Sequence record: NC_047812.1
Reading direction: 5' to 3' (one strand)
Source: Escherichia phage vB_EcoS_CEB_EC3a
Length of the DNA: 44,234 bases
Part shown: piece by piece, positions 1 through 44,234 of the stretch
Layout of the letters: every line of letters starts with the position of its first letter
Position numbering within the stretch: position 1 is the stretch's first letter
The notes under the pieces: generated by a model
What the model saw: the letters and a program-made list of their open reading frames with translations, nothing else
The model's database searches: none
What the model was told of the DNA's origin: nothing
Program-made: the position numbers and the translations under genes

Positions 1-89
1 CTAAGCTGACACGTAACGCCTGTAGCGCGATGTAAGCCAATGCCTATCGTTACGCTAGTTACGCGAAGCTACGCCCAGACTTACACTAT

Positions 90-345
90 AAGTGCCTAAT
101 ATATATATATATCTTCTTTCTATTATTATTATTATTATTAATATTATTGTATGTAAGTCATGTAACAGGGGTCCTGGCGATATCTATATGTTTTTTCCTA
201 TCAGTTATAGCCGAGGCTATAATTTAGGGTATGGTGGGGGTGTTTTGGGGATGTTTGCATCGTTACACGCACGACACGCTACTCACATTGAGCTATAGCT
301 GGGCTGGCATGCCATTTCACGTAACGACCCCCAAAAGTTACCAAG
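90..345. promoter_or_regulatory. AT-rich block (copy A) with (TA)n, (TTA)n and ACGTAAC/GTTACG repeats; homologous to 26480-26760
   Basis: Shared ACATTGAGCTATAGCTGGGCTG (287-307 vs 26677-26698), shared ACGTAACGA, TCATGTAAC and TTATTATTATTA runs; no convincing ORF. Confidence 0.55.
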
Positions 346-413
346 AATTACACTTGACTACACGTGTAAGTCGGGATATTATGGACTCAACTTAAACGAG
401 AGGAGTGATAGAG

Positions 414-893
414 ATGAGCGAGAAGGTAACATTAGGCCAAGTGATTCGTGAGATGGTAAAAGCAGCGCTTAAGTCTGAGGATAAGCAGATCAGCGTGACA
501 CTCAACAAGATTGAGAGCCTTATTGGTGCCGAAGATGGTGGCCTACACAAGCTTAAGAGCTCATACATCTATAATACAACGGCTCGCATGCCTGAATTGA
601 GAGATGCAGGACTGAAGGCAACTCACCATTATGATGAAGAAAGGGGTATTAATGAATTTACTGGGAGTGAGATACTTGGAGACAAGAAGCTGGTTATCAA
701 ACTGATTCCAGGCTCGGCAAACATTGGAATCAGGAAGAAGACCAACGACGCGATCAAGAATGAGGCAATCACTGAGTTCAAGGCGAAGATTTCTAAGGTG
801 ATGCCAGACCTTTCTGAGTATGAGGGTGAAGCGCTTGCGGCAGCGATGAAGGCCATTAAAGATTACCGATTAATTATTGAGGAGATTAAATAA
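414..893 (+). CDS. hypothetical protein
   Basis: ORF with AGGAG RBS 8 nt upstream of ATG 414; first gene after regulatory block. Confidence 0.6.
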   Translation: MSEKVTLGQVIREMVKAALKSEDKQISVTLNKIESLIGAEDGGLHKLKSSYIYNTTARMPELRDAGLKATHHYDEERGINEFTGSEILGDKKLVIKLIPGSANIGIRKKTNDAIKNEAITEFKAKISKVMPDLSEYEGEALAAAMKAIKDYRLIIEEIK

Positions 894-1414
894 TGTTTGA
901 CTTTAAAGACAAACTAACAAGCGAGCAGATCATCAATATTGCACGTGCTGATGGTTATCCACTATTGCGAGTTGCAATCAATGCCAATGGATATCGTAGC
1001 TAAAATAAGTTCTGGGGTCAGCCTGATGCGTCAGAAGTATACAAAGATGAGGCGCTTGGGGTTCTGATTAAGCTAATCATGAAAATGGCAAGGAACGGCA
1101 AAGGAGTTGTCGGCATCAGATATCTATATGAAGGTGCTCGCAAGCTGAAACCATTTGCTGGGCGCGATGGAATGATGCTAGTGATCAAGGACAAGCTAAT
1201 TCCAGAGCTCGATAAGATGAATGTTACCTGTCTAATTGGAGATAAGGTTTACGTCAACCCTGCCTTGACGGATTTAAGCTGGCAACCAAACTTCAAAACT
1301 TACGAAGGTGAGCATGCTAGTAGACTACCATACCACTTGCGGTACAGTGAGGGTGAAGTGGAGATGGCTGTCGAGTTCTACCGGAAAGCTAAATCACTCC
1401 TGAACGGTGAATAG
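893..1414 (+). pseudogene. degenerate inverted paralog of gene 40729-42312: N-terminal fragment 893-1003 and frame-shifted C-terminal fragment 1079-1414, central ~430 codons missing
   Basis: MFDFKDKLTSEQ...LRVAINANGYR matches N-terminus and NGKGVVGIRYLYEGARKLKPF...CLIGDKVYVNP matches C-terminus of the 527-aa protein; fragments in different frames. Confidence 0.55.
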
Positions 1415-1454
1415 CACGGATTGCTAAACAATGGATCGGGTAGTCAGCTATAAT
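1412..1454 (+). promoter_or_regulatory. palindrome-promoter module (TAGCACGGATTGCTAAA, -10 TATAAT 1449-1454)
   Basis: Inverted repeat TAGCA-N5-TGCTA, 22 bp to -10, leader TTACCACATCGA; TAG 1412-1414 is stop of upstream ORF. Confidence 0.6.
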
Positions 1455-1484
1455 TACCACATCGACAACAAAGAGGAAATGAAG

Positions 1485-1685
1485 ATGAAAACTATGATTA
1501 TCGAAGATTTCGCAGGTGACATCACTGAGGTGTCTGCTTCAGTATATTACGACGGCATCGTGAGCATTGACATTGACACGGATAACTTAGGCGATGAAAT
1601 TACTATGTCTCACTATACACCAGAGCAAGCGCGCAAACTGGCGGCGGCATTAATCATGGCGGCGGAAGAGTCAGAGAAGCAATGA
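1485..1685 (+). CDS. hypothetical small protein
   Basis: ORF downstream of module; AAGAGGA RBS. Confidence 0.55.
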   Translation: MKTMIIEDFAGDITEVSASVYYDGIVSIDIDTDNLGDEITMSHYTPEQARKLAAALIMAAEESEKQ

Positions 1686-1698
1686 ATGAGAAATTATA

Positions 1699-1917
1699 AT
1701 GCAAGTATATACGAATAGTAATGGCGTAGAGTATTGTGTTGTTTACGGAGTGGTTCTTCGCACTGTTGGTGGCCTCGGGATCATCAACATTTCAGTGATC
1801 AAGCCTGAATCACTGGTGAAAGGAATCCAGGCCGGAATCTTCAGCTTTCACTCAACGCTGACGGCTAAGCAGTATGTTACCCTCGCCAACGCGGTTAAGT
1901 ACGGTTTTATCAAATAG
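1699..1917 (+). CDS. hypothetical small protein
   Basis: ORF; weak RBS; stop TAG lies in palindrome variant. Confidence 0.45.
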   Translation: MQVYTNSNGVEYCVVYGVVLRTVGGLGIINISVIKPESLVKGIQAGIFSFHSTLTAKQYVTLANAVKYGFIK

Positions 1918-1932
1918 CACTTTTTGTTAAAA
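1915..1932 (+). promoter_or_regulatory. palindrome variant TAGCACTTTTTGTTAAAA without obvious downstream -10/leader
   Basis: Sequence match to motif family; followed by hairpin GGGGATT..AATCCCC. Confidence 0.4.
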
Positions 1933-2110
1933 AGGGGATTCATCCTGACTGGTGTAATCCCCACATCAACCAAACAAATGGAAGTTAAGTGACCATATAC
2001 GAACATAAATTCAGCAGTAGGGGTATTGATATGCTCCTGCACTATTTAGACGAAAAATACGCAAATCTCATGCTTAAGGCGCATGGTGGAACAATAACGA
2101 GGATTGAGAT

Positions 2111-2371
2111 ATGAGCAAGTACGACCGCGAGATTATTGGTATTGATGGCACAGTAACAACAGTAGATGTTTATCGCGTTCTTGATGCGTTCAGCGTATCT
2201 GACCCAGCCACTCAGCATGCGGTAAAGAAGATGCTTTGTATGGGGTTGCGTGGACACAAGGATTACATAACCGACCTTAACGACTCAATCGAGTCATTAC
2301 AGAAAGCCAAGGAGCTTTACGGGCAAAAGATGATTCATCAATCGGATAAATCAAATCTGCGTGGTAAATAG
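2111..2371 (+). CDS. hypothetical protein
   Basis: ORF with GAGGA RBS; stop TAG 2369-2371 is first triplet of palindrome. Confidence 0.6.
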   Translation: MSKYDREIIGIDGTVTTVDVYRVLDAFSVSDPATQHAVKKMLCMGLRGHKDYITDLNDSIESLQKAKELYGQKMIHQSDKSNLRGK

Positions 2372-2411
2372 CACGAATTGCTAAACCCTCTCCGCAGGGT
2401 TTTGTTATAGT
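2369..2411 (+). promoter_or_regulatory. palindrome-promoter module (TAGCACGAATTGCTAAA, TGTTATAGT extended -10 at 2403-2411)
   Basis: Motif family member; 22 bp spacing. Confidence 0.6.
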
Positions 2412-2440
2412 TAGTTCACACCAAACGAGAGGAAAAAAAG

Positions 2441-2671
2441 ATGATTACAATTAACCTGTCAGAGAAAGATGCGTCAACACTCAAGCAGCTTCTTTCAGGA
2501 AATCCGGTGCACACTAATGTTTATAACTTTGGTGAAGTAGAAAGGGAGGTTATCGCACAAATAAACAACCAGCAATTCGACGTAAGTGACTTCGAAAGTT
2601 CTAGACAATACGAGGCGATGAGCGTCAATGCTGCATACCTGACCAACTGGGATAAGGCGACTAATAAATGA
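2441..2671 (+). CDS. hypothetical protein
   Basis: ORF with GAGAGGA RBS downstream of module. Confidence 0.6.
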   Translation: MITINLSEKDASTLKQLLSGNPVHTNVYNFGEVEREVIAQINNQQFDVSDFESSRQYEAMSVNAAYLTNWDKATNK

Positions 2672-2994
2672 TTTACATCCACACATATGGCGTAGGCAAG
2701 TTCGGAAAAGAGATTCATCGCACTGTTCACGATACGAAGGAATCAGCCGAAGCAGCACAAAAAGTTCTAGGCGGTGAGTTCAAGGCTTACCGCGAATCCG
2801 ATGACTCAGTTGATTGCTGGCGTGTAGAGCACATGCGAAACGTGCTTGAAAGTGAAGTATCCGAGCTTATAGACAACATGACATGTCACGGCCCAGGCGG
2901 TCCATGGGAGGAGCCAGGATCACCGGAATGGGATTGCGAAAAAGTTGAAACTATGAACAAGATTAGCGATATAATTGATGGTGTTTATCAGTGA
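2668..2994 (+). CDS. hypothetical protein
   Basis: ORF overlapping previous stop (ATGA coupling). Confidence 0.55.
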   Translation: MIYIHTYGVGKFGKEIHRTVHDTKESAEAAQKVLGGEFKAYRESDDSVDCWRVEHMRNVLESEVSELIDNMTCHGPGGPWEEPGSPEWDCEKVETMNKISDIIDGVYQ

Positions 2995-3088
2995 TTTTTT
3001 GATAAAATGATGCATCCTTAACGCCTCTTGGCAGCAGAAGGTGCTCGGTGGCACAATCAAGGTTTGCGAGATAATTAAAGAATACAAA

Positions 3089-3131
3089 TAGCACTAATTG
3101 CTAAACCATCATTGGGGTAATTTGTTATAGT
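3089..3131 (+). promoter_or_regulatory. palindrome-promoter module (TAGCACTAATTGCTAAA, TATAGT 3126-3131)
   Basis: Motif family member with leader TTACCACACCCAAAC. Confidence 0.6.
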
Positions 3132-3161
3132 TACCACACCCAAACTAACGAGGTTATAAGA

Positions 3162-3266
3162 ATGAGTGAATTAATTAAAACTATCGCGGACTATCCATTT
3201 GCTTCGCTTTTTCTTGCTCTTGCAATATATGAAATTGTAAAGATTATTGTAAAATGTATTAAATAG
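3162..3266 (+). CDS. 34-aa hydrophobic micropeptide (MSELIKTIADYPFASLFLALAIYEIVKIIVKCIK)
   Basis: Short ORF between two modules, CGAGG RBS; single predicted transmembrane helix; stop TAG in next palindrome. Confidence 0.45.
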   Translation: MSELIKTIADYPFASLFLALAIYEIVKIIVKCIK

Positions 3267-3306
3267 CACGAATTTCTAAAACATTATCGGGGTATCTTGC
3301 TATAGT
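3264..3306 (+). promoter_or_regulatory. palindrome-promoter module (TAGCACGAATTTCTAAA, TATAGT 3301-3306)
   Basis: Motif family member; leader TTACCCCATCAAAACGAAAC. Confidence 0.6.
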
Positions 3307-3336
3307 TACCCCATCAAAACGAAACAGGAAGCAGAA

Positions 3337-3516
3337 ATGAAATTTCAACAAGGCGAGCCAAAGCTACAAGCCAACCACTTCGACGGCTACGCAACATTCA
3401 TCATTGCTCAGGCTTTCGGAATGCGTGAAGACCCACAGGTTCACACCATTCACATGACTGAAGAGCAGGCCCGAGAGTTGGCATACGAAATTCTAGAGCA
3501 ATTGAATAAGATTTAA
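3337..3516 (+). CDS. hypothetical small protein (59 aa)
   Basis: ORF read directly from sequence; RBS GGAAG. Confidence 0.5.
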   Translation: MKFQQGEPKLQANHFDGYATFIIAQAFGMREDPQVHTIHMTEEQARELAYEILEQLNKI

Positions 3517-3567
3517 CGCGCACAAAACGCATTCTTACGAACAATAATTTAAGTAAGGTGATTAATC

Positions 3568-3693
3568 ATGGAAGTGCAAGAGAGCGCCGTAGAGTGGTGC
3601 AAGAGAATGCAGGACGAAGCTAAGACGGGTGAAGAGGCGATGGCTTACTACGAGATGGCGCAAATGTGGATGGAACGGGAGAAGAAAGAATGA
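3568..3693 (+). CDS. hypothetical small protein (41 aa)
   Basis: ORF with AAGGTGA RBS. Confidence 0.45.
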   Translation: MEVQESAVEWCKRMQDEAKTGEEAMAYYEMAQMWMEREKKE

Positions 3694-3833
3694 GTTTCAC
3701 TGAATACGTGATCGCATGCGAGCGACTGGTCTTTGATATGAAAACCTTCCACTGGTTCATCATTAAGGATTTAATCAAGCCTTATAAGCAGGGCGTTACG
3801 CCGGAGCGGTTTGTTAAGTCATTTTATAAATAG
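3690..3833 (+). CDS. hypothetical small protein (47 aa)
   Basis: ATGA overlap with previous; stop TAG 3831-3833 in palindrome. Confidence 0.45.
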   Translation: MSFTEYVIACERLVFDMKTFHWFIIKDLIKPYKQGVTPERFVKSFYK

Positions 3834-3873
3834 CACGAATTGCTCAACGCAGTCGACACGGATGGCATATAAT
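3831..3873 (+). promoter_or_regulatory. palindrome-promoter module (TAGCACGAATTGCTCAA, TATAAT 3868-3873)
   Basis: Motif family member, 21 bp spacing. Confidence 0.55.
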
Positions 3874-3903
3874 CACCTTACCAACACAACGAGAGATTGA
3901 GAC

Positions 3904-4044
3904 ATGAAGAACACATATAAATTTTATTATGAAGAAGAGTTTGTGGATGATTTAATTTACTTCAATGAGAAATATGGCGACGAGTTCGTCTGCAATGGGG
4001 ATGAAATGGAAGTGACTGCAAGCTTCAGTAGGGGGTTGAATTAA
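3904..4044 (+). CDS. hypothetical small protein (46 aa)
   Basis: ORF with GAGAG RBS downstream of module. Confidence 0.5.
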   Translation: MKNTYKFYYEEEFVDDLIYFNEKYGDEFVCNGDEMEVTASFSRGLN

Positions 4045-4283
4045 TGTTCGGATTATCAGAAGCGCACTTTAACGCAGTTAAACGTCAGGCTGCAAAGTTG
4101 AACGAAGAGTACAGCAAGTTATCGCCAAAGCAGCGCAAGGATGATAAGCAGGTTGCAGCATTGATTTCGAAGATGTGGGAGCCAGTTTTTACAATCATTA
4201 GTCGGGACCGTTTTGTTTGGACTAGCGGATATCTTAAGGGACGTGTTGGTCATGACGAGAATGGGAATAGCCTTTATGAGTAA
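4044..4283 (+). CDS. hypothetical protein
   Basis: ORF from six-frame track, coupled to upstream gene. Confidence 0.55.
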   Translation: MFGLSEAHFNAVKRQAAKLNEEYSKLSPKQRKDDKQVAALISKMWEPVFTIISRDRFVWTSGYLKGRVGHDENGNSLYE

Positions 4284-4383
4284 GTTCATCGATTGCGTTA
4301 TTTACACGCTATGCGTAGCGCTGGCTTCGGCTTCGGTTATGTTAATCATTGCGGCGATTATGATGATGTTGGGGTATGTATGA
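4276..4383 (+). CDS. 35-aa hydrophobic micropeptide (MSKFIDCVIYTLCVALASASVMLIIAAIMMMLGYV)
   Basis: Short ORF overlapping previous stop; predicted membrane helix. Confidence 0.4.
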   Translation: MSKFIDCVIYTLCVALASASVMLIIAAIMMMLGYV

Positions 4384-4661
4384 GTGAGTTAACAATCTGG
4401 TTTATCGCGGGGCTGATTACTTGGGCTTACTTTTTAATCGTTTAGATGGAGATTGTTAAAAAGAGCTTGCATCACTGACCGGAATTATCTAATATTAACC
4501 ACGTAGACAAACGAGGCCACCAGGTGGCAACGGCGCACGGAGCGCAACTACTAAGTCCGTTGCTCATTAAGTAGCGTAGGCGGCATTAAGACCTAGCGCA
4601 AATAGGCAGATTAACCGGCTGTATCAGGCAGCCCCGGAGCCGTAACCGGGAATCATCAAAA

Positions 4662-4739
4662 GCTCTGCTAGCTCAACAGGACAGCAGCAACGACCTTCTA
4701 AGTCGTAGGTTACTGGTTCGAATCCAGTGCGGAGCGCCA
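4662..4739 (+). tRNA. tRNA-Arg (anticodon TCT), CCA encoded
   Basis: Manual cloverleaf: acceptor GCTCTGC/GCGGAGC, anticodon stem ACGAC/GTCGT with loop CTTCTAA, T-arm ACTGG-TTCGAAT-CCAGT, discriminator G + CCA. Confidence 0.8.
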
Positions 4740-4745
4740 AATTAA

Positions 4746-4847
4746 CGTCGCGTTGCTAATGTTGGTTAAAGGGTGGAGCTTATACCTCCATAAAGCAATC
4801 TCCAGATAAGAGATGTAACGCAGGTTCGATTCCTGCCGCGACGACCA
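4746..4847 (+). tRNA. atypical tRNA-like gene (102 nt), possibly tRNA-Ile (anticodon GAT) with ~24-nt hairpin inserted in D-loop; CCA encoded
   Basis: Perfect 7-bp acceptor CGTCGCG/CGCGACG, canonical T-arm GCAGG-TTCGATT-CCTGC, anticodon-like hairpin ATCTC-CAGATAA-GAGAT, extra hairpin TGGAG-CTTATAC-CTCCA at 4774-4790. Confidence 0.5.
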
Positions 4848-4862
4848 ATAAAGGAGTTCATT

Positions 4863-5045
4863 ATGTGGGATGTGAAGTTGTCCATTCGCTTAATGGGCCG
4901 CTCGTGCAAGAATTGCACTCAAGATTATATCGCGTCAGTTGCCGCAATCAGCGCTGAGGATGCGGTAGCGAAAGTAAAGGATATGTCAGGCGCTGACCCT
5001 GACACCCACAAATTCCTGGTAGCTTACGTTCGTGAGCAAAAGTAA
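4863..5045 (+). CDS. hypothetical protein
   Basis: ORF with AAGGAG RBS right after tRNAs. Confidence 0.55.
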   Translation: MWDVKLSIRLMGRSCKNCTQDYIASVAAISAEDAVAKVKDMSGADPDTHKFLVAYVREQK

Positions 5046-5090
5046 AAAGTGTTATACCCTCGTTAAGTTTCGTTTCTCTCGTTGTTTTTA

Positions 5091-5113
5091 GCCCTCGCTT
5101 GAGGGCTTTTTTT
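5091..5113 (+). terminator. intrinsic terminator
   Basis: GCCCTC-GCTT-GAGGGC hairpin followed by TTTTTTT. Confidence 0.75.
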
Positions 5114-5124
5114 CGTCTGCAATA

Positions 5125-5133
5125 TGGTATAAT
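5125..5133 (+). promoter_or_regulatory. extended -10 promoter element TGgTATAAT for packaging/head operon
   Basis: TGnTATAAT consensus about 25 bp upstream of terS start. Confidence 0.5.
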
Positions 5134-5156
5134 CTGACCTCAACAAAGGAGGATTT

Positions 5157-5663
5157 ATGAGCAAAGCAGCATTAAAGATGGGCGAGGGAAATTTCAAGGC
5201 GCTCTACAACAAGAAGTATGGCGATATTGCTATGGTGGCAATCAACCGCAAGTACACGCCGGAAGAGGTATTTGACTTTGCCGTTCGATACTTCTCCTGG
5301 GCTGAGAGTGAGGCAATCAAAGCCATTGAGACGGCGGCATTCCATGGAGTTGTCAGTGAAAACCTTGTACACAAGCCTAGGGTGTTCACATTAACCGGGC
5401 TGGCGCTATTTATGGGTGTTAACATCAATAGATTCGCTCGGTGGCGTACTGAGGCTGGGTACTCTGATGTGATGGAATTCATTGATAGCGTAATCTACGA
5501 GCAGAAATATCAGCTTGGCGTTGCGGGTATCATCAACTCCACAATCGTTGGTAAAGAACTTGGCATTGATAAGCCGCAGGAGATTACCATTAGCAACAAC
5601 TCAACAGCTAACGATGTTGACAGTATGAAGGAAGCTCTGGAATCTGTAATTAGCAAGCTATAA
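5157..5663 (+). CDS. terS: terminase small subunit (putative)
   Basis: 168-aa ORF immediately upstream of large terminase, AAGGAGG RBS; position-based call. Confidence 0.55.
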   Translation: MSKAALKMGEGNFKALYNKKYGDIAMVAINRKYTPEEVFDFAVRYFSWAESEAIKAIETAAFHGVVSENLVHKPRVFTLTGLALFMGVNINRFARWRTEAGYSDVMEFIDSVIYEQKYQLGVAGIINSTIVGKELGIDKPQEITISNNSTANDVDSMKEALESVISKL

Positions 5664-5680
5664 CAATAAGAGGGTATAAC

Positions 5681-7246
5681 ATGTCTTTAGTATGGGAAGA
5701 AATGACCATTCAGGAAAAGATGGCCGTTAAGGCGATATCAGAACACAGCTTCGAGGGTTTCCTTCGTTGCTGGTTCCAGATTACACAAGGCGAGCGATAC
5801 ATCCCTAACTGGCATCACAAGTACTTGTGCAGAATCATTGATGAGATTATCGCAGGAGATCGCAAGGACACCATCATTAACATAGCACCAGGCAGCGGAA
5901 AGACGGAAATTGCCTCAATCCACTTCCCGGCCTATTCGATGGTTAAGCTTAGGAAGGTGCGCAACCTTAACATCTCTTTTGCTGACTCCCTGGTTAAGCG
6001 TAACTCGAAGCGAGTACGTGACCTTATCAAGTCTCAAGAATTTCAGTCACTCTGGCCATGCAAATTTGGCACCTGCAAAGACGATGAGCTTCAGGTTCTT
6101 GATGAGAGTGGCAAGGTTAGATTTGAGTCAATATCAAAGGCGGCTGGAGGCCAGATTACTGGCGCTCGCGGTGGGTACATAACCGAAACATACAGCGGAG
6201 CCGTTCTTTTGGATGACTTTGACAAACCCGCAGATATGTTATCAGCAGTGTACCGCTCGAATAATCACGTAATGCTTAAAAATACGATTCGCTCACGTCG
6301 AGCCAGTTCTGTAAAAGGCAAAGCGACACCAATCATTTCGATACAGCAGCGGCTTCACGTCAATGACTCAACCTATTTCATGATGGAAGGCGGCATGGGT
6401 ATCGAATTCGATTTGATTAAGATACCAGCATTAGTTACTGAGGATTACCTAGACACACTACCTGAATGGATTAAAGAACAGTTTGAAGAGGATGTCCTTA
6501 GTAGTGAATACATAGAGCGCGATGGAGTAAGGTATTACAGCTACTTCCCTAAAAAGGAGTCAGTCAATGACTTGGTTGCGATGTGGGATAGTGACCCTTA
6601 CACCTTCCTTAGTCAGTATCAACAAGAACCAGTAGCTCTAGGTGGCAACCTTATTAACGTAGATTGGTTCCAGCGCCTTAGCGACACGTTCAGACCTCCA
6701 GCTAAGTACGATTATAGATTTATAACTTGCGATACAGCTATGACTACAAAAAGTTATAGTGACTTCTCTGTCCTTCAATTGTGGGGTTATAAAGATGCTA
6801 AGATTTACCTTATTGACCAGCGCAGGGGGAAATGGGAAGCGCCCGAGTTAGAGGCAGAGTTAATCGATTTCGAGAAGAAATCAAGGGCAACCAGTCAATC
6901 GGATGGTATCCTCCGAAAGATTATCATCGAGAAGAAAGCATCTGGAATCGGACTCATTCAATCAGCAAGTCGAGTCATGAGAACGCCAGTGGAACCTTAT
7001 GTTCCTGATAATGACAAGTTAACAAGGGTGATGAGTGCGCTGCCACAGATTAAGGCTGGTAACGTAGTTCTTCCTGAGTCTGCGCCGTGGTTAAGCGGAT
7101 TGCTTACTGAGATTGCGGCATTTACCGCTGACGACAGCCATAATCACGACGACCAAATTGATACCATGACAATGGCTATCAACCTGGTTCTGAACATTGC
7201 GGATGATCCTAAGTCGAGACTGATGCGCATAGCGGGAATGAAATAG
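5681..7246 (+). CDS. terL: terminase large subunit
   Basis: 521 aa; Walker A-like APGSGKTE near N-terminus; C-terminal nuclease-like acidic region; precedes portal. Confidence 0.85.
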   Translation: MSLVWEEMTIQEKMAVKAISEHSFEGFLRCWFQITQGERYIPNWHHKYLCRIIDEIIAGDRKDTIINIAPGSGKTEIASIHFPAYSMVKLRKVRNLNISFADSLVKRNSKRVRDLIKSQEFQSLWPCKFGTCKDDELQVLDESGKVRFESISKAAGGQITGARGGYITETYSGAVLLDDFDKPADMLSAVYRSNNHVMLKNTIRSRRASSVKGKATPIISIQQRLHVNDSTYFMMEGGMGIEFDLIKIPALVTEDYLDTLPEWIKEQFEEDVLSSEYIERDGVRYYSYFPKKESVNDLVAMWDSDPYTFLSQYQQEPVALGGNLINVDWFQRLSDTFRPPAKYDYRFITCDTAMTTKSYSDFSVLQLWGYKDAKIYLIDQRRGKWEAPELEAELIDFEKKSRATSQSDGILRKIIIEKKASGIGLIQSASRVMRTPVEPYVPDNDKLTRVMSALPQIKAGNVVLPESAPWLSGLLTEIAAFTADDSHNHDDQIDTMTMAINLVLNIADDPKSRLMRIAGMK

Positions 7247-7286
7247 CACAAATTGCTAAACACTAAAGCCACGGATGGCGTATAGT
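7244..7286 (+). promoter_or_regulatory. palindrome-promoter module (TAGCACAAATTGCTAAA, TATAGT 7281-7286)
   Basis: Motif family member; TAG 7244-7246 is terL stop. Confidence 0.6.
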
Positions 7287-7315
7287 TACTTCACACAAAC
7301 GAGAGGAGAAGAAAG

Positions 7316-7648
7316 ATGAAGGCAGTATTTAAAGGTTATAAAAAAGCTGGTTGTTTGGAATTTACTATTGGTAAGATTTATGAGCTATCAACGGCAACTG
7401 AGGCTTTCGGATTCTTAAAAGTGACTGATGACGATGGATTTAATGGAGTAATTATCCCAGGTGACACCTATGATTTCGAGGTGCTGATTCCAGATGAATT
7501 TATCAATAAAAAAAAGCAATTTAAATATTACATTAATGGCGAAGTGGTTACTAAGACAAAGTTCGATGATACGCTGTTATGCGTCAAGGATTTTAAATCT
7601 GATGGCATTGACACATCATCAATCAAGTTCGAAGTAAAATTCGAGTAA
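7316..7648 (+). CDS. hypothetical protein, moron-like insertion between terminase and portal
   Basis: 110-aa ORF with own module upstream and terminator downstream; GAGAGGAG RBS. Confidence 0.6.
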   Translation: MKAVFKGYKKAGCLEFTIGKIYELSTATEAFGFLKVTDDDGFNGVIIPGDTYDFEVLIPDEFINKKKQFKYYINGEVVTKTKFDDTLLCVKDFKSDGIDTSSIKFEVKFE

Positions 7649-7669
7649 CCACAAAAGCTATGATAAACT

Positions 7670-7693
7670 AGCCCCTACATGGGGCTTTTTTTA
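7670..7693 (+). terminator. intrinsic terminator
   Basis: AGCCCCTACATGGGGCT hairpin + T7. Confidence 0.75.
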
Positions 7694-7705
7694 TTGGAGA
7701 AAAAC

Positions 7706-8974
7706 ATGGTCAAGACAGACAGCTACGCCAATATCTTTCTCGGCGGCAGTGATGGTAGTGAGATTTACGGAAGTTTACAGAATCAAGCGCCTACAATTCT
7801 GGCTTCTCTTTATGCGGATAACGCGCTGGTGCGTAGAATTATCGACACAATCCCGGAGACGGCATTGGCGGCAGGGTTCCACATTGATGGTATTGATGAT
7901 GAGCCAGCATTTTGGTCGCGCTGGGACTACTTAGAGCTAACAAAACACATCAATGAAGCCTGGTCGTGGGCTAGATTGTTCGGAGGCTCTGCAATTGTTG
8001 CTATCGTTAAGGATAATAGAGCATTAACAAGTCCTGTCAGAGAAGGTGCAGAACTTGAAACGGTACGCGTTTACGACCGCACACAAGTAAAAGTACAAAC
8101 TCGAGAGGAGAATCCACGCAACGCACGTTTTGGTAATCCGCTAACCTATCGCATCACCACTAATGAGAGCGATATGTTCTACGATGTGCATTACAGTCGC
8201 ATTCACATCATTGACGGAGAGCGAATCCCTAACGCAATGCGTCGGCAGAATGATGGCTGGGGTCGCAGCGTTCTCTCCAGTGACATTCTTGACTCAATCA
8301 AGGATTACACCAACTGCGAAAGGCTGGCGACTCAACTGCTCAAGCGTAAACAGCAAGCGGTTTGGAAAGTCAAGGACCTGGCATTGCTTTGTGATGATAG
8401 TGAAGGAGTTGGCGCGGCTCGTTTACGTCTCGCTCAAGTTGATAACAACAGCGGAGTTGGTCAGGCAATTGGCATTGATGCGGAATCGGAAGAATACAGC
8501 ATTCTGAACTCTGATATTGGTGGGATTGATGCGTTCCTGGATAAGAAGTTCGACAGAATAGTTGCTCTGAGTGGTATTCATGAAATAATCCTGAAGAACA
8601 AGAACGTCGGCGGCTTATCATCAAGCCAGAATACAGCGCTTGATACATTCCATAAGTTAGTCGATCGCAAGCGTAACGCTGAGCTACTGCCGATTCTAGG
8701 GTTCCTGATTCCGTTCATTTCAGACGAGCAAGAATGGTCAGTTGAGTTTAATCCCTTAGCTCATGAGTCAGGCAAGGATAAAGCTGAGATTCTGGAGAAG
8801 AACGTAAGCAGCATTGCGACGCTAATTGCATCTGGCGCCATGGATAAGAACGAAGCACGTGATACACTACGCACTATCGCACCAGAGATTAAGATTGGTG
8901 ATAATGATATTCAGGCCGAGGAATCGGAGTTAATTACAGAGACAGAGGTTGTTAATGAAGAAATTGCGATATGA
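7706..8974 (+). CDS. portal protein
   Basis: ~420 aa ORF directly after terminase region; start chosen at ATG 7706 downstream of terminator with GGAGAAAAAC RBS. Confidence 0.75.
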   Translation: MVKTDSYANIFLGGSDGSEIYGSLQNQAPTILASLYADNALVRRIIDTIPETALAAGFHIDGIDDEPAFWSRWDYLELTKHINEAWSWARLFGGSAIVAIVKDNRALTSPVREGAELETVRVYDRTQVKVQTREENPRNARFGNPLTYRITTNESDMFYDVHYSRIHIIDGERIPNAMRRQNDGWGRSVLSSDILDSIKDYTNCERLATQLLKRKQQAVWKVKDLALLCDDSEGVGAARLRLAQVDNNSGVGQAIGIDAESEEYSILNSDIGGIDAFLDKKFDRIVALSGIHEIILKNKNVGGLSSSQNTALDTFHKLVDRKRNAELLPILGFLIPFISDEQEWSVEFNPLAHESGKDKAEILEKNVSSIATLIASGAMDKNEARDTLRTIAPEIKIGDNDIQAEESELITETEVVNEEIAI

Positions 8975-10043
8975 CAGTGCGAAGGTGAAAGCCAGATTTG
9001 ATGAAAACGGCTTTCTGGTTGATACCCCTATCGTTGCGCGTATCGGGGTGCAAACCTATTACCTTCCAGACGGCACGGAACGGAGAGAATTTAGACCAGC
9101 CTCAGAGGTCTTTAAGCCTGATTCTCTGGCTAGTTATCAGGGTAAGCCAATTACATTAGGTCATGTGTTTGTTAACTCAGATAATGCTAAAGAGGTCGTT
9201 GTAGGCGCGGTATCTGGCTCAGCGATGCGCGAAGATTCAAATGTGATTGTTCCACTAACTGTTTACGACAAGGAATCAATCGAGAAGGCCAAAAATGGAA
9301 TTGCTGGTGAGCTGTCTGTTGGGTACTCAACTGTTGACGTTGAGTCTAAAGGATGGGGCAGTAACGAAACTGGTGAGTATAAGCTAGATGGCGAGTATCA
9401 ATCACAGGATGAAATTCCTTCTGACTGGGTTAGATTCGATGCGTTGCAAACTGAAATTAAAGTAAACCATGTCGCGCTGGTATACAAAGGGAGAGCCCAA
9501 GTAGCAAAGTTAAATTTTGACGCTCAACAGGAAAACCCGTATACTACTGACGTTGATATCAATAAAGAGGATAAACAGGAAATGATTAAGATTAAACTCG
9601 ACGGCGCGAAGGAATTTGAAGTCGCCCCGGAAGTCGCTTCTCACATCGAAGCGCTGAACGCAAAGGCTGACACCGCAATCGCAGAGCGCGATTCTCTGAA
9701 AGCTAAAGTAGATGCAATGCCAGCTGAAATCGAAGCTGCCGTTGCTAAAGCGAAAGCTGATGCTGATGCCCTAGCCGCTCTGGTTGCTGTTGCTGCTGAG
9801 GCTGGTGTTAAGGCTGACGGTCTGGATGCTAAAGGCATTAAAGTTTCTTACGTTAAAGAAGTCTCCGGTCTTGATGTTAGTGAGAAGTCTGACGCATACA
9901 TCGACGCGGCATTCGACATTGCCAAAGAATCTGATAAAATGGCTGAAGTGCGTAAAGCGACTACCGCTTCCGACAAATCTGACAGCGCCGATGAGCCTAA
10001 GAAATTAGACCCGCGTGCTCGTTTAGCTAAAATTAAGAAATAA
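8955..10043 (+). CDS. putative head scaffolding / prohead maturation protein
   Basis: Between portal and capsid genes; C-terminal Ala/Lys/Glu-rich coiled-coil region (AKADTAIAERDSLKAKVDAM...). Confidence 0.4.
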   Translation: MKKLRYDSAKVKARFDENGFLVDTPIVARIGVQTYYLPDGTERREFRPASEVFKPDSLASYQGKPITLGHVFVNSDNAKEVVVGAVSGSAMREDSNVIVPLTVYDKESIEKAKNGIAGELSVGYSTVDVESKGWGSNETGEYKLDGEYQSQDEIPSDWVRFDALQTEIKVNHVALVYKGRAQVAKLNFDAQQENPYTTDVDINKEDKQEMIKIKLDGAKEFEVAPEVASHIEALNAKADTAIAERDSLKAKVDAMPAEIEAAVAKAKADADALAALVAVAAEAGVKADGLDAKGIKVSYVKEVSGLDVSEKSDAYIDAAFDIAKESDKMAEVRKATTASDKSDSADEPKKLDPRARLAKIKK

Positions 10044-10055
10044 GGAGTTATAAAC

Positions 10056-10568
10056 ATGGCAATTCGTTCCGTAGCACTGGCTGGTATGGTTTCTGATACT
10101 TCTCTGTATAACATCGACGGCGCTTGTGTAGTTGGTGGTGCAACAGCAATTCCGGCTGGCACTGTTGTTGGTGTAACGGCTGCTCAGCCTGTAGATGGAC
10201 ACAAAGTTGTTGGCCTCCCTGCTGTAACTGGTACACCAGTTAAACCTTATGGTGTTGTTGTTAAATCTCATTACGAGACTCCAGATGGCACAGCTCGCGT
10301 AAATGAAGCAGTTAACGTAATGACTCATGGTCGCATCTGGGTTCGCACAAGTCTCACTTCTGCACCTGCATTTGGTGCTCCAGTTCTGGTATCTAAAAAA
10401 GGATTGGTTGAAGAAGCAGGAGCGGTCGCAACTGGTTGGACTTTTGCTGGTGGTTATGTGTCCGCTTATGCAGGTGGAGCCGACCCAATTAAGCAAGGTG
10501 AAAGCGTTGATGGCGCACTAGTTGAAGTCCAGCTTATCCAGTCCGCAAACTCAACTGTCGCAGCTTAA
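10056..10568 (+). CDS. putative head decoration/structural protein
   Basis: 170 aa, Gly/Ala/Val-rich, strong AAGGAG RBS, followed by terminator; sits before major capsid as D before E in lambda. Confidence 0.35.
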   Translation: MAIRSVALAGMVSDTSLYNIDGACVVGGATAIPAGTVVGVTAAQPVDGHKVVGLPAVTGTPVKPYGVVVKSHYETPDGTARVNEAVNVMTHGRIWVRTSLTSAPAFGAPVLVSKKGLVEEAGAVATGWTFAGGYVSAYAGGADPIKQGESVDGALVEVQLIQSANSTVAA

Positions 10569-10586
10569 TAGCCAAGACATATAAAG

Positions 10587-10606
10587 CCTCCTTCGGGAGG
10601 TTTTTT
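10587..10606 (+). terminator. intrinsic terminator
   Basis: CCTCCTTCGGGAGG hairpin + T6. Confidence 0.75.
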
Positions 10607-10691
10607 ATTGCCTATCATCTCATCATTGCGTGGTCTAAAAACTCGTGTATAATGAACCCGTAGACACCTAACTGAAAAGGAACAATAAAGA

Positions 10692-11636
10692 ATGGCCATT
10701 AAATTTGATGCAGAACAAGCAAAAATCACCGCTCACCTCGAGCAAATGGGCGTAGAGAAAGCCGATGCCGCTGGCATCTGGACCGTTAAGCAGCTTACCG
10801 CTACTCTGAATCGTGCTTACGAAAAAGAATACCCGGATAACTCCGTTGTTAATATCTTCCCTGTAAGTAACGAAATCCCAAGTCACGCAAAATACTTTGA
10901 ATACCCGGAATTCGATGGCGTAGGTATTGCTCAAATTATCGCTGATTACTCTGATGACCTGCCGCTGGTTGATGCTTTCATGACTGAGAAGCAAGGTAAA
11001 GTGTTCCGTTTCGGTAACGCATTCCTAATTTCTACTGATGAAATTAAAGCGGGCGCCGCAACTGGTCAGTCTCTGTCAACTCGCAAACAGGCTCTGGCTT
11101 TCGAAGCGCACGACAACCTGCTGGATAAACTGGTTTGGTCTGGTTCCACTCCTCACGGTATCGTAAGCGTATTCGATCAGCCTAACATCAACAACGTTGT
11201 TGCAACGCCAGACTGGAGCGAGCCGCTTAACGCAGTCAATGACGTAACCGCGATGATTGATGCAGTTGAGACTTCAACTCAGGGTATCCATCATGTGACT
11301 GATATTCTACTTCCGGCATCCTCTCGTCGAGTAATGCAGCGCCTGGTTCCGAACACAACCCTGAGCTATGGTGAGTTGTTCACTCGTAACAACCCTGGCC
11401 TGACTATTCGTTTCCTGCAGTTCCTGGATAACTACGATGGCGCAGGTGGTAAAGCCGCTCTGGCGTTTGAGAAAAACCCGCTGAACATGTCTATCGAGAT
11501 TCCAGAAGCTACAAATGTACTTCCTGGTCAACCGAAAGATTTGCACTTTAAGTACCCGGTAACTTCTAAAGCGACAGGTTTGATTGTTTATCGTCCTCTT
11601 ACGATGGCTGTAATCAAAGGAATCACCTTCGCGTAA
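10692..11636 (+). CDS. major capsid protein (putative)
   Basis: 314 aa ORF in head module, flanked by terminators on both sides. Confidence 0.65.
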   Translation: MAIKFDAEQAKITAHLEQMGVEKADAAGIWTVKQLTATLNRAYEKEYPDNSVVNIFPVSNEIPSHAKYFEYPEFDGVGIAQIIADYSDDLPLVDAFMTEKQGKVFRFGNAFLISTDEIKAGAATGQSLSTRKQALAFEAHDNLLDKLVWSGSTPHGIVSVFDQPNINNVVATPDWSEPLNAVNDVTAMIDAVETSTQGIHHVTDILLPASSRRVMQRLVPNTTLSYGELFTRNNPGLTIRFLQFLDNYDGAGGKAALAFEKNPLNMSIEIPEATNVLPGQPKDLHFKYPVTSKATGLIVYRPLTMAVIKGITFA

Positions 11637-11642
11637 TAAATC

Positions 11643-11664
11643 GCCCTCTTCGGAGGGCTTTTTT
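11643..11664 (+). terminator. intrinsic terminator
   Basis: GCCCTCTTCGGAGGGC hairpin + T6. Confidence 0.8.
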
Positions 11665-11728
11665 ACGTCTGTACCAAATGGATTTGTTCGGTTATAATCA
11701 CTCAATCAGATAAACAAAGGAGACAAAA

Positions 11729-11974
11729 ATGATTCGTTTAGAACACACTGGAGCTTGCCTTATCGTTTACAAAGGTGAGAAATATTTGCCTGGTGACACT
11801 TTCGAGGTTGATGTAATTTGCGACGGGCTCAAGCGTTTAATCGCAGAGGGTAAACTCACCATTGAGGGTGACACCAAAGCAACCAAACAAATCGCGCAAG
11901 AAGTTGTTAGCAAGAAAAAGCGCAAAGAACCGAAAACCATCTCCGAGGCTGAGACTGGTAACGAGTACAAATAA
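11729..11974 (+). CDS. hypothetical protein (Lys-rich C-terminus)
   Basis: ORF with AAGGAG RBS, followed by terminator. Confidence 0.5.
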   Translation: MIRLEHTGACLIVYKGEKYLPGDTFEVDVICDGLKRLIAEGKLTIEGDTKATKQIAQEVVSKKKRKEPKTISEAETGNEYK

Positions 11975-11980
11975 CAAACA

Positions 11981-12000
11981 GGGCGCTTCGGCGTCCTTTA
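11981..12000 (+). terminator. intrinsic terminator
   Basis: GGGCGCTTCGGCGTCC hairpin + TTTATT. Confidence 0.6.
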
Positions 12001-12015
12001 TTGTATGGGGCTAAT

Positions 12016-12417
12016 ATGAATGATGCAATTTTGGCGTTTATGCGCTCTCTTGTTCCTGCACTCAAAGCGGTGGATGACGAATCAATTAATGTATGGATTG
12101 ATTTGGCACGTCTATACGTATGCGAAAGCAAGTTTGGCGCAGACAAAGATAAGGCCGTAGGACTTTACGCACTACACCTGATGCTTGCTGATGGCGCATT
12201 TAAGGGTGAGAATGAAGGGCTGGAAACATACAGCCGTAGAATGGCAAGTTATGCACTGAGCGGTGAATTCTCTATCACTTATGATAACCAATCAGCAATC
12301 CAGGGTGACTTATCATCTTCCTCATGGGGCCGAATGTACAAGGCACTTCTCCGCAAGAAAGGTGGCGGCTTTGGATTGATTACTTCCGCTACTGGCGGTG
12401 GGTGCGGTTGCCGATGA
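12016..12417 (+). CDS. putative head-tail connector/adaptor protein
   Basis: Position after capsid; ~134 aa; resemblance to gp6-like connectors judged by eye. Confidence 0.4.
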   Translation: MNDAILAFMRSLVPALKAVDDESINVWIDLARLYVCESKFGADKDKAVGLYALHLMLADGAFKGENEGLETYSRRMASYALSGEFSITYDNQSAIQGDLSSSSWGRMYKALLRKKGGGFGLITSATGGGCGCR

Positions 12418-12785
12418 ACTACAACGAAATCGAATCAATTACTCGCGCTGGCATTAACTTCTTTAGTGATGCCAATGGCGTTTATGATATGAGTACCGGC
12501 GCTGGATATGTTGAGATTATCAACGGCGTTGAAGTAGAGGTTCCTTCGCAGACATTCCATCTAAAAGGCTTGGTGCGAGAAATCAAGACGCGCGATATCG
12601 ATGGTGAGTTTATCCAGTTTGGCGATAAACGAGGAATCTTCACGGCCCAGGTAGAAATCAAGCAGGGTTATCAGATTAAAGTTGATGGCGAGACTTTTGT
12701 TGTTGTTGACCCGCGCCCAGTTAAACCAACCGGCACAGTCGTTGGTTATAGGCCGATTCTTCGTAGGGTGGCTACTTATGGCTAG
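12414..12785 (+). CDS. putative head-tail joining protein
   Basis: ATG overlaps upstream stop (ATGA); structural gene block. Confidence 0.4.
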   Translation: MNYNEIESITRAGINFFSDANGVYDMSTGAGYVEIINGVEVEVPSQTFHLKGLVREIKTRDIDGEFIQFGDKRGIFTAQVEIKQGYQIKVDGETFVVVDPRPVKPTGTVVGYRPILRRVATYG

Positions 12786-13215
12786 AAATATTGGAAGCGT
12801 GGCTACTTTTGAGAAATCTATTGCTGACTGGATTAACAGAGCAGATAAGGGATTTGAAATTGTAGTCGCCAACACGGTTACCAAGACAGCCAACGCAATT
12901 GTGGACTTATCCCCGGTCGATACTGGTAGGTTCAAGGCTAACTGGCAAATCACCGCAAACTCACCAGCTCAGCAATCACTGAATGAGTACGATCAGACTG
13001 GTGGGCAGACAAAAACATATCTCGCCAGACAGGCTAGAGCGGTCGCTAACTCAAAAGCTACGAGTGTTATTTATATAACCAACCGACTTGATTACGCAGC
13101 AGATCTTGAGTACGGAGCTTCAAATCAGGCTCCAGCTGGCGTTTTGGGAGTGGTGCAAGCAAGGTTGGGCAGGTATTTCCAGGAAGCGGTAGAGGAGGCT
13201 CGTCGTGCAATATGA
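12778..13215 (+). CDS. putative HK97 gp10-like head-tail joining protein
   Basis: KSIADWINRADKGFEIVVANTVTKTANAIVDLSPVDTGRFKANWQ pattern; coupled start. Confidence 0.45.
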   Translation: MARNIGSVATFEKSIADWINRADKGFEIVVANTVTKTANAIVDLSPVDTGRFKANWQITANSPAQQSLNEYDQTGGQTKTYLARQARAVANSKATSVIYITNRLDYAADLEYGASNQAPAGVLGVVQARLGRYFQEAVEEARRAI

Positions 13216-13606
13216 ATTATCATTAGCAGCAAGGAAATTCGTCGACGATTTGTTGGTAAATGAATTTCCGGTCAGGTATCCAGTTGCGTGGGAGAATTGT
13301 AAGTTTACCCCCCCTGCCGATGGCTCAATCTGGCTTAAGTACGACTATACAGAGGTTGACACCGTAACCTACGGATTAAGCAGGAAGTGCAAATACTACG
13401 TAGGCATGGTTCAAATTTCAGTATTCTTCAGTCCTGGTACTGGAATTGACAGGCCCAGACATATCGCTAATCAATTGGCAGAATCTATCGTTGATGGTAC
13501 AATGCTTGACAGCGGGACCATTTATGAGTCTGGAGTTGTTAACCCCGTTATCAAATCCAAGTCTGGGTGGTTTATCCCGGTTCGTTTTTATGTTCGTCTA
13601 GACTAA
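13205..13606 (+). CDS. putative tail completion protein
   Basis: ORF overlapping previous stop, upstream of major tail gene; GTG start. Confidence 0.4.
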   Translation: MQYELSLAARKFVDDLLVNEFPVRYPVAWENCKFTPPADGSIWLKYDYTEVDTVTYGLSRKCKYYVGMVQISVFFSPGTGIDRPRHIANQLAESIVDGTMLDSGTIYESGVVNPVIKSKSGWFIPVRFYVRLD

Positions 13607-13621
13607 CAAAAGGAAAAATAC

Positions 13622-14278
13622 ATGGCTCATTTATCAAACGGCACCCAGGTGTTCGTAGAAGGCTCTCGCGGAACTGCAATTGACGTAACTGCAATTTCTA
13701 ATGCAGCTAAACCAGTTTTAACCGTATCTAGCGCATCTGGCCTGGCTAAGGGTGACTACCTTCTTTTTACCGCATCCAGCTCAACTCTCCTGAGTGACAA
13801 GCAGGTGCGAGTAACTAAAGTTTCTGGCACGGAGGTAACAGTTGAAGGTATTGATACCTCAAGCACTACCAAATTCCCTGCTGGTTTAACTGGTGAGGTT
13901 GTCAAGATTACTTCATGGTTCGAAGTTCCGTGCGTTCAGGATGTTTCAACTGATGGCGGCGAGCAGCAGTTCGTTAACTTCCAGTGTCTTTCAGACGACC
14001 GTGAACAGCAGATTCCGACTTATAAATCTGCGGTAACTAACACCTTCACCTTTGCTCATGAGTACACTAACCCGGTTTATCCGGTTCTGCGTAACTATGA
14101 TGAGTCAGGCCAGGTTGTTGCTATTCGCCTGTTCGTACCTCGCGCCCAGGAAATGCGCTTGCAGTCTGGCACTATCGCTTTCAACGACACCCCTACTATT
14201 GGTGTTAACGAAATCGAAACGGTATCCATCGCAGTATCAATTCGTGGTCGCCTGTCCTCTGTGGCGGCTGAAGTTTAA
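13622..14278 (+). CDS. major tail (tube) protein (putative)
   Basis: 218 aa ORF followed by strong terminator, immediately upstream of chaperone/tape-measure genes. Confidence 0.65.
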   Translation: MAHLSNGTQVFVEGSRGTAIDVTAISNAAKPVLTVSSASGLAKGDYLLFTASSSTLLSDKQVRVTKVSGTEVTVEGIDTSSTTKFPAGLTGEVVKITSWFEVPCVQDVSTDGGEQQFVNFQCLSDDREQQIPTYKSAVTNTFTFAHEYTNPVYPVLRNYDESGQVVAIRLFVPRAQEMRLQSGTIAFNDTPTIGVNEIETVSIAVSIRGRLSSVAAEV

Positions 14279-14285
14279 AACACAA

Positions 14286-14307
14286 ACCCTCTTCGGAGGG
14301 TTTTTTA
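14286..14307 (+). terminator. intrinsic terminator
   Basis: ACCCTCTTCGGAGGGT hairpin + T6. Confidence 0.8.
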
Positions 14308-14312
14308 TTGCA

Positions 14313-14355
14313 TAGCACTTTTTGCTAAAGCGTTAATCCAATCTTCCTGTATAGT
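14313..14355 (+). promoter_or_regulatory. palindrome-promoter module (TAGCACTTTTTGCTAAAG, TATAGT 14350-14355)
   Basis: Motif family member, T-rich spacer variant; leader TTAACTCATCGAAACGAAA. Confidence 0.6.
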
Positions 14356-14388
14356 TAACTCATCGAAACGAAATGAGAGATTAAAGAA

Positions 14389-14637
14389 ATGAATAACGTT
14401 AAAAACATCATCAAGCTTGCTGCAGTTCTGGTTGCTTTTTATGCAGTGGTTCAGATTGTTAACCCAACTGGTGAGGCTGATGCAAATATCAAGGCAAACA
14501 AATATACTGTTGAGTTCGCTAAAGCTGAGCGAGCATGCCAGGAACTTGTAGGTGGTAAAGTTGACCAAATCATGAAATATGGCAAAGAGGTCTGCAAGGA
14601 CTCGGCTGCTAATATTGCAAAAGAAAACACTAAGTAA
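14389..14637 (+). CDS. small secreted/membrane protein (moron-like) inserted in tail operon
   Basis: 82 aa with N-terminal hydrophobic segment IIKLAAVLVAFYAVVQIV; own promoter module. Confidence 0.55.
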   Translation: MNNVKNIIKLAAVLVAFYAVVQIVNPTGEADANIKANKYTVEFAKAERACQELVGGKVDQIMKYGKEVCKDSAANIAKENTK

Positions 14638-14676
14638 TAGAATACATACTCACAAACAATAAGAGGATTAACAAAA

Positions 14677-14991
14677 ATGGCAAAGTTCAAACTTTCACTG
14701 GCGGCACTGCCAGACTTCAAGCTACCAGTAAAATTCAAGCTGGCTAACGACCAGGATGTAGAGGTTATTTTTACAGTTAAGCACAAGAAGACTTCTGAAC
14801 TTCAGGAATTGCTTAACAAGGAAGACTTGAGCACCAAAGAGCTTATTATGGCAATTGCTTCTGATTGGGATTTGGAAGAGGAATACAACGAGGATAACGT
14901 TAATGAGTTCTCCGACCTGTTCCCAGCTTCAACCGTTGCACTGACCACGGCTTATATGCAAGCACTTGCTGGTCAGCGAGTAAAAAACTAA
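14677..14991 (+). CDS. tail assembly chaperone (gpG-like)
   Basis: 104-aa acidic protein directly upstream of tape measure; slippery heptamer before stop. Confidence 0.7.
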   Translation: MAKFKLSLAALPDFKLPVKFKLANDQDVEVIFTVKHKKTSELQELLNKEDLSTKELIMAIASDWDLEEEYNEDNVNEFSDLFPASTVALTTAYMQALAGQRVKN

Positions 14992-15311
14992 AACGAGCGG
15001 TGTATCTACAGTACCAGTCAGAGCCAACTGATGCCGAACTGGAAGCTATTGGGATGCGCCGCTCTGATTACGAAGACGAAGAGCCTGAAGTTTTAAACTT
15101 CGACGAAAACATGATGAAAGCGTGGGACATTTATTGTTCAATGGCTACGCAGTGGAGAGTCGGAGCTAACGGAGCTACAGGGATGGATTACAACGTGCTA
15201 AATTTCCTCTTTAGAGTGTATAATGTCTCTGAAGAAGAATTGGTGCTCAGCGATTTACGCATCCTTGAAGCTAAGGCTCTTGAGATGATGGATAACCTGA
15301 GAAAAAAATAA
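14677..15311 (+). CDS. tail assembly chaperone GT fusion (via -1 frameshift at 14982-14988)
   Basis: Downstream ORF 15000-15311 is in -1 frame relative to G and lacks an own RBS/ATG. Confidence 0.55.
14982..14988 (+). other. -1 programmed frameshift slippery site A_AAA_AAC
   Basis: Heptamer AAAAAAC in G frame one codon before stop TAA 14989-14991; -1 frame stays open to 15311. Confidence 0.6.
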
Positions 15312-15333
15312 CCCGCTTCGGCGGGTTTTCTAT
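15310..15333 (+). terminator. intrinsic terminator
   Basis: AACCCGCTTCGGCGGGTT hairpin + TTCTATT. Confidence 0.65.
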
Positions 15334-15346
15334 TATGGAGGCTTAG

Positions 15347-18325
15347 ATGGCAACAAATGAATTAGCCGGAATCACACTAGCCGTAGACGTATCTCAGGTA
15401 GACAGGGGTACGCAATCCCTACAGAAGTTCAGACAGGCCAACCAGCAAGCCGCTTCCGGTATTAGTGAGTTCGTCAATGCTGAGCAGGTTGCGAAAAACC
15501 AGGCTAGAGATACCGCTCACGCACTTGCTGAGCAACAAGCATCTTTAGCTAAATTGCAAACTGCTATTGATCCAACTGCGGCAAAGTTCCGTAAGCTGCA
15601 AGAGGCGGCTGTAGGACTTGATAAGGCATTTGCTGCTGGCGTAGTTCCTGATGAGGAGTTTTTCCGATTAGGTGAGGCCCTTGAAACGCAGAACGCAAAA
15701 CTTGCTCGCTCTCGTGCGGCACTAACTGAGGAGGGTAGAGCAGCCGCGCAAGCTGCAAAAGATAAAGCAAAAGCAAAGGCTGAAGCGGATAGGTTCATTG
15801 CATCACTTGAGCGACAGGCTCAAGCAGCGACATTGACGCGTGAGGAGTACTTAAAGTTACAGGCTGCTCAGCTTGGCGTAAGCTCTCAGGCAGCACCTAT
15901 TATTGACAGAATCGCAGAGGCTTCAGAGAGGGCTAATGTTCAATTAGCAAACCAAAGTAAGGCGTTTCTGAGATCAGGATTAAGTGCCGGTCAATACAGG
16001 AATGCTATCAGGATGCTTCCGGCACAGATAACTGATATTACCACGTCATTAGCTAGCGGCATGCCTGTTTGGCTTATTGCAATCCAGCAGGGTGGGCAGA
16101 TTAAGGATAGCTTTGGCGGTATTGGCAACACATTTAGATTCGCGCTTTCAGCCTTAAATCCATTCAATGTTGCTGTTGGTGTTTTGGGTGGGGCGCTTGT
16201 AGCTCTTGGTGTTGGTGCGGCTCAGGCTGAAAGTGAATTCAGGGCGTTAAACTCCGCAATTGCGTTCTCCAACAACTCTACAATAGCATCAATCTCGCAG
16301 GTTAGAGAGTTGGTTAGCTCCGTATCTGATGCTACTGGCGCCACCAGGGGCCTTGTAACCAGCATCGCAACAAGCCTTGTGGAGCAAGGAAACCTTACGC
16401 TAACGCAGATTGACAAGATTACCAAATCGACAGCTAGATGGGCGCAGTTGACAGGTAAAGATGCGAAGGAAATTACTGGTTACTACAACCAGATTGCAAG
16501 CGACCCAATTCAGGGCTTAGTTGATTTGGATAAGCGCTTTAACTTCCTCACTAAGGGGCAGTTGACGACAATCGAAAACCTAAGAAAGACAAAGGGAGAA
16601 GTTGAGGCCGTTACTGCTGCGATTGATATTTTCAGCAAGTCGCAGGAAGCAAACCTTAACGACATTGCAGCGCAGTTAACTCCACTTGAGTTGGCCTGGA
16701 ATGATTTTAGAAAGTACATCTCTGATATCTGGGATGCAATTAGTCGTAGAACGGTTGGGGCGCTTAACCTTTTTGTTGACGTAATCGCCGGAACAATTGA
16801 GCAGATCAGGGTATTCATTAACCAGGGTGATGTGCTGATTGGTGAATTCGTAATTAGCGCAACCCAGGCATTGCAGAACATTCCTGGTCTTGACGGCGTT
16901 GGTGATGATGTTATCAAGGGTCAGCAAAAGATTATCGATGCGGCTAAGAAACAAAACCTTGAGCTAGAAAAGTCTATCAGGGAGCGAGATGCAAGAATCA
17001 GGGAAGGAGAGCTTGGTTACGTTACTCGCAGGGAAAATCAGAATACGAATGAGCAATCGGGTACTGATGAGGAATTTGCGAAAAGGAGGAAGGCACTTAA
17101 GGAAGAGCTTGACGCGATCAAGAAGAATAGGAAAGAGGAAAATGGGAGGGTTAAGGAGCAAAGAGATTTAACAATTGGTTATGAATCTGGTGTCCTAGCG
17201 CTTCAGGCCCAGCTCAAGGTGCTTCAGGAAAATAGGGATATTGGCGCAGTAATAAGCAATGAGCGCAAGCAGTATCTTCAGGAGGAGGCCAAATTCAGGA
17301 TTCTTGAGCAGAGACAACTTGATGGCTCAATTACCAAAGAGCAAGCAAGACTTCTCATTGAAAAGGATAAAGTTCTTGAGTTAGCCAGACAGAAGGCTGA
17401 GCTAGGTGATCAGATTGTTTTGCAGGAGCGAGCTAATAAGTTAGCTGAAGATAACCGCAAGAAGATTCTTCAGATTAACAATGAGGCAAGTAACATTGAT
17501 TTGGGTGCTGGTTTATCATCTCGCGAGCAGCAGAGAGCCAAAGAGATTCAGGCTCTTCAATCCAATCAGGTTAATGCTGGTGGTTCTGTTGATGATGTTG
17601 ATTTTCAGCAATTACTGGAAGCAAGAAAGGAATACTACAAGCAGGAGGATAATCTTAGGTCAGACTGGCAATCCGGTGTAACATCCACTCTCGACGACTT
17701 GACAGAGAAGTACACTGACTACAACCAGATTGCTAAGGACTTAACTGTTGCGGCATTCGATGGAATTACAGAACAGATTACAAACCTTGTAACCACTGGT
17801 GAGACTAATTTCAGAGATTTCACAGCAAGCATCCTCAAAATGATTGCGAAGATTGCAACTCAGTTACTTTTGGTTAAGGCTATAGAATCAACATTAACTA
17901 GTTTTGGCGGTGGGGGAGGTAATGCGTTTGGCTCTTTTGCATCTGCTATAGGCTTTGCTGGTGGCGGTTACACTGGTGATGGTGGGAAGTATCAGCCAGC
18001 AGGTACGGTTCATCGCGGGGAGTTTGTATTCACAAAAGAAGCTACAAGCCGAATAGGTGTCAAAAACCTTTATGCGCTAATGAAGGGTTACGCAAACGGC
18101 GGCGCGGTTGGTGGTCCTTCAGGATATGCAAATGGCGGCTTGGTTTCTGGTGGTTCAGATGTTAATGTTAGCGGAATTACTGTTAACGTCAATGGTGGCG
18201 TTGGTAGCGACCCAGAGCATGCCAAAGCATTGCAGAGCGGCGTCAAGGCTATCGTAGCGGAAGAAATTGCTCAGTCTTTCCAGCAGGGTGGGCGTGCTTA
18301 TGCTTACCTTCGCGGATTCAACTAA
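15347..18325 (+). CDS. tail tape measure protein
   Basis: 992 aa, Ala/Gln/Glu-rich coiled coils, Gly-rich C-terminus, position after G/GT. Confidence 0.9.
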   Translation: MATNELAGITLAVDVSQVDRGTQSLQKFRQANQQAASGISEFVNAEQVAKNQARDTAHALAEQQASLAKLQTAIDPTAAKFRKLQEAAVGLDKAFAAGVVPDEEFFRLGEALETQNAKLARSRAALTEEGRAAAQAAKDKAKAKAEADRFIASLERQAQAATLTREEYLKLQAAQLGVSSQAAPIIDRIAEASERANVQLANQSKAFLRSGLSAGQYRNAIRMLPAQITDITTSLASGMPVWLIAIQQGGQIKDSFGGIGNTFRFALSALNPFNVAVGVLGGALVALGVGAAQAESEFRALNSAIAFSNNSTIASISQVRELVSSVSDATGATRGLVTSIATSLVEQGNLTLTQIDKITKSTARWAQLTGKDAKEITGYYNQIASDPIQGLVDLDKRFNFLTKGQLTTIENLRKTKGEVEAVTAAIDIFSKSQEANLNDIAAQLTPLELAWNDFRKYISDIWDAISRRTVGALNLFVDVIAGTIEQIRVFINQGDVLIGEFVISATQALQNIPGLDGVGDDVIKGQQKIIDAAKKQNLELEKSIRERDARIREGELGYVTRRENQNTNEQSGTDEEFAKRRKALKEELDAIKKNRKEENGRVKEQRDLTIGYESGVLALQAQLKVLQENRDIGAVISNERKQYLQEEAKFRILEQRQLDGSITKEQARLLIEKDKVLELARQKAELGDQIVLQERANKLAEDNRKKILQINNEASNIDLGAGLSSREQQRAKEIQALQSNQVNAGGSVDDVDFQQLLEARKEYYKQEDNLRSDWQSGVTSTLDDLTEKYTDYNQIAKDLTVAAFDGITEQITNLVTTGETNFRDFTASILKMIAKIATQLLLVKAIESTLTSFGGGGGNAFGSFASAIGFAGGGYTGDGGKYQPAGTVHRGEFVFTKEATSRIGVKNLYALMKGYANGGAVGGPSGYANGGLVSGGSDVNVSGITVNVNGGVGSDPEHAKALQSGVKAIVAEEIAQSFQQGGRAYAYLRGFN

Positions 18326-18330
18326 TTAAC

Positions 18331-18352
18331 GGGGCTTCGGCCCCTAAGGATT
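18331..18352 (+). terminator. weak intrinsic terminator
   Basis: GGGGCTTCGGCCCC hairpin with interrupted T-run. Confidence 0.45.
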
Positions 18353-18355
18353 TTT

Positions 18356-18706
18356 ATGGCTATTGATACTTTTAACTGGTGCACGCAAATCCAGGGTGGA
18401 TCAGCATCTTTCAGTAACACCAACAACGTGCGAATTGTTAGCTTTGGCAATGGTTTTGAGCAAAGAGGAACAGGAGGCTACCGCAGTAATAAACGCAGCT
18501 ACCAGATGACCTACACTAACAAGGATTGGCGGGAGGTTATGGATTTCTGCTTCAACCACATCATTACCCCGTTCTTCTGGACAACTCCGCAGGGTGATAC
18601 ATCAATGTTTGTGATTCAACAGGATAGTATTAGCGTGACACCAGTCAGTAAGGAAGTTCAGACTGTAAACATGCAATTCGTGGAAGTATTTAGCTCAATG
18701 CGTTAA
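18356..18706 (+). CDS. minor tail protein (lambda gpM-like)
   Basis: 116 aa directly after tape measure, lambda tail gene order. Confidence 0.6.
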   Translation: MAIDTFNWCTQIQGGSASFSNTNNVRIVSFGNGFEQRGTGGYRSNKRSYQMTYTNKDWREVMDFCFNHIITPFFWTTPQGDTSMFVIQQDSISVTPVSKEVQTVNMQFVEVFSSMR

Positions 18707-18709
18707 ACT

Positions 18710-18732
18710 AGGCCCCATTAGGGGCTTTTTTA
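18710..18732 (+). terminator. intrinsic terminator
   Basis: AGGCCCCATTAGGGGCTT hairpin + T6. Confidence 0.7.
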
Positions 18733-18744
18733 TTGGAGAAAATC

Positions 18745-19500
18745 ATGTTAAGTCCAAAGTTTGAAAATCAGTTGCAAAGTCTTTTCCCAGGCGAGATTGT
18801 GACTCTAATCCAGGTTGACGGAACCTCATTTGGCTCTCTCGTTTATTCGTTCCACAATGAGAACATTTCATACACGCCAGAGGAAATCATGCTAGCCCAG
18901 ATGAATGGGGAGCCGCTACCAGAGAAGACTATTACATTTCGCGGTGAAGAGTATGGCCCTAGACCTTTCGGTATATCTGGCATCAATATGACCTCTGACG
19001 GCAAGGCCAACAAAGTTACACTAACAGTATCAAACGTAGACCAGCGCATTAGCGCCTTGATTCGAACATACAACGGACTTGTTAAAGCTAAGGTTACCAT
19101 CTGGATTACTACGCGAGATAACATCAATGAAGACGGGAGTATTGCTGATGGAGATTATCGCAAATTCGTTTACTTCATTGAGCGACCTAAGCAGGTTGAT
19201 TACAAAACTGCGTCATTTGAGCTTAGTAGCCCGATGGATATGGATGGCATTTATATCCCAGCGAGACTTGTTCAGTCTGTTTGCTACTGGGCTTCTAGGG
19301 GTTGGTATCGTAGCGGGAATGGGTGTGCTTATGCTGGAAATAGATACTTTAATAAGGATGATGAGCCAGTGGCAGATCCTTCATTAGACTTCTGTGCAGG
19401 AACTGTTAACAGTTGCAAGCTTAGATTTGGTGAGAATAATCAGTTAGATTTTGGCGGCTGCGCTGCCGCAAGCCTTCAGGCTAAAGCCAACCAGAGTTAA
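18745..19500 (+). CDS. minor tail protein (lambda gpL-like) with C-terminal Cys cluster
   Basis: Four cysteines near C-terminus (CYWAS..GNGCAYAG..FCAGTVNSCKLRFG) as in Fe-S cluster of gpL. Confidence 0.7.
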   Translation: MLSPKFENQLQSLFPGEIVTLIQVDGTSFGSLVYSFHNENISYTPEEIMLAQMNGEPLPEKTITFRGEEYGPRPFGISGINMTSDGKANKVTLTVSNVDQRISALIRTYNGLVKAKVTIWITTRDNINEDGSIADGDYRKFVYFIERPKQVDYKTASFELSSPMDMDGIYIPARLVQSVCYWASRGWYRSGNGCAYAGNRYFNKDDEPVADPSLDFCAGTVNSCKLRFGENNQLDFGGCAAASLQAKANQS

Positions 19501-19510
19501 GGGGAAATAA

Positions 19511-20269
19511 ATGTTAACACCAAAAGTTAAACTGGAAATATTCAAGCACGCAAAAGAGGTTTACCCGCATGAGTGCTGTGGAGTTGTCACGCAGAAGGGT
19601 CGGGCCCAGAAGTATCACAGAATCACCAATGCAAGCAAAGATCCTGAGAATGAATTCATCCTTGACTCAAATGAGTATGCAGATATTCTCTTTGAGTTGG
19701 CTCACAATGAATCTATTGTTTACGTAGTTCACTCTCACACTGGTGATGGTGCCACAACAAGACCCAGTCCTGCGGATATCTGTAGCTGTAACGAGTGCGA
19801 GATTCCTTACGTTATCGTAAGCATCCCAGAGGGAGATATGCGGATTCTTGAGCCATCAACCATGCCTCTGATTGGTCGACCCTGGGGCCTTGGTAGCTTT
19901 GATTGCTGGGGATTAGTCATGGAATTTCACAAGAAATACGGCGTAAAAATGAATGACTACCGCGTTAATTACCCGTGGTGGGAGAAGCGGTACAATGAAA
20001 ATATCTATGACGACAATTGGATTAAGGAAGGATTTGAGCTGGTAAAAAATTCAGATATTCCGATTGGCTCAATGATTATGATGCAGGTGCAAAGTGAGGT
20101 TACAAACCACGCTGGAATCTACATTGGCAACAACAGATTCATTCATCACCTTTATGGTAAAATGAGCTCAGTTGATATCTACTCCGATTACTGGCGAGAG
20201 CGCACTGTGCGAATCGTTCGCCATAAGGATTTACCAGAGGATGTAATTTATGACCCAGAAACTGATTGA
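19511..20269 (+). CDS. tail assembly protein (lambda gpK-like; MPN/JAMM + NlpC/P60 domains)
   Basis: JAMM-like HSHTGDGATTRPSPAD motif and C-terminal Cys/His (FDCWGLV ... HAGIYIG). Confidence 0.75.
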   Translation: MLTPKVKLEIFKHAKEVYPHECCGVVTQKGRAQKYHRITNASKDPENEFILDSNEYADILFELAHNESIVYVVHSHTGDGATTRPSPADICSCNECEIPYVIVSIPEGDMRILEPSTMPLIGRPWGLGSFDCWGLVMEFHKKYGVKMNDYRVNYPWWEKRYNENIYDDNWIKEGFELVKNSDIPIGSMIMMQVQSEVTNHAGIYIGNNRFIHHLYGKMSSVDIYSDYWRERTVRIVRHKDLPEDVIYDPETD

Positions 20270-20822
20270 TATTAAGTTAGGCCTGTCTCTAGGTCGCAAG
20301 TTTGGCAAGCTTCATCAGATGGCAGTGAATAGCGTACCCGAGGCGATGCGAGCTCTTTGCTCCCAGATTCCAGCCTTCAAGGAGTTCATGAATAGCCATG
20401 TAGGGCAAAACACAAGGTACGCCGTTTTCGTTGATGGCAAAAATGTGAACGAACATCGAATCTCTGATTTCAGTGCCGTTCAGGAGATACGCATCTTGCC
20501 AATCCCGCAAGGCCGAAAGTCAGGCGGTTTGTTTCAAACAATTTTGGGTGCCGCGCTTATCACGGTAGGTATCTTCACTGGTCAGATTTATCTTGTCGGC
20601 GCTGGCGTTTCCCTAGCTGCGGGTGGTATTGCTCAGCTGTTATCACCGCAAGCAACTGGATTGAAGACTCAGAACAACCAAACAAGCAACCGTGCATCAT
20701 ACGCATTCGGATCCGCTGTAAACACAGTGGCCGCTGGATATCCAGTCTGCCTACCATATGGCTATCGAACGGTTGGCGGCTCGGTGTTTAGTGCTGGCAG
20801 CTACGCCGAAGACAATGCTTAA
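20250..20822 (+). CDS. tail assembly protein (lambda gpI-like)
   Basis: 190 aa overlapping K, upstream of J; C-terminal hydrophobic Gly-rich segment. Confidence 0.65.
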   Translation: MTQKLIDIKLGLSLGRKFGKLHQMAVNSVPEAMRALCSQIPAFKEFMNSHVGQNTRYAVFVDGKNVNEHRISDFSAVQEIRILPIPQGRKSGGLFQTILGAALITVGIFTGQIYLVGAGVSLAAGGIAQLLSPQATGLKTQNNQTSNRASYAFGSAVNTVAAGYPVCLPYGYRTVGGSVFSAGSYAEDNA

Positions 20823-20829
20823 ATATCAT

Positions 20830-20852
20830 ACCCGCCTAGTGCGGGTTTTTTA
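20830..20852 (+). terminator. intrinsic terminator
   Basis: ACCCGCCTAGTGCGGGT hairpin + T6. Confidence 0.75.
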
Positions 20853-20863
20853 TTTAGTGTAGA

Positions 20864-23800
20864 ATGGCACAAATGATCAAAACAAACATGAGGCTTCGTG
20901 ATATGGCTGAAGAGATTAAGATTTATGGTGCTAAGGGTGGTAGCCAGAAGCAGCACCAACCAGTGGAGCAGGAAGACAACCTCATTTCACTAAACAAGGT
21001 TAAGGTTTTGCTTGCTGTCGCTGACGGAGAGGTGGATTCAAACTTCTCAATGAAGGATTTATACCTTGCTGACGTTCCCGTGCAAAACCAGGATGGTAGC
21101 TACAACTACGAAGGTGTTCGCGCTGAGTTCCGTGCTGGCACGCAGTATCAGGAATATATCGCTGGTCTTGATGGTGCCAACTCAGAGATTCAGGCTTCCA
21201 GAGAAATCACGAACGATACCCCGTACATCATTGCGGTTAACAATACTCAGCTATCAGCGATTCGAATTAAGCTATTTTGGCCTCGACTAGTTAAACAAGA
21301 GAGTAACGGTGACCTGAATGGTATAACTTGCGAGTATGCAATTGACCTTTCCGTTAATGGTGGTGCTTACCAGGAATACACTCGCGGAGTTGCTAACGGG
21401 AAGACCACTACAGGTTACGACCGCAGCATTCGCGTGAACCTTCCTGCAGAGTTTGATAGCGCATTGGTTCGCATCCGTAAGATTACAGCAGATTCAACAA
21501 GTAGCACGCTGGTTAACGGAATGCAGATTACAACCTATCAGGAAGTAATCGACGCTAAATTCCGCTATCCGCTTACGGCACTTGTTTATGTTGAGTTCGG
21601 CTCTGACTTGTTCCCTAACGGCATCCCGACAATCTCAATCAAGAAGCGATGGAAGTTAATTCAGGTCCCAACGAACTATGATCCTGAGACTAGAACCTAC
21701 AGCGGCACGTGGAATGGCCTGTTCAAAATGGCGTGGTCAAACAACCCTGCCTGGGTTCTTTATGACTTAGTGACAAACCGCCGATATGGTCTTGATCAGC
21801 GAGAGCTTGGTGTAGAGATTGATAAATGGGGACTGTATGAAGCTGCGCAATTCTGCGACCAGATGGTGCCGGATGGTAAGGGTGGAATGGAACCGCGATA
21901 TCTATGCGACATGGTTGTACAGAACAAGGTTGAGGCCTACACACTAATTCGTGACATTTGCTCAATCTTTCGTGGACTGACTTTCTATGATGGAGAAAAG
22001 ATTGGTATCGTGGTTGATAAACCTCGCAATCCATCTTACATCTTCACTAATGATAACGTTGTAAACGGATTATTCAGCCGCACTTTTGCCAGCGATAAAA
22101 GCCTTTACACTACGGCAAACGTTCAGTTTGATGATGTGGAGAACAACTATCAGCAGGATGTTGAGCCAGTATTTGAGCTCGAGGCTACTCGCCGATTTGG
22201 TTTTAACCCGGTCGACCTAACGGCAATTGGATGTACGCGAAGAAGTGAAGCAAACAGACGCGGAAGATGGCTACTGAAAACCAACCTGAGAAGCGAAACT
22301 ATCAGCTTCACTACCGGGTTGGAAGGCATGATTCCGATGATTGGTGAGGTTATTGCGGTTAATGACGCTGCATGGTCGAGCAACTACCAGTTAAACCTTT
22401 CCGGTCGTATTGAATCAGTTCAGGGATTGCAGGTTTTCACCCCGTTCAAAGTTGACGCGGCACCGGGTGACAGAATTCTTCTGAACAAGCCTGACGGAAG
22501 CCCGGAAGCAAGAACTATCGCCAGCGTTTCGGAAGATGGTAGAACTATCAACCTGAATACTGCTTTTAGTTTTGTAGCTCAGCCTGACACTGTATTCGCA
22601 ATCGATAAGGATAATCTGGCGCTTCAGCAGTATGTTGTGACCGGGATTCAAAAAGCAGATTCTGATGGTTCGGATTCATTCCAGTATACGATTACCGCGG
22701 TGGAGTATGACCCGAACAAGTATGACGAGATTGACTACGGCGTTAACATTGTTGACCGTCCAACTTCAATTGTGGAACCTGACAGATTATCGCCACCAGA
22801 AAACCTGACCGTGTCAAGTTATAGTAAGGTTGTTCAGGGCTTGTCGGTTGAGACGATGGTTATCGGATGGGATAAGGCTCCATACGCTAAAACCTACAAT
22901 GTTCAATGGAGGAAAGAAAATGGTAACTGGATTAACGTACCCAGAACAGCAAGTACAGAGGTTGATATCGAAGGTATTTACGCAGGAATCTATGACGTTA
23001 GGGTTCGCAGCGTATCAGATACTGAAAACGTGTCTGCCTGGTCTGACATTGTAACTGTATCACTAACTGGCAAGATTGGTCGTCCCTCTGCACCTACGGT
23101 TATCACGGCATCAAATGATGAAGTATTTGGTATCCGTGTTAAGTGGGGTTTCCCTGATGGCTCTGGCGATACTGCTTATACTGAACTTCAGCAGGTTGCT
23201 GATAATGGTGATGGTACATACAATCCTGATAACGCAAGTTTGCTTACGTTACTTCCGTACCCAGCCTATGAATACTGGCATACGCCAATTCAGCCAGGCA
23301 AGGTTATCTGGTATCGCGCAAGATTGATTGACAGAATCGGAAATACGTCTGATTGGTCTAATTTCTCAAGAGGCATGAGTACTGACGACGCCAACATTAT
23401 CAATGATTACATCAAGGTTGATATTGAGGGTTCTGAAGGATTCAAATACCTCGAGCAGAATGCGATTCAAAAGAATCAGGACATTCAGAATCAGGCAGAG
23501 TCAATTCTTGAGAACGCATTAGCTAATGACACTGATGTTCGTCGCATGACTAAGGAGAATGGCAAACGTAAGGCTGAATATGTTCAGGCGGTGAATCTCA
23601 TAGCTGATGAAACTCAGGCGCGTGTAGAAGCTCTAACGCAGCTTAAGGCGCAAATTGATGATGAGGTCGTTGCATCAATTACTGAAGTTCAGACAGCGTT
23701 AGCAACCGAGACGGAGGCAAGAACTACATCCGACACTCAGCTATCAGCAAGAATTGGTGATAACGAGGCAGCGTTAAACCAGAAGCTGGACGCTTTTGCT

Positions 23801-24289
23801 AACGCCACATCGACTGGCGTACAGTACGGGATTAGCCTTGGCCTGAAATACAATGGGCAGACTTATTCATCCGGGATGAGCATGGAGCTTGTTGGCACCG
23901 GTGGGAATGTTCGCAGCCAGTTCATTTTTGATGCAAACAGATTCGCGATCAGTAACGGCATTGGCTCTGGTTCCGGTCAGTGGCAGCTCCCCTTCGTTGT
24001 CGAGAACGGAAACGTAATCATCCAGAGCGCAGTAATCGGTGATGGTTCAATCAGTAACGCGAAGATTGGTAACTTTATTCAGTCAAATAACTATGTGGCA
24101 GGAACTACAGGCTGGAGGATTGATAAATCAGGAAGTGCAGAGCTAAGCAACGCCACTGTAAGAGGTAATCTTTACGCTAACAATGGTAACTTCGCATTCA
24201 ACGGAACCAATAACACTGTTCAGATTAACAACAATGGAATTACGGTAAACTTACCGAACGGAGGTAGAGTTGTAGTTGGAGTGTGGTAA
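20864..24289 (+). CDS. central tail fiber / host specificity protein (lambda gpJ-like)
   Basis: 1141 aa, last gene of tail operon after I. Confidence 0.85.
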   Translation: MAQMIKTNMRLRDMAEEIKIYGAKGGSQKQHQPVEQEDNLISLNKVKVLLAVADGEVDSNFSMKDLYLADVPVQNQDGSYNYEGVRAEFRAGTQYQEYIAGLDGANSEIQASREITNDTPYIIAVNNTQLSAIRIKLFWPRLVKQESNGDLNGITCEYAIDLSVNGGAYQEYTRGVANGKTTTGYDRSIRVNLPAEFDSALVRIRKITADSTSSTLVNGMQITTYQEVIDAKFRYPLTALVYVEFGSDLFPNGIPTISIKKRWKLIQVPTNYDPETRTYSGTWNGLFKMAWSNNPAWVLYDLVTNRRYGLDQRELGVEIDKWGLYEAAQFCDQMVPDGKGGMEPRYLCDMVVQNKVEAYTLIRDICSIFRGLTFYDGEKIGIVVDKPRNPSYIFTNDNVVNGLFSRTFASDKSLYTTANVQFDDVENNYQQDVEPVFELEATRRFGFNPVDLTAIGCTRRSEANRRGRWLLKTNLRSETISFTTGLEGMIPMIGEVIAVNDAAWSSNYQLNLSGRIESVQGLQVFTPFKVDAAPGDRILLNKPDGSPEARTIASVSEDGRTINLNTAFSFVAQPDTVFAIDKDNLALQQYVVTGIQKADSDGSDSFQYTITAVEYDPNKYDEIDYGVNIVDRPTSIVEPDRLSPPENLTVSSYSKVVQGLSVETMVIGWDKAPYAKTYNVQWRKENGNWINVPRTASTEVDIEGIYAGIYDVRVRSVSDTENVSAWSDIVTVSLTGKIGRPSAPTVITASNDEVFGIRVKWGFPDGSGDTAYTELQQVADNGDGTYNPDNASLLTLLPYPAYEYWHTPIQPGKVIWYRARLIDRIGNTSDWSNFSRGMSTDDANIINDYIKVDIEGSEGFKYLEQNAIQKNQDIQNQAESILENALANDTDVRRMTKENGKRKAEYVQAVNLIADETQARVEALTQLKAQIDDEVVASITEVQTALATETEARTTSDTQLSARIGDNEAALNQKLDAFANATSTGVQYGISLGLKYNGQTYSSGMSMELVGTGGNVRSQFIFDANRFAISNGIGSGSGQWQLPFVVENGNVIIQSAVIGDGSISNAKIGNFIQSNNYVAGTTGWRIDKSGSAELSNATVRGNLYANNGNFAFNGTNNTVQINNNGITVNLPNGGRVVVGVW

Positions 24290-24295
24290 ATGATT

Positions 24296-24320
24296 AGGCC
24301 CCTTTCGGGGCCTTTTCTTT
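24296..24320. terminator. bidirectional intrinsic terminator between convergent operons
   Basis: AGGCCCCTTTCGGGGCCT hairpin with T-run downstream and A-run upstream. Confidence 0.75.
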
Positions 24321-25291
24321 TAGTAGAAGTTTGGAATAAATGGAAGTGCCATTGATATGTTTGTGTCGAAAGGGAACCGGGCGCCAGTCTGGGTTGAATA
24401 GTTACCTATTACAGAGCCAGGAACAGCCCTAACAGAGCCTCCAGACATGCAAATGCCCTTGTATCGCAAGTTGTTATACCCTCCAGTAACTCTAGTCGTA
24501 GCGCCACATCTAAGAAGCGGGAAGAATCCACCATTTATTGACTGATATACATTGCTTATTTGTATAAATCCACTAAGTACAAATGGTCGCCTAACGCTGG
24601 AGAAAACAATCTGACCAGAGCTATTTGACATTGTAAGACCGGGTCCAGCTACTGGAGGTTCATTCCTGAATATCACCAACTGAACGTAAGTGCTTGCCGC
24701 CACGTCATCTATGCCACCATAGTTTACATCACGGCACCATATCGTACTGCCATCACTCTCCAGAGACACATTTGGGTTATCCCACTTACCAAATGGTATT
24801 CCGCTAACTGGTAGCGACGCTGCCCCGTTAACCTGTATACCTCCAACCCATGCTGCTGACATTAGTCTCGAGTTGCTTGATATAGCAAGGAAGTCAGTTG
24901 AGTTCTCAATGAGTATCCCTGGACTTGATGAAGATGAAGCCGGTAGTATCTCAAAGCAATTCCCAGCAAAGTCAATTATTCGACCTCTGGCACCATTGAA
25001 GTTGCTGAGCGTTATCCTACCAGTGCCGTCATTTACCTTTTGAAACCCGTTCATGTAATAAACTTCGGGTATAACATCATAAGCGTCAACGTGGACCGCC
25101 TTCGTTGGTAGGCAGAAAGCCGTAGAGCCAGGGGACATTGTCAATCCAAAATCCCAAGAACTTGCTGGGGTTGAAAGTCCATTGGTATTTATTGATCCAG
25201 TCACAGCAGGTGCCCTTAACCCTGCCGTAATCTCCATAGCTGGTCTTCCGTCATTGAGGTCAATCAATATACCCTGAGGCATTATTTCCAC
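24320..25291 (-). CDS. hypothetical Ser/Gly/Asn-rich protein co-transcribed with cor-like gene
   Basis: 323 aa ORF; start overlaps stop of upstream lipoprotein gene. Confidence 0.6.
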
Positions 25292-25524
25292 TCCTTACTG
25301 CCGTGATCTGCAACAGAACCGCCGTAACCGCCACCAGTGGCCTTAATTCCATCGTATCGCACATCAACTTCACCAGCTGGTACAATCACACCATTTTTCC
25401 ATTTAGCTACGCACACGCCGTTTGCTTGGGTTGCACACCATCCATCAGGTCGAGGACCTGAAGAACAACCTACCATCATGATTACTGCTGCGGCGATGAT
25501 TGCTGATTTGATTAAGTTAGTCAT
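25282..25524 (-). CDS. cor: Cor-like superinfection-exclusion lipoprotein (putative)
   Basis: 80 aa, signal peptide with lipobox MMVGCSS, Cys/Gly-rich; downstream of tail fiber genes. Confidence 0.5.
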
Positions 25525-25544
25525 TTTGAATTCCTCATTAAGTT

Positions 25545-25606
25545 GTTTCGTTTCGATGTGGTAATAGTATCGAATCCTTGCGATCAGTGTTTAGCAATTA
25601 GTGCTA
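25545..25606 (-). promoter_or_regulatory. palindrome-promoter module, minus strand (TAGCACTAATTGCTAAA; -10 TACTAT; leader TTACCACATCGAAACGAAAC)
   Basis: Reverse complement of 25545-25612 matches module; palindrome TAG is stop of Rha-like gene. Confidence 0.6.
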
Positions 25607-26251
25607 TTTCTTTTCGAGTAACATCTTGATGTCAATGCCGAGATTATTTTCAATCAATCCAGTCAGTGCATCCGTCTTTTCTTTAAGGGCAAAACACTGA
25701 GCTTCATACTTAAATCTTTCCTCCATCTCGTCAGAGCGACTAACCCAGCACTGGCGAGCCTCGCAAGCCAGCATGTCGAGTTTTTCATCGGTATTCTTAT
25801 CCATGAGTAAGATCTCATTTATTCTTTGCTCTGCAACAATGCGCTGACTAAGGTGTGCATTTTGCGCATTAGCCACACCAAGCATCATTCGCACTTCTTT
25901 TAACTCATCAATGCTTACCATCTGGCTGATTACTTCTTCTTGTTTTTTAACTAATTGCTCAAGCTCATGAAGTCGACGGATAACTTTGTGTCGAAGCACG
26001 ACGCTGTAGCCAGTGATTAGCGTTTCGGTGAGTTCCTTGTTGAGTAAAATCTCAGATGTATAGCCTCGATTGTCTGTAAGTAGTTGATAATCATAATGAC
26101 CCAAATCTGGGGCATCGTTATAATGTAACAATTCATTGATCATTTCCTTTGTGTCGCGAACGACGTGATCATGACGTTTCCCGGTTAACTCTGCGATTTC
26201 CTTTGTGCTCATCATGGTTTTTGGTTGTTCTTTGTACAATTCAATGTTCAT
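25604..26251 (-). CDS. Rha-family phage regulatory protein (putative)
   Basis: N-terminal STKEIAELTGKRHDHVVRDTKEMI motif; start at ATG 26251 with AGAGAG RBS. Confidence 0.55.
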   Translation of the reverse strand: MNIELYKEQPKTMMSTKEIAELTGKRHDHVVRDTKEMINELLHYNDAPDLGHYDYQLLTDNRGYTSEILLNKELTETLITGYSVVLRHKVIRRLHELEQLVKKQEEVISQMVSIDELKEVRMMLGVANAQNAHLSQRIVAEQRINEILLMDKNTDEKLDMLACEARQCWVSRSDEMEERFKYEAQCFALKEKTDALTGLIENNLGIDIKMLLEKK

Positions 26252-26315
26252 TTTCATCTCTCTTTGGTTTTGTGATACGAAATTTTCGTAGCACAAGCAG
26301 CACCATTGCCGCCAT

Positions 26316-26366
26316 GCGCCTAAATATAACTAAAGATAGTCAGTTGTCTTTAGCAATTAGTGCTAT
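26316..26366 (-). promoter_or_regulatory. palindrome-promoter module, minus strand (TAGCACTAATTGCTAAA, -10 TATATT)
   Basis: Reverse complement shows palindrome 22 bp upstream of TATATT; upstream of Rha-like gene. Confidence 0.5.
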
Positions 26367-26379
26367 TTATCGCCAATTT

Positions 26380-26760
26380 CACCATAAATCACGGTTACAC
26401 GTAACCGATGTAACTCTATGTATACAATATCATCCGCGGAAAATGATATACGCGCTGTTACGCCAATTTACGCATTGGTTACATTAAAATATCTATATAT
26501 ATCAACCTTTTACTCTTATTATTATTATTATATATATTACTGTGTATATCATGTAACTACTTCTATAGAGTGTTCCGGTTATAATTTTAATATCATGTGG
26601 ATTTATACAGTATTGCGTGGCAACTATACCAACGCACCCTCAGCCAGGAATGGTATACACGATATACACGACGGTTACATTGAGCTATAGCTGGGCTGAG
26701 GTGCCCAAAAACGTAACGAGAGCTAATACCTACACGGAATTACGAGGATTCACACGTAAC
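26380..26760. promoter_or_regulatory. divergent regulatory region; AT-rich block (copy B) with ACGTAAC/GTTAC repeats including palindrome GGTTACACGTAACC
   Basis: Homologous to 90-345; palindrome at 26393-26406; (TTA)n and (TA)n runs; no convincing ORF. Confidence 0.55.
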
Positions 26761-26853
26761 TTTAAGTCAACGATTGGCAAAACCAATTGGACTTGTTGCG
26801 ATGCCGAATATATAGTTACCTCATCGAAAGCAAGCAACCAGAGAGATATAGAA

Positions 26854-27048
26854 ATGACCTACTACATTATCAAAGAGAAAAACAATGCACTGTTCGGCGA
26901 CTGCTACTTTGGCGGGCCTGCTGGATACACCACAGATAAGAATGAGGCAGACCGATTCGATACCAAAGAAGAAGCCAGAGATGTTCTGACCGGGTACTTC
27001 ACTGAGGAAGATTTGAAGTCTGTTAAAGTGGTTAAGGTCAAGGGGTAA
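26854..27048 (+). CDS. hypothetical small protein
   Basis: ORF preceded by TATAGTTACCTCATCGAAAG leader and AGAGAG RBS. Confidence 0.55.
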   Translation: MTYYIIKEKNNALFGDCYFGGPAGYTTDKNEADRFDTKEEARDVLTGYFTEEDLKSVKVVKVKG

Positions 27049-27051
27049 GTT

Positions 27052-28017
27052 ATGAGCTTTACTGTTTACACACGAGAAGAACTATCAAACTCTGAGTACC
27101 ACTCTGAGACTGATCACATCTCCGGTAGCTCGCTTGTCGAGATTATCCATGGTTCGCCAGCTAAGTGGAAATTCAAACAGCGCAATAATGATAGTAAGGC
27201 TCTTAAATTTGGCACGCTGTCACATACTTACATCCTAGAAGGTGACATGTTTGATAAAGAATTCCTTCGAGCCACAGACCTTGACGCGATTGAAGGCTTA
27301 ATTACAAGCCAGACCGGATTATCGGCAGCGCTGAAAAAAGTTGGCGTTGCTGGCACGTCTGGGAAGGGCTATAGCGAACTTGTAGAGATGATGTATCGCT
27401 CCGGTGAGGATTGGCCTGTTAAGTGGCTAATTGAACAGCAGGAGAGTGCTCAGGCGCTTGTGGAGGGTAGGGAGCTAGTTAGCGCGGCAGACTATGACAA
27501 AGTGGTGGCGATGCGTGAGGTTCTTTGTAATATTCCAGCATATAATGCAATAGTGAACAGCGAGACAGCGCAGAAAGAGCTATCAATCTTTGGTGAGATT
27601 CTCGGCGTCGGCGTGAAGATTCGAATTGACCACGTTGATGTTGTTGATGGTGTGGTGTGTATTACCGATCTGAAAACGACAGCCAGCGCATCACCTCAGG
27701 AGTTTGGGAGACTTGCATTCAAGCATGGGTATCTTGCAAAAATGGCTCTACAGCACGATGTTTTTGTTATGGCTTTTAATGAAAAAAGAAAAACAAAAGT
27801 AAGGCTACTTGCAATCGAGAAAGAGGAGCCTTACCTACCAATGCTTTACAACATTACAGAAGAGCAACTGAAGGTTGGTCGCAGAATGTATTTAGAGGCG
27901 CTTGCCACTTACAAAAAGTGCAAAGAGAATGATGTGTGGCCCGGTTATGCAATGGGCGCAACAGAGATCGACCTAGATGTTCCTGAGTGGGATATGAGGA
28001 AGTATAAAGAAATTTAA
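27052..28017 (+). CDS. recombination exonuclease, PD-(D/E)XK family (putative)
   Basis: IDHVDVVDGVVCITDLKTT resembles D..(D/E)xK nuclease core; precedes Erf and SSB. Confidence 0.6.
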   Translation: MSFTVYTREELSNSEYHSETDHISGSSLVEIIHGSPAKWKFKQRNNDSKALKFGTLSHTYILEGDMFDKEFLRATDLDAIEGLITSQTGLSAALKKVGVAGTSGKGYSELVEMMYRSGEDWPVKWLIEQQESAQALVEGRELVSAADYDKVVAMREVLCNIPAYNAIVNSETAQKELSIFGEILGVGVKIRIDHVDVVDGVVCITDLKTTASASPQEFGRLAFKHGYLAKMALQHDVFVMAFNEKRKTKVRLLAIEKEEPYLPMLYNITEEQLKVGRRMYLEALATYKKCKENDVWPGYAMGATEIDLDVPEWDMRKYKEI

Positions 28018-28018
28018 A

Positions 28019-28061
28019 TAGCACGAATCGCTAAAGACAAAATTAAAAGGTGGGGTATGAT
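28019..28061 (+). promoter_or_regulatory. palindrome-promoter module (TAGCACGAATCGCTAAA, -10 TATGAT 28056-28061)
   Basis: Motif family member; 20 bp spacing. Confidence 0.55.
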
Positions 28062-28090
28062 TACCCAATCAACAACGAACGAGGTTAAAG

Positions 28091-28741
28091 ATGCAAATTT
28101 CAGAATCATGCAAATCAATTTTAAACGCGCTACACACTGCCAAGTCGCTATTTGCGAAGGCTGAAAAGTCGAAGCAGAACTCGCACCTAAAGAACAGATA
28201 CAGTACTCTTGATGATGTTCTTGCTGCTGTGGAGCCTGGCCTTGAAGAATGTGGTCTTGTAATGTTTCAGAGCGTAATTGATAGCGAAGATACTGGACTA
28301 TTAAAGGTTGAGACAAAGTTATTCCATGCGGAGTCAGGTGAGTGGGTTAGCTTCTTAATGATTGTCCCAATCAGCAAGAATGACGCTCAAGGTTACGGAT
28401 CAGCATTAACATACGCTCGACGTTACGGAATCACAGCGGCATTAGGACTTAGCCAGGCAGATGATGATGGAAATCTTGCAGCGAAGGGTGTTAAGGACTT
28501 TAAGCGAGAACTTGAGAAGTGCAATACTCTTGATGAGCTTCGCAATGTCTGGAAAGATGCTAAGCAATCACTTGATGCGGCAGGATGGAAGGTCTTTGAA
28601 CCTCATATTATCGAGCGCAAAGCAGAGATAGAGGCTAATGCAGCAACTGGCTTCAACCCGGCAACACCAAAGAAAGTTGCAGAAAAAAGTAGTCCTGAAG
28701 AAAAGATTGAAGTAGAATCACAACAAATCGACACATTCTAA
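28091..28741 (+). CDS. ERF-family single-strand annealing protein (putative)
   Basis: GSALTYARRYGITAALGL segment typical of Erf-type recombinases (by recall); adjacent to SSB. Confidence 0.6.
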   Translation: MQISESCKSILNALHTAKSLFAKAEKSKQNSHLKNRYSTLDDVLAAVEPGLEECGLVMFQSVIDSEDTGLLKVETKLFHAESGEWVSFLMIVPISKNDAQGYGSALTYARRYGITAALGLSQADDDGNLAAKGVKDFKRELEKCNTLDELRNVWKDAKQSLDAAGWKVFEPHIIERKAEIEANAATGFNPATPKKVAEKSSPEEKIEVESQQIDTF

Positions 28742-28785
28742 ATTTTACGGGGCTACGGCACCAAACCAACAGAGAGATATAAAAC

Positions 28786-29217
28786 ATGCACGTAATTACT
28801 GGTCAGATTCGACGCGCTCCATTCACTAAGGAAGGTCAGAATGCTAATGGTACCTGGAAAATGTTCGCGGTTGATTTGAGTGAGCGATACAAAGATAAAG
28901 ATGGTCAGACTCAGTATAATAACTATCGCGCCGTCTTTTTCGCTAAAGAGTCAATGCTAGATTGGTACAATGAGGCATTTCAAGAGGGTAAAGTTGTTAG
29001 CGTTAGCGCTGAAAGTTTATCTGTAGATGTTCGTGACAAAGATGGTAAAACATACGTAACCATTAATATGAATAATCCACGACTTGAGTTTAGCCAGCGT
29101 GGCGATGGTGGTGGTCAACAACGGCAACAGCAGCGTCATCAGCCACAACAACCACAGCAACAGCAACAGCAACAACCGAAGCAGCAACAGAACTTCGAAG
29201 ATGATATTCCTTTCTAA
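28786..29217 (+). CDS. ssb: single-stranded DNA-binding protein
   Basis: C-terminal acidic tail ...FEDDIPF identical in type to bacterial SSB tip; Gln-rich linker. Confidence 0.85.
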   Translation: MHVITGQIRRAPFTKEGQNANGTWKMFAVDLSERYKDKDGQTQYNNYRAVFFAKESMLDWYNEAFQEGKVVSVSAESLSVDVRDKDGKTYVTINMNNPRLEFSQRGDGGGQQRQQQRHQPQQPQQQQQQQPKQQQNFEDDIPF

Positions 29218-29223
29218 AGAAAA

Positions 29224-29245
29224 GGCCCCTTTCGGGGCCTTTTTT
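29224..29245. terminator. bidirectional intrinsic terminator
   Basis: GGCCCCTTTCGGGGCC hairpin flanked by A-run and T-run. Confidence 0.8.
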
Positions 29246-32054
29246 ATGAAGCTGTATTTACCTGAAGATATGCACCATTAGTTGCACCAAACCATGCGTA
29301 AGCAGATCCGTAAGTTGTTGGGTTATCATTTAAGATGAAGTCACCCGCTCTAATTACGCACTTTTCTCCATATTTATCAGTTGGCCTTGCACTAAAACCA
29401 TAATCAACATATCTAAAACCAACCTTCGTTACGTTCTTGTTAAGAGGAAAAATCCTTAAGAAGCTAGAAGCCCTAAAGTCATTATTCCTGAAAATTCCTC
29501 CTGTAAAGTTATCCATATCAAACATTGTGGTTAAACTTGAAGCAACAGTATTCATGAACTTGTTGCCTTCATATGTCGGAGCTACTACTTCATAGCCAAC
29601 TCTTAGCTGAACAAATCCTCCATCAAGAATATTGTCCTTAATTGTTGGGTACTGACCGCCGATTGATAACGCCCCAAAGCCAGGTGTAAATTTGCAACTA
29701 TTATTACTAAATATAGTACCAACCCAACCCTGATTTGTAATATATGGCGCTTTCGTGTCTGTCATGGTGTTTCCGGTGATAATCAATCCATTCTTAGCCT
29801 GGACTCCCTCCTGGTAGCCCTGAATCGCTACTCCACCACCAATCATAATGTTATCAGCGATAAGAATATTACTTAGACCTTCGTTAACACCCCAATCACT
29901 TTCTGAATCATTTGTTATCAGTAAGTAGTGAGAAGAAGCCCTGCCAGTAGCGTCTGTAGTTATGATGCTTGTATTCCCTTTGCATATAACATTGTTTGCC
30001 GCAAAAACCTCAACAAATATACCAGAGCCTTCGTAGTAGTTATCAGTAACCGTTATGTTATTGCCAGCAGGCGTTATACGTGACTGGATAGATATTGGAT
30101 AATAGAACTTGTTGGCGTGAGCATAAGACCTTTTGCTTTTTTCGGATATTGCATAATCCTCCGCGAAAGTGTGCCATGCCCTTCCTGACTGTTTTGTTGT
30201 GTTTCCGATAAACTCTGAGTAGTCACAGTTTCTTGTGAGTAAGCAGTAGTTAGCGTTGTATCTGAAGTTTGAATCTCTAAGAGATACGAATGCATTAGAC
30301 AAACCATTAAGAGCATCGGCATTAACAAAGGCCCTCGAGGCATTAACCTCCATACGCTCAATCAAAACTGATGCGCATCCTTCAACCATAAATCCAAACC
30401 AGTCTTCTCTTGGTTTATGCGTTGTATCTAATGGTTGGATTGAGTAATCTGAAAAGTCACTATTCCAGTTGAGGCCGCTAGCTTTAAGTGTGCAATTCTT
30501 TGCGCCGAAAACAACCCTCTCAGGTGATGAACTTCCAGATATATCGATCTCAACATCATTATTGGCAAAAATATCAACATTAAGGCCATTAATGAAGAAT
30601 GCCGTCTTCCTTAATACGTTGTACTTATCATTGTACTGAATATCAGTGGAGAATGAGACTTTCAGTCTTCCAGCGCTAATTCTTACCTTCCTGTTTGTAT
30701 TGTGACCAAGGTTTATACATGCCATAACCGAGGCGTTTGATTCATTAACTCCAGACACATCATGACCAGCCCATTCGGTATGGATATCATCAACACCTCC
30801 CGTAAACCTAACCCAGCAACCATTTTCACCTGGTGATGTCTCACCCGCTCCGCTAAGGAAGTCTGAAAGCGTGGAATATGTACCATCAAATGGAACCGTT
30901 GGGCTAAAAACAGTAATCCCGTTATGTTCGCTCTTACTTACTAATGGACTCCAGTAGAACAGACCGCCACCAGAGTTTGATCCAGAAATGTAAGACCTTA
31001 CATTTGCTAAATTTTTATTCTCATTTGTTTGTTTGATTAGTTCGTAAATTGAATCAACTGAAGATAGTCCTAAATTACTCCTGGCAAGGCTTTTATCCGC
31101 AACATCAGAGAAATTCAATGATTTTTGAAAAGTCTCATTTTTTGAGTAAACATCAAGTAAACCTCTTACTCGCTGGGCGTTAGCGCCTCCAGCTTCATTT
31201 CCGCCAGGCAAGTAGATTGACTCTCTAACATAGTAATTCCTAACACCACCGGAAGTATTGTAACTGATGTGATAACGTCTAAAGTTGCCATCGATACCGG
31301 TGTAGGTTGACACTTGAATATTTCTTGATCCAGTCCCAGTTGCTCCGCCCTCTACAGATATAACAAGCGTAGCATTGCTTGGTACTTTTAATGCTTCTGG
31401 TGCATTTGTGCAAGCAGAGAAAGCAACCCTATAATGACCGCCAACAACAAAATTAAAAGTTTGGAAATCAAGTTCACTTAAAATATTGCTACCATTACCG
31501 ATACCCCAACCAGAAAGTGTAACTAGTGTTCCAGCATCACCAGCACTATTAATTGCCTCAATAGTAGCATCTCTCGCTGATGTGGTTGTATCTCTTGCAC
31601 TAACGGCAGTAGCTGCGCTCTCTGCGGCAGCAATCTGGCTAGCTAAAGCATCCGCTGCTCCTTGCACTGACTGGCTTGCCAATTGCTCAAAGCGAGGCCA
31701 ATCAAAAGAATCCTGACCAATGAAATCAATCAGGCTCTGAATGCTAGTTTCCCTACTCTGATAATAACGAAGTGTCTCCGCTACATTTTGAGCTAAACCC
31801 TGAACACTAATACCATCATGTGCAAGGATTGCATAACCAGTGCCAGCGGGAACGGTTTCACCATTAGGGTTGTATACAGCCATTGATGTGTCGCTGGTGA
31901 TTTCAGAGATAGTGTAAATCTGTACTGGCTCCGTTTTAAACACTAAAGTAGCACCAACGCGAATAAGTGTTAGTGGCATGGTCCATTGAGTGCCAACTCC
32001 AGTAACCTGACCGTTCGCTGCTAAACTGGCAGTGCCAGTATCATAAATTGCCAT
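29244..32054 (-). CDS. tailspike / side tail fiber with parallel beta-helix (putative polysaccharide depolymerase)
   Basis: 936 aa; repeated beta-helix-like motifs (NNVICKGNTSIITTD, NILIADNIMIGGG, IITGNTMTD, IKDNILDGG); start at ATG 32054 with GGAGAC RBS. Confidence 0.7.
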   Translation of the reverse strand: MAIYDTGTASLAANGQVTGVGTQWTMPLTLIRVGATLVFKTEPVQIYTISEITSDTSMAVYNPNGETVPAGTGYAILAHDGISVQGLAQNVAETLRYYQSRETSIQSLIDFIGQDSFDWPRFEQLASQSVQGAADALASQIAAAESAATAVSARDTTTSARDATIEAINSAGDAGTLVTLSGWGIGNGSNILSELDFQTFNFVVGGHYRVAFSACTNAPEALKVPSNATLVISVEGGATGTGSRNIQVSTYTGIDGNFRRYHISYNTSGGVRNYYVRESIYLPGGNEAGGANAQRVRGLLDVYSKNETFQKSLNFSDVADKSLARSNLGLSSVDSIYELIKQTNENKNLANVRSYISGSNSGGGLFYWSPLVSKSEHNGITVFSPTVPFDGTYSTLSDFLSGAGETSPGENGCWVRFTGGVDDIHTEWAGHDVSGVNESNASVMACINLGHNTNRKVRISAGRLKVSFSTDIQYNDKYNVLRKTAFFINGLNVDIFANNDVEIDISGSSSPERVVFGAKNCTLKASGLNWNSDFSDYSIQPLDTTHKPREDWFGFMVEGCASVLIERMEVNASRAFVNADALNGLSNAFVSLRDSNFRYNANYCLLTRNCDYSEFIGNTTKQSGRAWHTFAEDYAISEKSKRSYAHANKFYYPISIQSRITPAGNNITVTDNYYEGSGIFVEVFAANNVICKGNTSIITTDATGRASSHYLLITNDSESDWGVNEGLSNILIADNIMIGGGVAIQGYQEGVQAKNGLIITGNTMTDTKAPYITNQGWVGTIFSNNSCKFTPGFGALSIGGQYPTIKDNILDGGFVQLRVGYEVVAPTYEGNKFMNTVASSLTTMFDMDNFTGGIFRNNDFRASSFLRIFPLNKNVTKVGFRYVDYGFSARPTDKYGEKCVIRAGDFILNDNPTTYGSAYAWFGATNGAYLQVNTAS

Positions 32055-32078
32055 TGTGTAAAGTCTCCATTTGTAAAG

Positions 32079-32095
32079 TAGCACTAATTGCTAAA
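32079..32095 (+). promoter_or_regulatory. palindrome TAGCACTAATTGCTAAA in + orientation between two minus-strand genes
   Basis: Motif family member; possible downstream -10 TGTATAAAA at 32119-32127 would read antisense into primase gene. Confidence 0.4.
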
Positions 32096-32120
32096 GTGGA
32101 TTGTATCATCTTTCATGTAT

Positions 32121-32143
32121 AAAAAAACCTCCCGAAGGAGGTT
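32121..32143 (-). terminator. intrinsic terminator (minus strand) after primase gene
   Basis: Reverse complement AACCTCCTTCGGGAGGTT + T7. Confidence 0.75.
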
Positions 32144-33065
32144 AGTCTAGTAATTCGCTTGCTTTGTATATTCGCTTTCTTATGCCTGACTTGAAAAAAT
32201 TATCATCATTTGGCATTACCACATCAAGATTGCGATCGTCAGCAACAGCGAGTAAATCAAAATCGTGGCGAGTACAAGCGACGCGTAACTTGTAGTTTCT
32301 AAGCGCATAAGCAACCATTTCCATGTTGTAGCTGGAGTGGCAAACAAGCACACAGCGGTTGCCAGTAGCAATGTGAACGCGATAGCCGTCAATGAGATTA
32401 TCGACCAGATAAGCGTACTCATCATCTTTAAAGGCGCCAATAATAGAAACAGACTGGCGAGTATAATCTTTTGCAGCATAGCTAACATCTCCATCTTCAT
32501 TGATAAACATTACATTGCACATATCATCTGATATGCCGTCACTATAAGCCATAAAGCACGGTACTGCGTGTATTAGTTCGCCTGATTTAGTCCTGCCAAC
32601 ATCAAAACCAAATTCGCTATAGATACCCTCGTATATACTGAGCGGTGTTGATTCTACTCTTTCCGTCCTTTCCATTATCTCAAGGCATCTTTCGTGGTCA
32701 ATCTGCGCGCCCATTTTATAAAGCTTAGTTCTTGATGCTTGCTTGTTTGCCTTAACTATAACCTCAATTGGTGTTAAGTTCAGCCAGTCACCAAGCAAAT
32801 TCACTGAATCGGCGAAGGACGATCCAGTGCACTTCATGACCCATCCTATACCTGAGTCACTTCCGCATTTCGAACAAACTGCCGCGCCATTTCCTTTTTC
32901 ACTGCCTATTTCGTCGGTAAATCTGAATCTGTCAGTGCCAAGGCAGTATGGGCATGGTCCGTGCTTCTTACTTAGGTGTCTATCATTCCAACCAAGTTCC
33001 TTTGCATAAAATAATTTCCACAATCCGGCCATCTTAGGTATAACTTCATTCTTATCGTAATTCAT
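32142..33065 (-). CDS. DNA primase (zinc-ribbon containing)
   Basis: Cys motif CPYC...CSKC near N-terminus; adjacent to helicase region. Confidence 0.6.
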   Translation of the reverse strand: MNYDKNEVIPKMAGLWKLFYAKELGWNDRHLSKKHGPCPYCLGTDRFRFTDEIGSEKGNGAAVCSKCGSDSGIGWVMKCTGSSFADSVNLLGDWLNLTPIEVIVKANKQASRTKLYKMGAQIDHERCLEIMERTERVESTPLSIYEGIYSEFGFDVGRTKSGELIHAVPCFMAYSDGISDDMCNVMFINEDGDVSYAAKDYTRQSVSIIGAFKDDEYAYLVDNLIDGYRVHIATGNRCVLVCHSSYNMEMVAYALRNYKLRVACTRHDFDLLAVADDRNLDVVMPNDDNFFKSGIRKRIYKASELLD

Positions 33066-33541
33066 TTGCTTAACCCGTGATTTTCGTGAAAGTTGTATTT
33101 TCTCTCTGCTTCAATTCTTACTTTATACGCCTGCTCTGGAGTATCGAAGTTCCCAAGGTGTAGCTGCTTACCGTCAACCTTGATGTGAGCCTTAAATTTT
33201 CCGTGATTTAGCTTTGCCACTCCACAATAACCAGTTGTTGATAAAACGCTAAGCTTGCAATTTCTTGAGTTACCTTGATTTGTTGTTACTCTTAGGTTTT
33301 CTATTCTGTTATCTAATTTGTTATGGTTTATATGATCAATGTAGTCGCCATTTTTAAGTTCTCCATTAAACATCTCCCACACAACTCTATGTACATAAGT
33401 CCTAAAGCCATTAACAGACACTTTGTAATAGCCAGATGTAGATAGTGAGTTGCACTCATCGCCAACCTTAACACGTCTTGCAGTGCTAATCTTCCAATGC
33501 AATTTGCCATCTACATAGTAAAAATAATCATGCCAGTTCAT
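33062..33541 (-). CDS. HNH homing endonuclease with AP2-like DNA-binding domain
   Basis: DYIDHINHNKLDNRIENLR HNH motif; GYCGVAK...GKQLHLGNFDT AP2-like segment. Confidence 0.8.
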   Translation of the reverse strand: MNWHDYFYYVDGKLHWKISTARRVKVGDECNSLSTSGYYKVSVNGFRTYVHRVVWEMFNGELKNGDYIDHINHNKLDNRIENLRVTTNQGNSRNCKLSVLSTTGYCGVAKLNHGKFKAHIKVDGKQLHLGNFDTPEQAYKVRIEAERKYNFHENHGLSK

Positions 33542-33556
33542 TTTCTTCTCTCCAAT

Positions 33557-33587
33557 AAAAAAAGGATGTACCGATTATGGCACATCC
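33557..33587 (-). terminator. intrinsic terminator (minus strand)
   Basis: GGATGTACCGATTATGGCACATCC hairpin preceded on + strand by A7 (T-run on minus). Confidence 0.6.
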
Positions 33588-33593
33588 AATTAT

Positions 33594-34067
33594 TTACTCT
33601 TTAGCTTTTCGTGCGGCTTCGTTAGCTGCCTTGATCTTTCGCCATGAGCGACACTCTGGTTTAGTTGCTAGCTCAGCCTCAGTAACAACACGCAGCATAT
33701 GACGCTTCTTGCAACGTAGAGTTAGCGGTTTCCCGTTACCGTCGAATTGCAGATCTGGTCGGCAGAATGTAGCGCGAAAACCTTCTCCATTTCGCTTATA
33801 GTAGTTGTGCGACAGCTGGGCGCCGCGCGCAGAAATCATCCCACGCTTAAACCATTCTTCTACAGCCTGAGGTGTCACCTTTAACTGCTTTGCGATATTT
33901 GCCTTTGTGCCGAAGAAATCAAGAACAATCTCCAACCGTGCGCGCAACCCAGCCCTTACCTCGTCTTTTAAAACGTAGTAGCCTGAAGGTCGTTTCCGTT
34001 GTTTTTTGTCTTCAGTACGAATGGTTCCGTTGTTCCCGTTAATTGTTCGCTTGTCTACTGCATTCAT
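33594..34067 (-). CDS. putative HTH DNA-binding regulator
   Basis: Basic protein with helix-turn-helix-like NIAKQLKVTPQAVEEWFKRG segment; divergent from helicase gene. Confidence 0.4.
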   Translation of the reverse strand: MNAVDKRTINGNNGTIRTEDKKQRKRPSGYYVLKDEVRAGLRARLEIVLDFFGTKANIAKQLKVTPQAVEEWFKRGMISARGAQLSHNYYKRNGEGFRATFCRPDLQFDGNGKPLTLRCKKRHMLRVVTEAELATKPECRSWRKIKAANEAARKAKE

Positions 34068-34168
34068 TTCATTACCTCAATAGCATTTTTTGTTAAAAGT
34101 CATTCCGATTTAATGTTATTATTGTACTCAATTAAACGCTACAAGACAATTTTTATAGGAATTTAGAT

Positions 34169-36163
34169 ATGTTGCCTATCGAGAAGCTGGTTGCCAACTT
34201 TGATAAAGAAAGAATTAAACAGATTCAGAAAGATTACCAGTTTGGCGAGATAACCCCTTACGAGTTCCAATGCGTTACATTTGATGCAATTGGGAAGGCT
34301 ATTGGCAAGTATGAGGCTCCATTTATCGCAGACCTCTCGGTATCTGCTGGTAAGACAATCATCCTGGCTATGATTGGTAAGCGCATGGAGCAGCTTGGGC
34401 TTCCTTATATGGTTCTTTCTCGCCAGTCAGAAATTATCAGCCAGAACTCAGAAGAGCTTCGTAATTTCGGCATCCGTAACAGCGTCTATTGCGCTGGCCT
34501 TAACGTTAAATCAGTTTATTACCCAACCATAGTTGCCAGCGAGGGTACGGCTGCTAACGGATTGTTTAAGGGGCTTGGTGACTATGTTCCGGCAGTTATC
34601 GCTATCGATGAATGTCACATGCTTGACACTATGGATATAGTTGAAGCAGAGGAGAACGAAGAAACATTTGAGCAAATGAGCACAAAGAAAGGAGAGATGG
34701 TTTTCAAGGATGGCGTTAACACTGGATTAATCGGTACTGGTCGTTCGCAATACACTCTAATCATTACAGAGATGAAACGACGTTGTCGTGAAAAGTACGG
34801 TCGGGAGCTTCGTATATTCGGCCTTACTGGTAGCCCATATCGTAACAATGACCATATCGTCGTTAGCAATCCAAACATCCGTGGGTTCTGGCGCAAAACA
34901 GTGATCCAGGTCCCAACCAATTACCTTGTTGATTTGGGATTCGTGGTACCTACTGTTTACGGTGAGGTAGGTGATTTGGGTTATGACCTTGCGGAGTTTG
35001 CGCCGGATGGCAGTGATGGTGTGAAAGATTTCAGCAAGAAAGAAATGGATGCTATGCAGGAAAAAATTCATCAAAACCAGTCCATGACTCAAAAGATTAT
35101 GCAGTTCGCAGCCAAGTTTATGGAAACTCGTAACGCAGCACTAGTAACTTGCTCAGGCAAGCGGCATTGCGAGGAAGCAGCCGCGGCGCTTCCTGATGGT
35201 GTAACCTGGGCTATAGTAACTGACTCTACTGGTGAGAAAAAGCGTCGTGAGATTCTTTCTGACGCAGCTGAAGGTAAGTATAAATTCATCTTTCAGATTG
35301 GTTGCCTCACAACCGGCGTGAACGTTCCGACATGGGACACGTCAATAATTCTTCGCAAGGTTGGTAGCATCACGTTACTGATTCAGCTTTTGGGGCGAGG
35401 TATGCGAATTCTTAAGAAGAAGCACAAGGAAATGGGAATGGTTAAGGATGATCACGTGGTGCTGGACTTCGCTGGTACTCTTGATGACATGGCGGAATTG
35501 TACTTTGACCCAATCATAGAGGAAGTGCAGGACCAGAAATTTAAGTATTCACGCAAAGTCGGCGATGAGCCAAGAATATGTCCGGCCTGTAGTTACGAGA
35601 ACTCTCCTTTTGCTCGTCGTTGCAATAACGTAATTGACGGGAAGCGTTGTGAGCATTTTTTTACATTTCGCTTATGTGAAGATATAGAGGACCCGCAGAC
35701 AAAAGTTACTATTAAGAAAGGTTGTGGTGAAAAGAATGATATCGCCGCTAAAAACTGCCGCTGCTGCGGAGAAATGCTTATTGACCCTAACGCAAAATTG
35801 TCTGGAAAGATGTATCGAAAAGGTGATTGGTTGAGAGTTTACGGATTCAGCATTGGATTAACAAAGAACCAAACTGGAATCGTTGCTCGCTATGAAATCA
35901 TGTCGCATAGTGGGGATAGGTTTGTTGCTTACGAAACTTTCTTCCCAGAGAGTGACCATCGAGTTTGCTCTGTAAAATGGAAAGCATTTTGCTCGAGTCA
36001 CATAGAGAACAGGACTGAGGCTTTTAGAATTGGCAGATTGCGTAATGCTAAGATGATTATGACTAATGCTCACCTTTTCCGTGCGCCATTAAGGATTACA
36101 CACCGTAAGAACCAGAAGTCTCAAGATATTATCGCAAACAAATCATTTACTATGGAAGACTGA
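34169..36163 (+). CDS. SF2 DEAD/DEAH-box helicase with C-terminal Cys-rich zinc-ribbon region
   Basis: Walker A SAGKT, Walker B DECH; C-terminal CPAC..C..C and CRCCGE clusters. Confidence 0.8.
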   Translation: MLPIEKLVANFDKERIKQIQKDYQFGEITPYEFQCVTFDAIGKAIGKYEAPFIADLSVSAGKTIILAMIGKRMEQLGLPYMVLSRQSEIISQNSEELRNFGIRNSVYCAGLNVKSVYYPTIVASEGTAANGLFKGLGDYVPAVIAIDECHMLDTMDIVEAEENEETFEQMSTKKGEMVFKDGVNTGLIGTGRSQYTLIITEMKRRCREKYGRELRIFGLTGSPYRNNDHIVVSNPNIRGFWRKTVIQVPTNYLVDLGFVVPTVYGEVGDLGYDLAEFAPDGSDGVKDFSKKEMDAMQEKIHQNQSMTQKIMQFAAKFMETRNAALVTCSGKRHCEEAAAALPDGVTWAIVTDSTGEKKRREILSDAAEGKYKFIFQIGCLTTGVNVPTWDTSIILRKVGSITLLIQLLGRGMRILKKKHKEMGMVKDDHVVLDFAGTLDDMAELYFDPIIEEVQDQKFKYSRKVGDEPRICPACSYENSPFARRCNNVIDGKRCEHFFTFRLCEDIEDPQTKVTIKKGCGEKNDIAAKNCRCCGEMLIDPNAKLSGKMYRKGDWLRVYGFSIGLTKNQTGIVARYEIMSHSGDRFVAYETFFPESDHRVCSVKWKAFCSSHIENRTEAFRIGRLRNAKMIMTNAHLFRAPLRITHRKNQKSQDIIANKSFTMED

Positions 36164-36164
36164 C

Positions 36165-36584
36165 ATGCAAATTACAGACAAAGAAGATTACATTGAGTTT
36201 TACCCAGGCCCGGTTAAGTCGTGTCCGAAAGAGGATGACGAACAAATCTTTTGCTCTGATTGGGTTAAGTATAACTACCCGGAGATGGTATTTTTCCACT
36301 GCGTAAATGAGGGGAAGAAAACCATTGGACAGGCAAGAAAGGACCAGGCTAAAGGGCTCCTTAAAGGCGTGTCAGACTGCATGTTTCTTATTCCCGAGTC
36401 TCTGAGAGGCAAATACCCTTTCGGAGCTATAGAGCTGAAGAGGGCTGGCAAAACTCAGGCTAGCCCAGTCAGTGACGAACAGAAGTCTTTCCTTAAAAGC
36501 GTAAGAGAATCAGGCGGTTTCGCTGGTGTTGCCTACGGGCGCGAGGGTTTTCTTGCGGCATTCAAAGAAATGATTTCAAAATAG
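36165..36584 (+). CDS. VRR-NUC domain nuclease (putative)
   Basis: IELKRAGKTQASPVSDEQKSFL pattern; stop TAG in palindrome. Confidence 0.55.
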   Translation: MQITDKEDYIEFYPGPVKSCPKEDDEQIFCSDWVKYNYPEMVFFHCVNEGKKTIGQARKDQAKGLLKGVSDCMFLIPESLRGKYPFGAIELKRAGKTQASPVSDEQKSFLKSVRESGGFAGVAYGREGFLAAFKEMISK

Positions 36585-36624
36585 CACGAATTGCTAAAGA
36601 CGATTTTAAAAGATGCGATATAGT
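36582..36624 (+). promoter_or_regulatory. palindrome-promoter module (TAGCACGAATTGCTAAA, TATAGT 36619-36624)
   Basis: Motif family; leader TTACCACATCGAAACGAAAC. Confidence 0.65.
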
Positions 36625-36662
36625 TACCACATCGAAACGAAACACATAGAGAGAGAAACAAA

Positions 36663-36857
36663 ATGGCTACTATCTACACTGAAAAACTCTACAAGTCACG
36701 CAAAACTGGTTATGAATATGAATTAGCAATCACCGCTGAGGGTTATATTCTTGATGATGGCGAAGGTTACGCATTCGAAGTTAGCCCGACTTACAAAGAT
36801 GACCTGGAAACTGTTAAAAACGCATTCGGCGAAAAATTTGATGAGGTATCGGAATAA
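36663..36857 (+). CDS. hypothetical small acidic protein
   Basis: ORF downstream of module. Confidence 0.55.
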   Translation: MATIYTEKLYKSRKTGYEYELAITAEGYILDDGEGYAFEVSPTYKDDLETVKNAFGEKFDEVSE

Positions 36858-37078
36858 TGGAAATTTTTAAGTTTGAAGAGCAGTGGGATTATTTCAAAGC
36901 TATGGCTGTACAGGAACTGCATAAGTCAGGATACAAGGGAGACAAATGGTTTTTAGCTGACTGCCTAGACATGAGTTTTGAGGAAGACTACTTAAACACC
37001 GATATCGAAACATGGCGCGACCGCATGGTTGCTGATATCGAAGAAATGAAGAAAGATTGCCCAGAGGATTTTGAATAA
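36857..37078 (+). CDS. hypothetical small acidic protein
   Basis: Coupled ORF (overlapping stop/start). Confidence 0.5.
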   Translation: MEIFKFEEQWDYFKAMAVQELHKSGYKGDKWFLADCLDMSFEEDYLNTDIETWRDRMVADIEEMKKDCPEDFE

Positions 37079-37203
37079 TGAAAATCGTAGACAAAGAGAT
37101 GTTCGAAATTGCACAGACTTACGCAAATGATGCTGTAAAAACTGGCTCAGAATGGTCATGGATGTGTGCTAAAGAATACCTAAAAATGGCTTGCGGATTA
37201 TGA
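37078..37203 (+). CDS. hypothetical small protein (41 aa)
   Basis: TAATG-coupled ORF read directly from sequence. Confidence 0.4.
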   Translation: MKIVDKEMFEIAQTYANDAVKTGSEWSWMCAKEYLKMACGL

Positions 37204-37448
37204 TAGTTGAAACAGGACGCGCCGCTGTTTGGGCGCATTGTGGAGAGGCCGGGCTGCAAGATGACATTAAGCAGATATCCCGATTCTTTGACATAAAAGA
37301 TATCAGCGTTGTGTTCAATGGTAAATTCTCTTACATGGATGAGCGCCCAAGAAAATACGTAAGAGTTAAGCCAGGTGTCAGGATTGATGTTAACGAGTTC
37401 CTTAAATCTGAGGGATTCAAGTTTAAGATAACGAAGCCTAAGGATTAA
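37200..37448 (+). CDS. hypothetical protein
   Basis: ATGA-coupled ORF. Confidence 0.5.
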   Translation: MIVETGRAAVWAHCGEAGLQDDIKQISRFFDIKDISVVFNGKFSYMDERPRKYVRVKPGVRIDVNEFLKSEGFKFKITKPKD

Positions 37449-37450
37449 GT

Positions 37451-37702
37451 ATGTTGGGTTTAGATTTTCAGCCAGGGCATTACGATTTAGTATATGGGCA
37501 AAGTGGAGCTAAGTTTAGGGCGATACCTATTGCTGACTGGTTACCTCCTGATTATGTGGATGTTAATGCAAAAACTAAAGACGGGAAGTGGGTTCAGATT
37601 TACTACTCCCCAGCATGCGGAAACCTTTGCATGACTGACCTTGATCAGAAATTAGCAATTAGTGCGGAAGTTATCGACTACTGGTTGAAAGAAGTTGAAT
37701 GA
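37451..37702 (+). CDS. hypothetical protein
   Basis: ORF from track, tightly packed with neighbours. Confidence 0.5.
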   Translation: MLGLDFQPGHYDLVYGQSGAKFRAIPIADWLPPDYVDVNAKTKDGKWVQIYYSPACGNLCMTDLDQKLAISAEVIDYWLKEVE

Positions 37703-37785
37703 AGAGCCTGATACTAGTAGCATTAGTCCCACTGTTTAGCTTTACTATCTTATACTTTATCGTAATGAATTAAGGAACTTATATA

Positions 37786-38916
37786 ATGGCAACTGCAAAA
37801 ATTACCAACGAAGAACTGCGCGAAGAACTGGCAAATGGCATGACCAACAAGGCAATCGCAGAGAAGTACGGAATGAACATTCGCAACGTTGAATTGCGTC
37901 GTAGTAAATTGGCTAAACAAGGTGAGGGGCATGGCCGTGATGTTAGTAACCTAATCCCTCAAGGTTACGCCGTTAAGGGCGTTTCTAGCTTAATTGGTGC
38001 TGATGGTGAGATCAAGCAACAGTGGGTAAAGTCTGACATTGACAAGGAGAAGCAAGAAGAAATGATGCTTCAGGCAATTCAGGCGATGACCGATGAGTTA
38101 CCACGCGAAAAAGCGAAGCCACTCAGTACGTCATCATTTGAGGACACTCTGAGCCTTTACCCTGTATTCGACCTTCACATTGGCGCAATGGCTCACCATG
38201 CTGAATGTGGCGAGAACTACAGCACTGAAATCGCCGAGCGAGTCCTTAATAGTTATTTTGATTACGCCGTTGCAAAGGCACCAAACTCCAAGAAAGCTGT
38301 ATTGCTGATTGGTGGTGACTTCCTTCACTCTGACGGAATGGAGGCGGTAACCCCAACCAGTCGTCATATTCTTGATCAGGATAGTCGATACCACAAATTG
38401 GTTTACGTAGCAGTGAGAGCGACGCGAAGAGCAATTAGTCGGATGCTTGATAAGCACGCTGAGGTTGAGGTTCAGATTATTCCTGGAAACCACGATCTTT
38501 CAGGAATGATTTGGTTGCGTGCGGCAATGGCCGCTTTCTATATGGATGAGCCTCGAGTTAATGTTGATGCGTCACCTGCTGCGCTTCACGTAACGCAGTT
38601 TGGAAAGACGCTACTTGGTTACTGTCATGGACATGAACTCAAAAAGCCTGATACCAGACTATCAACACTGGCTCGTGACCATCGTAAGGCTTTTGGTGAG
38701 TCTGAGTATGTTTACACTCATAGTGGCCATTACCACCATCAAACGATTACAGAGGGTAACTTAGGTATCGATGAGTCTCATGGTCAGCTTGGTTGTAAGG
38801 ATGCGTACAGTGCCAACGGTGGTTATCGCTCTTATCGCCAGGCGTCTGTAATCATCTACAGCCCTAAATTCGGAGAGATTGGTCGATTCACTTGCCGTCC
38901 CGAAATGTTTAGTTAA
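37786..38916 (+). CDS. HTH domain + calcineurin-like metallophosphoesterase
   Basis: N-terminal GMTNKAIAEKYGMNIRNVELRRSKL; phosphoesterase motifs DLHIG, GGDFLHSDG, GNHD, CHGHE, GHYHH. Confidence 0.6.
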   Translation: MATAKITNEELREELANGMTNKAIAEKYGMNIRNVELRRSKLAKQGEGHGRDVSNLIPQGYAVKGVSSLIGADGEIKQQWVKSDIDKEKQEEMMLQAIQAMTDELPREKAKPLSTSSFEDTLSLYPVFDLHIGAMAHHAECGENYSTEIAERVLNSYFDYAVAKAPNSKKAVLLIGGDFLHSDGMEAVTPTSRHILDQDSRYHKLVYVAVRATRRAISRMLDKHAEVEVQIIPGNHDLSGMIWLRAAMAAFYMDEPRVNVDASPAALHVTQFGKTLLGYCHGHELKKPDTRLSTLARDHRKAFGESEYVYTHSGHYHHQTITEGNLGIDESHGQLGCKDAYSANGGYRSYRQASVIIYSPKFGEIGRFTCRPEMFS

Positions 38917-38959
38917 TAGCACTTTTTGCCTAAAGAATGCCGTAGAAATGCGGCATAAT
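38917..38959 (+). promoter_or_regulatory. palindrome-promoter module (TAGCACTTTTTGCCTAAAG, -10 CATAAT 38954-38959)
   Basis: Motif family; leader TACCACATCGAAAC. Confidence 0.6.
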
Positions 38960-39000
38960 TACCACATCGAAACTAGACAAACAAAACGAGGAAACACAAA

Positions 39001-39177
39001 ATGACTAAAATGATTTTTTGCACCAAGAACAACTCCAAGACGCTGCCATTTACAGTTAACCAGCCGTACAATGCAGAGTATCAAGGTGACGGATACTACA
39101 AGATTTATGGCGACGATATGACGTGGATTTTAGCGCCGATTGATGGTTCGCTGGTTGAATTTATTATCGCAGACTAG
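39001..39177 (+). CDS. hypothetical small protein (58 aa)
   Basis: ORF with ACGAGGAAA RBS downstream of module, followed by terminator. Confidence 0.5.
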   Translation: MTKMIFCTKNNSKTLPFTVNQPYNAEYQGDGYYKIYGDDMTWILAPIDGSLVEFIIAD

Positions 39178-39203
39178 CGCATCTAAAACATAGCTTTACA
39201 AGT

Positions 39204-39231
39204 GGGGGGCCTTTTGGCTCCCCTTTTTTAT
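39204..39231 (+). terminator. intrinsic terminator before lysis cassette
   Basis: GGGGGGCC-TTTT-GGCTCCCC imperfect hairpin + T6. Confidence 0.55.
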
Positions 39232-39308
39232 GCTTCTTTTCCGAGCGGTGCTAATGTATCATTCTTTTACTAACTTAAACATTGACAAATACACAAATGG
39301 AGGATCAC

Positions 39309-39524
39309 ATGAGGGAAGTAATCAACGCTGCTACGGCGTCAACTGGAGGGGCTGCGGTAACTGGCGCGGCAACTGGTCAAATGACTATAGCAATAATCAG
39401 CCTTATCGCTCTAATCATTTTTGGTGCGTGGGGAGCTTACTGGAAGTTTAAAGATAGCCAGGCTATTCGGCGAGCGCTTGAGTCTGGCGACCTAAAAACA
39501 GCAATCAATATAAGGAGCAAATAA
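39309..39524 (+). CDS. holin (possibly pinholin)
   Basis: 71 aa, Gly/Ala-rich weak TMD plus strong TMD IAIISLIALIIFGAWGAYW, charged C-terminus; directly upstream of endolysin. Confidence 0.65.
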   Translation: MREVINAATASTGGAAVTGAATGQMTIAIISLIALIIFGAWGAYWKFKDSQAIRRALESGDLKTAINIRSK

Positions 39525-40010
39525 ATGAAGCAAAAGCTGCTAATTAGCGCGGTTACGGCTGCGGCAATATACATCGCAGCGCCGCTTATTGAGCTCGTTG
39601 AGGGTGTGGAGAACAAGCCTTACATGGACATTGCCGGAATCCCTACAGTTTGTTCCGGTATTACTGGTCCTGACGTTGTTTGGGGTAAGACTTACAGCAA
39701 TAGTGAGTGCCGTAACCTGCTGGAGAAACACATCCAGATTCATGCTAAGTATGTTCAGGATGCAGTTACCTACCCAATCGCACCGCAGACAAGGGCAGCG
39801 TTAATCAGCTTTAGCTATAATGTTGGCGGCTCAGCGATGAGGAAGTCTACGGCTGTAAGGTTAATCAACCAGGGTAAAGTGGAGCAAGGTTGTAAGGCTT
39901 TGAGCCTTTGGAATAAAGCTACCGTTAATGGCAAGAAGGTTGTGGTTAAGGGCTTGGTAAACCGCAGGAATGAGGAGATTAAGTTATGCTTAAGCGGATT
40001 GCAGCGTTAG
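39525..40010 (+). CDS. SAR endolysin (T4-lysozyme-like muramidase)
   Basis: N-terminal signal-anchor-release segment SAVTAAAIYIAAPLI; catalytic E...D...T spacing in EGVENKPYMDIAGIPTVCSGIT. Confidence 0.8.
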   Translation: MKQKLLISAVTAAAIYIAAPLIELVEGVENKPYMDIAGIPTVCSGITGPDVVWGKTYSNSECRNLLEKHIQIHAKYVQDAVTYPIAPQTRAALISFSYNVGGSAMRKSTAVRLINQGKVEQGCKALSLWNKATVNGKKVVVKGLVNRRNEEIKLCLSGLQR

Positions 40011-40375
40011 TAATGTGCGTAGCTTTATATGGATGTTCAGCAACATCTGCTCTGACCGGATTAATTGGCAGTAAGCCAGAGATTAGCGCTCAAGCTGGTG
40101 CAGAAAACAATAAGGTTGGTCTTGGTTTAACGAACAGGGTTGACTCAAGTAACTCCAGCGATGCCACAGTTAAGGATTCCAGCGTGGGCTCACTGGATAG
40201 TTCTAGCGGGAAAAAGACTGCTGATAATTCGATTAAGGCCTCTACAATCACTGCCGAAAAGATTGAGATTACCAATAACGACTCATCAGCGCTTCCGTGG
40301 ATTGGAACAGGAGCGATGGGTTTGCTGGTTCTGATTCTCCTTGCCTTAATCTTAAGACGTAAAAAAGCCTCCTAA
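39986..40375 (+). CDS. unimolecular spanin (u-spanin, T1 gp11-like)
   Basis: N-terminal lipoprotein signal with lipobox LYGCS plus C-terminal TMD GAMGLLVLILLALIL and basic tail. Confidence 0.7.
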   Translation: MLKRIAALVMCVALYGCSATSALTGLIGSKPEISAQAGAENNKVGLGLTNRVDSSNSSDATVKDSSVGSLDSSSGKKTADNSIKASTITAEKIEITNNDSSALPWIGTGAMGLLVLILLALILRRKKAS

Positions 40376-40392
40376 TGGAGGCTATATTTTTA
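40366..40392. terminator. bidirectional intrinsic terminator
   Basis: AGCCTCCTAATGGAGGCT hairpin flanked by A6 and T-run. Confidence 0.7.
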
Positions 40393-40725
40393 GCTAAATA
40401 ACTCTTCGTCAGTCATTGTCCCTATGTTCATCATCTCTTTTATGTACTGGCTTTCATACCCGTTAAGCGCCTCAAAGTTGAAACCAAATGGCCTCTTCAA
40501 GCTACCCTTACTAACAAACTCACCGCACTTGCCATCAATGTATCCGGCACTCAACATCTTCGCGCAGAACTCCTTTGAAGCTGCGCTGCAAAAATCTCGA
40601 TGCGATAACCCCGCCGCCTTACTGAATCTCTGAGAGTCCTTATGCTTGTAGATGAATCGCGCCAAATGCTGGCGCGTGAAAAAGCTATAGGATTCGCAAA
40701 ACTTAAATATATCTAGCAGGAACAT
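40390..40725 (-). CDS. hypothetical protein
   Basis: 111 aa ORF coupled to upstream 527-aa gene. Confidence 0.5.
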   Translation of the reverse strand: MFLLDIFKFCESYSFFTRQHLARFIYKHKDSQRFSKAAGLSHRDFCSAASKEFCAKMLSAGYIDGKCGEFVSKGSLKRPFGFNFEALNGYESQYIKEMMNIGTMTDEELFS

Positions 40726-40728
40726 CGC

Positions 40729-42312
40729 TTACCCCAGCAGTCTAGGATTAATGTAAACTTTATCACCAATCAGGCACGTGTAGTTTTTCTCATCAAGCAT
40801 TGGCAGCAAGTGATCTTTAATCTTCGTCATTACTCCAGCCTGAGCCTCGAATGGCTTAACCTTACGAGCCGCTTCATACAATGAACGAATGCCAACTACG
40901 CCCTTACCGTTCTTACCTTGCTTGATCAGAATATCAATCAGCTTATTCATCTCGGCATTGTCGCCAGCGTGACCAGCGGCGTTAGCAGATGACAAATAAG
41001 TCTTGCTAAGTTCCTGGAACATAATTACAGCCTCTTGCATGGTTTCGAGTTCAATCTCTCTGGACTTCTGCGGACTCCCGCCATTTGGGTTAAACCAGTT
41101 ACGCACAGTGTGAAGGACCGCTGCAATCCTGATAGCCTGCTTATCAAACTTACCAAGCGCACCGCGAAGCATTGTGTGAGAATACTTACCGCCGTCAGCG
41201 AGGTGAGGCTCCATTTCCTGACGTGCTCGGTTGAGGTACTTCATCGCTGAGTTGCTTACTGTCAGCTTAACATCTTGCTCATTCATTATTTCGTGAACCA
41301 AGCGGAAGTAGTCAGCCTTCAGGCCACCATCAATAGGTTCGTAAGTTGAGTCTCCATTCTCATCAACGAATACACGTTCGCCGAGGAATGACTTCTCGCG
41401 CACAAGAAGGAAACGTTCCGATACACCGATACCACGCGCGCCAGCATTCATGATTGCATTGATTGTTTCATCCTGCGCAATTACAGAGATGCAACCCATA
41501 GCAACGAAACTCATGTTGTTTTCTGCGTTCGCACGCGCGATAGACACGTTACCCGCATCCCATGCTTTCAGTACAAGTTCGCTGTTCGTTTTCTTGGATC
41601 CGTCACCGTAGGTCATGCCAAGCAGCGAGTTCACGCTCGTCGCCTCATCCGAGATGACTGCGAAGTTGCCCTGGCGGTTGTTGATTCGAGCAAGGCCTTC
41701 AGGCGTGGTATCTGATACTGGGAATACGATATCGCACAACTTCTCCAGCTTTTCTTCCAGCTCCTCTTTCTCCTCAAAAAGTGAAGCCATCTCTGACGGG
41801 GATTTTTCCTGCTTCATCTCTTTCGATAATGTAGATAGCTTAGCCATAATCTTTTTGCGCTCACGCTTGCGCACTTCATTAAGTCGCTCAGTCTCAGTAA
41901 TCATTGGAGCAATCGAAAGTGAGTTAATGGCCGACTTACCAGTTGATGGCGGTTGGCTTGTCACGACGTAAAGAGATGTTGGCTGTTGGGTGCCATGATA
42001 CTCGACAGTAAAGCGTCCAAGCATTGCGGCAGAAATACACCCAAGGAAGTGCATATAAGCTGAAGACTCTGGAAACTGAACTGAACGAGCGATGTTAGAT
42101 GACAATTTACCAACAACATCAATATCATTTCCTAGTGAGATTACGGGGTATTTGTCATTTGCAGCATCAATCTCCACTGGTGCTTTCCAGAATGATTGAG
42201 ACTGGCGATAGCCATTGGCATTAATGGCGACTCGCAGTGGCGGGAGGTTGTCTGCGGCAGCAATTGCCATAACCTGTTCAACAGATAGTTTATCTTCGTT
42301 GAAATCAAACAT
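40729..42312 (-). CDS. large conserved hypothetical protein with P-loop-like motif (possibly DUF3987-like ATPase)
   Basis: 527 aa; PPSTGKSA Walker-A-like segment; GGAGAG RBS; has degenerate paralog at 893-1414. Confidence 0.6.
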   Translation of the reverse strand: MFDFNEDKLSVEQVMAIAAADNLPPLRVAINANGYRQSQSFWKAPVEIDAANDKYPVISLGNDIDVVGKLSSNIARSVQFPESSAYMHFLGCISAAMLGRFTVEYHGTQQPTSLYVVTSQPPSTGKSAINSLSIAPMITETERLNEVRKRERKKIMAKLSTLSKEMKQEKSPSEMASLFEEKEELEEKLEKLCDIVFPVSDTTPEGLARINNRQGNFAVISDEATSVNSLLGMTYGDGSKKTNSELVLKAWDAGNVSIARANAENNMSFVAMGCISVIAQDETINAIMNAGARGIGVSERFLLVREKSFLGERVFVDENGDSTYEPIDGGLKADYFRLVHEIMNEQDVKLTVSNSAMKYLNRARQEMEPHLADGGKYSHTMLRGALGKFDKQAIRIAAVLHTVRNWFNPNGGSPQKSREIELETMQEAVIMFQELSKTYLSSANAAGHAGDNAEMNKLIDILIKQGKNGKGVVGIRSLYEAARKVKPFEAQAGVMTKIKDHLLPMLDEKNYTCLIGDKVYINPRLLG

Positions 42313-42342
42313 TACTTCTCTCCGTGTTGTTTCTGAGCGGCC

Positions 42343-42388
42343 ATTATATCAACGACCGCTTATAATTCATTATCAATTTGTGCTATTT
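42343..42388 (-). promoter_or_regulatory. palindrome-promoter module, minus strand (TAGCACAAATTGATAA, -10 TATAAT)
   Basis: Reverse complement of 42343-42388; upstream of 527-aa gene. Confidence 0.5.
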
Positions 42389-42806
42389 ACAGGTACTGGG
42401 CCTCAAAATGGTACGTCTGGCAAAGAGTGTAAAATCCAACATCCTCGCTACGGTAAAGCTGCCAGGCATTGCCATCCTCATCGTAAATGTAACCTGCATT
42501 TTGTCCAAGCCCAGCATGAAGTGCCACCTGGTAACGTTTCCCCTCTTTAAAGTCTTTTTTAATCCCAGATTTGTGATTAACCTTTTTGCAGTAAAGCGTT
42601 TTGGTCTTAATGTACTTACCGCGCCCTTCCAGGTTAATCCATTTGCCATCTTTCTTGATTTGCTCAAATTCCACTTCATCAACTACACCATTAACCAATT
42701 GGTGAACCTTTTTAACGCGAGCTTTGTAGAGTACGTTTTCGTTGCTAACCCAGTTCTTTGTGGTTTTGTTCCATCCGACAGTTATCTTGCAGTAATTGAT
42801 AGTCAT
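42387..42806 (-). CDS. hypothetical basic protein
   Basis: ORF on minus strand in a minus-strand gene cluster; start ATG 42806 (alternative GTG 42830). Confidence 0.5.
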   Translation of the reverse strand: MTINYCKITVGWNKTTKNWVSNENVLYKARVKKVHQLVNGVVDEVEFEQIKKDGKWINLEGRGKYIKTKTLYCKKVNHKSGIKKDFKEGKRYQVALHAGLGQNAGYIYDEDGNAWQLYRSEDVGFYTLCQTYHFEAQYL

Positions 42807-42966
42807 TATTTTATTCTCTTCGTTGTCCACATAAATTTGTTTGGTACTGATTTGCGCACGATGCGCACCACAATCTTATCAACCTTCTGAACTAAACCGT
42901 AAATCTTCCCATCAAGTGACGCGCGGTACACTGCCTCTTCCATTGCGTCGTAAAAGTTGTCGAACA

Positions 42967-43146
42967 TTAAATCGCCACCTTAACCTCAAACTCTTCAATA
43001 AGGTAATAATCAGGAACATAACCAAGAGTTATATCGATATCTAAGAGTCTATTCTTTTCAAATTCAGCTAGTTCCTCTGTATCAAAAACACCAAAGATTT
43101 CAAAGCCATCATAGTTAGTATAACCATTGAGTAAGTAAACTTTCAT
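42967..43146 (-). CDS. hypothetical small acidic protein (59 aa)
   Basis: ORF read manually; GAGAGGAGA RBS; downstream of minus-strand module. Confidence 0.5.
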   Translation of the reverse strand: MKVYLLNGYTNYDGFEIFGVFDTEELAEFEKNRLLDIDITLGYVPDYYLIEEFEVKVAI

Positions 43147-43175
43147 TTTTTATCTCCTCTCGTTTCGATGAAGTA

Positions 43176-43221
43176 ACTATATAACATCCGTGGCGGTGAG
43201 TTTTAGCAATTCGTGCTATTT
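43176..43221 (-). promoter_or_regulatory. palindrome-promoter module, minus strand (TAGCACGAATTGCTAAA, TATAGT, leader TTACTTCATCGAAACGAGAGG)
   Basis: Reverse complement matches module; palindrome contains stop TAA of upstream gene. Confidence 0.6.
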
Positions 43222-43364
43222 CGTGCCTTCTCAATCGCCTTCAGCACAATCTCGTGAGACTCAAGCAAGTCCTCGTTGAACCAGTCTCCGCAAGGCCAGC
43301 CCTTTCCGCTATAGGCACTTATGACCTCAAGATCGAAATAATTTATCTCAGATGGTAGAAGCAT
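43203..43364 (-). CDS. hypothetical small protein (53 aa)
   Basis: ORF read manually; ATG overlaps upstream stop (TGATG); stop TAA inside palindrome. Confidence 0.45.
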   Translation of the reverse strand: MLLPSEINYFDLEVISAYSGKGWPCGDWFNEDLLESHEIVLKAIEKARNSTNC

Positions 43365-43603
43365 CACTTCACCTCGTCAAAAGTTGCAATTCCAGGAATA
43401 AACATTCCAACCTTCCAGCCTGCAATGGAAATCCATCCAGAATTGTGCTTGTGCGGTCGCTCAGCGCCATTAATCACCCACTCGTTCGGGATTGTCTTCC
43501 CGTTAATGATTAGTGGCTCAGCGTCGTATACATAGCCTTTTACGAATGGCGTTAAGACTTTCTTGTCGGTACTGGTGATGCAATTAGTGCAGCGAATTTT
43601 CAT
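43364..43603 (-). CDS. hypothetical protein
   Basis: ORF from track in coupled minus-strand array. Confidence 0.5.
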   Translation of the reverse strand: MKIRCTNCITSTDKKVLTPFVKGYVYDAEPLIINGKTIPNEWVINGAERPHKHNSGWISIAGWKVGMFIPGIATFDEVK

Positions 43604-43788
43604 AATTGAACCTCGACCTCATCCTCGAAAACTGTAGCTGGCTTACCAACTGAGTTAATAATGTCAAATGATTTAAGTTCAGTATCCCTATCAATAACAT
43701 CGTAGACCTTGCCAATGAAAAGGCCATAATCAATTTCATCTGACCCGTCCATGTCAATATCTTTAAACTTAACTAACTTGATTTTCAT
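43600..43788 (-). CDS. hypothetical small acidic protein
   Basis: ORF from track; ATGA overlap with downstream gene. Confidence 0.5.
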   Translation of the reverse strand: MKIKLVKFKDIDMDGSDEIDYGLFIGKVYDVIDRDTELKSFDIINSVGKPATVFEDEVEVQL

Positions 43789-43798
43789 ATCTCAATCC

Positions 43799-43978
43799 TC
43801 AAACAAATGGCAGGCATTCTGCGCATCCAAGCCCATCACAGCACAGAAATTCATCTTCTGACTGGAATTGCCTGGCAATGTCAATATCAATCTTGTCGAG
43901 CAGAACAAGTGCAGTGTAAATCTCATTCAACCCAATCAGTGCGCATTCGTGGCGTAACTCGTCTTTATCAATCTTCAT
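43799..43978 (-). CDS. hypothetical small Cys-containing protein (59 aa)
   Basis: ORF read manually; GAGGAGATAG RBS; downstream of minus-strand module. Confidence 0.5.
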   Translation of the reverse strand: MKIDKDELRHECALIGLNEIYTALVLLDKIDIDIARQFQSEDEFLCCDGLGCAECLPFV

Positions 43979-44004
43979 ATCTATCTCCTCGTTTTGATGA
44001 GTTA

Positions 44005-44049
44005 ACTATATCCTCCATGACCCACAATGTCTTTAGCAAAAAGTGCTAT
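44005..44049 (-). promoter_or_regulatory. palindrome-promoter module, minus strand (TAGCACTTTTTGCTAAAG, TATAGT, leader TTAACTCATCAAAACGAGGAG)
   Basis: Reverse complement matches module family. Confidence 0.6.
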
Positions 44050-44057
44050 TCGTTAGA

Positions 44058-44152
44058 TTTATTGATTGTTGCATATATTGCAATGATTATCATGACTATT
44101 GCACATATGGCAATATTGCTTCAGATGCAATGATGTTTTTGATTGTTGCGAA
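44058..44152. repeat. cluster of short TTGCA/TGCAAT and GATTGTTGC repeats upstream of rightmost minus-strand module
   Basis: GATTGTTGC at 44064-44072 and 44141-44149; ATTGCA-type motifs repeated 4-5 times. Confidence 0.45.
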
Positions 44153-44234
44153 AAGTGAAATGAAGTTGGGAGTGAGTGAATGAAAGATGGATGGACTACC
44201 ATACAAGTTGATTTTGATTCCCGCTGAGCCATTT

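Follow-up and report, generated by a model that had tools for sequence, protein, structure and literature searches.

Replication origins built on iterons follow a well-known plan, in which direct iterons of about 19–22 bp stand on one side and, in the lambda-type case, the block lies within the initiator gene. In phage SPP1, oriL is located within the initiator gene, and oriL and oriR differ in what they do; in P4, the type I iteron is TGTTCACC. T1 belongs to the classic set of seven T phages and, to our knowledge, its replication origin has never been located. An AT-rich region accompanied by iterons is typical origin anatomy, and the P4 alpha protein carries a winged helix C-terminal to its helicase (PMC2777425); in SPP1, one origin-binding protein binds both origins (PMC3485210). 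For T1-like phages, the reports on TLS (PMC11447400) and SU57 (PMC7718038) identify no origin, and neither an origin nor origin-type repeats were found.

The window analysed here, the whole 44,234-nt stretch from Escherichia phage vB_EcoS_CEB_EC3a, is a circularly permuted, Rtp-like Drexlerviridae genome whose end joins its start, and pairwise alignment reveals in it two collinear, paralogous non-coding blocks, A and B (Table 1). On their left, both have an outer pair of YGTAAC sites followed by three or four GTTACGC-type repeats phased at about 10 bp, which adjoin a (TA)n-pyrimidine-(TTA)n core; beyond it lie inverted TGTAAG/TGTAAC sites. On their right, a variable stretch is followed by ACACG repeats, a palindromic 22-mer, CGTAAC, AATTAC and an early sigma-70 promoter. 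We interpret A and B as candidate dual replication origins, each combining iterons with an unwinding element, and give this functional reading a probability of roughly one half. Among the functions first proposed for the blocks, an origin with iterons is the one favoured by their anatomy and by the comparative data, that is, by the phased inverted repeats, the meltable cores and the lineage-specific repeats common to A and B and confined to them. Two generic features of origins are present, namely clustered copies of a short repeat and an adjoining, easily unwound AT-rich region, and so is the SPP1-type duality of two homologous copies, with exactly two outlier cores per genome.

Like the lambda origin and those of iteron plasmids, the blocks place short phased repeats beside an AT-rich unwinding region near replication genes, and the repeats are specific to a replicon lineage. 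However, the EC3a repeats are only 6–7 bp long, inverted and found on both sides of the core, and the block lies outside any initiator gene. With SPP1 oriL/oriR the window shares a pair of homologous origin-type regions, widely separated in the genome of a single lytic phage, whereas both EC3a blocks are intergenic, the host and replication genes are unrelated and a relation at sequence level is not expected. P4 ori/crr likewise offers two cis regions with the same short repeat, served by a helicase with a C-terminal winged helix, and the repeat of the TLS lineage, GTGAACA/TGTTCAC, resembles the P4 type I iteron. The EC3a repeat, in contrast, is YGTAAC, its helicase is an MCM-like DUF3987 protein rather than an SF3 enzyme, and its primase is encoded by a separate gene (Pfam) instead of being fused to the helicase. 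Two further likenesses are analogies only: inverted sets of short repeats also flank the melting region in the origins of SV40 large T antigen and papillomavirus E1, and oriC, with its DnaA boxes and DnaA-trio, has a trinucleotide-periodic tract in the unwound DNA. A (TAA)n tract fits the loose DnaA-trio pattern; unlike oriC, though, block A has no DnaA box and block B a single 8/9 match, and GATC sites are absent from both intergenic regions.

Table 1. Coordinates of the two blocks, their parts, the neighbouring palindrome array and candidate binding proteins in the window
Feature	Position	Strand	Basis or remark
Block A, complete shared block, paralogue of B	9..372	+	pairwise alignment, shuffles; conserved in 9 relatives
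A outer sites ACACGTAAC (9–17), ATGTAAG (30–36)	9..36	+	(nearly) invariant in A alignment; aligns with ACACGTAACCGATGTAAC of B
A phased iteron-like direct repeats GTTACGC (49–55), GTTACGC (58–64), GCTACGC (68–74), CTTACAC (80–86)	49..86	-	
A core (TA)7, CTTCTTTC, (ATT)6	98..148	.	duplex stability; genome's least stable duplex
A core-proximal inverted sites ATGTAAG (151–157), CATGTAAC (159–166)	151..166	+	opposite orientation to the 49–86 repeats
A right module	260..351	+	sequence, A alignment
A-operon rightward sigma-70 promoter TTGACT-17-TATTAT, ACACGTGTAAGTC in spacer	354..382	+	10/12 consensus match
Block B, complete shared block, paralogue of A	26393..26768	+	alignment; 132 phage records; 12-phage alignment
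B outer sites	26392..26440	+	nearly invariant across genera (12-phage alignment)
B phased iteron-like repeats TATACGC (26447), GTTACGC (26457), TTTACGC (26468), GTTACAT (26478)	26447..26484	-	spacing 10, 11, 10
B core (TA)n, CAACCTTTTACTC, (TTA)4-5, TATATAT	26485..26545	.	second least stable duplex of genome
B core-proximal inverted sites TGTGTATAT, CATGTAAC	26541..26557	+	
B right module	26654..26768	+	sequence, 12-phage alignment
Rightward promoter of small-ORF/recE/erf/ssb operon TGGACT-17-TATAGT	26788..26816	+	9/12 consensus match
Cro-like HTH protein, 157 aa, alternative candidate binder	33594..34067	-	Pfam P22_Cro, E = 3.9e-6, below gathering cut-off; phrog_2856
MCM-like AAA+ helicase (DUF3987) carrying a winged helix at its C-terminus, possible trans-acting partner	40729..42312	-	Pfam, AlphaFold, Foldseek
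A-only TTGC-N6/7-GCAA palindrome array outside the shared block, candidate pac / small-terminase site	44066..44165	.	

The twin AT-rich blocks, reported 26 kb apart in the preliminary description, are real: their local alignment scores 46, against 12.5 ± 1.8 in 300 dinucleotide shuffles (z = 19) and a top score of 15 for random genome segments. The similarity also goes beyond AT-rich low complexity, with z = 18 once the AT core is masked and with the 22-mer and ACGTAAC motifs present. The homology, put at about 260 bp, exists but is longer and takes in the complete blocks of Table 1, which occupy large, divergent intergenic regions (43979..44234+1..413 for A; 26297..26853 for B) and lie, as described, upstream of plus-strand gene arrays. 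Both carry the 22-mer ACATTGAGCTATAGCTGGGCTG (repeat family D15), at 26677–26698 in B as first given, and at 285–306 in A rather than at 287–307. The remaining shared elements were located as claimed; besides the (TA)n and (TTA)n runs of the cores, these are TCATGTAAC (158–166 and 26549–26557), ACGTAACGA (319–327 and 26711–26719), AATTAC (346–351 and 26738–26743) and, in A, ACGTAAC/GTTACG copies at 11–17, 49–54, 58–63 and 320–325. All three copies of ACACGTAAC in the 44 kb, and both copies of CATGTAAC, fall within the blocks. YGTAAC/GTTACR sites number nine in B and six in A per 450 bp, where 0.63 are expected, making these the genome's two richest windows, and GCGTAA/TTACGC and CGTAAC are enriched in each. 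Blocks A and B are equally conserved (12-phage alignment; IMG/VR loci), and the middle of the block is poorly conserved in the 12-phage B alignment.

Within block A, the starts of the phased repeats are 9, 10 and 12 bp apart, and these repeats are conserved in the A alignment. The right module of A has GTTACA (262–267) and two ACACG copies (265–269 and 274–278) ahead of the 22-mer, and ACGTAACGA, GTTACC (337–342) and AATTAC after it. At 291–300, inside the A 22-mer, lies the palindrome AGCTATAGCT, which varies symmetrically among relatives (AGCTATAGCT, AGCTATGGCT, AGCCATGGCT). The outer sites of B comprise the palindrome CGGTTACACGTAACCG (26392–26407), TGTAAC (26409–26414), TGTATAC (26419–26425) and TCCGCGGA (26433–26440), the last being a single copy in the genome. 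Its right module has TATACACG twice (26654 and 26663) and GTTACA (26674) before the 22-mer, then ACGTAACGA, AATTAC, ACACGTAAC (26752–26760) and TAAGTC (26763–26768). In both blocks the right module, with its ACACG repeats, 22-mer palindrome and promoter, appears to be a Braunvirinae-specific auxiliary and early-promoter region. In Rtp, the A locus holds a B-type copy, which indicates that A and B are exchangeable.

The cores stand out from the rest of the genome in duplex stability. The 60-bp windows from 96 (A) and from 26479 (B) have dG values of –54.2 and –56.1 kcal/mol, compared with a genome mean of –80.9 (sd 4.7) and –63.9 kcal/mol for the third-ranked site. In all seven reference genomes (the window, Rtp, DTL, T1, Sf12, Rogue1 and TLS, which represent four subfamilies), no 60-bp duplex anywhere in the genome is less stable than the A and B cores: these reach –53 to –60 kcal/mol, while the mean is –81 (sd about 5) and the third-ranked site lies at about –64. 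Among IMG/VR loci, a low-stability core lies upstream of the helicase operon in 48 of 50 and upstream of recE in 75 of 76, mostly by about 350 bp, and the core is the locus-wide stability minimum in every one (50/50 helicase-side, 76/76 recE-side). Runs of at least three TTA or TAA units occur in 32 of 48 A cores and 48 of 76 B cores in this set, versus a single such run outside the cores in 447 kb. An exact match to the IHF consensus (26500–26512) lies in the core of B only.

Inverted, phased sets of repeats stand on either side of the core, and the identity of these repeats differs by lineage while being common to A and B within one genome. They read CGTAAC/TACACG in the EC3a window, TGTAAC/GTGTAAC in T1 and GTGAAC(A) in TLS; clades from IMG/VR use GGGACAA, GGTAAGAT or GAAACA, and the helicase-side block of distant relatives has GGTAACA, TTCGCCC or TGTAAG. 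Up to ten copies per block are seen in other lineages, and the copies lie within the blocks in 19 of 20 cases for GGGACAA and 14 of 14 for GTAAGAT in the sampled DNA. The 6-mers found at least three times in A flanks recur on average 1.62 times in the B flanks of the same genome and 0.47 times in other clades, the A-core flanks in this comparison including the pac-like array. Since the repeat is lineage-specific, common to A and B and confined to the blocks, comparison of the sequences suggests that the binder is encoded by the phage and is not a host factor, and part of the motif sharing could come from common descent or gene conversion instead of co-evolution with a protein. Resemblances to LexA, OmpR and CpxR sites, noted by eye, were set aside, since phage lineages that infect E. 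coli do not all carry one repeat. No homologue of the blocks was found in plasmids or the E. coli chromosome; an IMG/VR scan with a 19-mer returned the window itself and one fragment, and a metagenome scan with the 14-mer TGAGCTATAGCTGG, a pattern too short for the purpose, gave 120 loci, none of them related to the phage.

A candidate trans-acting partner is the DUF3987 helicase, whose AlphaFold model (pLDDT 89.6) matches MCM2-7 subunits in Foldseek (E = 3e-6). Its residues 446–527 adopt a winged-helix fold with generic winged-helix matches (E of at least 0.03), and the P4 alpha origin-binding domain (1ka8) is absent from the top 50 Foldseek matches to this model. In distant relatives the block directly adjoins a helicase-primase-helicase-recE module, with the DUF3987 gene beside it. 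Across lineages the helicase varies most in its N-terminus and its winged helix; the winged helix does not cleanly track the repeat type, and it is nearly identical in EC3a and Rogue1 despite their different A-block repeats. The alternative candidate, the Cro-like HTH protein, is conserved in all Drexlerviridae examined and annotated in T1, TLS, Rtp, DTL, Rogue1 and Sf12. A PDB sequence search with either protein gave nothing significant. The Rha-like protein named earlier as a possible binder is unlikely to be a common one, because Rtp, DTL and T1 have a gene for a lipoprotein, a membrane protein or Cor to the left of block B, where EC3a has a Rha-like one.

Taken as origins, A and B would be two copies of a cis-acting nucleoprotein assembly site. 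A phage-encoded, sequence-specific protein (the winged-helix C-terminus of the DUF3987 helicase, the Cro-like HTH protein or DUF7174) may bind the 6–7-bp repeats, YGTAAC/GTTACGC in EC3a, arrayed as inverted sets phased at about 10 bp to the left and right of the (TA)n-(TTA)n core. Binding, together with negative supercoiling between the divergent early operons, would melt the core, from which the helicase and primase of the phage, with host Pol III, could start bidirectional synthesis. The two copies may act as alternative or cooperating origins, as do SPP1 oriL/oriR, and packaging would be directed by the separate array beside A. Counting against a dual origin, two origins would be unusual in a 44-kb genome. 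Neither GC skew nor cumulative skew shows an origin signal; both simply track gene orientation. Also speaking against the origin reading, both blocks stand at the head of operons for early functions or DNA metabolism, and a sigma-70 promoter overlaps the right end of each. We regard as unlikely a bolder form of the origin reading, in which the MCM-like helicase would recognise the lineage-specific repeats with its own winged helix and load itself head-to-head onto a trinucleotide-periodic (TTA)n element without a separate initiator or loader, making the blocks paired, self-contained Drexlerviridae origins. If true, this would be a bacterial-virus counterpart of archaeal and eukaryotic MCM loading with a DnaA-trio-like single-strand code, and the copies would cooperate, for example in early theta versus recombination-dependent replication. 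The analysis supplies base-pair coordinates for two candidate origins, a family-wide architecture and testable predictions, and sets these sites apart from another element that is a candidate for pac. If the blocks prove to be origins, T1-like phages and phagemids could be engineered with them as a compact cis element, and a natural series of co-evolving repeat/protein specificities would be at hand.

The main rival holds that the blocks are duplicated transcription-control regions that time the early and DNA-metabolism operons, their repeats being operators or enhancers for a phage regulator such as the Cro-like HTH protein and their AT core supplying UP-element, curved or promoter DNA. The promoter/operator function suggested at the outset does apply to the right ends, each with a conserved sigma-70 promoter (Table 1). 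In A, the promoter overlaps the end of the block and has a ACACGTGTAAG motif in its spacer; of the nine aligned A copies, eight keep its –35 unchanged, Rogue1 A being the exception, and the first gene of the operon, DUF7174, starts with ATG at 414. In B, the –10 and leader belong to repeat family D1, with the gene start (ATG) at 26854. Lying at operon heads, between promoters, both blocks have positions that transcription control explains equally well, and it would also account for a promoter-like TTTACT-18-TATATT inside the B core, for the 10-bp palindrome of the 22-mer changing symmetrically in the manner of dimer operators, and for the promoter annotated under the block match in AHP24-type GenBank records. 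Most repeats lie 200–350 bp upstream. Against transcription control, the left module and core, the most conserved part, lie about 200–300 bp upstream of the promoter-like sites. The repeats are concentrated at two sites, with 6–10 or more copies over about 400 bp, rather than scattered over many promoters, and the genome's many other promoters carry another repeat, the 21-nt ATAGCAC..TTGCTAAA. In TLS, block B is not between divergent genes. An operator would have no need of symmetric inverted sets around the most meltable site or of a conserved trinucleotide tract, and for the blocks as a whole we hold transcription control to be rather unlikely. A cis-acting RNA element transcribed from the block, such as a leader, an sRNA or a nut/put-like antiterminator, would suit two same-orientation copies upstream of long operons with many terminators (families D5 and D9), but is extremely improbable given that RNAalifold on 18 A and B right modules yields a 3-bp hairpin only (–1.1 and –2.6 kcal/mol per strand), that neither block has an Rfam match at E ≤ 1 and that the block middle is poorly conserved. 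The reverse strand of the 22-mer likewise yielded no tRNA-like element.

Packaging, also proposed initially for the shared block, fits the neighbouring A-only palindrome array better, judging from the sequence records. It is true that the T1 record, with a 2800-bp terminal repeat annotated from its position 1 onward, and the Rtp record both start in the A intergenic region; several records, the window included, have their first base no more than about 50 nt from window position 1, and PhageTerm places an end of SU57 with an abrupt coverage change in the UTR of that region (PMC7718038). Yet the T1 and Rtp starts fall in the homologous palindrome array; these record starts lie in or beside 44066–44165, outside the shared block, and block B, some 18–26 kb away and equally conserved, has no such array. 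A pac site should be single, and the block is present twice. Older restriction work on T1 is also reported to indicate a single pac series. With the restriction data for TLS indicating the same (PMC11447400), recognition of the shared block, or part of it, as pac by the small terminase seems very improbable. The blocks might instead be a recombination or structural hotspot, with cruciforms or slipped tracts acted on by RecE/Erf in recombination-dependent replication or a concatemer pathway, or else remnants of a duplication that gene conversion has kept similar, with no binding protein dedicated to them. Block B lies immediately upstream of recE-erf-ssb, Rtp gives evidence of A/B exchange, and the Sf12 and JK06 records break at cores or blocks. 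We nevertheless consider this improbable: discrete motif copies are kept while the spacers have diverged, and a motif that changes by lineage within a constant architecture implies selection for recognition by a protein.

Open reading frames run over the blocks (92–298, 231–395, 26418–26690 and 26617–27048), and some records carry an rtp46-like annotation there. Coding by the frame at 26617–27048 was rejected: its variable sites are distributed 26:32:19 over the three codon positions, without third-position bias, compared with 6:4:30 in the adjacent real ORF, and relatives have stops in it. Several GenBank records contain ORFs over the block that are probably mis-annotated.

In GenBank, phage matches to the two block regions come by BLAST from Drexlerviridae only (T1-like siphoviruses), among them vB_EcoS_UALMA_PCEc3, AugustePiccard, DTL, Rtp, Rogue1 and Sf12, and gene order follows that of phage Rtp. 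Record PQ314493 runs directly from the window's final bases into its initial ones, so that copy A falls within a single divergent intergenic region; the window thus represents an entire genome in circularly permuted form. Copy A is flanked on one side by leftward small ORFs and then the DUF3987 helicase, and on the other by the rightward DUF7174 gene, small early genes, terminase and the structural array. Copy B has a Rha-like gene on its left and, on its right, an operon comprising a 64-aa ORF, recE, erf and ssb. At its left end, each intergenic region has a promoter that reads leftward and belongs to the known class of 21-nt repeats, ATAGCAC..TTGCTAAA.

All the elements listed in the preliminary description were found, including the 22-mer, whose A coordinate of 287-307 shifts by 2 nt to 285-306. 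The similarity consists of collinear short identical patches with diverged spacers between them, and scores 46 in local alignment versus 12.5 +/- 1.8 in dinucleotide shuffles (z=19). Masking the AT core leaves z at 18. All three genomic copies of ACACGTAAC fall within the blocks, which are also the two richest 450-bp windows genome-wide for YGTAAC/GTTACR (9 and 6 sites versus 0.63 expected). The first observation is confirmed and extended. Read rightwards, both blocks follow one common plan.

Features of the two blocks and of the window, with positions where given
Feature	Position	Strand	Description
Copy A intergenic region	43979..44234 + 1..413		669 bp, divergent
Copy B intergenic region	26297..26853		557 bp, divergent
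A/B similarity	9-372; 26393-26768
Outer sites, both blocks			ACACGTAAC plus (A/G)TGTAA(G/C)
Spacer after outer sites			unique palindrome TCCGCGGA in B
Phased direct repeats	A: 49, 58, 68, 80; B: 26447, 26457, 26468, 26478		3-4 of GTTACGC type, 9-12 bp phasing, orientation opposite to outer sites
Core			(TA)n, short pyrimidine stretch, (TTA)4-6
IHF-consensus match, B core	26500-26512		TATCAACCTTTTA
Sites beyond core			TGTAAG/TGTAAC, inverted relative to phased set
Stretch between core-side sites and right module			~100 nt, poorly conserved
Right module			ACACG repeats, 22-mer with AGCTATAGCT palindrome, CGTAAC, AATTAC, ACACGT..TAAGTC
A sigma-70 promoter	354-382		TTGACT-17-TATTAT
B sigma-70 promoter	26788-26816		TGGACT-17-TATAGT
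TTGC-N6/7-GCAA array	44069, 44099, 44116 (within 44066-44165)		plus degenerate fourth palindrome
DUF3987 helicase	40729-42312	-	model pLDDT 89.6
Cro-like HTH protein	33594-34067	-	157 aa
ORF across B right module	26617-26853		rtp46 in Rtp
64-aa gene	26854-27048
21-nt repeat ATAGCAC-N3-5-TTGCTAAA	1411, 1914, 2368, 3088, 3262, 3828, 7243, 14312, 28016, 32075, 34080, 36581, 38916	+
21-nt repeat, same	25587, 26346, 42366, 43199, 44029	-
GC-stem/T-run terminators	10583, 14283, 15308, 20828, 24289, 29216, 40364		near-alike (families D5, D9)
tRNA-Arg(TCT)	4662-4739
tRNA-like sequence	4746-4844		99 nt

Nearest-neighbour duplex energies, computed over 60-bp windows, place the two least stable sites genome-wide at the A and B cores in all seven genomes compared, which span four subfamilies (window, Rtp, DTL, T1, Sf12, Rogue1 and TLS), at -53 to -60 kcal/mol against a genome mean of ~-81 (sd ~5) and a third-ranked site at ~-64. 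This includes T1 and TLS, though their blocks have little or no BLAST similarity to those of the window. Among IMG/VR loci, anchored on the helicase for A and on RecE for B, a core of this kind is present in 48 of 50 A loci with a full 6-kb upstream flank and in 75 of 76 B loci, mostly ~350 bp before recE; the locus-wide stability minimum is found there in 50/50 and 76/76. Runs of at least three (TTA)n or (TAA)n units occur in 32/48 A cores and 48/76 B cores, and just once outside cores in 447 kb.

The flanking repeat varies by lineage, yet is common to A and B within one genome: CGTAAC/TACACG in the window and DTL, TGTAAC/GTGTAAC in T1, GTGAAC(A) in TLS and, among IMG/VR loci, GGTAAGAT in UViG_2974663830_000001, GAAACA in UViG_3300007747_000001 and GGGACAA (~10 copies per block) in UViG_3300048919_000084, whose A and B share an identical layout of two sites, core and two inverted sites. 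6-mers present at least three times in A-core flanks recur 1.62 times each in same-genome B flanks versus 0.47 in other clades, the set being noisy because these flanks include the neighbouring A-only palindrome array. In the sampled DNA the repeats are confined to the blocks (GGGACAA, 19/20 copies; GTAAGAT, 14/14). More distant relatives, reached via 38-53 %-identical helicases and examined at the helicase-side block, have a block of this common plan immediately before the helicase operon, built on still other repeats: four phased GGTAACA, ten or more TTTCGCCC, or twelve or more TGTAAG around (CAA)13. The last case is L142 (helicase 38 % identical), where the (CAA)13 microsatellite at 6393-6425 replaces the AT core and 12 or more TGTAAG/CTTACA flank it; a contiguous helicase-primase-helicase-recE module follows immediately. 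In a tree, the sequences of the left module and core set an A clade apart from a B clade, indicating that the duplication is old; the Rtp A locus holds a B-type copy, and the two can thus replace one another.

Since the repeat drifts among same-host phages while A and B stay matched, the phage and not the host should encode its binder. The sites gather in two dense clusters instead of being scattered as a regulon would be, and they surround the most meltable DNA as inverted sets with helical phasing. An AT-rich unwinding region with iterons is textbook origin anatomy (PMC2777425), and viral initiator-helicases have a similar arrangement at their origins. Location agrees with this as well: distant relatives have the block right beside the replication module, and in Drexlerviridae it lies between divergent early operons, where negative supercoiling from divergent transcription would favour core melting. 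An origin was sought in analyses of TLS (PMC11447400) and SU57 (PMC7718038), and none was found. Of the three functions initially proposed, namely iteron origin, packaging site and promoter/operator, we favour the first, at roughly even odds (about 0.5): the blocks may be a conserved pair of origin-like assembly sites, combining lineage-specific iterons with a trinucleotide/AT unwinding core. Features of oriC type are absent: B has a single 8/9 DnaA-box match and A lacks any, and neither region contains GATC. GC skew mirrors gene orientation only, and nothing similar to the blocks was found in plasmids or E. coli chromosomes.

The main rival, that the blocks serve the early operons as an array of operators or enhancers, draws on the promoters at their right-hand ends and seems to us roughly half as likely as an origin; because of these same promoters, both readings could hold at once. 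We consider packaging, a recombination hotspot or an RNA role less probable. Across 18 A and B right modules, RNAalifold found no conserved structure beyond a 3-bp hairpin (-1.1 and -2.6 kcal/mol per strand), and Rfam gave zero matches at E<=1; a structured RNA is rejected on both results. Some GenBank records annotate a protein over the B right module, e.g. rtp46. Variable sites in that frame fall 26:32:19 by codon position, without third-position excess, versus 6:4:30 in the real 64-aa ORF, and stops interrupt the frame in DTL, ES, TH21, p111 and 50EP; a coding reading is rejected on these grounds. The annotated ORFs, "hypothetical proteins" without coding signature that have homologues in BEK1-1, TR2 and AugustePiccard, appear to be N-terminal over-extensions of the 64-aa gene.

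The packaging idea fares better next door. The TTGC..GCAA palindrome array, found in the A region only, is conserved from Rtp-like phages to T1. The T1 record has its position 1 inside the homologous array and annotates a 2800-bp terminal repeat from that position, and the Rtp record likewise has its position 1 there; the window, ZL19 and Rao1 records start within ~50 nt of the array's right edge, and PhageTerm placed an SU57 end in the same UTR (PMC7718038). Block B lacks the array; packaging therefore suits the element next to copy A and does not suit the duplicated block itself. A separate element adjoining A is the probable packaging site, with the array as its likely pac/small-terminase recognition region. 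Where Rtp-like and T1 phages carry this array, TLS (A region, in tandem) and L143 (5040-5065) have the palindrome GACCGATTGGTC(TAG), which may be the pac equivalent in these lineages. The Sf12 record breaks within the (TA)n tract of block A, with ~256 bp repeated at both ends, and the JK06 record opens where block B has its left edge; either the assemblies broke at the low-complexity cores or the ends are real.

Two further elements lie within the blocks. The AGCTATAGCT palindrome of the 22-mer, confined to Braunvirinae and absent in T1, TLS, Rogue1 and Sf12, varies symmetrically (AGCTATAGCT, AGCTATGGCT, AGCCATGGCT), and we read it as a putative dimer-binding auxiliary site rather than the element's core. 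The B core holds one of only two exact genomic matches to the IHF consensus (WATCAANNNNTTR), kept among Braunvirinae B copies and absent from A.

One candidate binder is the DUF3987 "DNA helicase" found in T1-like phages, whose model is that of an MCM-like AAA+ protein ending in a winged helix at the C-terminus. By Foldseek, the model matches MCM2-7 subunits (E=3e-6). The last ~80 residues form the winged helix, whose top match is the MCM4 chain of the human replisome, others being cullin, kleisin, forkhead and E2F (TM 0.5-0.7, E >= 0.03 overall). This layout recalls P4 alpha (PMC2777425), though P4 alpha's own domain is not within the top 50 matches to the winged helix. Within the helicase, conservation is lowest in the N-terminus and winged helix, and their variation does not cleanly track repeat type. 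The Cro-like HTH protein, conserved family-wide, and DUF7174, encoded by the first gene right of A, are further candidates. The Rha-like protein suggested earlier is an unlikely binder, as its gene's position to the left of B is not conserved.

Elsewhere, the 21-nt repeat, listed as unexplained in the TLS paper (PMC11447400), has TATAGT(TACC) plus a conserved leader ~25-30 nt downstream in copies shown with downstream sequence (families D1-D4, D6, D7). It resembles a class of promoter specific to the phage, carrying a TAGCA..TGCTA inverted repeat at -35. The near-alike terminators punctuate the late operon, several directly preceding such a promoter, an arrangement that matches the T1 'transcripton' layout. 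Directly after tRNA-Arg(TCT), a second tRNA-like sequence scores 41 bits in Rfam without an ARAGORN call, and may be a degenerate or insert-containing tRNA.

Follow-up and report, generated by a model that had tools for sequence, protein, structure and literature searches.

A conserved, motor-less paralogue of the DUF3987 helicase, interrupted by a single nonsense codon, in an early operon of Escherichia phage vB_EcoS_CEB_EC3a

Near the start of the sequence record of Escherichia phage vB_EcoS_CEB_EC3a (EC3a), two adjacent small hypothetical proteins resemble the two ends of a 527-aa protein encoded on the opposite strand at the far end of the same record. We asked whether this locus is the debris of a rearranged gene, as a sequence-only reading had proposed, or a gene in its own right. 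The window analyzed here, to which all coordinates refer, is the whole 44,234-bp EC3a record, a complete genome that was arbitrarily linearised. The explanation that we consider best as a whole, and that we hold to be probable, is a conserved, helicase-derived, motor-less early gene, carrying in EC3a a single nonsense codon and encoding a probable mimic of the helicase. For the identity and the history of the locus, our confidence is high. The features discussed below are presented in Table 1.

Table 1. Features of the mini-helicase locus, of its surroundings and of the parent helicase in the EC3a record.
Feature	Position	Strand	Basis or remark
Divergent intergenic control region, start	1..353	.	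Runs on over the record end into ~44,000-44,234
Sigma-70-like promoter TTGACT-17-TATTAT	354..382	+	Consensus scan, 10/12 matches; pattern match only
DUF7174 gene, 159 aa from ATG 414	414..893	+	Pfam PF23796, E 5e-46; phrog_4841
Mini-helicase gene (phrog_7327), 173-codon frame with internal TAA	893..1414	+	Translation
N-module ORF, 36 aa, RefSeq gp02 YP_009789297	893..1003	+	BLASTP against helicase residues 1-36
Nonsense codon TAA (TCA, Ser, in relatives)	1001..1003	+	Alignment with L028; codon table of 20 relatives
Winged-helix module, mini codons 54-127	1052..1273	+	hhalign to helicase residues 454-527, 99.6%
111-aa ORF, RefSeq gp03 YP_009789298	1079..1414	+	ORF list; most of the winged helix plus tail
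Family-specific tail, codons 128-173	1274..1411	+	Alignments; without counterpart in the helicase
Palindromic motif TAGCACGRATTGCTAAAC, one of 12 copies	1412..1429	+	The TAG inside is the mini-gene stop codon
DUF3987 (SF6, MCM-like) helicase, 527 aa, parent paralogue	40729..42312	-	
Helicase N module	42178-42312	-	
Helicase winged helix	40732-40953	-	

We first consider the similarity between the two loci. The 36-aa ORF is identical to helicase residues 1-36 at 25 of 36 positions (BLASTP, E 3e-14), and the 111-aa ORF matches residues 463-525 with 41 identities over 63 positions (E 1e-26). The resemblance noticed from the letters alone at both ends was thus confirmed, but its extent, given as 35 and about 60 residues, was understated, since profiles extend the homology to ~45-50 N-terminal and ~74-89 C-terminal residues. 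Using the intact family member P0049 and family profiles, residues 1-68 of the mini protein align to helicase residues 1-73 (E 6e-17); in the profile-profile comparison (hhalign), mini 54-127 aligns to helicase 454-527 with a probability of 99.6% and an E of 2.8e-24. The phrog_7327 profile is itself matched by the helicase (E 1.6e-54), and the LRVAINANGYR motif of the N-terminal three-helix module is invariant. The mini-helicase gene (mini gene) and the gene of the DUF3987 helicase of EC3a are paralogues.

The suggestion that the 527-aa protein might belong to DUF3987 held in Pfam (PF13148, residues 81-430, E 1e-40). DUF3987 proteins belong to the MCM-like replicative helicases of superfamily 6, which occur in phages and mobile elements (Kazlauskas et al., 2016; PMC4889955), and one of them, AgaPH, is a 5'-3' helicase that binds its primase and carries an N-terminal PriCT domain (PMC11724360). 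Among the Walker motif residues of the parent helicase, G125, K126 and E223 are invariant and S127 and D222 nearly so. Its AF2 model is confident (pLDDT 89.7, pTM 0.87) and has an MCM-like AAA+ fold, in which the three-helix N module (11-41) is followed by a coil, the AAA+ core and a C-terminal helix-helix-helix-hairpin (451-521); the core lies between the N module and the winged helix. The AF2 model of the mini protein (pLDDT 48) was too poor for a fold search, and it shows the same secondary-structure elements as the helicase ends, together with a long C-terminal helix at 153-170. A winged-helix fold for the mini module is suggested by its homology to the helicase and by the H-H-H-beta-beta order in this model of pLDDT 48. 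The winged-helix modules of both proteins are basic (pI 9.5-9.9, with 9.9 for the mini protein).

From its N- to its C-terminus, the mini protein consists of three parts: the N module, the winged-helix module and the tail. As the sequence-only reading had stated, the central part of the helicase is missing: the homologous stretches end at helicase residue ~50 and restart at ~454, both outside the DUF3987 core at 81-430, so that the central ~400 codons, including the whole core, are absent. The ends of the deletion coincide with domain borders, helices 11-41 being retained and the copy restarting at the helix 451-468; in the mini protein, two domains are thus complete and the motor is entirely gone. 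According to the profile alignments and Pfam, it shares the end domains of its parent without the catalytic domain. With the DUF3987/SF6 helicase of its own phage, the mini protein has in common the helical module at the N-terminus and the winged helix at the C-terminus, whereas the core with Walker A (GKS/T) and Walker B (DE) is wholly absent from the mini protein and a tail helix is added. This tail of ~45 aa, correctly described as novel, terminates in a conserved helix, EEVExAxEFYRKAKSLLNGE, in the alignments. Neither the helicase nor the rest of the 44,234-bp genome contains a counterpart of this tail, and its derivation from another EC3a gene was rejected for lack of a match. We infer that an old copy of the MCM-like replicative helicase lost its AAA+ motor (residues ~50-453), after which the reading frame would have run past the helicase stop codon, giving the new tail helix.

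At the DNA level, the two copies share 64% identity over 169 nt in the winged-helix part and 87% over 31 nt. Identities this low over such short stretches indicate that the duplication is old and that ongoing recombination between the copies is unlikely; recent duplication and gene conversion are ruled out by the same values. In a neighbour-joining tree of the winged-helix module, mini genes nest beside the helicases of their own phages and one mini subtype (P0242/P0244) clusters with helicases, but the module has only ~70 residues and the tree therefore does not decide between one and several origins.

In the linear record, the two loci are inverted and 39 kb apart, and they had been read as an inverted copy bracketing ~40 kb, which could mark a past inversion or illegitimate recombination. 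The inverted orientation stands and the bracketing does not. When the record end was joined to its start, we obtained an unbroken alignment to PsgS01F over 2541 nt (93.4% identity), and the distance from the helicase to the mini gene across this junction is 2,814 bp in EC3a. In every relative inspected for arrangement (PsgS01F, AugustePiccard, phiKP26 and one uncultured contig), the helicase and the mini gene are divergent, ~2.4-2.8 kb apart, on either side of one intergenic region. Since the record ends are contiguous in relatives, the genes are divergent neighbours 2.8 kb apart and an inversion need not be invoked. This contiguity refutes the idea that a large inversion, or an illegitimate recombination event, placed one gene copy at either end of a 40-kb segment. 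That idea is further opposed by the presence of the same divergent layout in Braunvirinae, Rogunavirinae and uncultured contigs alike and by the low DNA identity between the copies, and we give it almost no credence. The two genes head two divergent early operons, an organization conserved across Drexlerviridae subfamilies. Within the intergenic region, an AT-rich tract (95-150) is flanked by CACGTAACG and TGTAAGTC repeats in both orientations.

On the mini-gene side, the putative promoter precedes the pair formed by the DUF7174 gene and the mini gene. For the DUF7174 gene, the ORF list gives GTG 405 as an alternative start, and the homologue in PsgS01F is annotated with a length of 480 nt. 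Its stop codon overlaps the start of the mini gene (TAATG, 891-895), and a ribosome-binding site, GGAG, judged good to strong, lies 8 nt upstream of ATG 893. The TAATG overlap is likewise found in L001, L002, L004, L028 and L047-L050; the mini gene always comes directly after the DUF7174 gene, and the stop/start overlap is kept in all subfamilies inspected. DUF7174 is present in 132 phage records, where it co-occurs with the mini gene; apart from PF23796, searches of Pfam (E <= 10), NCBIfam, PADLOC and PDB sequences assigned it to no family. Taken together, these observations identify the mini gene as the second gene of the rightward early operon, translationally coupled to DUF7174.

Is this gene a degenerate relic, as had been supposed? 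Its relatives indicate otherwise. At the mini-gene position, close relatives possess an uninterrupted ORF of 174-175 aa. The intact P0049 protein matches phrog_7327 over positions 1-173 of the 179 in the profile (E 4.4e-75), and the EC3a read-through translation is 93.6% identical to it. In a 5.8-billion-protein collection, phrog_7327 comprises at least 120 clusters at 90% identity, nearly all of which have a length of 173-177 aa and lack any Pfam domain. When 1.84 billion representatives were searched with the profile, only 44 proteins matched, all of them T1-like: some ten subfamilies of full length (164-185 aa), the helicases of T1-like phages and numerous fragments. The family is thus a narrow one, confined to T1-like phages. 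Of 50,697 phage records, 107 carry a full-length mini gene and ~300 further T1-like records match through the helicase only. For the mini protein itself, Pfam (even at E <= 10), NCBIfam, PADLOC and a PDB sequence search returned nothing.

At the codon level, a comparison of 20 sequences yielded a dN/dS of 0.17 in the N module, 0.19 in the winged helix and 0.30 in the tail helix, which shows that each of the three parts is constrained as protein. The locus is thus not a degenerate relic; it is a member of a conserved family (dN/dS ~0.2) with one point nonsense mutation. The mini gene evolves much faster than the helicase: between phages with mini genes that differ by 30-60%, the helicase termini remain 93-100% identical. 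Other phrog_7327 members (AugustePiccard bas01_0066 QXV76197, PsgS01F WYA87411, BEK6 QGH76910, e4/1c and CJ19) are intact and have the same place after DUF7174 and the same three-part build. The EC3a copy is 62-94% identical to the Braunvirinae-type members and 37-47% to the Rogunavirus and Nouzillyvirus types. While these relatives are intact at 173-187 aa, the EC3a copy has a TAA at codon 37 and is annotated as two hypothetical proteins; lacking the uninterrupted ORF of ~164-187 aa that characterizes the family, it is a nonsense allele. The family is already in databases as "hypothetical protein", and about a hundred such entries could now be described as motor-less paralogues of the DUF3987 helicase, a relationship that we did not find in the literature searched.

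We then analyzed the lesion itself. The two pieces had been assigned to different frames; this proved incorrect, as positions 893 and 1079 are 186 nt apart and 893-1414 translates as one 173-codon frame with a single TAA. Over the 207 nt from 850 to 1056, EC3a differs from the intact P0049 allele (Logan contig SRR30334944_287) only by one C->A change, which converts Ser codon 37 from TCA to TAA. The premature stop relative to intact orthologues is thus present in a surrounding sequence identical to that of an intact allele, indicating that the nonsense event is either very recent or an error. A sequencing or assembly error, with an intact gene in the real phage, would fit with the single nucleotide that separates EC3a from the intact allele and with the recording of the nonsense allele for one contig only. 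However, EC3a is a published T1-like phage whose Illumina HiSeq 2x100 assembly was manually checked (PMC5727068), and substitution errors are rare in such a consensus, which makes a sequencing error less likely; moreover, an independent phage shows the same TCA->TAA change. An error is therefore very unlikely. The point-nonsense state of the EC3a locus is in itself ordinary, and gp02 and gp03 should be merged in the annotation as one nonsense-interrupted gene.

What EC3a can still make from this gene was evaluated from its translation signals. Given the GGAG 8 nt upstream and the coupling to DUF7174, the 36-aa peptide should be made and, judged from the sequence, this N-module peptide would be the sole certain translation product. 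No Shine-Dalgarno sequence was found within 15 nt of ATG 1079 or ATG 1085, which leaves the expression of the 111-aa ORF uncertain: a product comprising winged helix and tail would require reinitiation at an ATG without a Shine-Dalgarno. In the alignments, a G->T substitution unique to EC3a gave rise to ATG 1079. Read-through by a suppressor tRNA was rejected, the only tRNA encoded in the genome being tRNA-Arg(TCT). A second product made family-wide from a conserved internal Met-65/66 was also rejected, this residue being invariant in the Braunvirinae-type members and absent from the Rogunavirus-type ones.

These data bear on the reading of the EC3a locus as a plain pseudogene, in which the nonsense codon abolished function, neither fragment is active and the function of the family would not extend to EC3a. 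The in-frame TAA at codon 37 of 173, the lack of both a Shine-Dalgarno before the internal ATGs and a suppressor tRNA, and the lytic growth of EC3a (PMC5727068) are in line with this reading. So are the loss of most of the gene in the nearest named relatives, Rtp and ACG-M12, and the multi-hit decay in IME542. On the contrary, the mutation is very recent and the search for a second lesion in the 136 codons downstream of the TAA gave none, and the ORF of the 36-aa peptide is translationally coupled and preceded by a strong ribosome-binding site. With no second lesion and a flank identical to the intact allele, the premature stop is so far the one sign of decay at this locus. A plain pseudogene in EC3a is thus a serious possibility, to which we give somewhat less than even chances.

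Other phages also carry altered versions, marked by nonsense codons, frameshifts, internal deletions or reduction to a remnant, and a damaged or reduced mini gene was present in 8 of the ~21 isolate lineages inspected. Besides EC3a (TAA at codon 37), ETEP102 has a TAA at the homologous codon, Rao1 has TAG at codons 12 and 44 with the remaining 109 codons intact and annotated as gp02, DTL has TAG at codon 141, a 44,219-bp vB_EcoS group has TGA at codon 141 and IME542 has several lesions. ACG-M12 possesses a 94-aa form consisting of N module and tail without the winged helix, and Rtp retains a 19-codon remnant only. Two of the ~11 metagenome loci were broken as well, and public protein sets contain N fragments of 36-80 aa, C fragments of 119-124 aa and internal-deletion forms. 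Like ACG-M12, P0251 and P0259 have the N module and tail without the winged helix. Since some lineages keep this combination, no single module is indispensable. Overall, the mini gene is clearly dispensable. T1 itself has no mini gene.

The pattern of breaks raises the question of whether a split gene could still be functional, the N-module peptide and/or the winged-helix-plus-tail protein being made separately and still working, as the sequence-only reading had suggested for the 111-aa ORF; interruptions that follow the N module would be tolerated, or even favoured by selection. Such a reading draws on the fact that EC3a and ETEP102, whose mini genes are only 47% identical, carry the same TCA->TAA change at homologous codons, on the intact 109-codon remainder in Rao1, on the many public N and C fragments and on the EC3a-specific substitution that creates ATG 1079. 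The shared nonsense codon has a probability of ~0.01 per pair, but of ~0.24 for at least one coincidence among the 8 events, and is therefore not significant when all event pairs are counted. Furthermore, several frameshifts fall at a conserved TGGGG run, where mutations or sequencing errors may be frequent, the Rogunavirus-type members do not conserve the internal Met, the internal ATG has no ribosome-binding site, and other lineages delete the winged helix instead. We consider a split but functional gene rather doubtful.

The same breaks could have another origin if the mini gene harmed the phage under some conditions and was inactivated or shortened along preferred routes; the mimic might for example be recognised by a host defence or a satellite, or act as a brake on replication. 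In addition to the nonsense codon common to EC3a and ETEP102, the clustering of breaks immediately after the N module and immediately ahead of the tail helix, and the N-plus-tail internal-deletion forms, would be consistent with such harm, which we nevertheless regard as quite improbable. If true, it would mean selection for particular truncated products and not random decay, and the family would constitute natural separation-of-function alleles for the recruitment or sensing of an MCM-like helicase.

To return to the conserved early gene, it is often lost and T1 lacks it, which speaks against an essential role as initiator or loader. Without Walker motifs and without the oligomerising core, the mini protein cannot be a helicase. 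The retained helicase end domains could still occupy their target, whether DNA, primase or a host factor, and the likeliest and most parsimonious role of the mini protein would thus be that of a mimic without catalytic activity, by which the loading of the helicase is tuned or diverted, perhaps jointly with DUF7174. Because phages often lose the mini gene, such a function would be useful only under some conditions. In related systems, the N-terminal domain, which is PriCT in AgaPH, is associated with primases. In MCM, ORC and Cdc6 proteins, basic winged helices make contact with DNA or with loading partners; the C-terminal winged helices of these proteins have no detectable sequence relationship to the phage domain.

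Truncated antagonists that share domains with a full-length protein are known from papillomavirus (E8^E2 / E2-TR) and from the Tn5 inhibitor protein, and these are made from the same gene via alternative starts or splicing. By analogy, the logic would be the same for the mini protein, with the binding domain(s) kept, the active part lost and competition possible; in contrast to these cases, the mini gene is a separate, diverged paralogue in another operon. Truncated, domain-sharing derivatives of replication or transposition proteins are thus of a known kind and the architecture is not unprecedented. A truncated regulatory or dominant-negative derivative, also evoked in the sequence-only reading, would be our best functional guess.

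Several observations nevertheless argue against a mimic. The mini winged helix is less conserved than expected if it shared the target of the near-invariant helicase winged helix, no single module is indispensable (ACG-M12, P0251, P0259) and, in EC3a, the mini gene may simply be dead. In the literature searched, we found no report of the mini protein competing with or inhibiting the helicase, and no mention of the helicase/mini-gene paralogy in the literature on DUF3987 in Drexlerviridae, EC3a, Rtp and Rogue1. The mimic or modulator mechanism is therefore proposed tentatively.

The target of a mimic could also lie outside the phage, if the mini protein were an anti-defence or host-takeover decoy showing the surface domains of the helicase to a host or satellite factor that senses or blocks the helicase; it would be useful only in hosts with that factor. 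Accessory counter-defence genes are typically distributed patchily and lost repeatedly. The mini gene sits among small, fast-evolving early genes, diverges much faster than the helicase, and is patchily distributed with repeated loss in isolates. However, PADLOC and the other searches gave no match and the literature searched contained no experimental link, and we find a decoy unlikely.

Whatever its function, the family provides a small soluble protein in which both end domains of an MCM-like phage helicase, itself poorly understood, are isolated from the rest. Together with the mini protein, the natural truncated variants provide a cheap way to ask what these end domains bind (origin DNA, primase or a host factor), and the same material could be used to ask whether T1-like phages regulate or protect helicase loading. 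For the mini protein and the helicase winged helix, candidate DNA targets would be the region formed by 44,000-44,234 plus 1-404 and the TAGCACGAATTGCTA motif. The 18-nt palindromic promoter motif was rejected as a ligand of the mini winged helix, this motif being also found in phages without a mini gene. In EC3a, the TAGCACGRATTGCTAAAC copy at the end of the mini gene is followed by a -10-like TATAAT.

The interruption of the mini gene, the motor-less paralogue of the DUF3987 helicase, is not confined to EC3a. In phage ETEP102 (OR979723), codon 38 carries the same TCA to TAA change at the codon homologous to window 1001-1003, and the two mini genes are only 47% identical. Further breaks were concentrated directly after the N module and directly before the tail helix. 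In ACG-M12 and Rtp, the closest named relatives of EC3a, the mini gene was reduced further, to an N module-tail fusion lacking the winged helix and to a short remnant (rtp2), respectively. In Rtp, this remnant is followed by rtp3, whose product has a signal peptide of the lipoprotein type at its N-terminus (MKRLMKCMTIIAAMVALTGC). As regards the 111-aa ORF left downstream of the stop in EC3a, its opening ATG (window 1079-1081) is the product of a G to T change at window 1080, found only in EC3a, that turns codon 63 of the mini gene from Arg to Met; this change may be coincidental or compensatory.

Synonymous divergence (pS) was lower over the ~46 codons at the 3' end of the mini gene (window 1274-1411 and the homologous stretches of the relatives' loci L001-L038), at 0.32-0.42 vs 0.52-0.77 elsewhere in the gene. 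These sequence comparisons suggest either an added constraint at the DNA level or a recent exchange beside the promoter motif. This 18-nt palindromic motif, TAGCACGAATTGCTAAAC, is present in 12 copies in the window, for 0.08 expected, and in every case its orientation is that of the local genes. The TAG within the motif often terminates the gene that precedes it, and ~19-22 nt 3' of the motif follow a TATAGT/TATAAT box and a conserved leader with GAGAGGA at its end. The motif was also detected in relatives, among them phages without the mini gene, and looks like a family-wide promoter or operator for a putative dimeric factor.

Coordinates of the reduced mini genes, motif copies and intergenic features
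Sequence	Feature	Position	Strand
ACG-M12 (L045)	94-aa N module-tail fusion	626-910	
Rtp (L046)	19-codon remnant (rtp2), then rtp3	1064-1383	
EC3a	Motif TAGCACGAATTGCTAAAC	1412, 2369, 3089, 3264, 3831, 7244, 28019, 32079, 36582	+
EC3a	Motif TAGCACGAATTGCTAAAC	25589, 26348, 43201	-
EC3a	Divergent intergenic region	about 44,000-44,234, across the junction, and 1-404	
EC3a	AT-rich tract, (TA)n and (TTA)n, inside this region	95-150	

In the divergent intergenic region, the repeats CACGTAACG/CGTTACG and TGTAAGTC/GACTTACA occur in both orientations on either side of the AT-rich tract, and three of the five genome copies of TGTAAGTC fall within the region. The region adjoins both helicase-related genes and may serve as a set of operators or as an origin of replication.

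The public records PP134917 (PsgS01F) and PQ314493 (UALMA_PCEc3) bear on host labelling. 'Pseudomonas phage PsgS01F' is identical to an E. coli phage in length (44,679 bp) and in its mini protein, and T1-like coliphage sequence was also found in records labelled Campylobacter phage A110b, A119 and A120 and Streptococcus phage MBBL140. The host labels of PsgS01F and of these Campylobacter and Streptococcus phage records look doubtful.

Follow-up and report, generated by a model that had tools for sequence, protein, structure and literature searches.

The intergenic repeat of Escherichia phage vB_EcoS_CEB_EC3a would be the docking site of a putative DNA-binding protein within a portable sigma70 promoter cassette devoid of a −35 box, a reading to which a probability of roughly 0.55 is assigned. 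The window is the whole stretch of 44,234 nucleotides that was analyzed (NC_047812.1) and represents the complete genome of an Rtp-like member of the Drexlerviridae. The cassettes have a constant geometry and no −35 box, are conserved throughout the phage family, and are in many cases accompanied by stem-loops; a gene cassette has been swapped at the repeats. Each would be a compact unit, typical of T1-like phages, composed of an upstream stop codon (frequently the motif's own TAG), the 20-bp repeat, a 22-bp spacer, the −10 element, a +1 A, a leader, and the ATG.

Occurrence and Consensus of the Repeat

A pattern search of the window yielded 11 exact matches of TAGCANNNNNTGCTA, versus 0.04 expected, TAGCA-N5-TGCTA being the form of the repeat with 11 exact copies. 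All 17 copies listed in the earlier note exist and are recovered by the oriented core TAGCAC-N3-TTGCTA with at most two mismatches; those on the minus strand begin 1–3 nt later than listed (25592, 26351, 42371, 43204, and 44034). The pattern then given, AATAGCAC-N4-TTGCTAAA, has one base too many, since the gap is in fact N3, and taken literally it matches a single site. An 18th, degenerate copy (TAGCATTTTTTGTTA) is found at 34081 in the divergent gap between the regulator and helicase genes. As had been noticed, the TAG of the motif serves as upstream stop codon, ending a plausible ORF in nine copies; in two more (28019 and 38917) a TAA abuts the core. Spacer classes are real, yet there are three or four of them (GAA/GGA, TAA, AAA, and TTT) rather than the two proposed, comparable to the published A/T/G grouping.

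The 20-bp consensus is AAATAGCAC-KWW-TTGYTAAAA. In a profile of 557 modules, G3, C4, A5, and G12 are nearly invariant (99–100%), and the central triplet is rich in W, with C nearly absent, as in the W-rich centre of dimer operators. The repeat is only partly palindromic, its left half is under tighter constraint than its right half, and its A-rich flanks read alike on the top strand at either side; a plain symmetric dimer does not account for the whole motif. Nine Drexlerviridae genomes from six genera, a Vibrio phage included, contain 15–23 sites each versus 1–2 expected, and positions 3262–3322 of the window are 87% identical to T1 1449–1509. Because copies stand before genes of all kinds (early, replication, structural, and lysis), the repeat is no obvious temporal switch.

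Table 1: Repeat modules and the candidate reader gene in the window; all +1 positions are predicted.
Feature	Positions	Strand	Core	Details
Module	1409..1461	+	1412-1426 (TAGCACGGATTGCTA)	22-bp spacer; −10 TATAAT; +1 A at 1461; core TAG is stop of 111-aa ORF 1079-1414
Degenerate module	1912..1965	+	1915-1929 (TTGTTA variant)	23-bp spacer; −10 TGTAAT; stem GGGGATT/AATCCCC around −10; core TAG stops ORF 1699-1917
Module	2366..2418	+	2369-2383	TGT-TATAGT; +1 at 2418; terminator-like hairpin 2383-2402 within spacer, T-tail extending into −10
Module	3086..3138	+	3089-3103	TGT-TATAGT; +1 at 3138
Module	3261..3313	+	3264-3278 (TTTCTA variant)	stem GGGGTA/TACCCC flanks TGC-TATAGT; +1 at 3313
Module	3828..3880	+	3831-3845	−10 TATAAT; +1 at 3880
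Module after large terminase gene	7241..7293	+	7244-7258	−10 TATAGT; +1 at 7293; core TAG is terminase stop codon (ORF 5681-7246)
Module after major tail gene	14310..14362	+	14313-14327	−10 TATAGT; strong terminator 14284-14303 directly before
Module	25557..25609	-	25592-25606	−10 TACTAT; full leader; downstream boundary of Rha/Ant-like cassette
Module	26316..26368	-	26351-26365	−10 TATATT; without conserved leader; upstream boundary of Rha/Ant-like cassette; would drive the Rha/Ant-like gene
Module between exonuclease VIII and Erf genes	28016..28068	+	28019-28033 (TCGCTA variant)	stem GGGTA/TACCC; −10 TATGAT
Repeat core alone	32076..32096	+		orientation opposite to both neighbour genes; between primase terminator and tail-fibre start, just downstream of minus-strand TGa-TACAAT
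Cro/cI-fold helix-turn-helix gene	33594..34067	-		homologue of T1 gp23 and Rtp52; candidate phage-encoded reader
18th module, divergent gap	34078..34129	+	34081-34095 (TAGCATTTTTTGTTA)	21-bp spacer; TGT-TATTAT; abuts Shine-Dalgarno sequence of Cro-like gene on opposite strand; would drive the helicase gene
Module	36579..36631	+	36582-36596	−10 TATAGT; exact leader
Module with 1-nt insertion in right half (TTGCCTA)	38914..38966	+		hairpin TGCCG/CGGCA ends in −10 CATAAT
Module	42336..42388	-	42371-42385 (TTGATA variant)	stem AGCGGTC/GGCCGCT, one G-T pair, around TATAAT; would drive the DUF3987 helicase gene
Module	43169..43221	-	43204-43218	−10 TATAGT
Module	43998..44051	-	44034-44048	23-bp spacer; −10 TATAGT

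Promoter Architecture

The repeat is followed, at a distance of exactly 22 bp, by a −10 element of the TATAGT type (columns 38–43 of the 557-module profile), and 74% of the 557 modules have a G at −14, which is part of the extended −10 motif TGn. There follow a C-A start context (C49/A50 in the same profile) and an A/C-rich leader of 22–25 nt carrying the Shine-Dalgarno sequence, and then the ATG. Across the nine Drexlerviridae genomes, [TC]AnnnT is found at exactly 22 bp in 60–80% of the sites, versus a background of 3.4% per position, and the regulator/helicase gap, compared among five genera, shows conservation of the repeat and the −10 alone, at constant separation. The fixed spacing claimed in the earlier note applies to 14 of the 18 copies, in which TTGCTA is followed at exactly 22 bp by a TATAGT/TATAAT-like hexamer; three are spaced by 21 or 23 bp, and the copy at 32079 is without a conserved −10. 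The leader is conserved as a consensus, being exact in 25592, 36582, and 38917 and missing from 26351 and 32079.

No −35 box above chance was detected at 16–18 bp, where 8.8% have at least four of six matches versus 12.3% by chance, and the window has no excess of canonical sigma70 promoter-like sites (26 versus 26.0; 43 versus 42.2). The 22-bp spacer exceeds the −35 to −10 tolerance of sigma70, and the palindrome is indeed, as had been argued, too distant to be a −35. Counted from the predicted +1, the repeat would span about −52 to −32 with its centre at −42, where class II activators bind; both this centre and the +1 are predictions, because a literature search for a mapped transcription start in T1-like phages found none. 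The −10 would be used by host sigma70 RNA polymerase, and the repeat, a 5-3-5 partial palindrome at −42, would stand in for the −35 box, with a sequence-specific DNA-binding dimer docking there and recruiting the polymerase, in the manner of CRP at −41.5, lambda cI at PRM, and Mu Mor/C. The earlier suggestion that a phage or host factor has its operator here, specified as a promoter-associated element of fixed geometry, is the leading reading. A −10 with G at −14 may be enough for activity with no upstream factor.

It is unlikely that the host RNA polymerase holoenzyme reads the repeat directly, with no further protein, as an unusual upstream element strengthening −10-driven promoters with G at −14. 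Contacts would be made by the alpha C-terminal domains on A/T patches (about −51, −42, and −34) or by sigma region 4 on the −35-like TTGYTA, and the promoters would be active from the first second of infection. This would accord with the invariance of the motif across phages that infect Escherichia, Klebsiella, Pantoea, and Vibrio, hosts with nearly identical polymerases, with the intact modules in the dda/dexA early region of T4-like phages, which is transcribed by the unmodified host polymerase, and with TTGYTA matching TTGACA at four of six bases; UP elements were raised as a possibility by the TLS authors (PMC11447400). However, the invariant bases are of G/C character (G3, C4, A5, and G12), unlike the A/T-tract UP consensus, the spacer is too long for sigma70, and inverted copies within core promoters would be odd for an oriented polymerase-contact element.

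Stem-Loops and Terminators

A perfect stem of 6 bp or more is present in 33% of the modules versus 7% of permuted pairs, the right arm ending at −1. Single mismatches in the stems are G-T in 18 of 36 cases and A-C in three of 36, and the stem of the 1912..1965 module covaries with that of the related AAS23 module (GGGCATT/AATGCCC). Many spacers contain one arm, the other being located at −6 to −1. In about one third of the modules, the stem-loop around the −10 would act at the RNA level, serving as an attenuator or 3′ stabilizer in sense transcripts that enter from upstream, as in the promoter-early stem-loop (PeSL) cassettes. Intrinsic terminator-like sites are frequent (22 and 23, at comparison levels of 12 and 15.5, resp.).

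The palindrome itself might act as RNA, forming a 5-bp stem and a 5-nt loop of boxB-like size in read-through transcripts and serving in processing, stability, or antitermination across the terminators, but this is very unlikely. About 65% of the modules are predicted to fold in this way, the commonest variant of the repeat (C13 to T) preserves a G-U pair, the adjacent stem-loop shows selection at the RNA level, and the abundance of terminator-like sites would fit. Yet the right-half variants TTGATA, TTGCAA, TCGCTA, TAGCTA, and TTGCCT are uncompensated in the left half, which speaks against the hairpin suggested in the earlier note; the conserved A flanks and C6/T10 fall outside the stem, the hairpin is upstream of the predicted start and thus not in the cassette's own mRNA, and no boxA-like partner was seen.

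Gene Exchange at the Repeats

The Rha/Ant-like gene (25609–26395) sits between two identical repeats, and its locus holds a different gene in PCEc3 and no gene in T145P1; at the level of genome comparison, swapping of gene cassettes at repeats is shown. The repeated cassettes would double as junctions for homologous gene exchange. The recombination boundary considered previously has a clear example in this locus. Homology breakpoints lie within modules in 16% of cases, modules covering 3.2% of the genome; measured against a gene-junction null, the enrichment is marginal (19% versus 13%, p about 0.05). Intact modules, with unrelated flanks, are also found in early regions (dda/dexA) of T4-like phages. 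The exact swap, the breakpoint share, and this spread would suit repeats with no regulatory role, maintained solely because they offer homology for cassette exchange or are selfish. Such an explanation is extremely improbable, given the marginal enrichment and a position-specific core conservation, fixed −10 distance, and one-way orientation that patches do not need.

Candidate Reader Proteins

The product of the Cro/cI-fold gene is matched by Pfam P22_Cro (3.9e-6) and phrog_2856, and its AlphaFold model (pLDDT 86.5) matches Cro folds. The Cro-like protein is present in 823 phage records; its recognition helix is variable across the family (positions 66, 67, and 70), while the motif is invariant. 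In T4-like phages no Cro-like homologue was seen, no record above 57 kb being among the matches listed, and intact modules in phages apparently without a T1-type Cro-like regulator point to a host-encoded reader. A host protein is somewhat more likely to be the putative reader than the phage Cro-like protein.

A class II-type site represses when it overlaps the core promoter. Inverted copies are found at places suited to repression: beside the Shine-Dalgarno sequence of the Cro-like gene, within the spacer of TTGACG-16-TATTAT, the T1 capsid promoter, and at the predicted start (+1) of the T1 tail-fibre promoter; the T1 equivalent of the 32076..32096 copy, at 34903, begins at the +1 of a TTGCAA-17-TAAAAT promoter, as read from sequence. 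At copies inverted over a core promoter or 5′ UTR, the recruiting protein would itself repress.

Purely negative control is rather improbable. In that case, the Cro-fold protein would bind all copies as stoperator-like or Cro-like repressor sites and shut down or balance transcription from promoters firing unaided via the −10 with G at −14. The protein is a core gene product of the phage family, the repeat is always located between the promoter and the Shine-Dalgarno sequence of its gene, reminiscent of autoregulation, some T1 copies overlap core promoters, and stoperators were proposed by the TLS authors (PMC11447400). Against this, the strict 22 bp and single orientation upstream of the −10 suit a promoter element and not a roadblock, a site at −42 leaves the −10 unoccluded, the recognition helix varies when the motif does not, and the modules persist in T4-like phages, for which no homologue of the protein was seen among the sampled matches (no record above 57 kb).

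Comparison with Known Systems

Class II activator sites are those of CRP or FNR at −41.5, of lambda cI at OR2/PRM, and of Mu Mor and C at −43.5. Such promoters share with the modules a dyad-like site of about 15–20 bp near −42 (from the predicted +1) and a usable −10, the −35 being weak or missing; the motif, however, matches no site of these proteins and precedes every gene class instead of one temporal class. The stoperators of mycobacteriophage L5 likewise have many copies of a short asymmetric site in a single orientation relative to transcription. They are located within transcribed regions at no fixed promoter distance and are bound by the prophage repressor, whereas the phage here is virulent and its repeat is locked 22 bp upstream of the −10.

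Lrp promoters usually contain several phased sites. Lrp/AsnC-family sites resemble the repeat in the 5-3-5 palindrome and A/T centre, and TAGCA...TTGCTA fits the E. coli Lrp SELEX consensus (yAGhAwATTwTdCTr, as quoted in PMC5554404) at every arm position. TTT-class copies differ from it at two of 15 positions, and the Lrp proteins of E. coli and Vibrio vulnificus share 91% identity. The invariant C4, C6, and G12, however, are not Lrp preferences, and Lrp consensus sites with at most three mismatches are not enriched in the window (79 versus 98 expected), the consensus being loose; the likeness is at a mismatch level common by chance.

The PeSL cassettes of T4-type phages (PMC2839356, PMC4122927) share with the modules the order of stop codon in an A/T-rich stretch, promoter, stem-loop, and Shine-Dalgarno sequence, as well as a G-rich/C-rich stem-loop with G-T pairs, positioned within the spacer, across the −10, or immediately ahead of the +1. 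Modules and PeSLs alike are concentrated in variable regions made up of small unknown genes, and both border genes that have been swapped or deleted. A normal −35 is found at 17 bp in PeSLs, in place of which the modules have a distinct 20-bp repeat, 22 bp away from the −10; for PeSLs, activity as terminator and as promoter has been measured, whereas for the modules it is predicted.

Whether the module had been described for T1-like phages, as the earlier note asked, is answered by PMC11447400, which reports for TLS a 21-nt direct repeat, aaATAGCACnnnTTGnTAAAA, noted too in T1 (with citation of the T1 genome paper), Rtp, and Rogue1. Its function was stated to be unknown and left open between stoperator, enhancer site, and UP element. 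Consensus, intergenic position, orientation with transcription, the three spacer groups, and phage family are the same; copy number is 18 here and 21 in TLS, and start codons are about 73–77 nt and about 76 nt away, respectively (PMC11447400). There is no essential difference: the repeat is the published "direct repeat" of T1-like phages in another genome, hence not new. The repeat section of that paper gives the start-codon distance, with no fixed −10 distance and no stem-loops (PMC11447400). What is added to the published repeat is the −10 at a fixed 22 bp, the C-A start context, the missing −35, the stem-loops, the cassette swap, and the copies in T4-like phages.

Identity and Distribution of the Repeat

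The window comprises essentially the whole genome of an Rtp-like siphophage of the Drexlerviridae, the family of the T1-like phages. It shares 93% identity with Escherichia phage PCEc3 and 86-87% with DTL, Rtp, and Veterinaerplatzvirus isolates, and its family placement is backed by the taxonomy lines of Rtp and related records. The palindrome TAGCA-N5-TGCTA is strongly enriched in it, with 11 exact matches versus 0.04 expected, and all 17 sites listed in the earlier note are found with the oriented repeat core TAGCAC-N3-TTGCTA at two or fewer mismatches. The sites as such are thus real, albeit with minus-strand positions that were off by 1-3 nt, and the N4 gap in the pattern originally written for them was one base too long. 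An additional 18th copy was detected (see table). Of these copies, 17 point the same way as the downstream gene, the exception being that at 32079. The suggestion that the TAG of the motif serves as the stop codon of the preceding gene holds, since it closes a plausible upstream ORF in nine copies, with an abutting TAA in two more. No obvious link between the class of the central triplet (GAA, TAA, AAA, TTT) and the class of the gene is seen among the window copies.

The observation itself is correct, and the motif is the already known direct repeat of T1-like phages, which answers the question whether the module had been described for this group. In the re-annotation of phage TLS, a 21-nt direct repeat, aaATAGCACnnnTTGnTAAAA, was reported at 21 places, running with transcription about 76 nt 5' of start codons and falling into three groups by central triplet; 'similar repeats' were mentioned for T1, Rtp, and Rogue1, and only three ordinary sigma70 promoters were assigned in the TLS genome (PMC11447400). 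Stoperators, enhancer-binding sites or UP elements were suggested as functions and left undecided by these authors (PMC11447400). The window repeat matches the consensus aaATAGCACnnnTTGnTAAAA, it occurs in a Drexlerviridae genome, and its 18 copies fit the roughly 18-21 mostly intergenic copies oriented with transcription; start codons follow most copies at 70-74 nt from the first T of the core, which corresponds to 73-77 nt when counted from the first base of the 21-mer.

Features of the window referred to in the text
Feature	Position (nt)	Strand	Remarks
tRNA-Arg	4662-4739		single; anticodon TCT; upstream of small terminase gene
Major capsid promoter	10580-10650		TTGCGT-16-TATAAT; ordinary-looking; past strong terminator; without repeat
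Repeat-gene-repeat	25.5-26.4 kb (gene 25609-26395)	minus	Rha/Ant-like gene flanked by two identical cores
HNH region	32810-33557		only ~270-290 bp in PCEc3 and Rtp
HNH endonuclease gene	33062-33541	minus	Pfam HNH_3, 1.8e-18; between primase and regulator genes
Cro-like regulator	33594-34067	minus	157 aa; P22_Cro match; phrog_2856; 823 phage records
18th repeat copy	34081		
Cro-like/helicase gap	34081-34150		imperfect inverted repeat enclosing overlapping -10 boxes
SbcD/Mre11-like protein	37786-38916		'DNA repair exonuclease'
Family-wide small protein	40390-40725		
Family-wide small protein	42387-42830		

Anatomy of the Promoter Cassette

The fixed TATAGT/TATAAT-like hexamer reported downstream of the palindrome lies exactly 22 bp past TTGCTA in 14 of the 18 window copies, and the base 7 nt past this hexamer is A in 14/18. 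The arrangement is not confined to the window. Six genera, represented by nine genomes (window, PCEc3, T1, Rtp, two Veterinaerplatzvirus, Klebsiella KP36, Pantoea AAS23, Vibrio Vc1), show 15-23 sites per genome versus 1-2 expected, and [TC]AnnnT stands exactly 22 bp away in 60-80% of them, versus 3.4% per position by chance. The profile of 557 distinct modules gives the consensus AAATAGCAC-KWW-TTGYTAAAA, with G3, C4, A5, and G12 at 99-100% and column 13 as the one core position free to vary (C 68%, T 28%). Columns 38-43 form the -10 element, a canonical sigma70 hexamer TAnnnT, which is preceded by G at -14 in 74% and by T at -15 in 42% of the modules; of the 14 window copies whose -10 lies at 22 bp, ten have G at -14 and four have TG. 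C49-A50 forms a typical -1/+1 pair, followed by an A/C-rich leader. In Vibrio phage Vc1, ACCAATCAG(GAG), present 18 times genome-wide, is an alternative conserved leader with Shine-Dalgarno sequence, which is also seen in modules of T1 and KP36.

A canonical sigma70 -35 element is absent from the modules; TTGACA matches of at least 4/6 at 16-18 bp occur in 8.8% of 409 modules versus 12.3% at random TAnnnT sites. The 22-bp distance is, as had been argued, too long for the repeat itself to act as -35, and -35 matches at 16-18 bp are at chance level. Ordinary promoter-like sites are not enriched within the window, and the 'TAAACA-18' matches at 1425 and 7257, which might have passed for a hidden -35, are the tail of the repeat. 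Taking the conserved A at column 50 as the predicted +1, the repeat would extend from about -52 to -32 with the centre of its 15-bp core at -42. Sites of class II activators are centred near -41.5, a position that the repeat would share with activator-dependent promoters of this class. An alignment, from five genera, of the region separating the Cro-like and helicase genes shows conservation of the repeat and the -10 alone, at constant distance. The best-supported reading of this anatomy is a portable -35-less sigma70 promoter cassette, in which the repeat centred at -42 would dock a predicted DNA-binding protein.

Other readings fit the profile less well. Sigma54 promoters follow TGGCAC-N5-TTGC, with GG and GC one turn apart and the start 12 nt downstream; the motif, TAGCAC-N3-TTGC, fails on the GG, with A in place of G at 97%, and on spacing, being 2 bp too short in the gap. 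An upstream start via TGnTAAAA of the repeat as extended -10 is rejected, the final hexamer T being present in only 5% of modules. UP elements are A/T-tract sequences between -60 and -38; the position would fit, but the invariant G3, C4, A5, C6, and G12 do not. Stoperators of the L5 type lie inside transcription units at no fixed promoter distance, and a roadblock of this type does not fit the fixed 22 bp to the -10. Sites of Fis, IHF, CRP/FNR, and DnaA do not fit the profile either.

The Stem-Loop within the Cassette

The proposal that the palindrome forms an RNA hairpin found no support in a test for lambda-type nut/boxB elements, as variants of the right half are uncompensated. A different inverted repeat pairs the spacer with the six bases past the -10 in many modules; examples are GGGGTA...TATAGT-TACCCC, AAGGCCA...TGGCCTT, and GGGGATT...AATCCCC with its counterpart GGGCATT...AATGCCC. 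Other modules have a G+C hairpin ending in the -10; one such hairpin carries a terminator annotation in T1. Perfect stems 6 bp or longer are present in 33% of 512 non-redundant modules versus 7% after random re-pairing of left and right segments, with the right arm mostly ending at -1. Single-mismatch stems contain G-T in 18/36 and A-C in 3/36 cases, and this excess argues that pairing is selected in the sense-strand RNA, that is, in transcripts arriving from upstream, which the stem-loop would handle. The placement of the arms, in the spacer and at positions -6 to -1, probably reflects a very tight cassette that has no other unconstrained bases.

Candidate Readers of the Repeat

The motif has features of a site for a DNA-binding dimer: its two TAGCA arms are spaced by one helical turn, its centre is rich in W, its position is one that class II activators typically take, and inverted copies occur at repression positions. 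Among host proteins, Lrp is a lead, not a finding. The repeat arms fit the SELEX consensus of E. coli Lrp, yAGhAwATTwTdCTr as quoted in PMC5554404, at each arm position, and the 5-3-5 design with A/T centre is shared with Lrp/AsnC-family sites. The Lrp proteins of E. coli and Vibrio vulnificus share 91% identity. The repeat copies match this consensus with 2-3 mismatches, as do about 60 other window sites; the consensus is so loose that the window has no excess of sites at three or fewer mismatches (79 versus 98 expected). The invariant C4, C6, and G12 of the repeat are not Lrp preferences. A tblastn search for a phage-encoded Lrp/AsnC protein, with E. coli Lrp as query and its sequence confirmed by PDB 2GQQ, gave no match in the phage genomes compared.

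Of the phage proteins, the Cro-like regulator is the sole classical regulator common to the family. Its structural model (pLDDT 86.5) adopts a Cro fold resembling Xfaso-1 and N15 Cro, and an inverted repeat copy adjoins the Shine-Dalgarno sequence of its gene in all five genera compared. The -10 box of its minus-strand promoter, TTGTCT-17-TACAAT, overlaps that of the plus-strand helicase promoter linked to the repeat (TATTAT), in the manner of a switch. These boxes are enclosed by the imperfect inverted repeat CGATTTAATG...CAATTAAACG, with AACGTTTAC...GTAAACGTT in T1, which may be the operator of the Cro-like protein itself. In the recognition helix, the positions that usually contact bases differ across the family, a poor fit to an invariant DNA target; the fold is right, but with such a helix the protein is not accepted as a proven reader. 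The N-terminal arm does not vary. Residues 5-45, DKRTINGNNGT.R..DKK.RKRP.GYYVLKDEVKAGLRARLE, are the most conserved part of the protein, above the helix-turn-helix, and this segment is predicted to be partly disordered with an AT-hook-like RKRP motif. Inverted copies are further found at +1 of the T1 tail-fibre promoter and, in the T1 capsid promoter TTGACG-16-TATTAT, within the spacer; the equivalent capsid promoters of AAS23 and Vc1 also have an inverted repeat in the spacer.

The two family-wide small proteins were rejected as readers, having no conserved DNA-reading segment, and so was the SbcD-like protein, whose only relevant feature is a faint N-terminal helix-turn-helix match of the GerE/sigma70-region-4 type at residues 13-42 (E 0.04-0.13). 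This faint helix-turn-helix was likewise noted by the KP36 annotators.

Modules in T4-Like Phages

Complete modules are also found in Straboviridae, namely in Lw1, RB16, RB43, GAP161, GuL6, EBPL, Phynn, and Klebsiella slopekvirus-like phages, with one to three modules per genome in the early dda/dexA region. T1-type modules, made up of repeat, 22 bp, TATAGT, and the leader TACCCCATCGAAAC, are present there in phages of five hosts, including Escherichia phage Lw1 at 9000-14500; in a third Lw1 promoter, -10 and leader are kept and AAAATTGCTT at 21 bp replaces the repeat. In an alignment of five T4-like phages the 60-nt module is nearly invariant and the flanks are unrelated. The EBPL module has a compensated stem, GGGATA/TATCCC. 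The gene of one T4-like cassette has Drexlerviridae homologues, and the T4-like cassettes show that regulatory modules move between unrelated phage families along with small genes.

Among the listed matches to the Cro-like protein, no phage record is longer than 57 kb; these T4-like phages therefore appear to lack this protein, and the presence of modules in them favours a host-encoded reader or direct recognition by the polymerase. The modules may instead have spread recently, without selection. For the docked protein of the promoter cassette, host origin is somewhat more likely than phage origin.

Gene Exchange at the Repeats

The earlier note had also considered the repeat as a recombination boundary, of which the gene swap is borne out. 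Between the two modules that flank the Rha/Ant-like gene in the window, PCEc3 carries a different 86-aa gene, and T145P1 has a single module and no gene at this site. Homology with four relatives often breaks at cores (1413, 3263/3264, 7245, 25608, 28004-28018, 38928, 42387/42393, 43202). Inside modules, which make up 3.2% of genome length, lie 16% of the homology breakpoints; this is strong against genome length, but against a gene-junction null (19% versus 13%, p about 0.05) the excess is only marginal, and the statistics are not taken as proof of recombination. The repeat would double as a junction for gene exchange. Separately, the short equivalents of the HNH region in PCEc3 and Rtp make the HNH gene look like a recent insertion of a mobile nuclease.

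Implications and Comparison with Known Cassettes

Summarizing, a docked protein at -42, a stem-loop for incoming transcripts, and an exchange junction would be combined in one cassette, every step beyond the sequence anatomy being one that we infer. That a virulent family, together with the T4-like cassettes, has nearly all of its promoters tied to a single host protein via a -42 site replacing the -35 is considered unlikely, at roughly one chance in five. This protein would be of the Lrp/AsnC type or another conserved enterobacterial/Vibrio factor, and phage expression would hinge on, and be blockable through, one host regulator. Direct recognition of the 20-bp element by sigma70 holoenzyme, in a hitherto undescribed geometry, would be equally novel.

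T1-like phages often turn up as contaminants in laboratories and fermentations, and they are phage-therapy candidates. To our knowledge, their transcription is essentially unmapped; our literature search found no paper mapping transcription starts in any T1-like phage, naming a factor that binds the repeat, or linking Lrp to these phages, and published annotation lists only a handful of ordinary promoters. If the cassette is the main promoter type, one short motif would account for most T1-like transcription units, a ready-made compact promoter part would be at hand, and the family as a whole could be blocked by losing or titrating a single reader protein.

A parallel is found in the promoter-early stem-loop (PeSL) cassettes of T4-type phages; termination or attenuation of transcription from upstream has been demonstrated for their stem-loops (PMC2839356, PMC4122927). 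PeSL cassettes flank genes that are inserted, deleted or replaced among close relatives, which is matched by the Rha/Ant-like cassette of the window, with marginal statistics. They carry near-consensus sigma70 -35 and -10 elements at 17 bp, whereas the T1-like modules are without this -35. The stem-loop in or beside the promoter is the same design in both.

Follow-up and report, generated by a model that had tools for sequence, protein, structure and literature searches.

Small genes of Escherichia phage vB_EcoS_CEB_EC3a lie behind repeat modules that resemble class II marbox promoters

The genome of Escherichia phage vB_EcoS_CEB_EC3a (NC_047812.1; the window, as used here, is this whole stretch of 44,234 nucleotides) contains an array of 14 small genes at positions 1485-4445, all on the plus strand, which encode products of 21-108 aa and are arranged in six short units. 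EC3a is a virulent T1-like phage of the Drexlerviridae, subfamily Braunvirinae, and its nearest relatives are Braunvirinae phages. The array appears to be an ordinary phage accessory array, and the sequence of the repeat modules that head its units suggests that their promoters probably recruit host stress activators. An accessory array with class II marbox promoters, cassette exchange and non-structural products is the best explanation of the locus as a whole, and on balance we think it is right. The features are listed in Table 1.

Table 1. Predicted features of the small-gene array, its flanks and two distal candidate regulators.
Feature	Position	Strand	Details
Sigma-70 promoter	354-382	+	Canonical TTGACT-17-TATTAT; heads rightward transcription unit, upstream of gA and gB
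gA	405-893	+	First gene behind the canonical promoter; conserved in all relatives; no function assigned
gB	893-1414	+	Stop codon TAG 1412-1414, inside M1
M1	1411-1484	+	15-mer 1414-1428 GCACGGATTGCTAAA; 20-nt spacer; predicted -10 TATAAT 1449-1454; 16.8 bits
M1 5'UTR	before g1 ATG	+	AAGAGG
g1	1485-1685	+	66 aa; acidic (net -10); PHROG 13316; annotated gp04 in EC3a
g2	1699-1917	+	72 aa; PHROG 34564; stop is TAG of repeat M2; dN/dS 0.18-0.31
M2	1914-1988	+	Perfect marbox match 1917-1931 GCACTTTTTGTTAAA; weak -10 TGTAAT at 21 nt; 16.0 bits; stem-loop GGGGATT...AATCCCC
g3	1989-2114	+	41 aa; GTG start; PHROG 12148; stop overlaps g4 start (ATGA); dN/dS 0.14-0.35 (five relatives)
g4	2111-2371	+	86 aa; ends ...GK* within repeat M3; dN/dS 0.07-0.11
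M3	2368-2440	+	Marbox match 2371-2385; extended -10 TGTTATAGT (hexamer 2406-2411); 17.5 bits; terminator-like hairpin 2383-2402
M3 5'UTR	before g5	+	GAGAGG
g5	2441-2671	+	76 aa; Pfam DUF7180 (E 1.2e-23); dN/dS 0.12-0.34
g6	2668-2994	+	108 aa; net -11; ATGA-coupled to g5; PHROG 3955
M4	3088-3161	+	Perfect marbox match 3091-3105 GCACTAATTGCTAAA; extended -10 TGTTATAGT (hexamer 3126-3131), then 5'UTR; 18.6 bits, top marbox score of the genome
g7	3162-3266	+	34 aa; hydrophobic/amphipathic; single-gene cassette flanked by two modules
M5	3263-3336	+	Marbox match 3266-3280; extended -10 TGCTATAGT (hexamer 3301-3306); 5'UTR; 13.7 bits
g8	3337-3516	+	59 aa; PHROG 7411; dN/dS 0.06-0.12
g9	3568-3693	+	41 aa; acidic; PHROG 1312; annotated gp10 in EC3a
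g10	3690-3833	+	47 aa; ATGA-coupled to g9; PHROG 22596; stop is TAG of M6
M6	3830-3903	+	Marbox match 3833-3847; predicted -10 TATAAT 3868-3873; 5'UTR
g11	3904-4044	+	46 aa; acidic (net -7); accessory gene
g12	4044-4283	+	79 aa; basic; PHROG 303
g13	4276-4383	+	35 aa; predicted single-pass membrane micropeptide; start overlaps g12 stop, stop overlaps g14 start
g14	4380-4445	+	21 aa; predicted membrane micropeptide MSELTIWFIAGLITWAYFLIV; last of coupled chain g11-g12-g13-g14
Sigma-70 promoter	4467-4495	+	TTGCAT-17-TAATAT; array boundary, followed by tRNA genes
tRNA-Arg	4662-4739		Downstream of the 4467-4495 promoter
tRNA-like gene	4746-4844		99 nt; after tRNA-Arg
Rha-like protein	25604-26296	-	Candidate repeat-binding protein
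Cro-like regulator	33594-34067	-	Candidate repeat-binding protein

The array would form a hyperplastic accessory-gene block between gA/gB and the tRNA/terminase block, divided into six mini-operons with one to four genes per module. Within each mini-operon, overlapping stop and start codons would hand translation from gene to gene; the translational coupling claimed in the original prediction can be read from the sequence at six junctions (ATGA at 2111, 2668, 3690 and 4380, TAATG at 4042-4046, and ATGAGTAA at 4276-4283). That prediction had also counted at least 12 ORFs of 34-108 aa, which holds since there are 13 such ORFs plus one of 21 aa, and its description of a dense array of small genes including hydrophobic micropeptides is supported. 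Purifying selection or conservation of the ORF in relatives establishes ten of the 14 genes as real, with dN/dS of 0.01-0.35 for g2, g3, g4, g5, g8, g9, g10 and g12. Support is weaker for g1, with one finite dN/dS (0.39), and for g6, where values of 0.20-0.28 cover the first ~40 residues only and dS is near saturation; for g11 and g13 the coding evidence consists of conservation of the ORF and its character. A longer, 84-aa ORF for g1 would have its start at 1431, ahead of the predicted transcription start. Four of the genes (g3, g7, g13 and g14) carry no annotation in the deposited EC3a record.

Intergenic sigma-70 matches of at least 10/12 occur only twice in the genome, in the promoter upstream of gA and at 44113 on the minus strand, in the opposite direction. 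The array lies directly downstream of the former and no strong terminator precedes position 5090; from this arrangement the label of an early region is plausible. The literature searched on EC3a and other T1-like phages gave no mapped transcription starts, no timing of expression and no detected proteins.

Cassette presence, absence and order differ among related phages, and where homology to nine relatives is interrupted, the break coincides with the edge of a gene or module. Of the 113 homology-block ends, 71% are no more than 20 nt from a gene boundary, compared with 29% of random positions, and after clustering the figure is 25 of 40 (p = 1e-5). Since one kind of module heads every cassette, recombination at these modules and at gene boundaries would add, remove and reorder cassettes, reshuffling them among related phages. 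Selection by itself, with no recombination guided by the modules, would likewise place junctions at gene boundaries.

The earlier statement that no product is recognisable by sequence was confirmed. The products match PHROGs of unknown function only (g11 matches none), DUF7180 in g5 is their sole Pfam hit, and NCBIfam and PDB sequence searches gave no match. A confident helical model of g12 (pLDDT 85) likewise returned no fold match in Foldseek. Several genes can be described by their distribution and architecture. The g4 product corresponds to a very widespread, uncharacterised domain standing alone (4292 cluster representatives), which elsewhere usually forms the C-terminus of proteins of 100-310 aa. 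Conservation of g6 in relatives covers its first ~44 residues, its acidic C-terminal extension being clade-specific, and in Rogue1 this N-terminal module is fused to a g12 homologue. The motif (H)xTxEQARxLA is common to g1 and g8. g10 is very strongly conserved (dN/dS 0.01-0.04), all Braunvirinae and Rogunavirinae relatives examined have g12 (dN/dS 0.02-0.03 within the genus), and g11 is restricted to the close clade plus T145P1.

The products would be non-structural. We suggest, with low certainty, that phage development or host takeover is probably the task of the conserved core (g3, g4, g5, the g6 N-terminal module, g8, g9, g10, g12 and g14), and that host-specific or counter-defence roles may fall to the variable members g1, g2, g7, g11 and g13. 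It is possible, though doubtful, that the array is chiefly an anti-restriction or anti-defence arsenal. Cassettes are gained and lost between close relatives, the array stands immediately behind an early promoter, and g1, g6 and g11 are small, very acidic and DNA-mimic-like; furthermore, the sensitivity of Drexlerviridae to immunity systems varies widely, with the genomic cause so far not found (PMC8594841). However, the searches above gave no similarity to characterised anti-defence families or folds, and over half of the genes are under strong purifying selection and shared between subfamilies, a pattern more usual for core functions in development or takeover. The most conserved of them, g10, g12 and g14, behave as core genes, unlike arms-race genes.

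Each unit of the array is headed by a module of ~75 nt, which comprises, in order, the 21-nt direct repeat that T1-like phages share, 20 nt, a predicted TATAGT or TATAAT -10 and a short conserved leader that includes a Shine-Dalgarno sequence. The modules form repeat families of 59-79 nt, and three of the six in the array have a TG-extended -10. The genome holds 18 copies of the repeat, against 0.44 expected, six of them in the 3-kb array that makes up 7% of its length, and in ten of the 18 copies (five of six in the array) the ORF upstream terminates at the TAG of the repeat. About 360 Klebsiella phage records share the conserved DNA of M5. Most genes had been credited with a palindromic promoter module of their own, which overstates their number, as six modules serve 14 genes, one per unit, and misdescribes the element, an asymmetric, strand-specific repeat and not a palindromic operator. 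Nor is the module tied to the array or to early genes; the same repeat is found upstream of portal, tail, recombination and helicase genes, and therefore neither explains temporal control nor marks the array as early.

The repeat corresponds to the published marbox consensus GCAHWWWWTGYYAAA (PMC6900184). Scanning the EC3a genome with this consensus at no more than one mismatch gave 14 matches, against 1.42 expected; nine were perfect, all of them repeats. In the array, boxes M1, M5 and M6 (three of the six) have two mismatches to the 15-mer. With a scoring matrix derived from 72 ChIP-seq sites of MarA/SoxS/Rob/RamA in Salmonella (PMC10268841), the repeats score 13.7-18.6 bits, compared with 15.0 for micF and 16.6 for the 90th percentile of genuine sites, and the repeat at 7246 has exactly the sequence of the best SoxS site tabulated in that study. 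In 12 of 15 modules, exactly 20 nt separate the box from the predicted -10; the repeat lies in forward orientation centred near -41, and a -35 hexamer is absent (a mean of 0.87 of 6 TTGACA positions match). The same pattern is seen in 12210I, DTL and T145P1 and also in T1 itself, which has 22 marbox matches against 0.74 expected. A forward box near -41 without a -35 is the rule for class II marboxes (PMC10268841; PMC12052159; PMC8811837), so that the modules are most likely class II promoters for a host activator of the MarA/SoxS/Rob family. This identification of the repeat appears unreported; the literature lists its role as an open question.

The authors of the TLS paper proposed an enhancer-binding factor, whose identity was not given, and a phage-encoded protein, instead of host MarA/SoxS/Rob, could bind the repeat and activate or repress all module promoters. 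Conservation of the repeat across the genome and the family is what a dedicated phage regulator would yield, and EC3a offers candidates in a helix-turn-helix protein with weak similarity to P22 Cro (E 3.9e-6, short of the Pfam cut-off), a Rha-domain protein, and gA with its position, conservation and unassigned function. We judge this unlikely. Dimeric Cro-type proteins bind symmetric sites, whereas the repeat is asymmetric and strictly strand-specific; an AraC-type protein, including the two-HTH form, was not detected among the scanned phage ORFs; and the match to the host marbox is joint in sequence, orientation, -10 spacing and missing -35, which would be a remarkable coincidence.

Three array products are hydrophobic micropeptides. 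Two single-helix peptides had been predicted, and this stands for g13, which is predicted to be transmembrane; g7 is hydrophobic (GRAVY 1.17) yet its best 17-residue window has a summed insertion free energy of +2.2, because E24 and K27 are present, and it is therefore marginal or amphipathic with no clean transmembrane helix. Over 17 residues the value is negative for g13 (-2.1) and g14 (-1.4), and both would insert into the inner membrane. The third, 21-aa ORF is real and conserved, though its predicted coordinates (4379-4444) were one base off. g14 is conserved across two subfamilies and present in 105 phage records, and ten aligned homologues give pN/pS of 0.25-0.54 with variable columns distributed 11/4/15 by codon position. 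Its constant translational linkage to g12 suggests that it probably partners this soluble helical protein. g13 is annotated nowhere, PsgS01F annotating an overlapping alternative frame, and g7 is missing from most relatives.

It is improbable that g7, g13 and g14 are functionless, being chance ORFs or translated spacers that pass ribosomes on, as their very short length and the place of g13 and g14 in a series of overlapping stop and start codons might indicate. Several relatives do have an ATGA-coupled Cys-rich ORF right after g14, but no ORF is coupled 3' of g14 in EC3a or Rtp. Although g14 is cut short by a stop codon in IME542, residues E3, W7, G11, W15 and F18 and its hydrophobicity are kept through many synonymous changes in the two subfamilies. 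The sequence conservation of g13 is low, yet a hydrophobic helix is retained in its slot in three phages, DTL (31 aa) and IME542 (30 aa) having divergent counterparts. For g7, codon changes relative to its counterpart annotated gp67 in phiEB49 are 11 synonymous and 7 non-synonymous, the latter conservative, despite the different genomic context there.

As for the modules, it is most improbable that the repeats are terminators or 'stoperator'-like elements that halt or silence transcription between cassettes, an analogy raised in the TLS paper and in keeping with the stop codons that they supply and the hairpin in M3, since EC3a is virulent with no repressor or integration genes seen, a hairpin with a T-run is missing from most modules, and the modules have the anatomy of promoters, with a -10 at a fixed distance of 20 nt and, likewise at a fixed distance, a conserved Shine-Dalgarno leader.

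Mutations that give resistance to T1 have classically been mapped to the receptor (fhuA, tonB) rather than to rob, marA or soxS. In unstressed cells there is little MarA or SoxS, and much of Rob stays inactive unless an inducer is present; dependence of the modules on these activators may therefore be partial, redundant or conditional. At a class II module, monomeric MarA, SoxS or Rob (RamA in Klebsiella hosts) would replace -35 recognition and recruit RNA polymerase as at micF. The E. coli micF promoter consists of GCACTGAATGTCAAA, 20 nt, TAGAAT, 7 nt and the transcription start, and the EC3a modules share its 20-nt spacing.

Fourteen plus-strand open reading frames (ORFs) of 21-108 aa, g1-g14, occupy positions 1485-4445, in keeping with the original prediction of at least 12 small genes in this region, and the translational coupling it proposed is seen as stop/start codon overlap at six junctions. 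A third micropeptide ORF that it had suggested, g14, is present, one base away from where it had been placed. Most genes were thought to have a module of their own, which is not the case: six modules of ~75 nt (M1-M6) serve the 14 genes, and the repeat heading each module, described as palindromic, is asymmetric. With module number, repeat asymmetry and this coordinate corrected, the earlier observation is largely right.

Comparison with seven relatives gave dN/dS values of 0.01-0.35 for g2, g3, g4, g5, g8, g9, g10 and g12, and g7 is 79% identical to gp67 of phage phiEB49, with 11 synonymous and seven conservative codon changes. In the EC3a record g1, g9, g10 and g11 are gp04, gp10, gp11 and gp12. 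The exact products of g3, g13 and g14 were not found in a collection of ~15 billion proteins and that of g7 occurs there from read assemblies only, which indicates that these four genes are not annotated in the EC3a record. Comparative evidence for four genes omitted from the deposited annotation, one of which encodes a predicted 21-aa membrane peptide common to two subfamilies, adds value to the array. By itself the array is ordinary phage 'dark matter', composed of small conserved hypothetical genes.

Positions of features in and around the small-gene array and elsewhere in the EC3a genome
Feature	Position	Strand	Description
Putative control region	1-400 and 44100-44234		
Short repeats	1-90		ACGC/TACG-rich
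Microsatellite	121-148		(TAT)9
Rightward promoter	354-382	+	canonical sigma-70
gA	405-893	+	rightward gene upstream of array
gB	893-1414	+	rightward gene upstream of array; PHROG 7327
M1	starts 1411	+	module
M2	starts 1914	+	module
M3	starts 2368	+	module
Spacer	2995-3087		93 nt, non-coding, g6 to M4
M4	starts 3088	+	module
g7	3162-3266	+	34 aa
M5	starts 3263	+	module
M6	starts 3830	+	module
g12	4044-4283	+	79 aa
g13	4276-4383	+	35 aa
g14	4380-4445	+	21 aa
Degenerate repeat and promoter of tRNA block	4446-4495		repeat directly past g14 stop; TAG ATGGAGATTGTTAAAAAG, GCAC half lost
tRNA-block leader RNA	4502-4661		160 nt
tRNA-like gene	4746-4844		99 nt
Terminase genes	5157-7246		
Outlying repeat	26349-26366	-	perfect marbox, without usual leader
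Outlying repeat	32078-32095	+	perfect marbox, between two minus-strand genes
Leftward promoter	44113	-	canonical sigma-70

A repeated element had reportedly been noted already in the T1 genome paper. The T1-like 21-nt direct repeat, consensus aaATAGCACnnnTTGnTAAAA, was reported in phage TLS and is present in T1, Rtp and Rogue1; the TLS authors drew comparisons with stoperators, enhancer sites and UP elements, and counted what it does among the questions about T1-like phages that were still open in 2024 (PMC11447400). Judged by sequence, the repeat of the array is exactly this element. It is intergenic, oriented with transcription and ~73-77 nt from the ATG (~76 nt in the TLS description, PMC11447400). 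There are 18 matches genome-wide against 0.44 expected, six of the copies fall within the 3-kb array (P ~0.002, Poisson arithmetic), and the copies form repeat families of 59-79 nt. TATAGT or TATAAT comes at a constant distance past each repeat, then a conserved TACCACATCGAAACGAGAGG-like leader, with the ATG ~30 nt past the -10. The TAG of the repeat is the stop codon of the upstream gene in five of the six array copies (P ~0.02 against a one-in-three expectation, binomial arithmetic), and many proteins therefore end in K. The repeat also stands upstream of late genes, so it is neither an early-class marker nor particular to the array. Nothing usable on Drexlerviridae transcriptomes or early genes was found in the literature searched.

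MarA, SoxS and Rob are activators that bind, as monomers, to an asymmetric site, the marbox. Its published consensus, 5'-GCAHWWWWTGYYAAA-3' (PMC6900184), matches the window 14 times with at most one mismatch, compared with 1.42 expected, and all nine perfect matches are repeats. Of the array boxes, M2 and M4 fit the consensus perfectly, M3 departs from it at one position, and M1, M5 and M6 at two. In a matrix built from 72 Salmonella ChIP-seq sites of MarA/SoxS/Rob/RamA (Table 1, PMC10268841) scores range over 13.7-18.6 bits for the repeats, compared with 15.0 for the E. coli micF box and a 90th percentile of 16.6 for genuine sites.

Class II promoters of these activators carry a forward box over the -35 position, near -41, with a normal -10 and no recognisable -35 hexamer (PMC10268841, PMC12052159, PMC8811837). 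All six array boxes lie on the coding strand facing the gene, and of 15 modules 12 have exactly 20 nt between box end and -10. The micF promoter of E. coli K-12 reads GCACTGAATGTCAAA, 20 nt, TAGAAT and 7 nt to the annotated 5' end, a geometry identical to that of the phage modules; the placing of the phage box centre near -41 presumes a start 7 nt past the -10, as phage starts are predicted. At 17-nt spacing the -35 position has a mean of 0.87 matches out of six to TTGACA. The -10 is mostly one of the two hexamers named, four of the 15 modules tabulated have it extended by TG, and that of M2 is poor. Phages 12210I, DTL and T145P1 have 14-17 marbox matches each against ~1 expected, with TAnnnT peaking sharply at offset 20, and the T1 genome has 22 against 0.74 expected. 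The ORFs scanned in the phage include no AraC-type protein. The fixed 20-nt spacing to the -10, the missing -35 and the marbox match are new relative to the published account of the repeat (PMC11447400), and no prior report linking the marbox to phage promoters was found in the literature searched. In box sequence and promoter geometry the repeat is indistinguishable from a class II marbox, and we infer that host MarA/SoxS/Rob serve the modules as class II promoters; in Klebsiella relatives sharing module DNA, RamA would serve them.

The two outlying perfect repeats depart from this pattern. The one at 32078 is followed immediately by a terminator hairpin; it and the one at 26366 might drive short or antisense transcripts. 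The degenerate repeat that follows g14 precedes a sigma-70 promoter, TTGCAT-17-TAATAT, which serves the tRNA block. The leader RNA of this block is conserved and its structure is not unusual (z = -0.69). The tRNA-like gene, missed by ARAGORN, scores 41 bits with the Rfam tRNA model and has a cloverleaf with a ~25-nt D-arm insertion and a GAU anticodon loop (z = -2.7); it is tRNA-Ile in sister records.

Other identities for the repeat were considered. The stoperators of mycobacteriophage L5, a temperate phage, are bound by the prophage repressor, which blocks elongation (Brown et al. 1997, cited in PMC11447400). These too are short asymmetric intergenic repeats in one orientation to transcription, often overlapping stop codons. 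EC3a, unlike L5, is virulent, and behind each of its repeats is the anatomy of a promoter (-10 and leader). No integrase or CI-type repressor was seen in annotated relatives. Only stop-codon overlap is shared with the L5 elements, and we consider this identity very unlikely. As an RNA hairpin or terminator the repeat offers a 5-bp stem without a T-run, and its TTGCTA, taken as a -35, would leave a 22-nt spacer, which is too long. A sigma-54 promoter (wrong GG-to-GC spacing), a CII-type TTGC repeat (wrong period) and DnaA, OxyR or CRP sites (poor matches) were dismissed.

The window begins within a divergent control region. From its own promoter, the rightward unit extends through gA, gB, the small genes, two tRNA genes and the terminase to the head and tail genes. 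Intergenic DNA contains only two canonical sigma-70 promoters, diverging from the control region, which echoes the surprise of the TLS authors at finding just three (PMC11447400). The segment spanning the two ends of the record, with its microsatellite and short repeats, may serve as an origin or for control. In gB, codon 37 is an in-frame TAA, which splits the gene into ORFs of 36 and 111 aa; the gene is intact in PsgS01F (174 aa) and has another in-frame stop in DTL. The split may reflect decay or dispensability, or sequencing errors. The non-coding spacer ahead of M4 is conserved in 12210I and DTL and has two overlapping sigma-70-like matches.

The array region is 99.4% identical to that of 'Pseudomonas phage PsgS01F' (PP134917), 99.6% identical to that of E. 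coli phage UALMA_PCEc3, and ~86% identical, in pieces, to Veterinaerplatzvirus phages (Drexlerviridae, Braunvirinae). The reported host of PsgS01F is P. syringae, yet its DNA here is nearly that of the E. coli phages EC3a and PCEc3, and on this sequence evidence P. syringae looks doubtful as its host.

Braunvirinae and Rogunavirinae share the order gA-gB-[small genes]-g12-g14-tRNA-g15-terS, and the small genes vary in presence and order. A search of IMG/VR gave only seven related loci. The g7 gene is a single-gene cassette flanked by two modules and is missing from T145P1 and 12210I, and in DTL a module is joined directly to g12. In place of g13 other phages have nothing or a Cys-rich ORF. A 102-aa Cys-rich ORF (MRTLRQILHCCKKHHYVYFRD...) follows g14 in PsgS01F, DTL and T145P1, ATGA-coupled to it; EC3a lacks the 319 bp containing this ORF (window 4434-4452 versus PP134917 6035-6353), and 12210I and Rtp share the deletion-type junction. 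A gene boundary is at most 20 nt away for 71% of 113 homology-block ends against nine relatives, compared with 29% of random positions, and when block ends were clustered 25 of 40 were near a gene boundary (p = 1e-5). Junctions occur at the edges of all six array repeats. Selection alone could produce junctions at gene boundaries. The division of the block into a conserved core and exchangeable cassettes offers a guide to which genes to delete or screen first.

The expectation that no array product would be recognisable was borne out by family, PDB and fold searches. PHROGs placed 10 of the 14 products in families of unknown function, the sole Pfam match was DUF7180 (g5), and the NCBIfam scan returned no family of known function. 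Searches of PDB by sequence returned nothing for g4, g6 and g12, and nothing or marginal matches for gA and the Cro-like regulator. AlphaFold gave a confident model of g12 (pLDDT 85), with three helices and a tail, and Foldseek searches with it against PDB and BFVD gave no match beyond one uncharacterised T1-like phage homologue; g4 was left out of the fold search because its model was too poor (pLDDT 64). A profile search (4292 cluster representatives) showed g4 to be a stand-alone copy of a huge uncharacterised domain superfamily, found mostly as the C-terminal part of longer proteins. Some of its homologues carry the label 'terminase ATPase subunit' or, as happens in the EC3a record, 'terminase large subunit'. 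These names are unsubstantiated, since the longer members have no Pfam domains, and the true terminase genes lie further downstream.

No array product belonged to a known anti-restriction or anti-defence family or fold, such as the DNA mimics Ocr and ArdA, in Pfam, PHROGs, NCBIfam, PDB (g4, g6, g12) or Foldseek (g12) searches. The products of g1, g6 and g11 are acidic, a property that alone is not diagnostic of DNA mimics. The variable, acidic members may have an anti-defence or host-takeover role; no homology favours it, and it sits uneasily with the report that most Drexlerviridae are highly sensitive to restriction-modification systems (PMC8594841). The half of the array that is conserved has the look of core phage biology.

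Three products had been predicted to be hydrophobic micropeptides; g13 and g14 have predicted membrane insertion and g7 is marginal. tblastn found g14 in 105 phage records, including Rtp, DTL, Rogue1 and phiEB49, with E3, W7, G11, W15 and F18 kept and variable columns distributed 11/4/15 by codon position. It is always downstream of g12, directly or past one inserted small ORF. The overlaps that join it are ATGA or GTGA, and no other gene of the chain lies between it and the conserved tRNA promoter. In DTL and IME542 the g13 slot holds divergent counterparts of equal hydrophobicity. Conservation of amino acids across synonymous change in g7 and g14 weakens the idea that the micropeptides act only as translational spacers. 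A 50-aa extended g14, annotated in PsgS01F, was rejected because the peptide of relatives without g13 starts at the conserved ATG that overlaps the stop of g12. The position of g7, g13 and g14 does not fit holin or lysis-timing peptides; in relatives the lysis genes (holin, endolysin, spanin) map to the equivalent of ~39.2-40.4 kb, 35 kb away.

The g12 product is basic and helical and under very strong constraint inside the genus (dN/dS 0.02-0.03). Our best guess, at low confidence, is that g12 and g14 form a membrane-anchored pair. In Rogue1, gp11 (2450-2827) is a natural fusion of homologues of the g6 N-terminal module and g12, which hints that these two may act together.

Bacteria and phages have small hydrophobic membrane peptides, among them type I toxins (Ibs, TisB) and small regulators of the inner membrane (AcrZ, MgtS). 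Like these, g13 and g14 are short (21-35 aa) and carry few charges, and each has a single predicted membrane helix. No similarity in sequence to them was found and no antisense RNA partner is evident, and g13 and g14 sit inside a translationally coupled phage operon.

We give slightly less than an even chance to the reading that Drexlerviridae put most of their transcription, the array included, under consensus class II marboxes, borrowing host MarA/SoxS/Rob (RamA) in place of -35 recognition. Phage expression would then be coupled to bile, antibiotic and oxidative stress, replicating super-consensus boxes might titrate the regulators off the host resistance regulon, and the host activator might be activated or stabilised by one or more early products of the array or of gA/gB. 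If this is true, the published question about the 21-nt repeat is answered, the expression of widespread virulent coliphages and Klebsiella phages, many of them proposed for therapy, is tied to regulators of multidrug efflux and porins, and exposure to antibiotics or bile is linked to phage productivity.

In T4-type phages, repeated promoter/stem-loop (PeSL) cassettes mediate modular shuffling of hyperplastic regions (Arbiol et al. 2010, PMC2839356). The EC3a modules resemble them as repeated small regulatory cassettes around small, mostly unknown genes (non-essential in the PeSL case; PMC2839356), and insertions, deletions and replacements between close relatives join at the cassettes, here also at gene boundaries. 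PeSLs combine strong sigma-70 early promoters with efficient terminator stem-loops, whereas EC3a modules have a marbox and no -35; a terminator-like hairpin with a T-run is found in M3 alone, and the stems of M2, M4 and M5 are short and lack a T-run.

The closest likeness in promoter architecture is to micF-type class II promoters of MarA/SoxS/Rob/RamA, with a forward box, GCAC-7 nt-AAA within GCAHWWWWTGYYAAA, centred near -41, 20 nt from box to -10, a canonical or extended -10 and no -35. Unlike their enterobacterial counterparts, the predicted phage promoters are in a virulent genome, head most operons and are nearer to consensus than most chromosomal sites. Chromosomal MarA/SoxS/Rob regulon promoters are scattered single copies, whereas those of the phage are a repeated 75-nt module.

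Follow-up and report, generated by a model that had tools for sequence, protein, structure and literature searches.

Immediately downstream of a tRNA-Arg(UCU) gene, the Escherichia phage vB_EcoS_CEB_EC3a carries a 102-nt element that has the two ends of a tRNA and, between them, two consecutive hairpins with seven-nucleotide loops, one containing UAU and the other GAU. The locus raises the question of whether this is a tRNA gene, which of the two hairpins decodes, and what the other one would be for. The window, that is, the whole stretch of DNA that was analyzed (NC_047812.1, 44,234 nt), represents a siphophage of E. coli, ~44 kb in size, which belongs to the Drexlerviridae (Braunvirinae). 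A preliminary description of the locus had recognized a 7-bp acceptor stem, a T arm, a discriminator, an encoded CCA, and both hairpins, and on re-reading the sequence each of them was found at the coordinates first noted (Table 1). The two folds drawn at that time also exist: the Rfam alignment leads to one of them and the RNAfold minimum-energy structure to the other.

Table 1 Coordinates of the two-armed tRNA-Ile gene and of the unit in which it lies (positions in the window).
Feature	Position (nt)	Strand	Remarks
Putative sigma-70-like promoter of the tRNA operon	4467-4495	+	-35 TTGCAT (4467-4472), 17-nt spacer, -10 TAATAT (4490-4495)
Structured leader, ~155 nt, from promoter to tRNA-Arg; outside the element	4503-4661	+	Near-invariant among Braunvirinae relatives
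Canonical tRNA-Arg(UCU), upstream partner in the same operon	4662-4739	+	ARAGORN; Rfam 55.5 bits
Two-armed tRNA-Ile gene, 102 nt including encoded CCA	4746-4847	+	Rfam tRNA 41.3 bits; family alignment A2
Acceptor stem, 5' strand CGTCGCG	4746-4752	+	Partner CGCGACG (4837-4843); double-sided changes at 7/7 pairs; 99.8% of cells paired
D stem, sole 5' strand G10 C11 U12 A13 (GCUA)	4755-4758	+	Partner 4769-4772 or 4793-4796
D-loop segment ATGTTGGTTA, with A14, G18 G19, and Levitt-type purine G4761	4759-4768	+	A14, U15, and GG invariant
3' D-stem strand copy 1 (AAGG) plus position 26 (G)	4769-4773	+	Weak D stem of the 'UAU-arm-in-place' cloverleaf
Hairpin 1 (arm 1) TGGAG-CTTATAC-CTCCA, 5-bp stem, 7-nt loop CUUAUAC	4774-4790	+	5/5 stem pairs covary
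UAU, presumed decoding anticodon for AUA, in the hairpin 1 loop (4779-4785)	4781-4783	+	
3' D-stem strand copy 2 (AAGC) plus position 26' (A)	4793-4797	+	D stem of the 'GAU-arm-in-place' cloverleaf
Hairpin 2 (arm 2) ATCTC-CAGATAA-GAGAT, 5-bp stem, loop CAGAUAA	4798-4814	+	5/5 stem pairs covary
GAU pseudo-anticodon of hairpin 2	4805-4807	+	A33 at 4804
Connector GUAAC, 5 nt	4815-4819	+	Ends in the Levitt base C4819; would be the variable loop with hairpin 2 as anticodon arm
T arm GCAGG-UUCGAUU-CCUGC	4820-4836	+	99.7% of cells paired; 3 pairs covary; loop invariant
Acceptor 3' strand (4837-4843), discriminator A73 (4844), encoded CCA (4845-4847)	4837-4847	+	
60-aa ORF, last gene of the unit leader / tRNA-Arg / tRNA-Ile / ORF	4863-5045	+	
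Intrinsic terminator closing the unit	5090-5116	+	Terminator scan

The covariance model RF00005 of Rfam, whose gathering score is 29, matched the element with 41.3 bits and an E value of 1.7e-5 for the whole window, which marks it as more than a chance resemblance. A cloverleaf was thus accepted by the model, and in the resulting alignment, hairpin 1 formed the anticodon arm (UAU) and the following 26-29 nt were treated as an insertion in the variable region. The 7-bp acceptor stem, the 5-bp T stem with its UUCRANY loop, and the GG of the D loop are hallmarks of a tRNA, and they are maintained by covariation. What the element lacks is a D loop of normal dimensions closed by a canonical D stem of 3-4 bp. 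ARAGORN, also proposed as a check of the cloverleaf, gave no tRNA call on the 101-105-nt form, either in the window or in its relatives, and with a relaxed threshold it returned a meaningless tRNA-Glu. Once the second unit had been removed in silico, the same program called tRNA-Ile(tat), and once the first had been removed, tRNA-Ile(gat). The minimum-energy structure calculated with RNAfold contained a D stem UUGC/GCAA enclosing hairpin 1; on single sequences, RNAfold reproduced the shared helices in part only and left the choice between the two folds undecided. Around the locus, Rfam reported nothing at E<=10 beyond the two tRNA matches, and no intron was matched.

Sensitive BLAST with 111 nt and pattern scans of IMG/VR, of metagenomes, and of one genome per species yielded a set of at least 195 distinct tRNA-like sequences with both loops. 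At least 135 of them have the two-hairpin form found in the window (101-105 nt), and at least ~58 are shorter relatives (89-97 nt). BLAST detected full-length copies with 75-98% identity in unrelated phages, namely the Vibrio phages Pylo/River4, 12VC501, and WD615, the Klebsiella phage KP13-26, the Pectobacterium phages PhiM1, Arno162, and Wc4, and the Xanthomonas jumbo phage Xoo-sp13. The groups with full-length copies are Drexlerviridae, Schitoviridae, Autographiviridae, Ounavirinae, and Stephanstirmvirinae, besides the jumbo Xanthomonas phage. Pattern matches amounted to at least 120 in IMG/VR and at least 120 in metagenomes. In bacterial genomes the element is rare, with 39 loci in 185,579 species, mostly Xanthomonadales. 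A similarity search of 5,426 complete E. coli genomes returned zero copies, which argues that the element is not an E. coli prophage or host gene. In one Stenotrophomonas chromosome the element has an island-like context, and the copies in this genus lie beside an OLD-family nuclease gene.

Among the phages closest to that of the window, the gene is present in PCEc3, as a near-identical copy of 102 nt annotated as tRNA-Ile, and in BEK6. Most close relatives, such as SU57, miss exactly 108 nt, corresponding to an AATTAA spacer plus the 102-nt gene, and the borders of the gap are two CCA sequences, one belonging to tRNA-Arg and one to the element. The gene is therefore dispensable. More distant Drexlerviridae (Opt-79, ETEP102, and ESCO41) have the same pair of tRNA-Arg and long tRNA with other acceptor stems. 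Several GenBank records label the gene tRNA-Ile, and many leave it unannotated.

In a structural alignment of 67 distinct sequences (A2), 96.9% of the cells pair. Double-sided changes were observed at every pair of the acceptor stem, hairpin 1, and hairpin 2, and at three of the five T-stem pairs; the observed covariation was reached by none of 500 shuffles, and slid controls were also far off. Evidence for an L-shaped core was provided by a Levitt-type pair (R16:Y48) between G4761 and C4819, which was G:C in 69 and A:U in 66 sequences without a single exception among 135. The purine of this pair stands third in the D loop, shifted by one position to the 3' side of its usual place, and its partner is the last base of the connector, which is always a pyrimidine; the connector itself is 5 nt long in 73 of 87 sequences. 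A14, the D-loop GG, and the T loop are invariant or nearly so, and A73 and CCA were each present in 86 of the 87 sequences. As judged from this conservation, the element is a real tRNA gene, widespread and under selection. The preliminary description had left three options open, of which the sequences favor a functional tRNA with an expansion and make a pure decoy less likely. The remaining option, a mini-intron-like insert, was discarded together with the broader idea of an intron-containing tRNA: neither bulge-helix-bulge nor group I features were found, Rfam gave no intron match, and the insert is a plain, conserved, covarying hairpin located outside the anticodon loop.

The loop of hairpin 1 always reads Y-U-U-A-U-A-N (U33, UAU, A37), including in scans that did not require this sequence. 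The loop of hairpin 2, Y-A-G-A-U-A-A, was invariant in members recovered by BLAST or with a pattern that made no use of arm 2; two shorter relatives that came up by chance have CAGAUUA and lack A37. Compared with CUGAUAA of E. coli tRNA-Ile(GAU), the CAGAUAA of hairpin 2 differs at position 33 only, and this A33 is invariant. The 31-39 pair is always Watson-Crick in arm 2 and is mismatched in arm 1 in 57 of 87 sequences.

GAU had been implied as the anticodon at the first reading of the locus, which is probably wrong. The presumed decoding anticodon is UAU in arm 1, which sits in a loop with U33 and A37, as suits a decoder of AUA (4779-4785). Several comparisons between sequences lead to this assignment. 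In the shorter relatives (~58), the D arm is canonical, the UAU hairpin takes the place of the anticodon arm, and the ARAGORN call is tRNA-Ile(tat); at least 23 contigs encode, besides the long tRNA, a separate normal tRNA-Ile(GAU); the UAU loop keeps the Y32-U33...A37 pattern; and the partner gene, tRNA-Arg(UCU), reads AGA, the other classic rare codon besides AUA. In the shorter relatives, the YAGAUAA hairpin directly follows the UAU hairpin, contains only 3 Watson-Crick pairs, and is separated from the T stem by 4-5 nt. These relatives belong to arrays of 17-24 phage tRNA genes that include a normal tRNA-Ile(gat). A few plain tRNA(UAU) genes of 71-73 nt without arm 2 also occur in viral contigs. 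A33 in itself is no proof that arm 2 is a non-decoder, because normal-length phage tRNA-Ile(GAU) genes in these contigs fairly often lack U33 (CCGAUAA in 6/30 and AAGAUAA in 2/30). In these genes, the loss of U33 could represent an escape from a host nuclease.

The position of each arm in the folded molecule depends on the D stem. Its only 5' strand, GCUA, has two possible partners, AAGG-G ahead of hairpin 1 and AAGC-A ahead of hairpin 2, both in the same register relative to their hairpin. Pairing with the second copy gives the arrangement first drawn for the locus, in which hairpin 1 lies inside the D loop and hairpin 2 serves as the anticodon arm, followed by a variable loop of 5 nt. The D stem of this GAU-arm-in-place fold is firmly backed by the covariation seen in the sequences. 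In A2, position 10 forms G-C in 66 sequences and U-A in 1, position 11 forms C-G in all 67, and position 12 forms U-A in 65 and C-G in 2; the G10-C, C11-G, and U12-A pairs are broken in 0/135 sequences, and three compensatory events were recognized (G-C to U-A, G-C to C-G, and U-A to C-G). In the larger set, position 13 covaries with 22' (C-G, G-C in two clades, and U-A). The copy-1 D stem of the Rfam fold is weak in the lineage to which the window belongs: C11-G is invariant in A2, U12-A is present in 57/67, and a G10.G mismatch is found in 66/67. Both 3' copies are a perfect GAGC in the Xanthomonadales members. According to nearest-neighbor energies, the two folds differ by no more than ~2 kcal/mol, with values of -25.7 and -27.9 kcal/mol for the element of the window. 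In one member (L326), a comparison of the two 24-nt units shows the same base at 15/24 positions. The layout looks like an internal tandem duplication extending from positions 21-22 to 43-44 of a tRNA-Ile.

Since the well-supported D stem puts the GAU arm in place, decoding by UAU would need a refold or another geometry. A hybrid three-dimensional model with the conserved D stem stacked on the UAU hairpin was considered and ruled out: a rough geometric estimate gave a T shape with an anticodon-to-CCA distance of ~55 A, compared to ~75 A expected. The element may be a natural two-state tRNA, one cloverleaf showing the GAU arm to the isoleucyl-tRNA synthetase (IleRS), which would meet an ordinary tRNA-Ile(GAU), and the other showing the UAU arm to the ribosome, which would read AUA; we advance this only tentatively and consider it more doubtful than probable.

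The gene lies in a unit with features of a phage operon (Table 1). The sequence of the putative promoter is kept in relatives, and the ETEP102 record has a promoter annotated at the homologous place; a consensus scan left 4467-4495 unflagged because the -35 hexamer matches at 3/6 positions only. The leader contains a hairpin, GCCAC-CAG-GTGGC (4516-4528), with compensatory changes in Braunvirinae relatives, and the leader had no Rfam match at E<=10. The two tRNA genes are 6 nt apart. Per 1000 codons, the phage uses 9.0 ATA and 11.4 AGA, and both codons are used less by E. coli.

How, then, might a tRNA with UAU be charged in such a host? In the reading that we place ahead of the others, and which we judge about equally likely to be right or wrong, the element is a functional, AUA-decoding phage tRNA-Ile in which arm 2, as a GAU pseudo-anticodon, provides the identity set of IleRS. 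Co-transcribed with tRNA-Arg(UCU) from the promoter at ~4467-4495, it would supply a decoder for the rare codon AUA. Arm 2 would reproduce G34 A35 U36 A37 A38, the anticodon-loop identity set of bacterial IleRS, the synthetase would read arm 2 and the ribosome arm 1, and decoding of AUA would thereby become independent of the host lysidine enzyme TilS. As the single 5' D strand can pair with either 3' copy, either arm can be the anticodon arm of the L shape. In the form present in the window, the supported fold would show arm 2 as a regular anticodon arm, allowing simple recognition by IleRS, and the decoding step would use the alternative fold. In the shorter relatives, the link to the core is canonical on the 5' side for arm 1 and on the 3' side for arm 2, and either may stack under the D stem. 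From the sequences we infer expression, charging with isoleucine, the decoding arm, the reading of arm 2 by IleRS, and fold switching alike.

The strong determinants of isoleucine identity in E. coli are the anticodon and the discriminator (A73), together with t6A37, and the pairs C4-G69, U12-A23, and C29-G41 are minor ones (PMC9976931). The element of the window has A73, U12-A, C4-G69, and, in arm 2, C29-G41; the last two pairs vary across the family. The anticodon-loop set for isoleucine (G/L34 A35 U36 t6A37 A38 in E. coli) lies in arm 2 and not in arm 1, which has U34. With a UAU version of tRNA-Ile2, E. coli IleRS reaches 1.1% of the normal kcat/Km, and a UAU tRNA misreads AUG on E. coli ribosomes (Taniguchi et al.). 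From the former value, the charging handicap of a phage UAU tRNA would be ~100-fold or more. A pseudo-anticodon engineered into the variable arm of a tRNA raised charging by a synthetase with a matching binding domain (PMC7590224). Position 32 of arm 2 is the same as position 32 of the co-resident tRNA-Ile(GAU) in 18/23 contigs, which are phylogenetically non-independent. In complexes with class I synthetases, the variable side of the tRNA usually faces the solvent. This orientation and the 3-bp arm 2 of the shorter relatives speak to some degree against the synthetase reaching the arm-2 loop in those relatives. Further points that weigh against the proposed reading are the weak copy-1 D stem of this lineage, the invariant A33, the two relatives with CAGAUUA, the plain tRNA(UAU) genes, and the lack of the gene in most close relatives of the phage.

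Arm 2 (GAU, A33) could instead be the real anticodon arm, reading AUC/AUU, with the UAU hairpin as a D-loop insertion serving, for example, protein binding or as bait. The D stem that places arm 2 is the covarying one, and the variable loop behind it has the canonical 5 nt and contributes to the Levitt pair; the constant Watson-Crick pairing at 31-39, the frequent mismatch there in arm 1, and the existence of normal-length phage tRNA-Ile(GAU) with C33 or A33 point the same way, and ARAGORN calls the Xanthomonadales copies tRNA-Ile(gat). However, this explanation leaves the invariant signature of arm 1 (U33, UAU, A37) without a reason, and it has to contend with the shorter relatives, in which arm 1 takes the canonical anticodon position and arm 2 has just 3 bp, and with the contigs (at least 23) that already have a normal tRNA-Ile(GAU); we regard it as quite unlikely. 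A function of arm 2 in decoding, restraining UAU to AUA rather than AUG or directing or blocking the modification of U34, is likewise unlikely. A fidelity device would be useful to a UAU tRNA that cannot tell AUA from AUG on E. coli ribosomes, and AUAA in the arm-2 loop is complementary to U33-U36 of arm 1. Nevertheless, intramolecular loop kissing (UUAU with AUAA) was rejected, being a weak contact of only four A-U pairs and one in which the 3-bp arm of the shorter relatives would be out of reach of the anticodon loop; moreover, a decoding role leaves over the invariance of G34' and the match to the IleRS identity set.

The possibility of a tRNA-like decoy or nuclease-resistant bait, offering two isoleucine anticodon loops to a host tRNA-targeting defense and having no role in translation, appears improbable. 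GAU loops without U33 are found repeatedly among phage genes for tRNA-Ile, the element is an accessory gene in the phage group of the window, the Stenotrophomonas copies share their island with an OLD-family nuclease gene, and changes in the anticodon loop are known to let phage tRNAs counter anticodon nucleases (PMC10264068). On the other hand, A73, CCA, the T loop, the D-loop GG, and the Levitt pair are kept as for a charged tRNA that fits the ribosome, and the element fills the AUA slot of near-complete phage tRNA sets. To our knowledge, there is no isoleucine-specific anticodon nuclease. A paper on bacterial Schlafen proteins contained no relevant isoleucine link. Charging as a class II tRNA, by LeuRS or a different synthetase that recognizes long arms, with AUA partly recoded as proposed for nematode nev-tRNA-Ile(UAU), is in our view very improbable. 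A73 is compatible with leucine identity, and class II UAU tRNAs that accept leucine in vitro have been described (PMC3333845, PMC4300185). Yet the invariant GAUAA loop has no part in leucine or serine identity, the G73 required for serine is absent, and the presumed variable arm has linkers that do not resemble those of class II tRNAs and pairs with the D strand. It is hardly credible that an internal duplication has left a dead relic here, or that the extra 24 nt are removed from a precursor. The similarity of the two units to a tandem duplication and the canonical tRNA left after removal of either are in accordance with these ideas, but unrelated phages and hosts have preserved the two units, with compensatory changes in them, and no motif of a bulge-helix-bulge or a group I intron accompanies them. 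We know of no bacterial pathway for excising such a 24-nt insert.

Comparison with known systems places the phage element, read as an AUA decoder with a second arm for IleRS, beside several partial parallels. Mycoplasma mobile tRNA-Ile2 (PMC3575796) also uses UAU for AUA without lysidine, and for it, too, recognition by IleRS and misreading of AUG are difficulties. In contrast to the phage element, it is an ordinary 76-nt cloverleaf, and the solution lies on the enzyme side, in Arg865 of IleRS, whereas the phage would leave the host IleRS unchanged and place a second, GAU arm on the tRNA. The normal bacterial AUA decoder, tRNA-Ile2 (CAU converted to lysidine), occupies the same codon slot and has A73; it differs in its anticodon (CAT, not TAT), in its dependence on TilS, and in having no extra arm. 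The engineered pseudo-anticodon tRNAs of Mukai 2020 (PMC7590224) split identity from decoding by an anticodon mimic in the variable arm, as proposed here. That system is man-made, concerns histidine, and uses a synthetase fused to an extra binding domain, while the phage element is natural and would have to work with an unmodified host IleRS. In the E. coli thrS operator and in plant-virus tRNA-like structures (PMC9976931), a hairpin also copies an anticodon loop recognized by a synthetase, but these are mRNA or genomic elements and not decoding tRNAs. Nuclease-escaping phage tRNAs (PMC10264068) likewise have a non-canonical base in an anticodon-type loop (here A33 of arm 2, and C33 or A33 in the neighboring normal tRNA-Ile(GAU) genes) and, unlike the element, are single-armed.

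An extra hairpin between the anticodon and T arms is present in class II tRNAs (Leu, Ser, Tyr), in nev-tRNA-Ile(UAU) (PMC3333845), and in allo-tRNA(UAU) (PMC5389517), and some class II-type tRNAs of nematodes and Acidobacteria share the UAU anticodon with the phage element. Their extra arms have short, non-conserved loops, unlike an anticodon arm, and there is no duplicated D-stem strand. The element of the window departs from the class II layout in its 5' linker of 7 nt, 4 of which pair with the D strand, in its invariant 7-nt loop, and in its abnormal D arm; the shorter relatives come nearer to that layout. Its acceptor and T stems are 7/5, as opposed to the 8/4 or 9/3 of allo-tRNAs.

Full-text searches of the literature and reviews on non-canonical tRNAs and on tRNA identity yielded no description of tandem anticodon arms, an invariant GAU loop, or a duplicated D strand. 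An IleRS of the E. coli type is ~100-fold worse on UAU, for which reason cells need lysidine and TilS; if the proposed mechanism is true, phages would have solved this known biochemical problem on the tRNA side, by means of a second synthetase-readable arm on the decoder. Identity and decoding would then reside on separate anticodon-type arms of one natural tRNA, a principle so far built artificially by code engineers. We know of no earlier natural tRNA with this arrangement. The element also makes it possible to test directly how a tRNA behaves whose two cloverleaves are almost equal in energy. Members of the family are frequent in phage and metagenome data, and since ARAGORN misses the 101-105-nt form and many records leave the gene unannotated, phage tRNA censuses and codon-usage analyses under-count AUA decoders. 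Should the two-state reading prove true, phages would be spreading a portable, TilS-independent AUA decoder across many hosts.

When the two hairpin arms of the 102-nt tRNA-Ile were compared across the family alignment of distinct two-armed sequences (A2), the bottom pair of the UAU arm (31-39; alignment columns 33 and 41) was found to be mismatched in 57 of the 87 members, leaving a 4-bp stem with a 9-nt loop. The corresponding pair of the GAU arm was Watson-Crick in every case. Separately, several normal-length phage tRNA-Ile(GAU) genes were observed to replace the near-universal U33 with C33 (loop CCGATAA) or A33 (AAGATAA), and two others carried the loop CTGATTA, without A37.

Features of the window and variant tRNA-Ile(GAU) genes in compared records
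Feature	Record	Position	Remark
Non-coding leader	window	4503-4661	~155 nt; conserved promoter on 5' side, tRNA-Arg on 3' side
Leader 5' hairpin	window	4516-4528	covarying
Leader 3' hairpin	window	4633-4650	CCCGG-AGCCGTAA-CCGGG
UAU-arm pair 31-39	window	4778 and 4786	G-C
tRNA-Ile(GAU), C33 or A33	L005	732-807	
tRNA-Ile(GAU), C33 or A33	L264	14383-14457	
tRNA-Ile(GAU), C33 or A33	L269	3901-3976	
tRNA-Ile(GAU), C33 or A33	L320	6991-7063	
tRNA-Ile(GAU), C33 or A33	L232	3972-4045	
tRNA-Ile(GAU), C33 or A33	L252	489-563	

Upstream of tRNA-Arg(UCU), the leader was near-invariant in Braunvirinae and partially conserved in other Drexlerviridae among the relatives compared. An Rfam search with this leader returned no match. 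The leader may represent either a small RNA of the phage or a structured leader of the pre-tRNA.

Other unusual tRNA-like genes were noted in the compared loci. A conserved element of ~119 nt in four of them (L234, L255, L258, and L279; GCTTGCTGAAGTTTAACTACAC...GGAAGATAAGGAGTTAAACAG..GGTTCGATTCC..GAGCACCT) combined a T arm with a stem resembling an acceptor stem, and may be another oversized tRNA-like RNA of phage tRNA arrays. Immediately 3' of the long tRNA-Ile of an Actinobacillus genome (L337), a tRNA-Arg(UCU)-like gene (7487-7562) had an anticodon loop of 8 nt (TTCTAAGC), for which ARAGORN reported a four-base anticodon. On a Stenotrophomonas chromosome, the two-armed element (L344, 3291-3393) adjoined genes for a KfrA_N-domain protein and an OLD-family nuclease with AAA_15 and TOPRIM domains, a mobile-island or defence context. 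Regarding the records themselves, PP134917.1, titled Pseudomonas phage PsgS01F, was equal in length (44,679 bp) to Escherichia phage PCEc3, a near relative carrying the gene, and in the compared segment each was 98.8% identical to the window. One of the two records may carry a wrong host label.

Comparison of the window (4737-4847) with phage SU57 (L002, 1838-1845) revealed that presence and absence of the long tRNA-Ile gene differ by exactly 108 nt, with the two CCA ends as borders. This suggests gene loss or gain via recombination between adjacent tRNA 3' ends.

Follow-up and report, generated by a model that had tools for sequence, protein, structure and literature searches.

A moron-like optional gene between the large terminase and portal genes of Escherichia phage vB_EcoS_CEB_EC3a encodes a predicted two-domain protein of PHROG 14592

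The definition of phage morons is reportedly due to Juhala and Hendrix, and HK97 gene 15 and the lambda genes bor and lom are said to be lambdoid examples. A classic moron is a gene of a temperate phage that is expressed from the prophage; the Drexlerviridae, in contrast, are known as virulent phages. The described proteins closest to the one analysed here are the members of PHROG 14592, namely Rtp rtp22, JK06 JK_35P, phiEB49 gp57, ACG-M12 gp63, and Bas01 bas01_0005 and bas01_0024. Small SH3-like proteins have also been described for Drexlerviridae: a lysis-module protein (DUF7244), for which a role in lysis was proposed (PMC13164509), and the non-essential Gp54 of phage Bas11, which directly binds and triggers the CapRel-SJ46 defence protein (PMC11578894). 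We analysed a window comprising the 44,234-nt sequence record, and thereby the whole genome, of the T1-like Escherichia phage vB_EcoS_CEB_EC3a (Drexlerviridae; hereafter CEB_EC3a; NC_047812.1), in which an initial annotation had pointed to a gene between the large terminase gene (terL) and the portal gene as a classic moron. Our results indicated that it is an ordinary accessory gene, moron-like, whose family is already catalogued as PHROG 14592. It shares with the other members the protein family, the terL-portal slot, the promoter module and the terminator context. The CEB_EC3a allele shows only ~35% identity to rtp22, however, and it has an undisrupted reading frame, unlike its closest counterparts in ACG-M12, ECH1 and phiEB49, which are frameshifted at an A-run.

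The ORF was found where the initial annotation had placed it, at positions 7316-7648 of the plus strand. It starts with ATG and encodes a protein of 110 aa and 12.5 kDa, with a pI of 5.0 and neither arginine nor histidine. Between promoter and ATG is a short conserved leader (7287-7315), in which a strong Shine-Dalgarno sequence is found 7 nt 5' of the ATG (GAGAGGAGA, 7301-7309). The upstream neighbour is terL (5681-7246; Terminase_6C, phrog_38), and the downstream neighbour is the portal gene (Phage_portal_3, E = 1e-65). Translation of the portal gene almost certainly starts at ATG 7706, for which a predicted ribosome binding site is present (7694-7708 on the plus strand, with GGAG at 7696-7699), and not at the mechanically listed ATG 7679, which is inside the terminator hairpin; the former start matches the portal annotation of Rtp, BEK1-1 and DTL. 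The closest genomes were those of the Drexlerviridae/Braunvirinae coliphages ECH1, G8, ACG-M12 and PCEc3, with 88-90% DNA identity over the terS-portal region. A tRNA-Arg gene (anticodon TCT) is located upstream of terS at 4662-4739, and ACG-M12 carries one likewise. Since the dN/dS of the whole ORF was 0.34-0.36 against three relatives (PCEc3, G8 and SU57), and since a family of full-length homologues exists, these comparisons identify the ORF as a real coding gene.

The gene is preceded by a two-part module. Its 5' part is a palindromic, operator-like segment (AAATAGCACAAATTGCTAAACA, 7241-7262, plus strand) with 5-bp arms (TAGCA/TGCTA), and the first bases of this segment overlap the terL stop codon TAG (7244-7246). 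The arrangement TAGCA-N5-TGCTA looks like the binding site of a dimeric regulator. It is followed by a predicted sigma-70-like promoter (7257-7286, plus strand) with a -35 element TAAACA, an 18-nt spacer and a -10 element TATAGT (7281-7286). A generic sigma-70 scan gave this promoter 9 of 12 positions, and such matches are no commoner in the region than chance predicts; the promoter is significant because the module is repeated, not because of this score. When up to 3 mismatches were allowed, the 17-mer of the module was present in 12 copies in the genome, the expected number being 0.29. A PWM scan found ~16 copies, at 1414, 1912, 2371, 3091, 3261, 3833, 7246, 14310, 28021, 32081 and 36584 on the plus strand and at 25604, 26363, 42383, 43216 and 44051 on the minus strand. 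Their layout is AAATAGCAC-N-AATTGCTAAA, ~18 nt, TATAGT, a conserved leader with the consensus TTACCACATCGAAACGA..GAGG, a ribosome binding site and ATG, and the -10 element is kept in register across the aligned copies. The copies fall into two subtypes, CAC[N][AG]ATTGC and CACTTTTTGC.

The genome of T1 gave 21 matches to the module. It is also kept 5' of the divergent alleles in ACG-M12 and Rtp, and the relatives that do not carry the gene have no module at the terL-portal junction. The predicted promoter is a standard promoter/operator module used throughout the Drexlerviridae and is not imported. Thus, the palindrome-promoter module reported in the initial annotation (7244-7286) is present, dedicated to the gene and promoter-like, but it is one of ~16 copies and not foreign. 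Modules of the canonical type precede the genes for Erf, a helicase and an Ant-like protein, a membrane protein operon, and small genes without assigned function. The copy in front of the 7316-7648 ORF is the only canonical one inside the 19-kb structural block (5.1-24.3 kb). Because a variant copy occurs at 14310, in the tail block, the module is not a strict marker of non-structural genes.

An intrinsic terminator (AGCCCCTACATGGGGCT followed by a T7 run) is predicted at 7670-7693 on the plus strand, with a 6-bp GC-rich stem and a 5-nt loop. The extended fold around this hairpin (7662-7695) had a minimum free energy of -13.9 kcal/mol (z = -3.3). The initial annotation had noted that this terminator follows the gene. 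It is indeed there, but BEK1-1 and DTL carry the same hairpin at their terL-portal junction, and T1 has an annotated terminator at this position; none of these three phages has the gene there. Because it occurs in phages without the gene, the terminator is, as judged from these genomes, part of the phage backbone and older than the cassette. A unit of terminator tail and ribosome binding site (TTTTTATTGGAGA) was found at 7688-7700, 18727-18739 and 33549-33561 (minus strand), i.e. three copies against 0.15 expected, and the unit also flanks a second cassette copy in phage AugustePiccard (3355-3380 of that locus). An 11-nt complementarity between an A-run in the ORF (7504-7514) and the T-run of the terminator (7686-7696) was considered as an antiterminator and rejected, as it is of low complexity and is not kept in PCEc3 or G8.

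Alignment with BEK1-1 and DTL, which are devoid of the gene, together with junction spans in 120 phage records, delimited a unit of 411 bp (7248-7658, plus strand) that some relatives have and others lack. It is bounded by an imperfect direct repeat, AAATAGC (7241-7247) and ACAAAAGC (7651-7658), of which the left copy serves as the 3' end of terL and at the same time as the start of the promoter module. In BEK1-1 and DTL, terL runs straight into the terminator and the portal gene (...GGGAATTAAATAGCCGTGATAAACTAAGCCCCTATATGGGGC...). For the junction spans, 50,697 phage records were searched by BLAST with a synthetic query in which the final 300 nt of terL were joined to the initial 300 nt of the portal gene, and the length spanned by each match gave the size of the insert; this replaced a scan of IMG/VR by TerL, which had given 7 loci, too few for statistics. 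Inserts of ~410-470 bp were found in ECH1, ACG-M12, PCEc3, 2725-N35, JulesPiccard, BEK2, T145P1, Rtp, IME253, phiEB49, Opt-719, Sadiya, AN_ECEAS and JK06. An empty slot, in which ~48 bp with just the terminator separate the two genes, was found in T1, BEK1-1, DTL, BEK6, OzMSK, JeanPiccard, phiA2-1, Sf12, AHP24, AHS24, AKS96, Rogue1, C119 and phiKP26, as well as in the sampled vB_EcoS DSM 12242 phages (a group of 43 records). Phages of the same genus or group can differ in the slot: JK06 has it filled and Rogue1 empty, and JulesPiccard has it filled and JeanPiccard empty.

The genes of this kind found in the slot all belong to one family. The claim that the gene is inserted between genes adjacent in many related phages held, as terL and portal are ~48 bp apart in T1, BEK1-1, DTL, Rogue1, JeanPiccard and many others, and the synteny comparison with T1-like phages indicated that the gene is optional among relatives. 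Judging from these genomes, it is an optional, dispensable insertion, and it cannot be an essential component of the virion or of packaging, because T1 and other relatives do without it.

The gene resembles lambdoid morons in its insertion between two genes that related phages have side by side, in its flanking promoter-like module and terminator, and in its deviant base composition: the GC content of the ORF is 34.2%, compared with 44.2% for the genome, which places it among the lowest 0.6% of 333-nt windows. Unlike lambdoid morons, the gene is carried by a virulent phage and would have no prophage-stage expression; its promoter is the repeated module of the family, and its terminator pre-exists in relatives that do not have the gene. 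Among 5,426 complete genomes of E. coli, none matched the cassette. The moron-like reading is thus largely borne out by the insertion, the promoter-like module and the low GC content, except that the terminator is ancestral and the module native to the phage family.

Related genes were found at other loci. In AugustePiccard, a second paralogue sits between two minor-tail genes, with the same promoter module, a hairpin of its own and the same TTTTTTATTGGAGAAAAC-ATG junction. Homologues with 31-34% identity are present in Vequintavirinae (~140 kb). In A7_1, the sole member of this group that was examined, the homologue is part of a series of small hypothetical genes and immediately precedes the DNA ligase gene; on a 92-kb phage contig, a homologue follows the gene for DNA polymerase A. 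The Drexlerviridae module was absent from both the A7_1 locus and the 92-kb contig locus.

The initial annotation had found no features to assign to the protein. A profile search, however, matched it to PHROG 14592 with E = 8e-40, residues 1-110 aligning to positions 2-116 of the 116-position profile. The family comprised 33 clusters at full length and 40 representatives (E <= 1e-3) among 1.84e9 proteins. AlphaFold2 with 26 homologues gave a confident two-domain model (mean pLDDT of 87), so the structure prediction, too, revises the earlier description. The N-terminal domain (aa 1-58; 7316-7489, plus strand) is predicted to be a five-stranded SH3-like barrel, and the modelled small barrel superposes on SH3 domains. 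It is followed by an inter-domain linker (aa 59-67; 7490-7516) of low pLDDT, predicted to be disordered at aa 60-65, which contains an A8 run (7508-7515). The C-terminal domain (aa 68-110; 7517-7645) has a predicted beta-beta-alpha-beta fold, ends in IKFEVKFE and represents the conserved portion of the family proteins; modelled alone, it reached a pLDDT of 95.

In a Foldseek search against viral models (BFVD), family members ranked first, followed by small DUF7244 and PRC-barrel phage proteins. The C-terminal domain had no significant structural neighbour in the structural comparison. Scans of the CEB_EC3a protein against Pfam, NCBIfam and PADLOC gave nothing usable, and PADLOC matched none of four family members. 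A ThiS match (E = 0.12) was noise, and matches to designed "Cake" propeller proteins in the PDB profile search were judged spurious, being sums of weak repeats. Large proteins matching the N-domain profile (lectin, fn3 and NBR1-type Ig repeats) were uninformative low-complexity beta-repeat matches, with the exception of two proteins that contain repeated DUF7244/DUF6501-like modules.

We then compared rates of evolution. The dN/dS was 0.38-0.45 for the N-terminal domain and 0.19-0.29 for the C-terminal domain, whereas terS, terL and portal gave 0.02-0.10, so that the dN/dS of the ORF is 4- to 18-fold higher than that of its neighbours. All values are below 1 and therefore do not demonstrate positive selection. 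Column entropy peaked at aa 27-46 (2.4-2.5 bits), a hypervariable stretch of the barrel that comprises strands 3 and 4 together with the loop at 27-33. The minima fell on the first strand, with 0.56 bits, and on the last, with 0.40 bits, and these terminal strands are strongly conserved over three phage lineages. By these measures, the gene is under constraint and yet fast-evolving in comparison with its neighbours. N- and C-terminal domain types are also shuffled among alleles.

We consider it about an even bet that this is a horizontally exchanged accessory gene whose non-structural product, expressed from a transcription unit of its own, binds a protein of the host or of a defence system, in counter-defence or host take-over. 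We favour a non-structural binder of host or defence proteins because homologues elsewhere lie in replication clusters, because the gene is dispensable, and because the variability is concentrated on the SH3-like domain. Counting against it, both known Drexlerviridae insertion sites are inside late structural operons. In such a scheme, the copy of the family-wide module would start a monocistronic mRNA of ~400 nt at ~7293, which would end at the terminator that stood between terL and portal before the gene was inserted. The protein made from it would be acidic and cytoplasmic, with two domains and a mass of 12.5 kDa. Its C-terminal beta-beta-alpha-beta domain may serve in oligomerisation or in binding a constant partner, and the N-terminal SH3-like barrel, variable at aa 27-46, may bind a variable host protein, so that the phage would benefit on some hosts only. 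The fitness, exclusion or anti-defence role suggested in the initial annotation is likewise an inference.

Gp54 of Bas11 offers an analogy for such binding, not a family assignment. Gp54 (PDB 9AXB) is a single domain of six strands, whereas the CEB_EC3a protein has two domains; 9AXB was absent from the results of the PDB profile search, the structural alignment showed 13% identity, and the structural score was no better than for eukaryotic SH3 domains. A more specific form of the preferred reading is possible, though we hold it to be on the unlikely side: the protein might be a modular counter-defence or defence-decoy adaptor, with a conserved C-terminal docking or oligomerisation domain and a hypervariable SH3-like domain that tracks host immunity, exchanged as a promoter-to-terminator cassette through homology of the modules. 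Slippage on the A8 run in the linker, which would switch between a full-length and an SH3-only product, is less likely.

If the product does bind components of host immunity, a two-domain SH3-type family would join the known phage-host interaction proteins; otherwise, the gene would be another small accessory gene. The 411-bp cassette, being dispensable and encoding a hypervariable surface, is a well-bounded candidate for functional screens, and natural presence/absence pairs exist among near-identical phages, including phages of the BASEL collection. Promoters and terminators recur as punctuation along the genomes of T1-like phages and can act as landing pads for accessory genes.

It is improbable, in our estimation, that the protein is instead a minor virion protein, i.e. 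an optional decoration or accessory protein at the head or near the portal, whose variability would reflect its exposure on the surface. This reading has the family label in its favour: PHROG 14592 carries the label "virion structural protein, head and packaging", and Rtp22, ACG-M12 gp63, JK_35P, phiEB49 gp57 and others are named "virion structural protein" in RefSeq. The gene also lies inside the head and packaging block, the second AugustePiccard copy lies between tail genes, and small beta-barrel domains are common among decoration proteins. The label, however, could not be traced: the original GenBank entries of the labelled proteins read "hypothetical protein" or "gp57", and a search of the accessible literature found no basis for the label, no proteomic report of the protein in purified particles and no direct study of the family. 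The virion proteomes of T1-like phages considered here were those of the AHP24 group (PMC4070988), Rogue1 (PMC3496638) and SH6 (PMC5238451), and these come from phages without the gene. AHP24 and Rogue1 have an empty slot by junction span, and in SH6, terL and portal are the consecutive ORFs 28 and 29 (PMC5238451). Relatives build their virions without the protein, and the gene is missing from many close relatives that make the same virion, which is not the pattern of a structural protein conserved at this position in all relatives, the finding that would have spoken against an accessory gene. In addition, the homologues of the two other phage groups are in replication or early clusters, and the gene has a predicted promoter of its own, of the class that precedes non-structural genes. 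The annotation as a virion structural protein is probably unfounded, and RefSeq, PHROGs and newly submitted genomes already carry it for this family.

Nor do we expect the cassette to be a selfish or neutral passenger of little benefit, spread by recombination at the modules and the terminator/ribosome-binding-site units or alongside the homing endonucleases that share its slot; this, too, appears unlikely. Several observations are consistent with it. The cassette ends are conserved at the DNA level (the 5' module, and the last ~30 nt of the ORF with the 3' UTR), even where the ORF interiors are too divergent to be aligned, as in the comparison with Rtp. The module and the TTTTTTATTGGAGAAAAC unit flank the second copy of AugustePiccard. 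HNH endonuclease genes occupy the slot in IME542 and e4/1c, and the slot of AugustePiccard holds an HNH gene together with the family gene. The family match splits into two out-of-frame pieces in ACG-M12, ECH1, SCS31 and phiEB49; in ACG-M12 and phiEB49, we confirmed an A7 instead of an A8 run, and their genes are annotated as truncated proteins of 102 aa and 68 aa. Such alleles suggest that the protein is dispensable, but the A7 runs may be either homopolymer sequencing errors or real, possibly reflecting slippage-prone inactivation of the C-terminal domain. Against the passenger reading, the protein is under purifying selection (dN/dS 0.35), its terminal strands are conserved over the three lineages, and no nuclease or recombinase motif was seen in the ORF in the Pfam and NCBIfam scans. 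As a separate observation, HNH genes sit in the terS-terL or the terL-portal gap of several relatives (Rtp, phiEB49, AugustePiccard, IME542 and e4/1c); as both gaps are affected, the junctions of the packaging genes are general insertion hot-spots.

The genome has a DUF7244 SH3 protein of its own, a stand-alone protein of 58 aa (39001-39177; Pfam E = 1e-29) encoded just upstream of the holin and endolysin genes. In an HMM search for paralogues among all ORFs of the genome, this borderline ORF was the only one found. Both proteins have a small SH3-clan beta-barrel with the motif FT.G..Y...G.Y.V.DD.G and are optional across Drexlerviridae; the 7316-7648 product differs in its extra C-terminal domain and its locus. 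The Pfam DUF7244 model gave sub-threshold matches in 3 of 26 family members (best E = 0.0053), and the CEB_EC3a protein did not reach its threshold. It is highly improbable that the protein is a lysis or envelope SH3 protein akin to DUF7244 that binds peptidoglycan or modulates the endolysin, as might be proposed from these matches, the BFVD fold matches and the lysis role suggested for DUF7244 (PMC13164509), since that role is itself a hypothesis, the hhalign alignment of the N-terminal domain with the 39001-39177 protein is weak (E = 0.0014, probability 18%), no hydrophobic segment, signal sequence or transmembrane segment was seen in the protein sequence, and the gene is not linked to lysis genes.

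Among the copies of the promoter module elsewhere in the window, the one at 32076-32140 on the plus strand is followed by no ORF. Both of its flanking genes are on the minus strand, and the copy continues into a hairpin, AAACCTCCCGAAGGAGGTT. It may act solely as an operator, or else be an antisense element or one that belongs to the minus strand.
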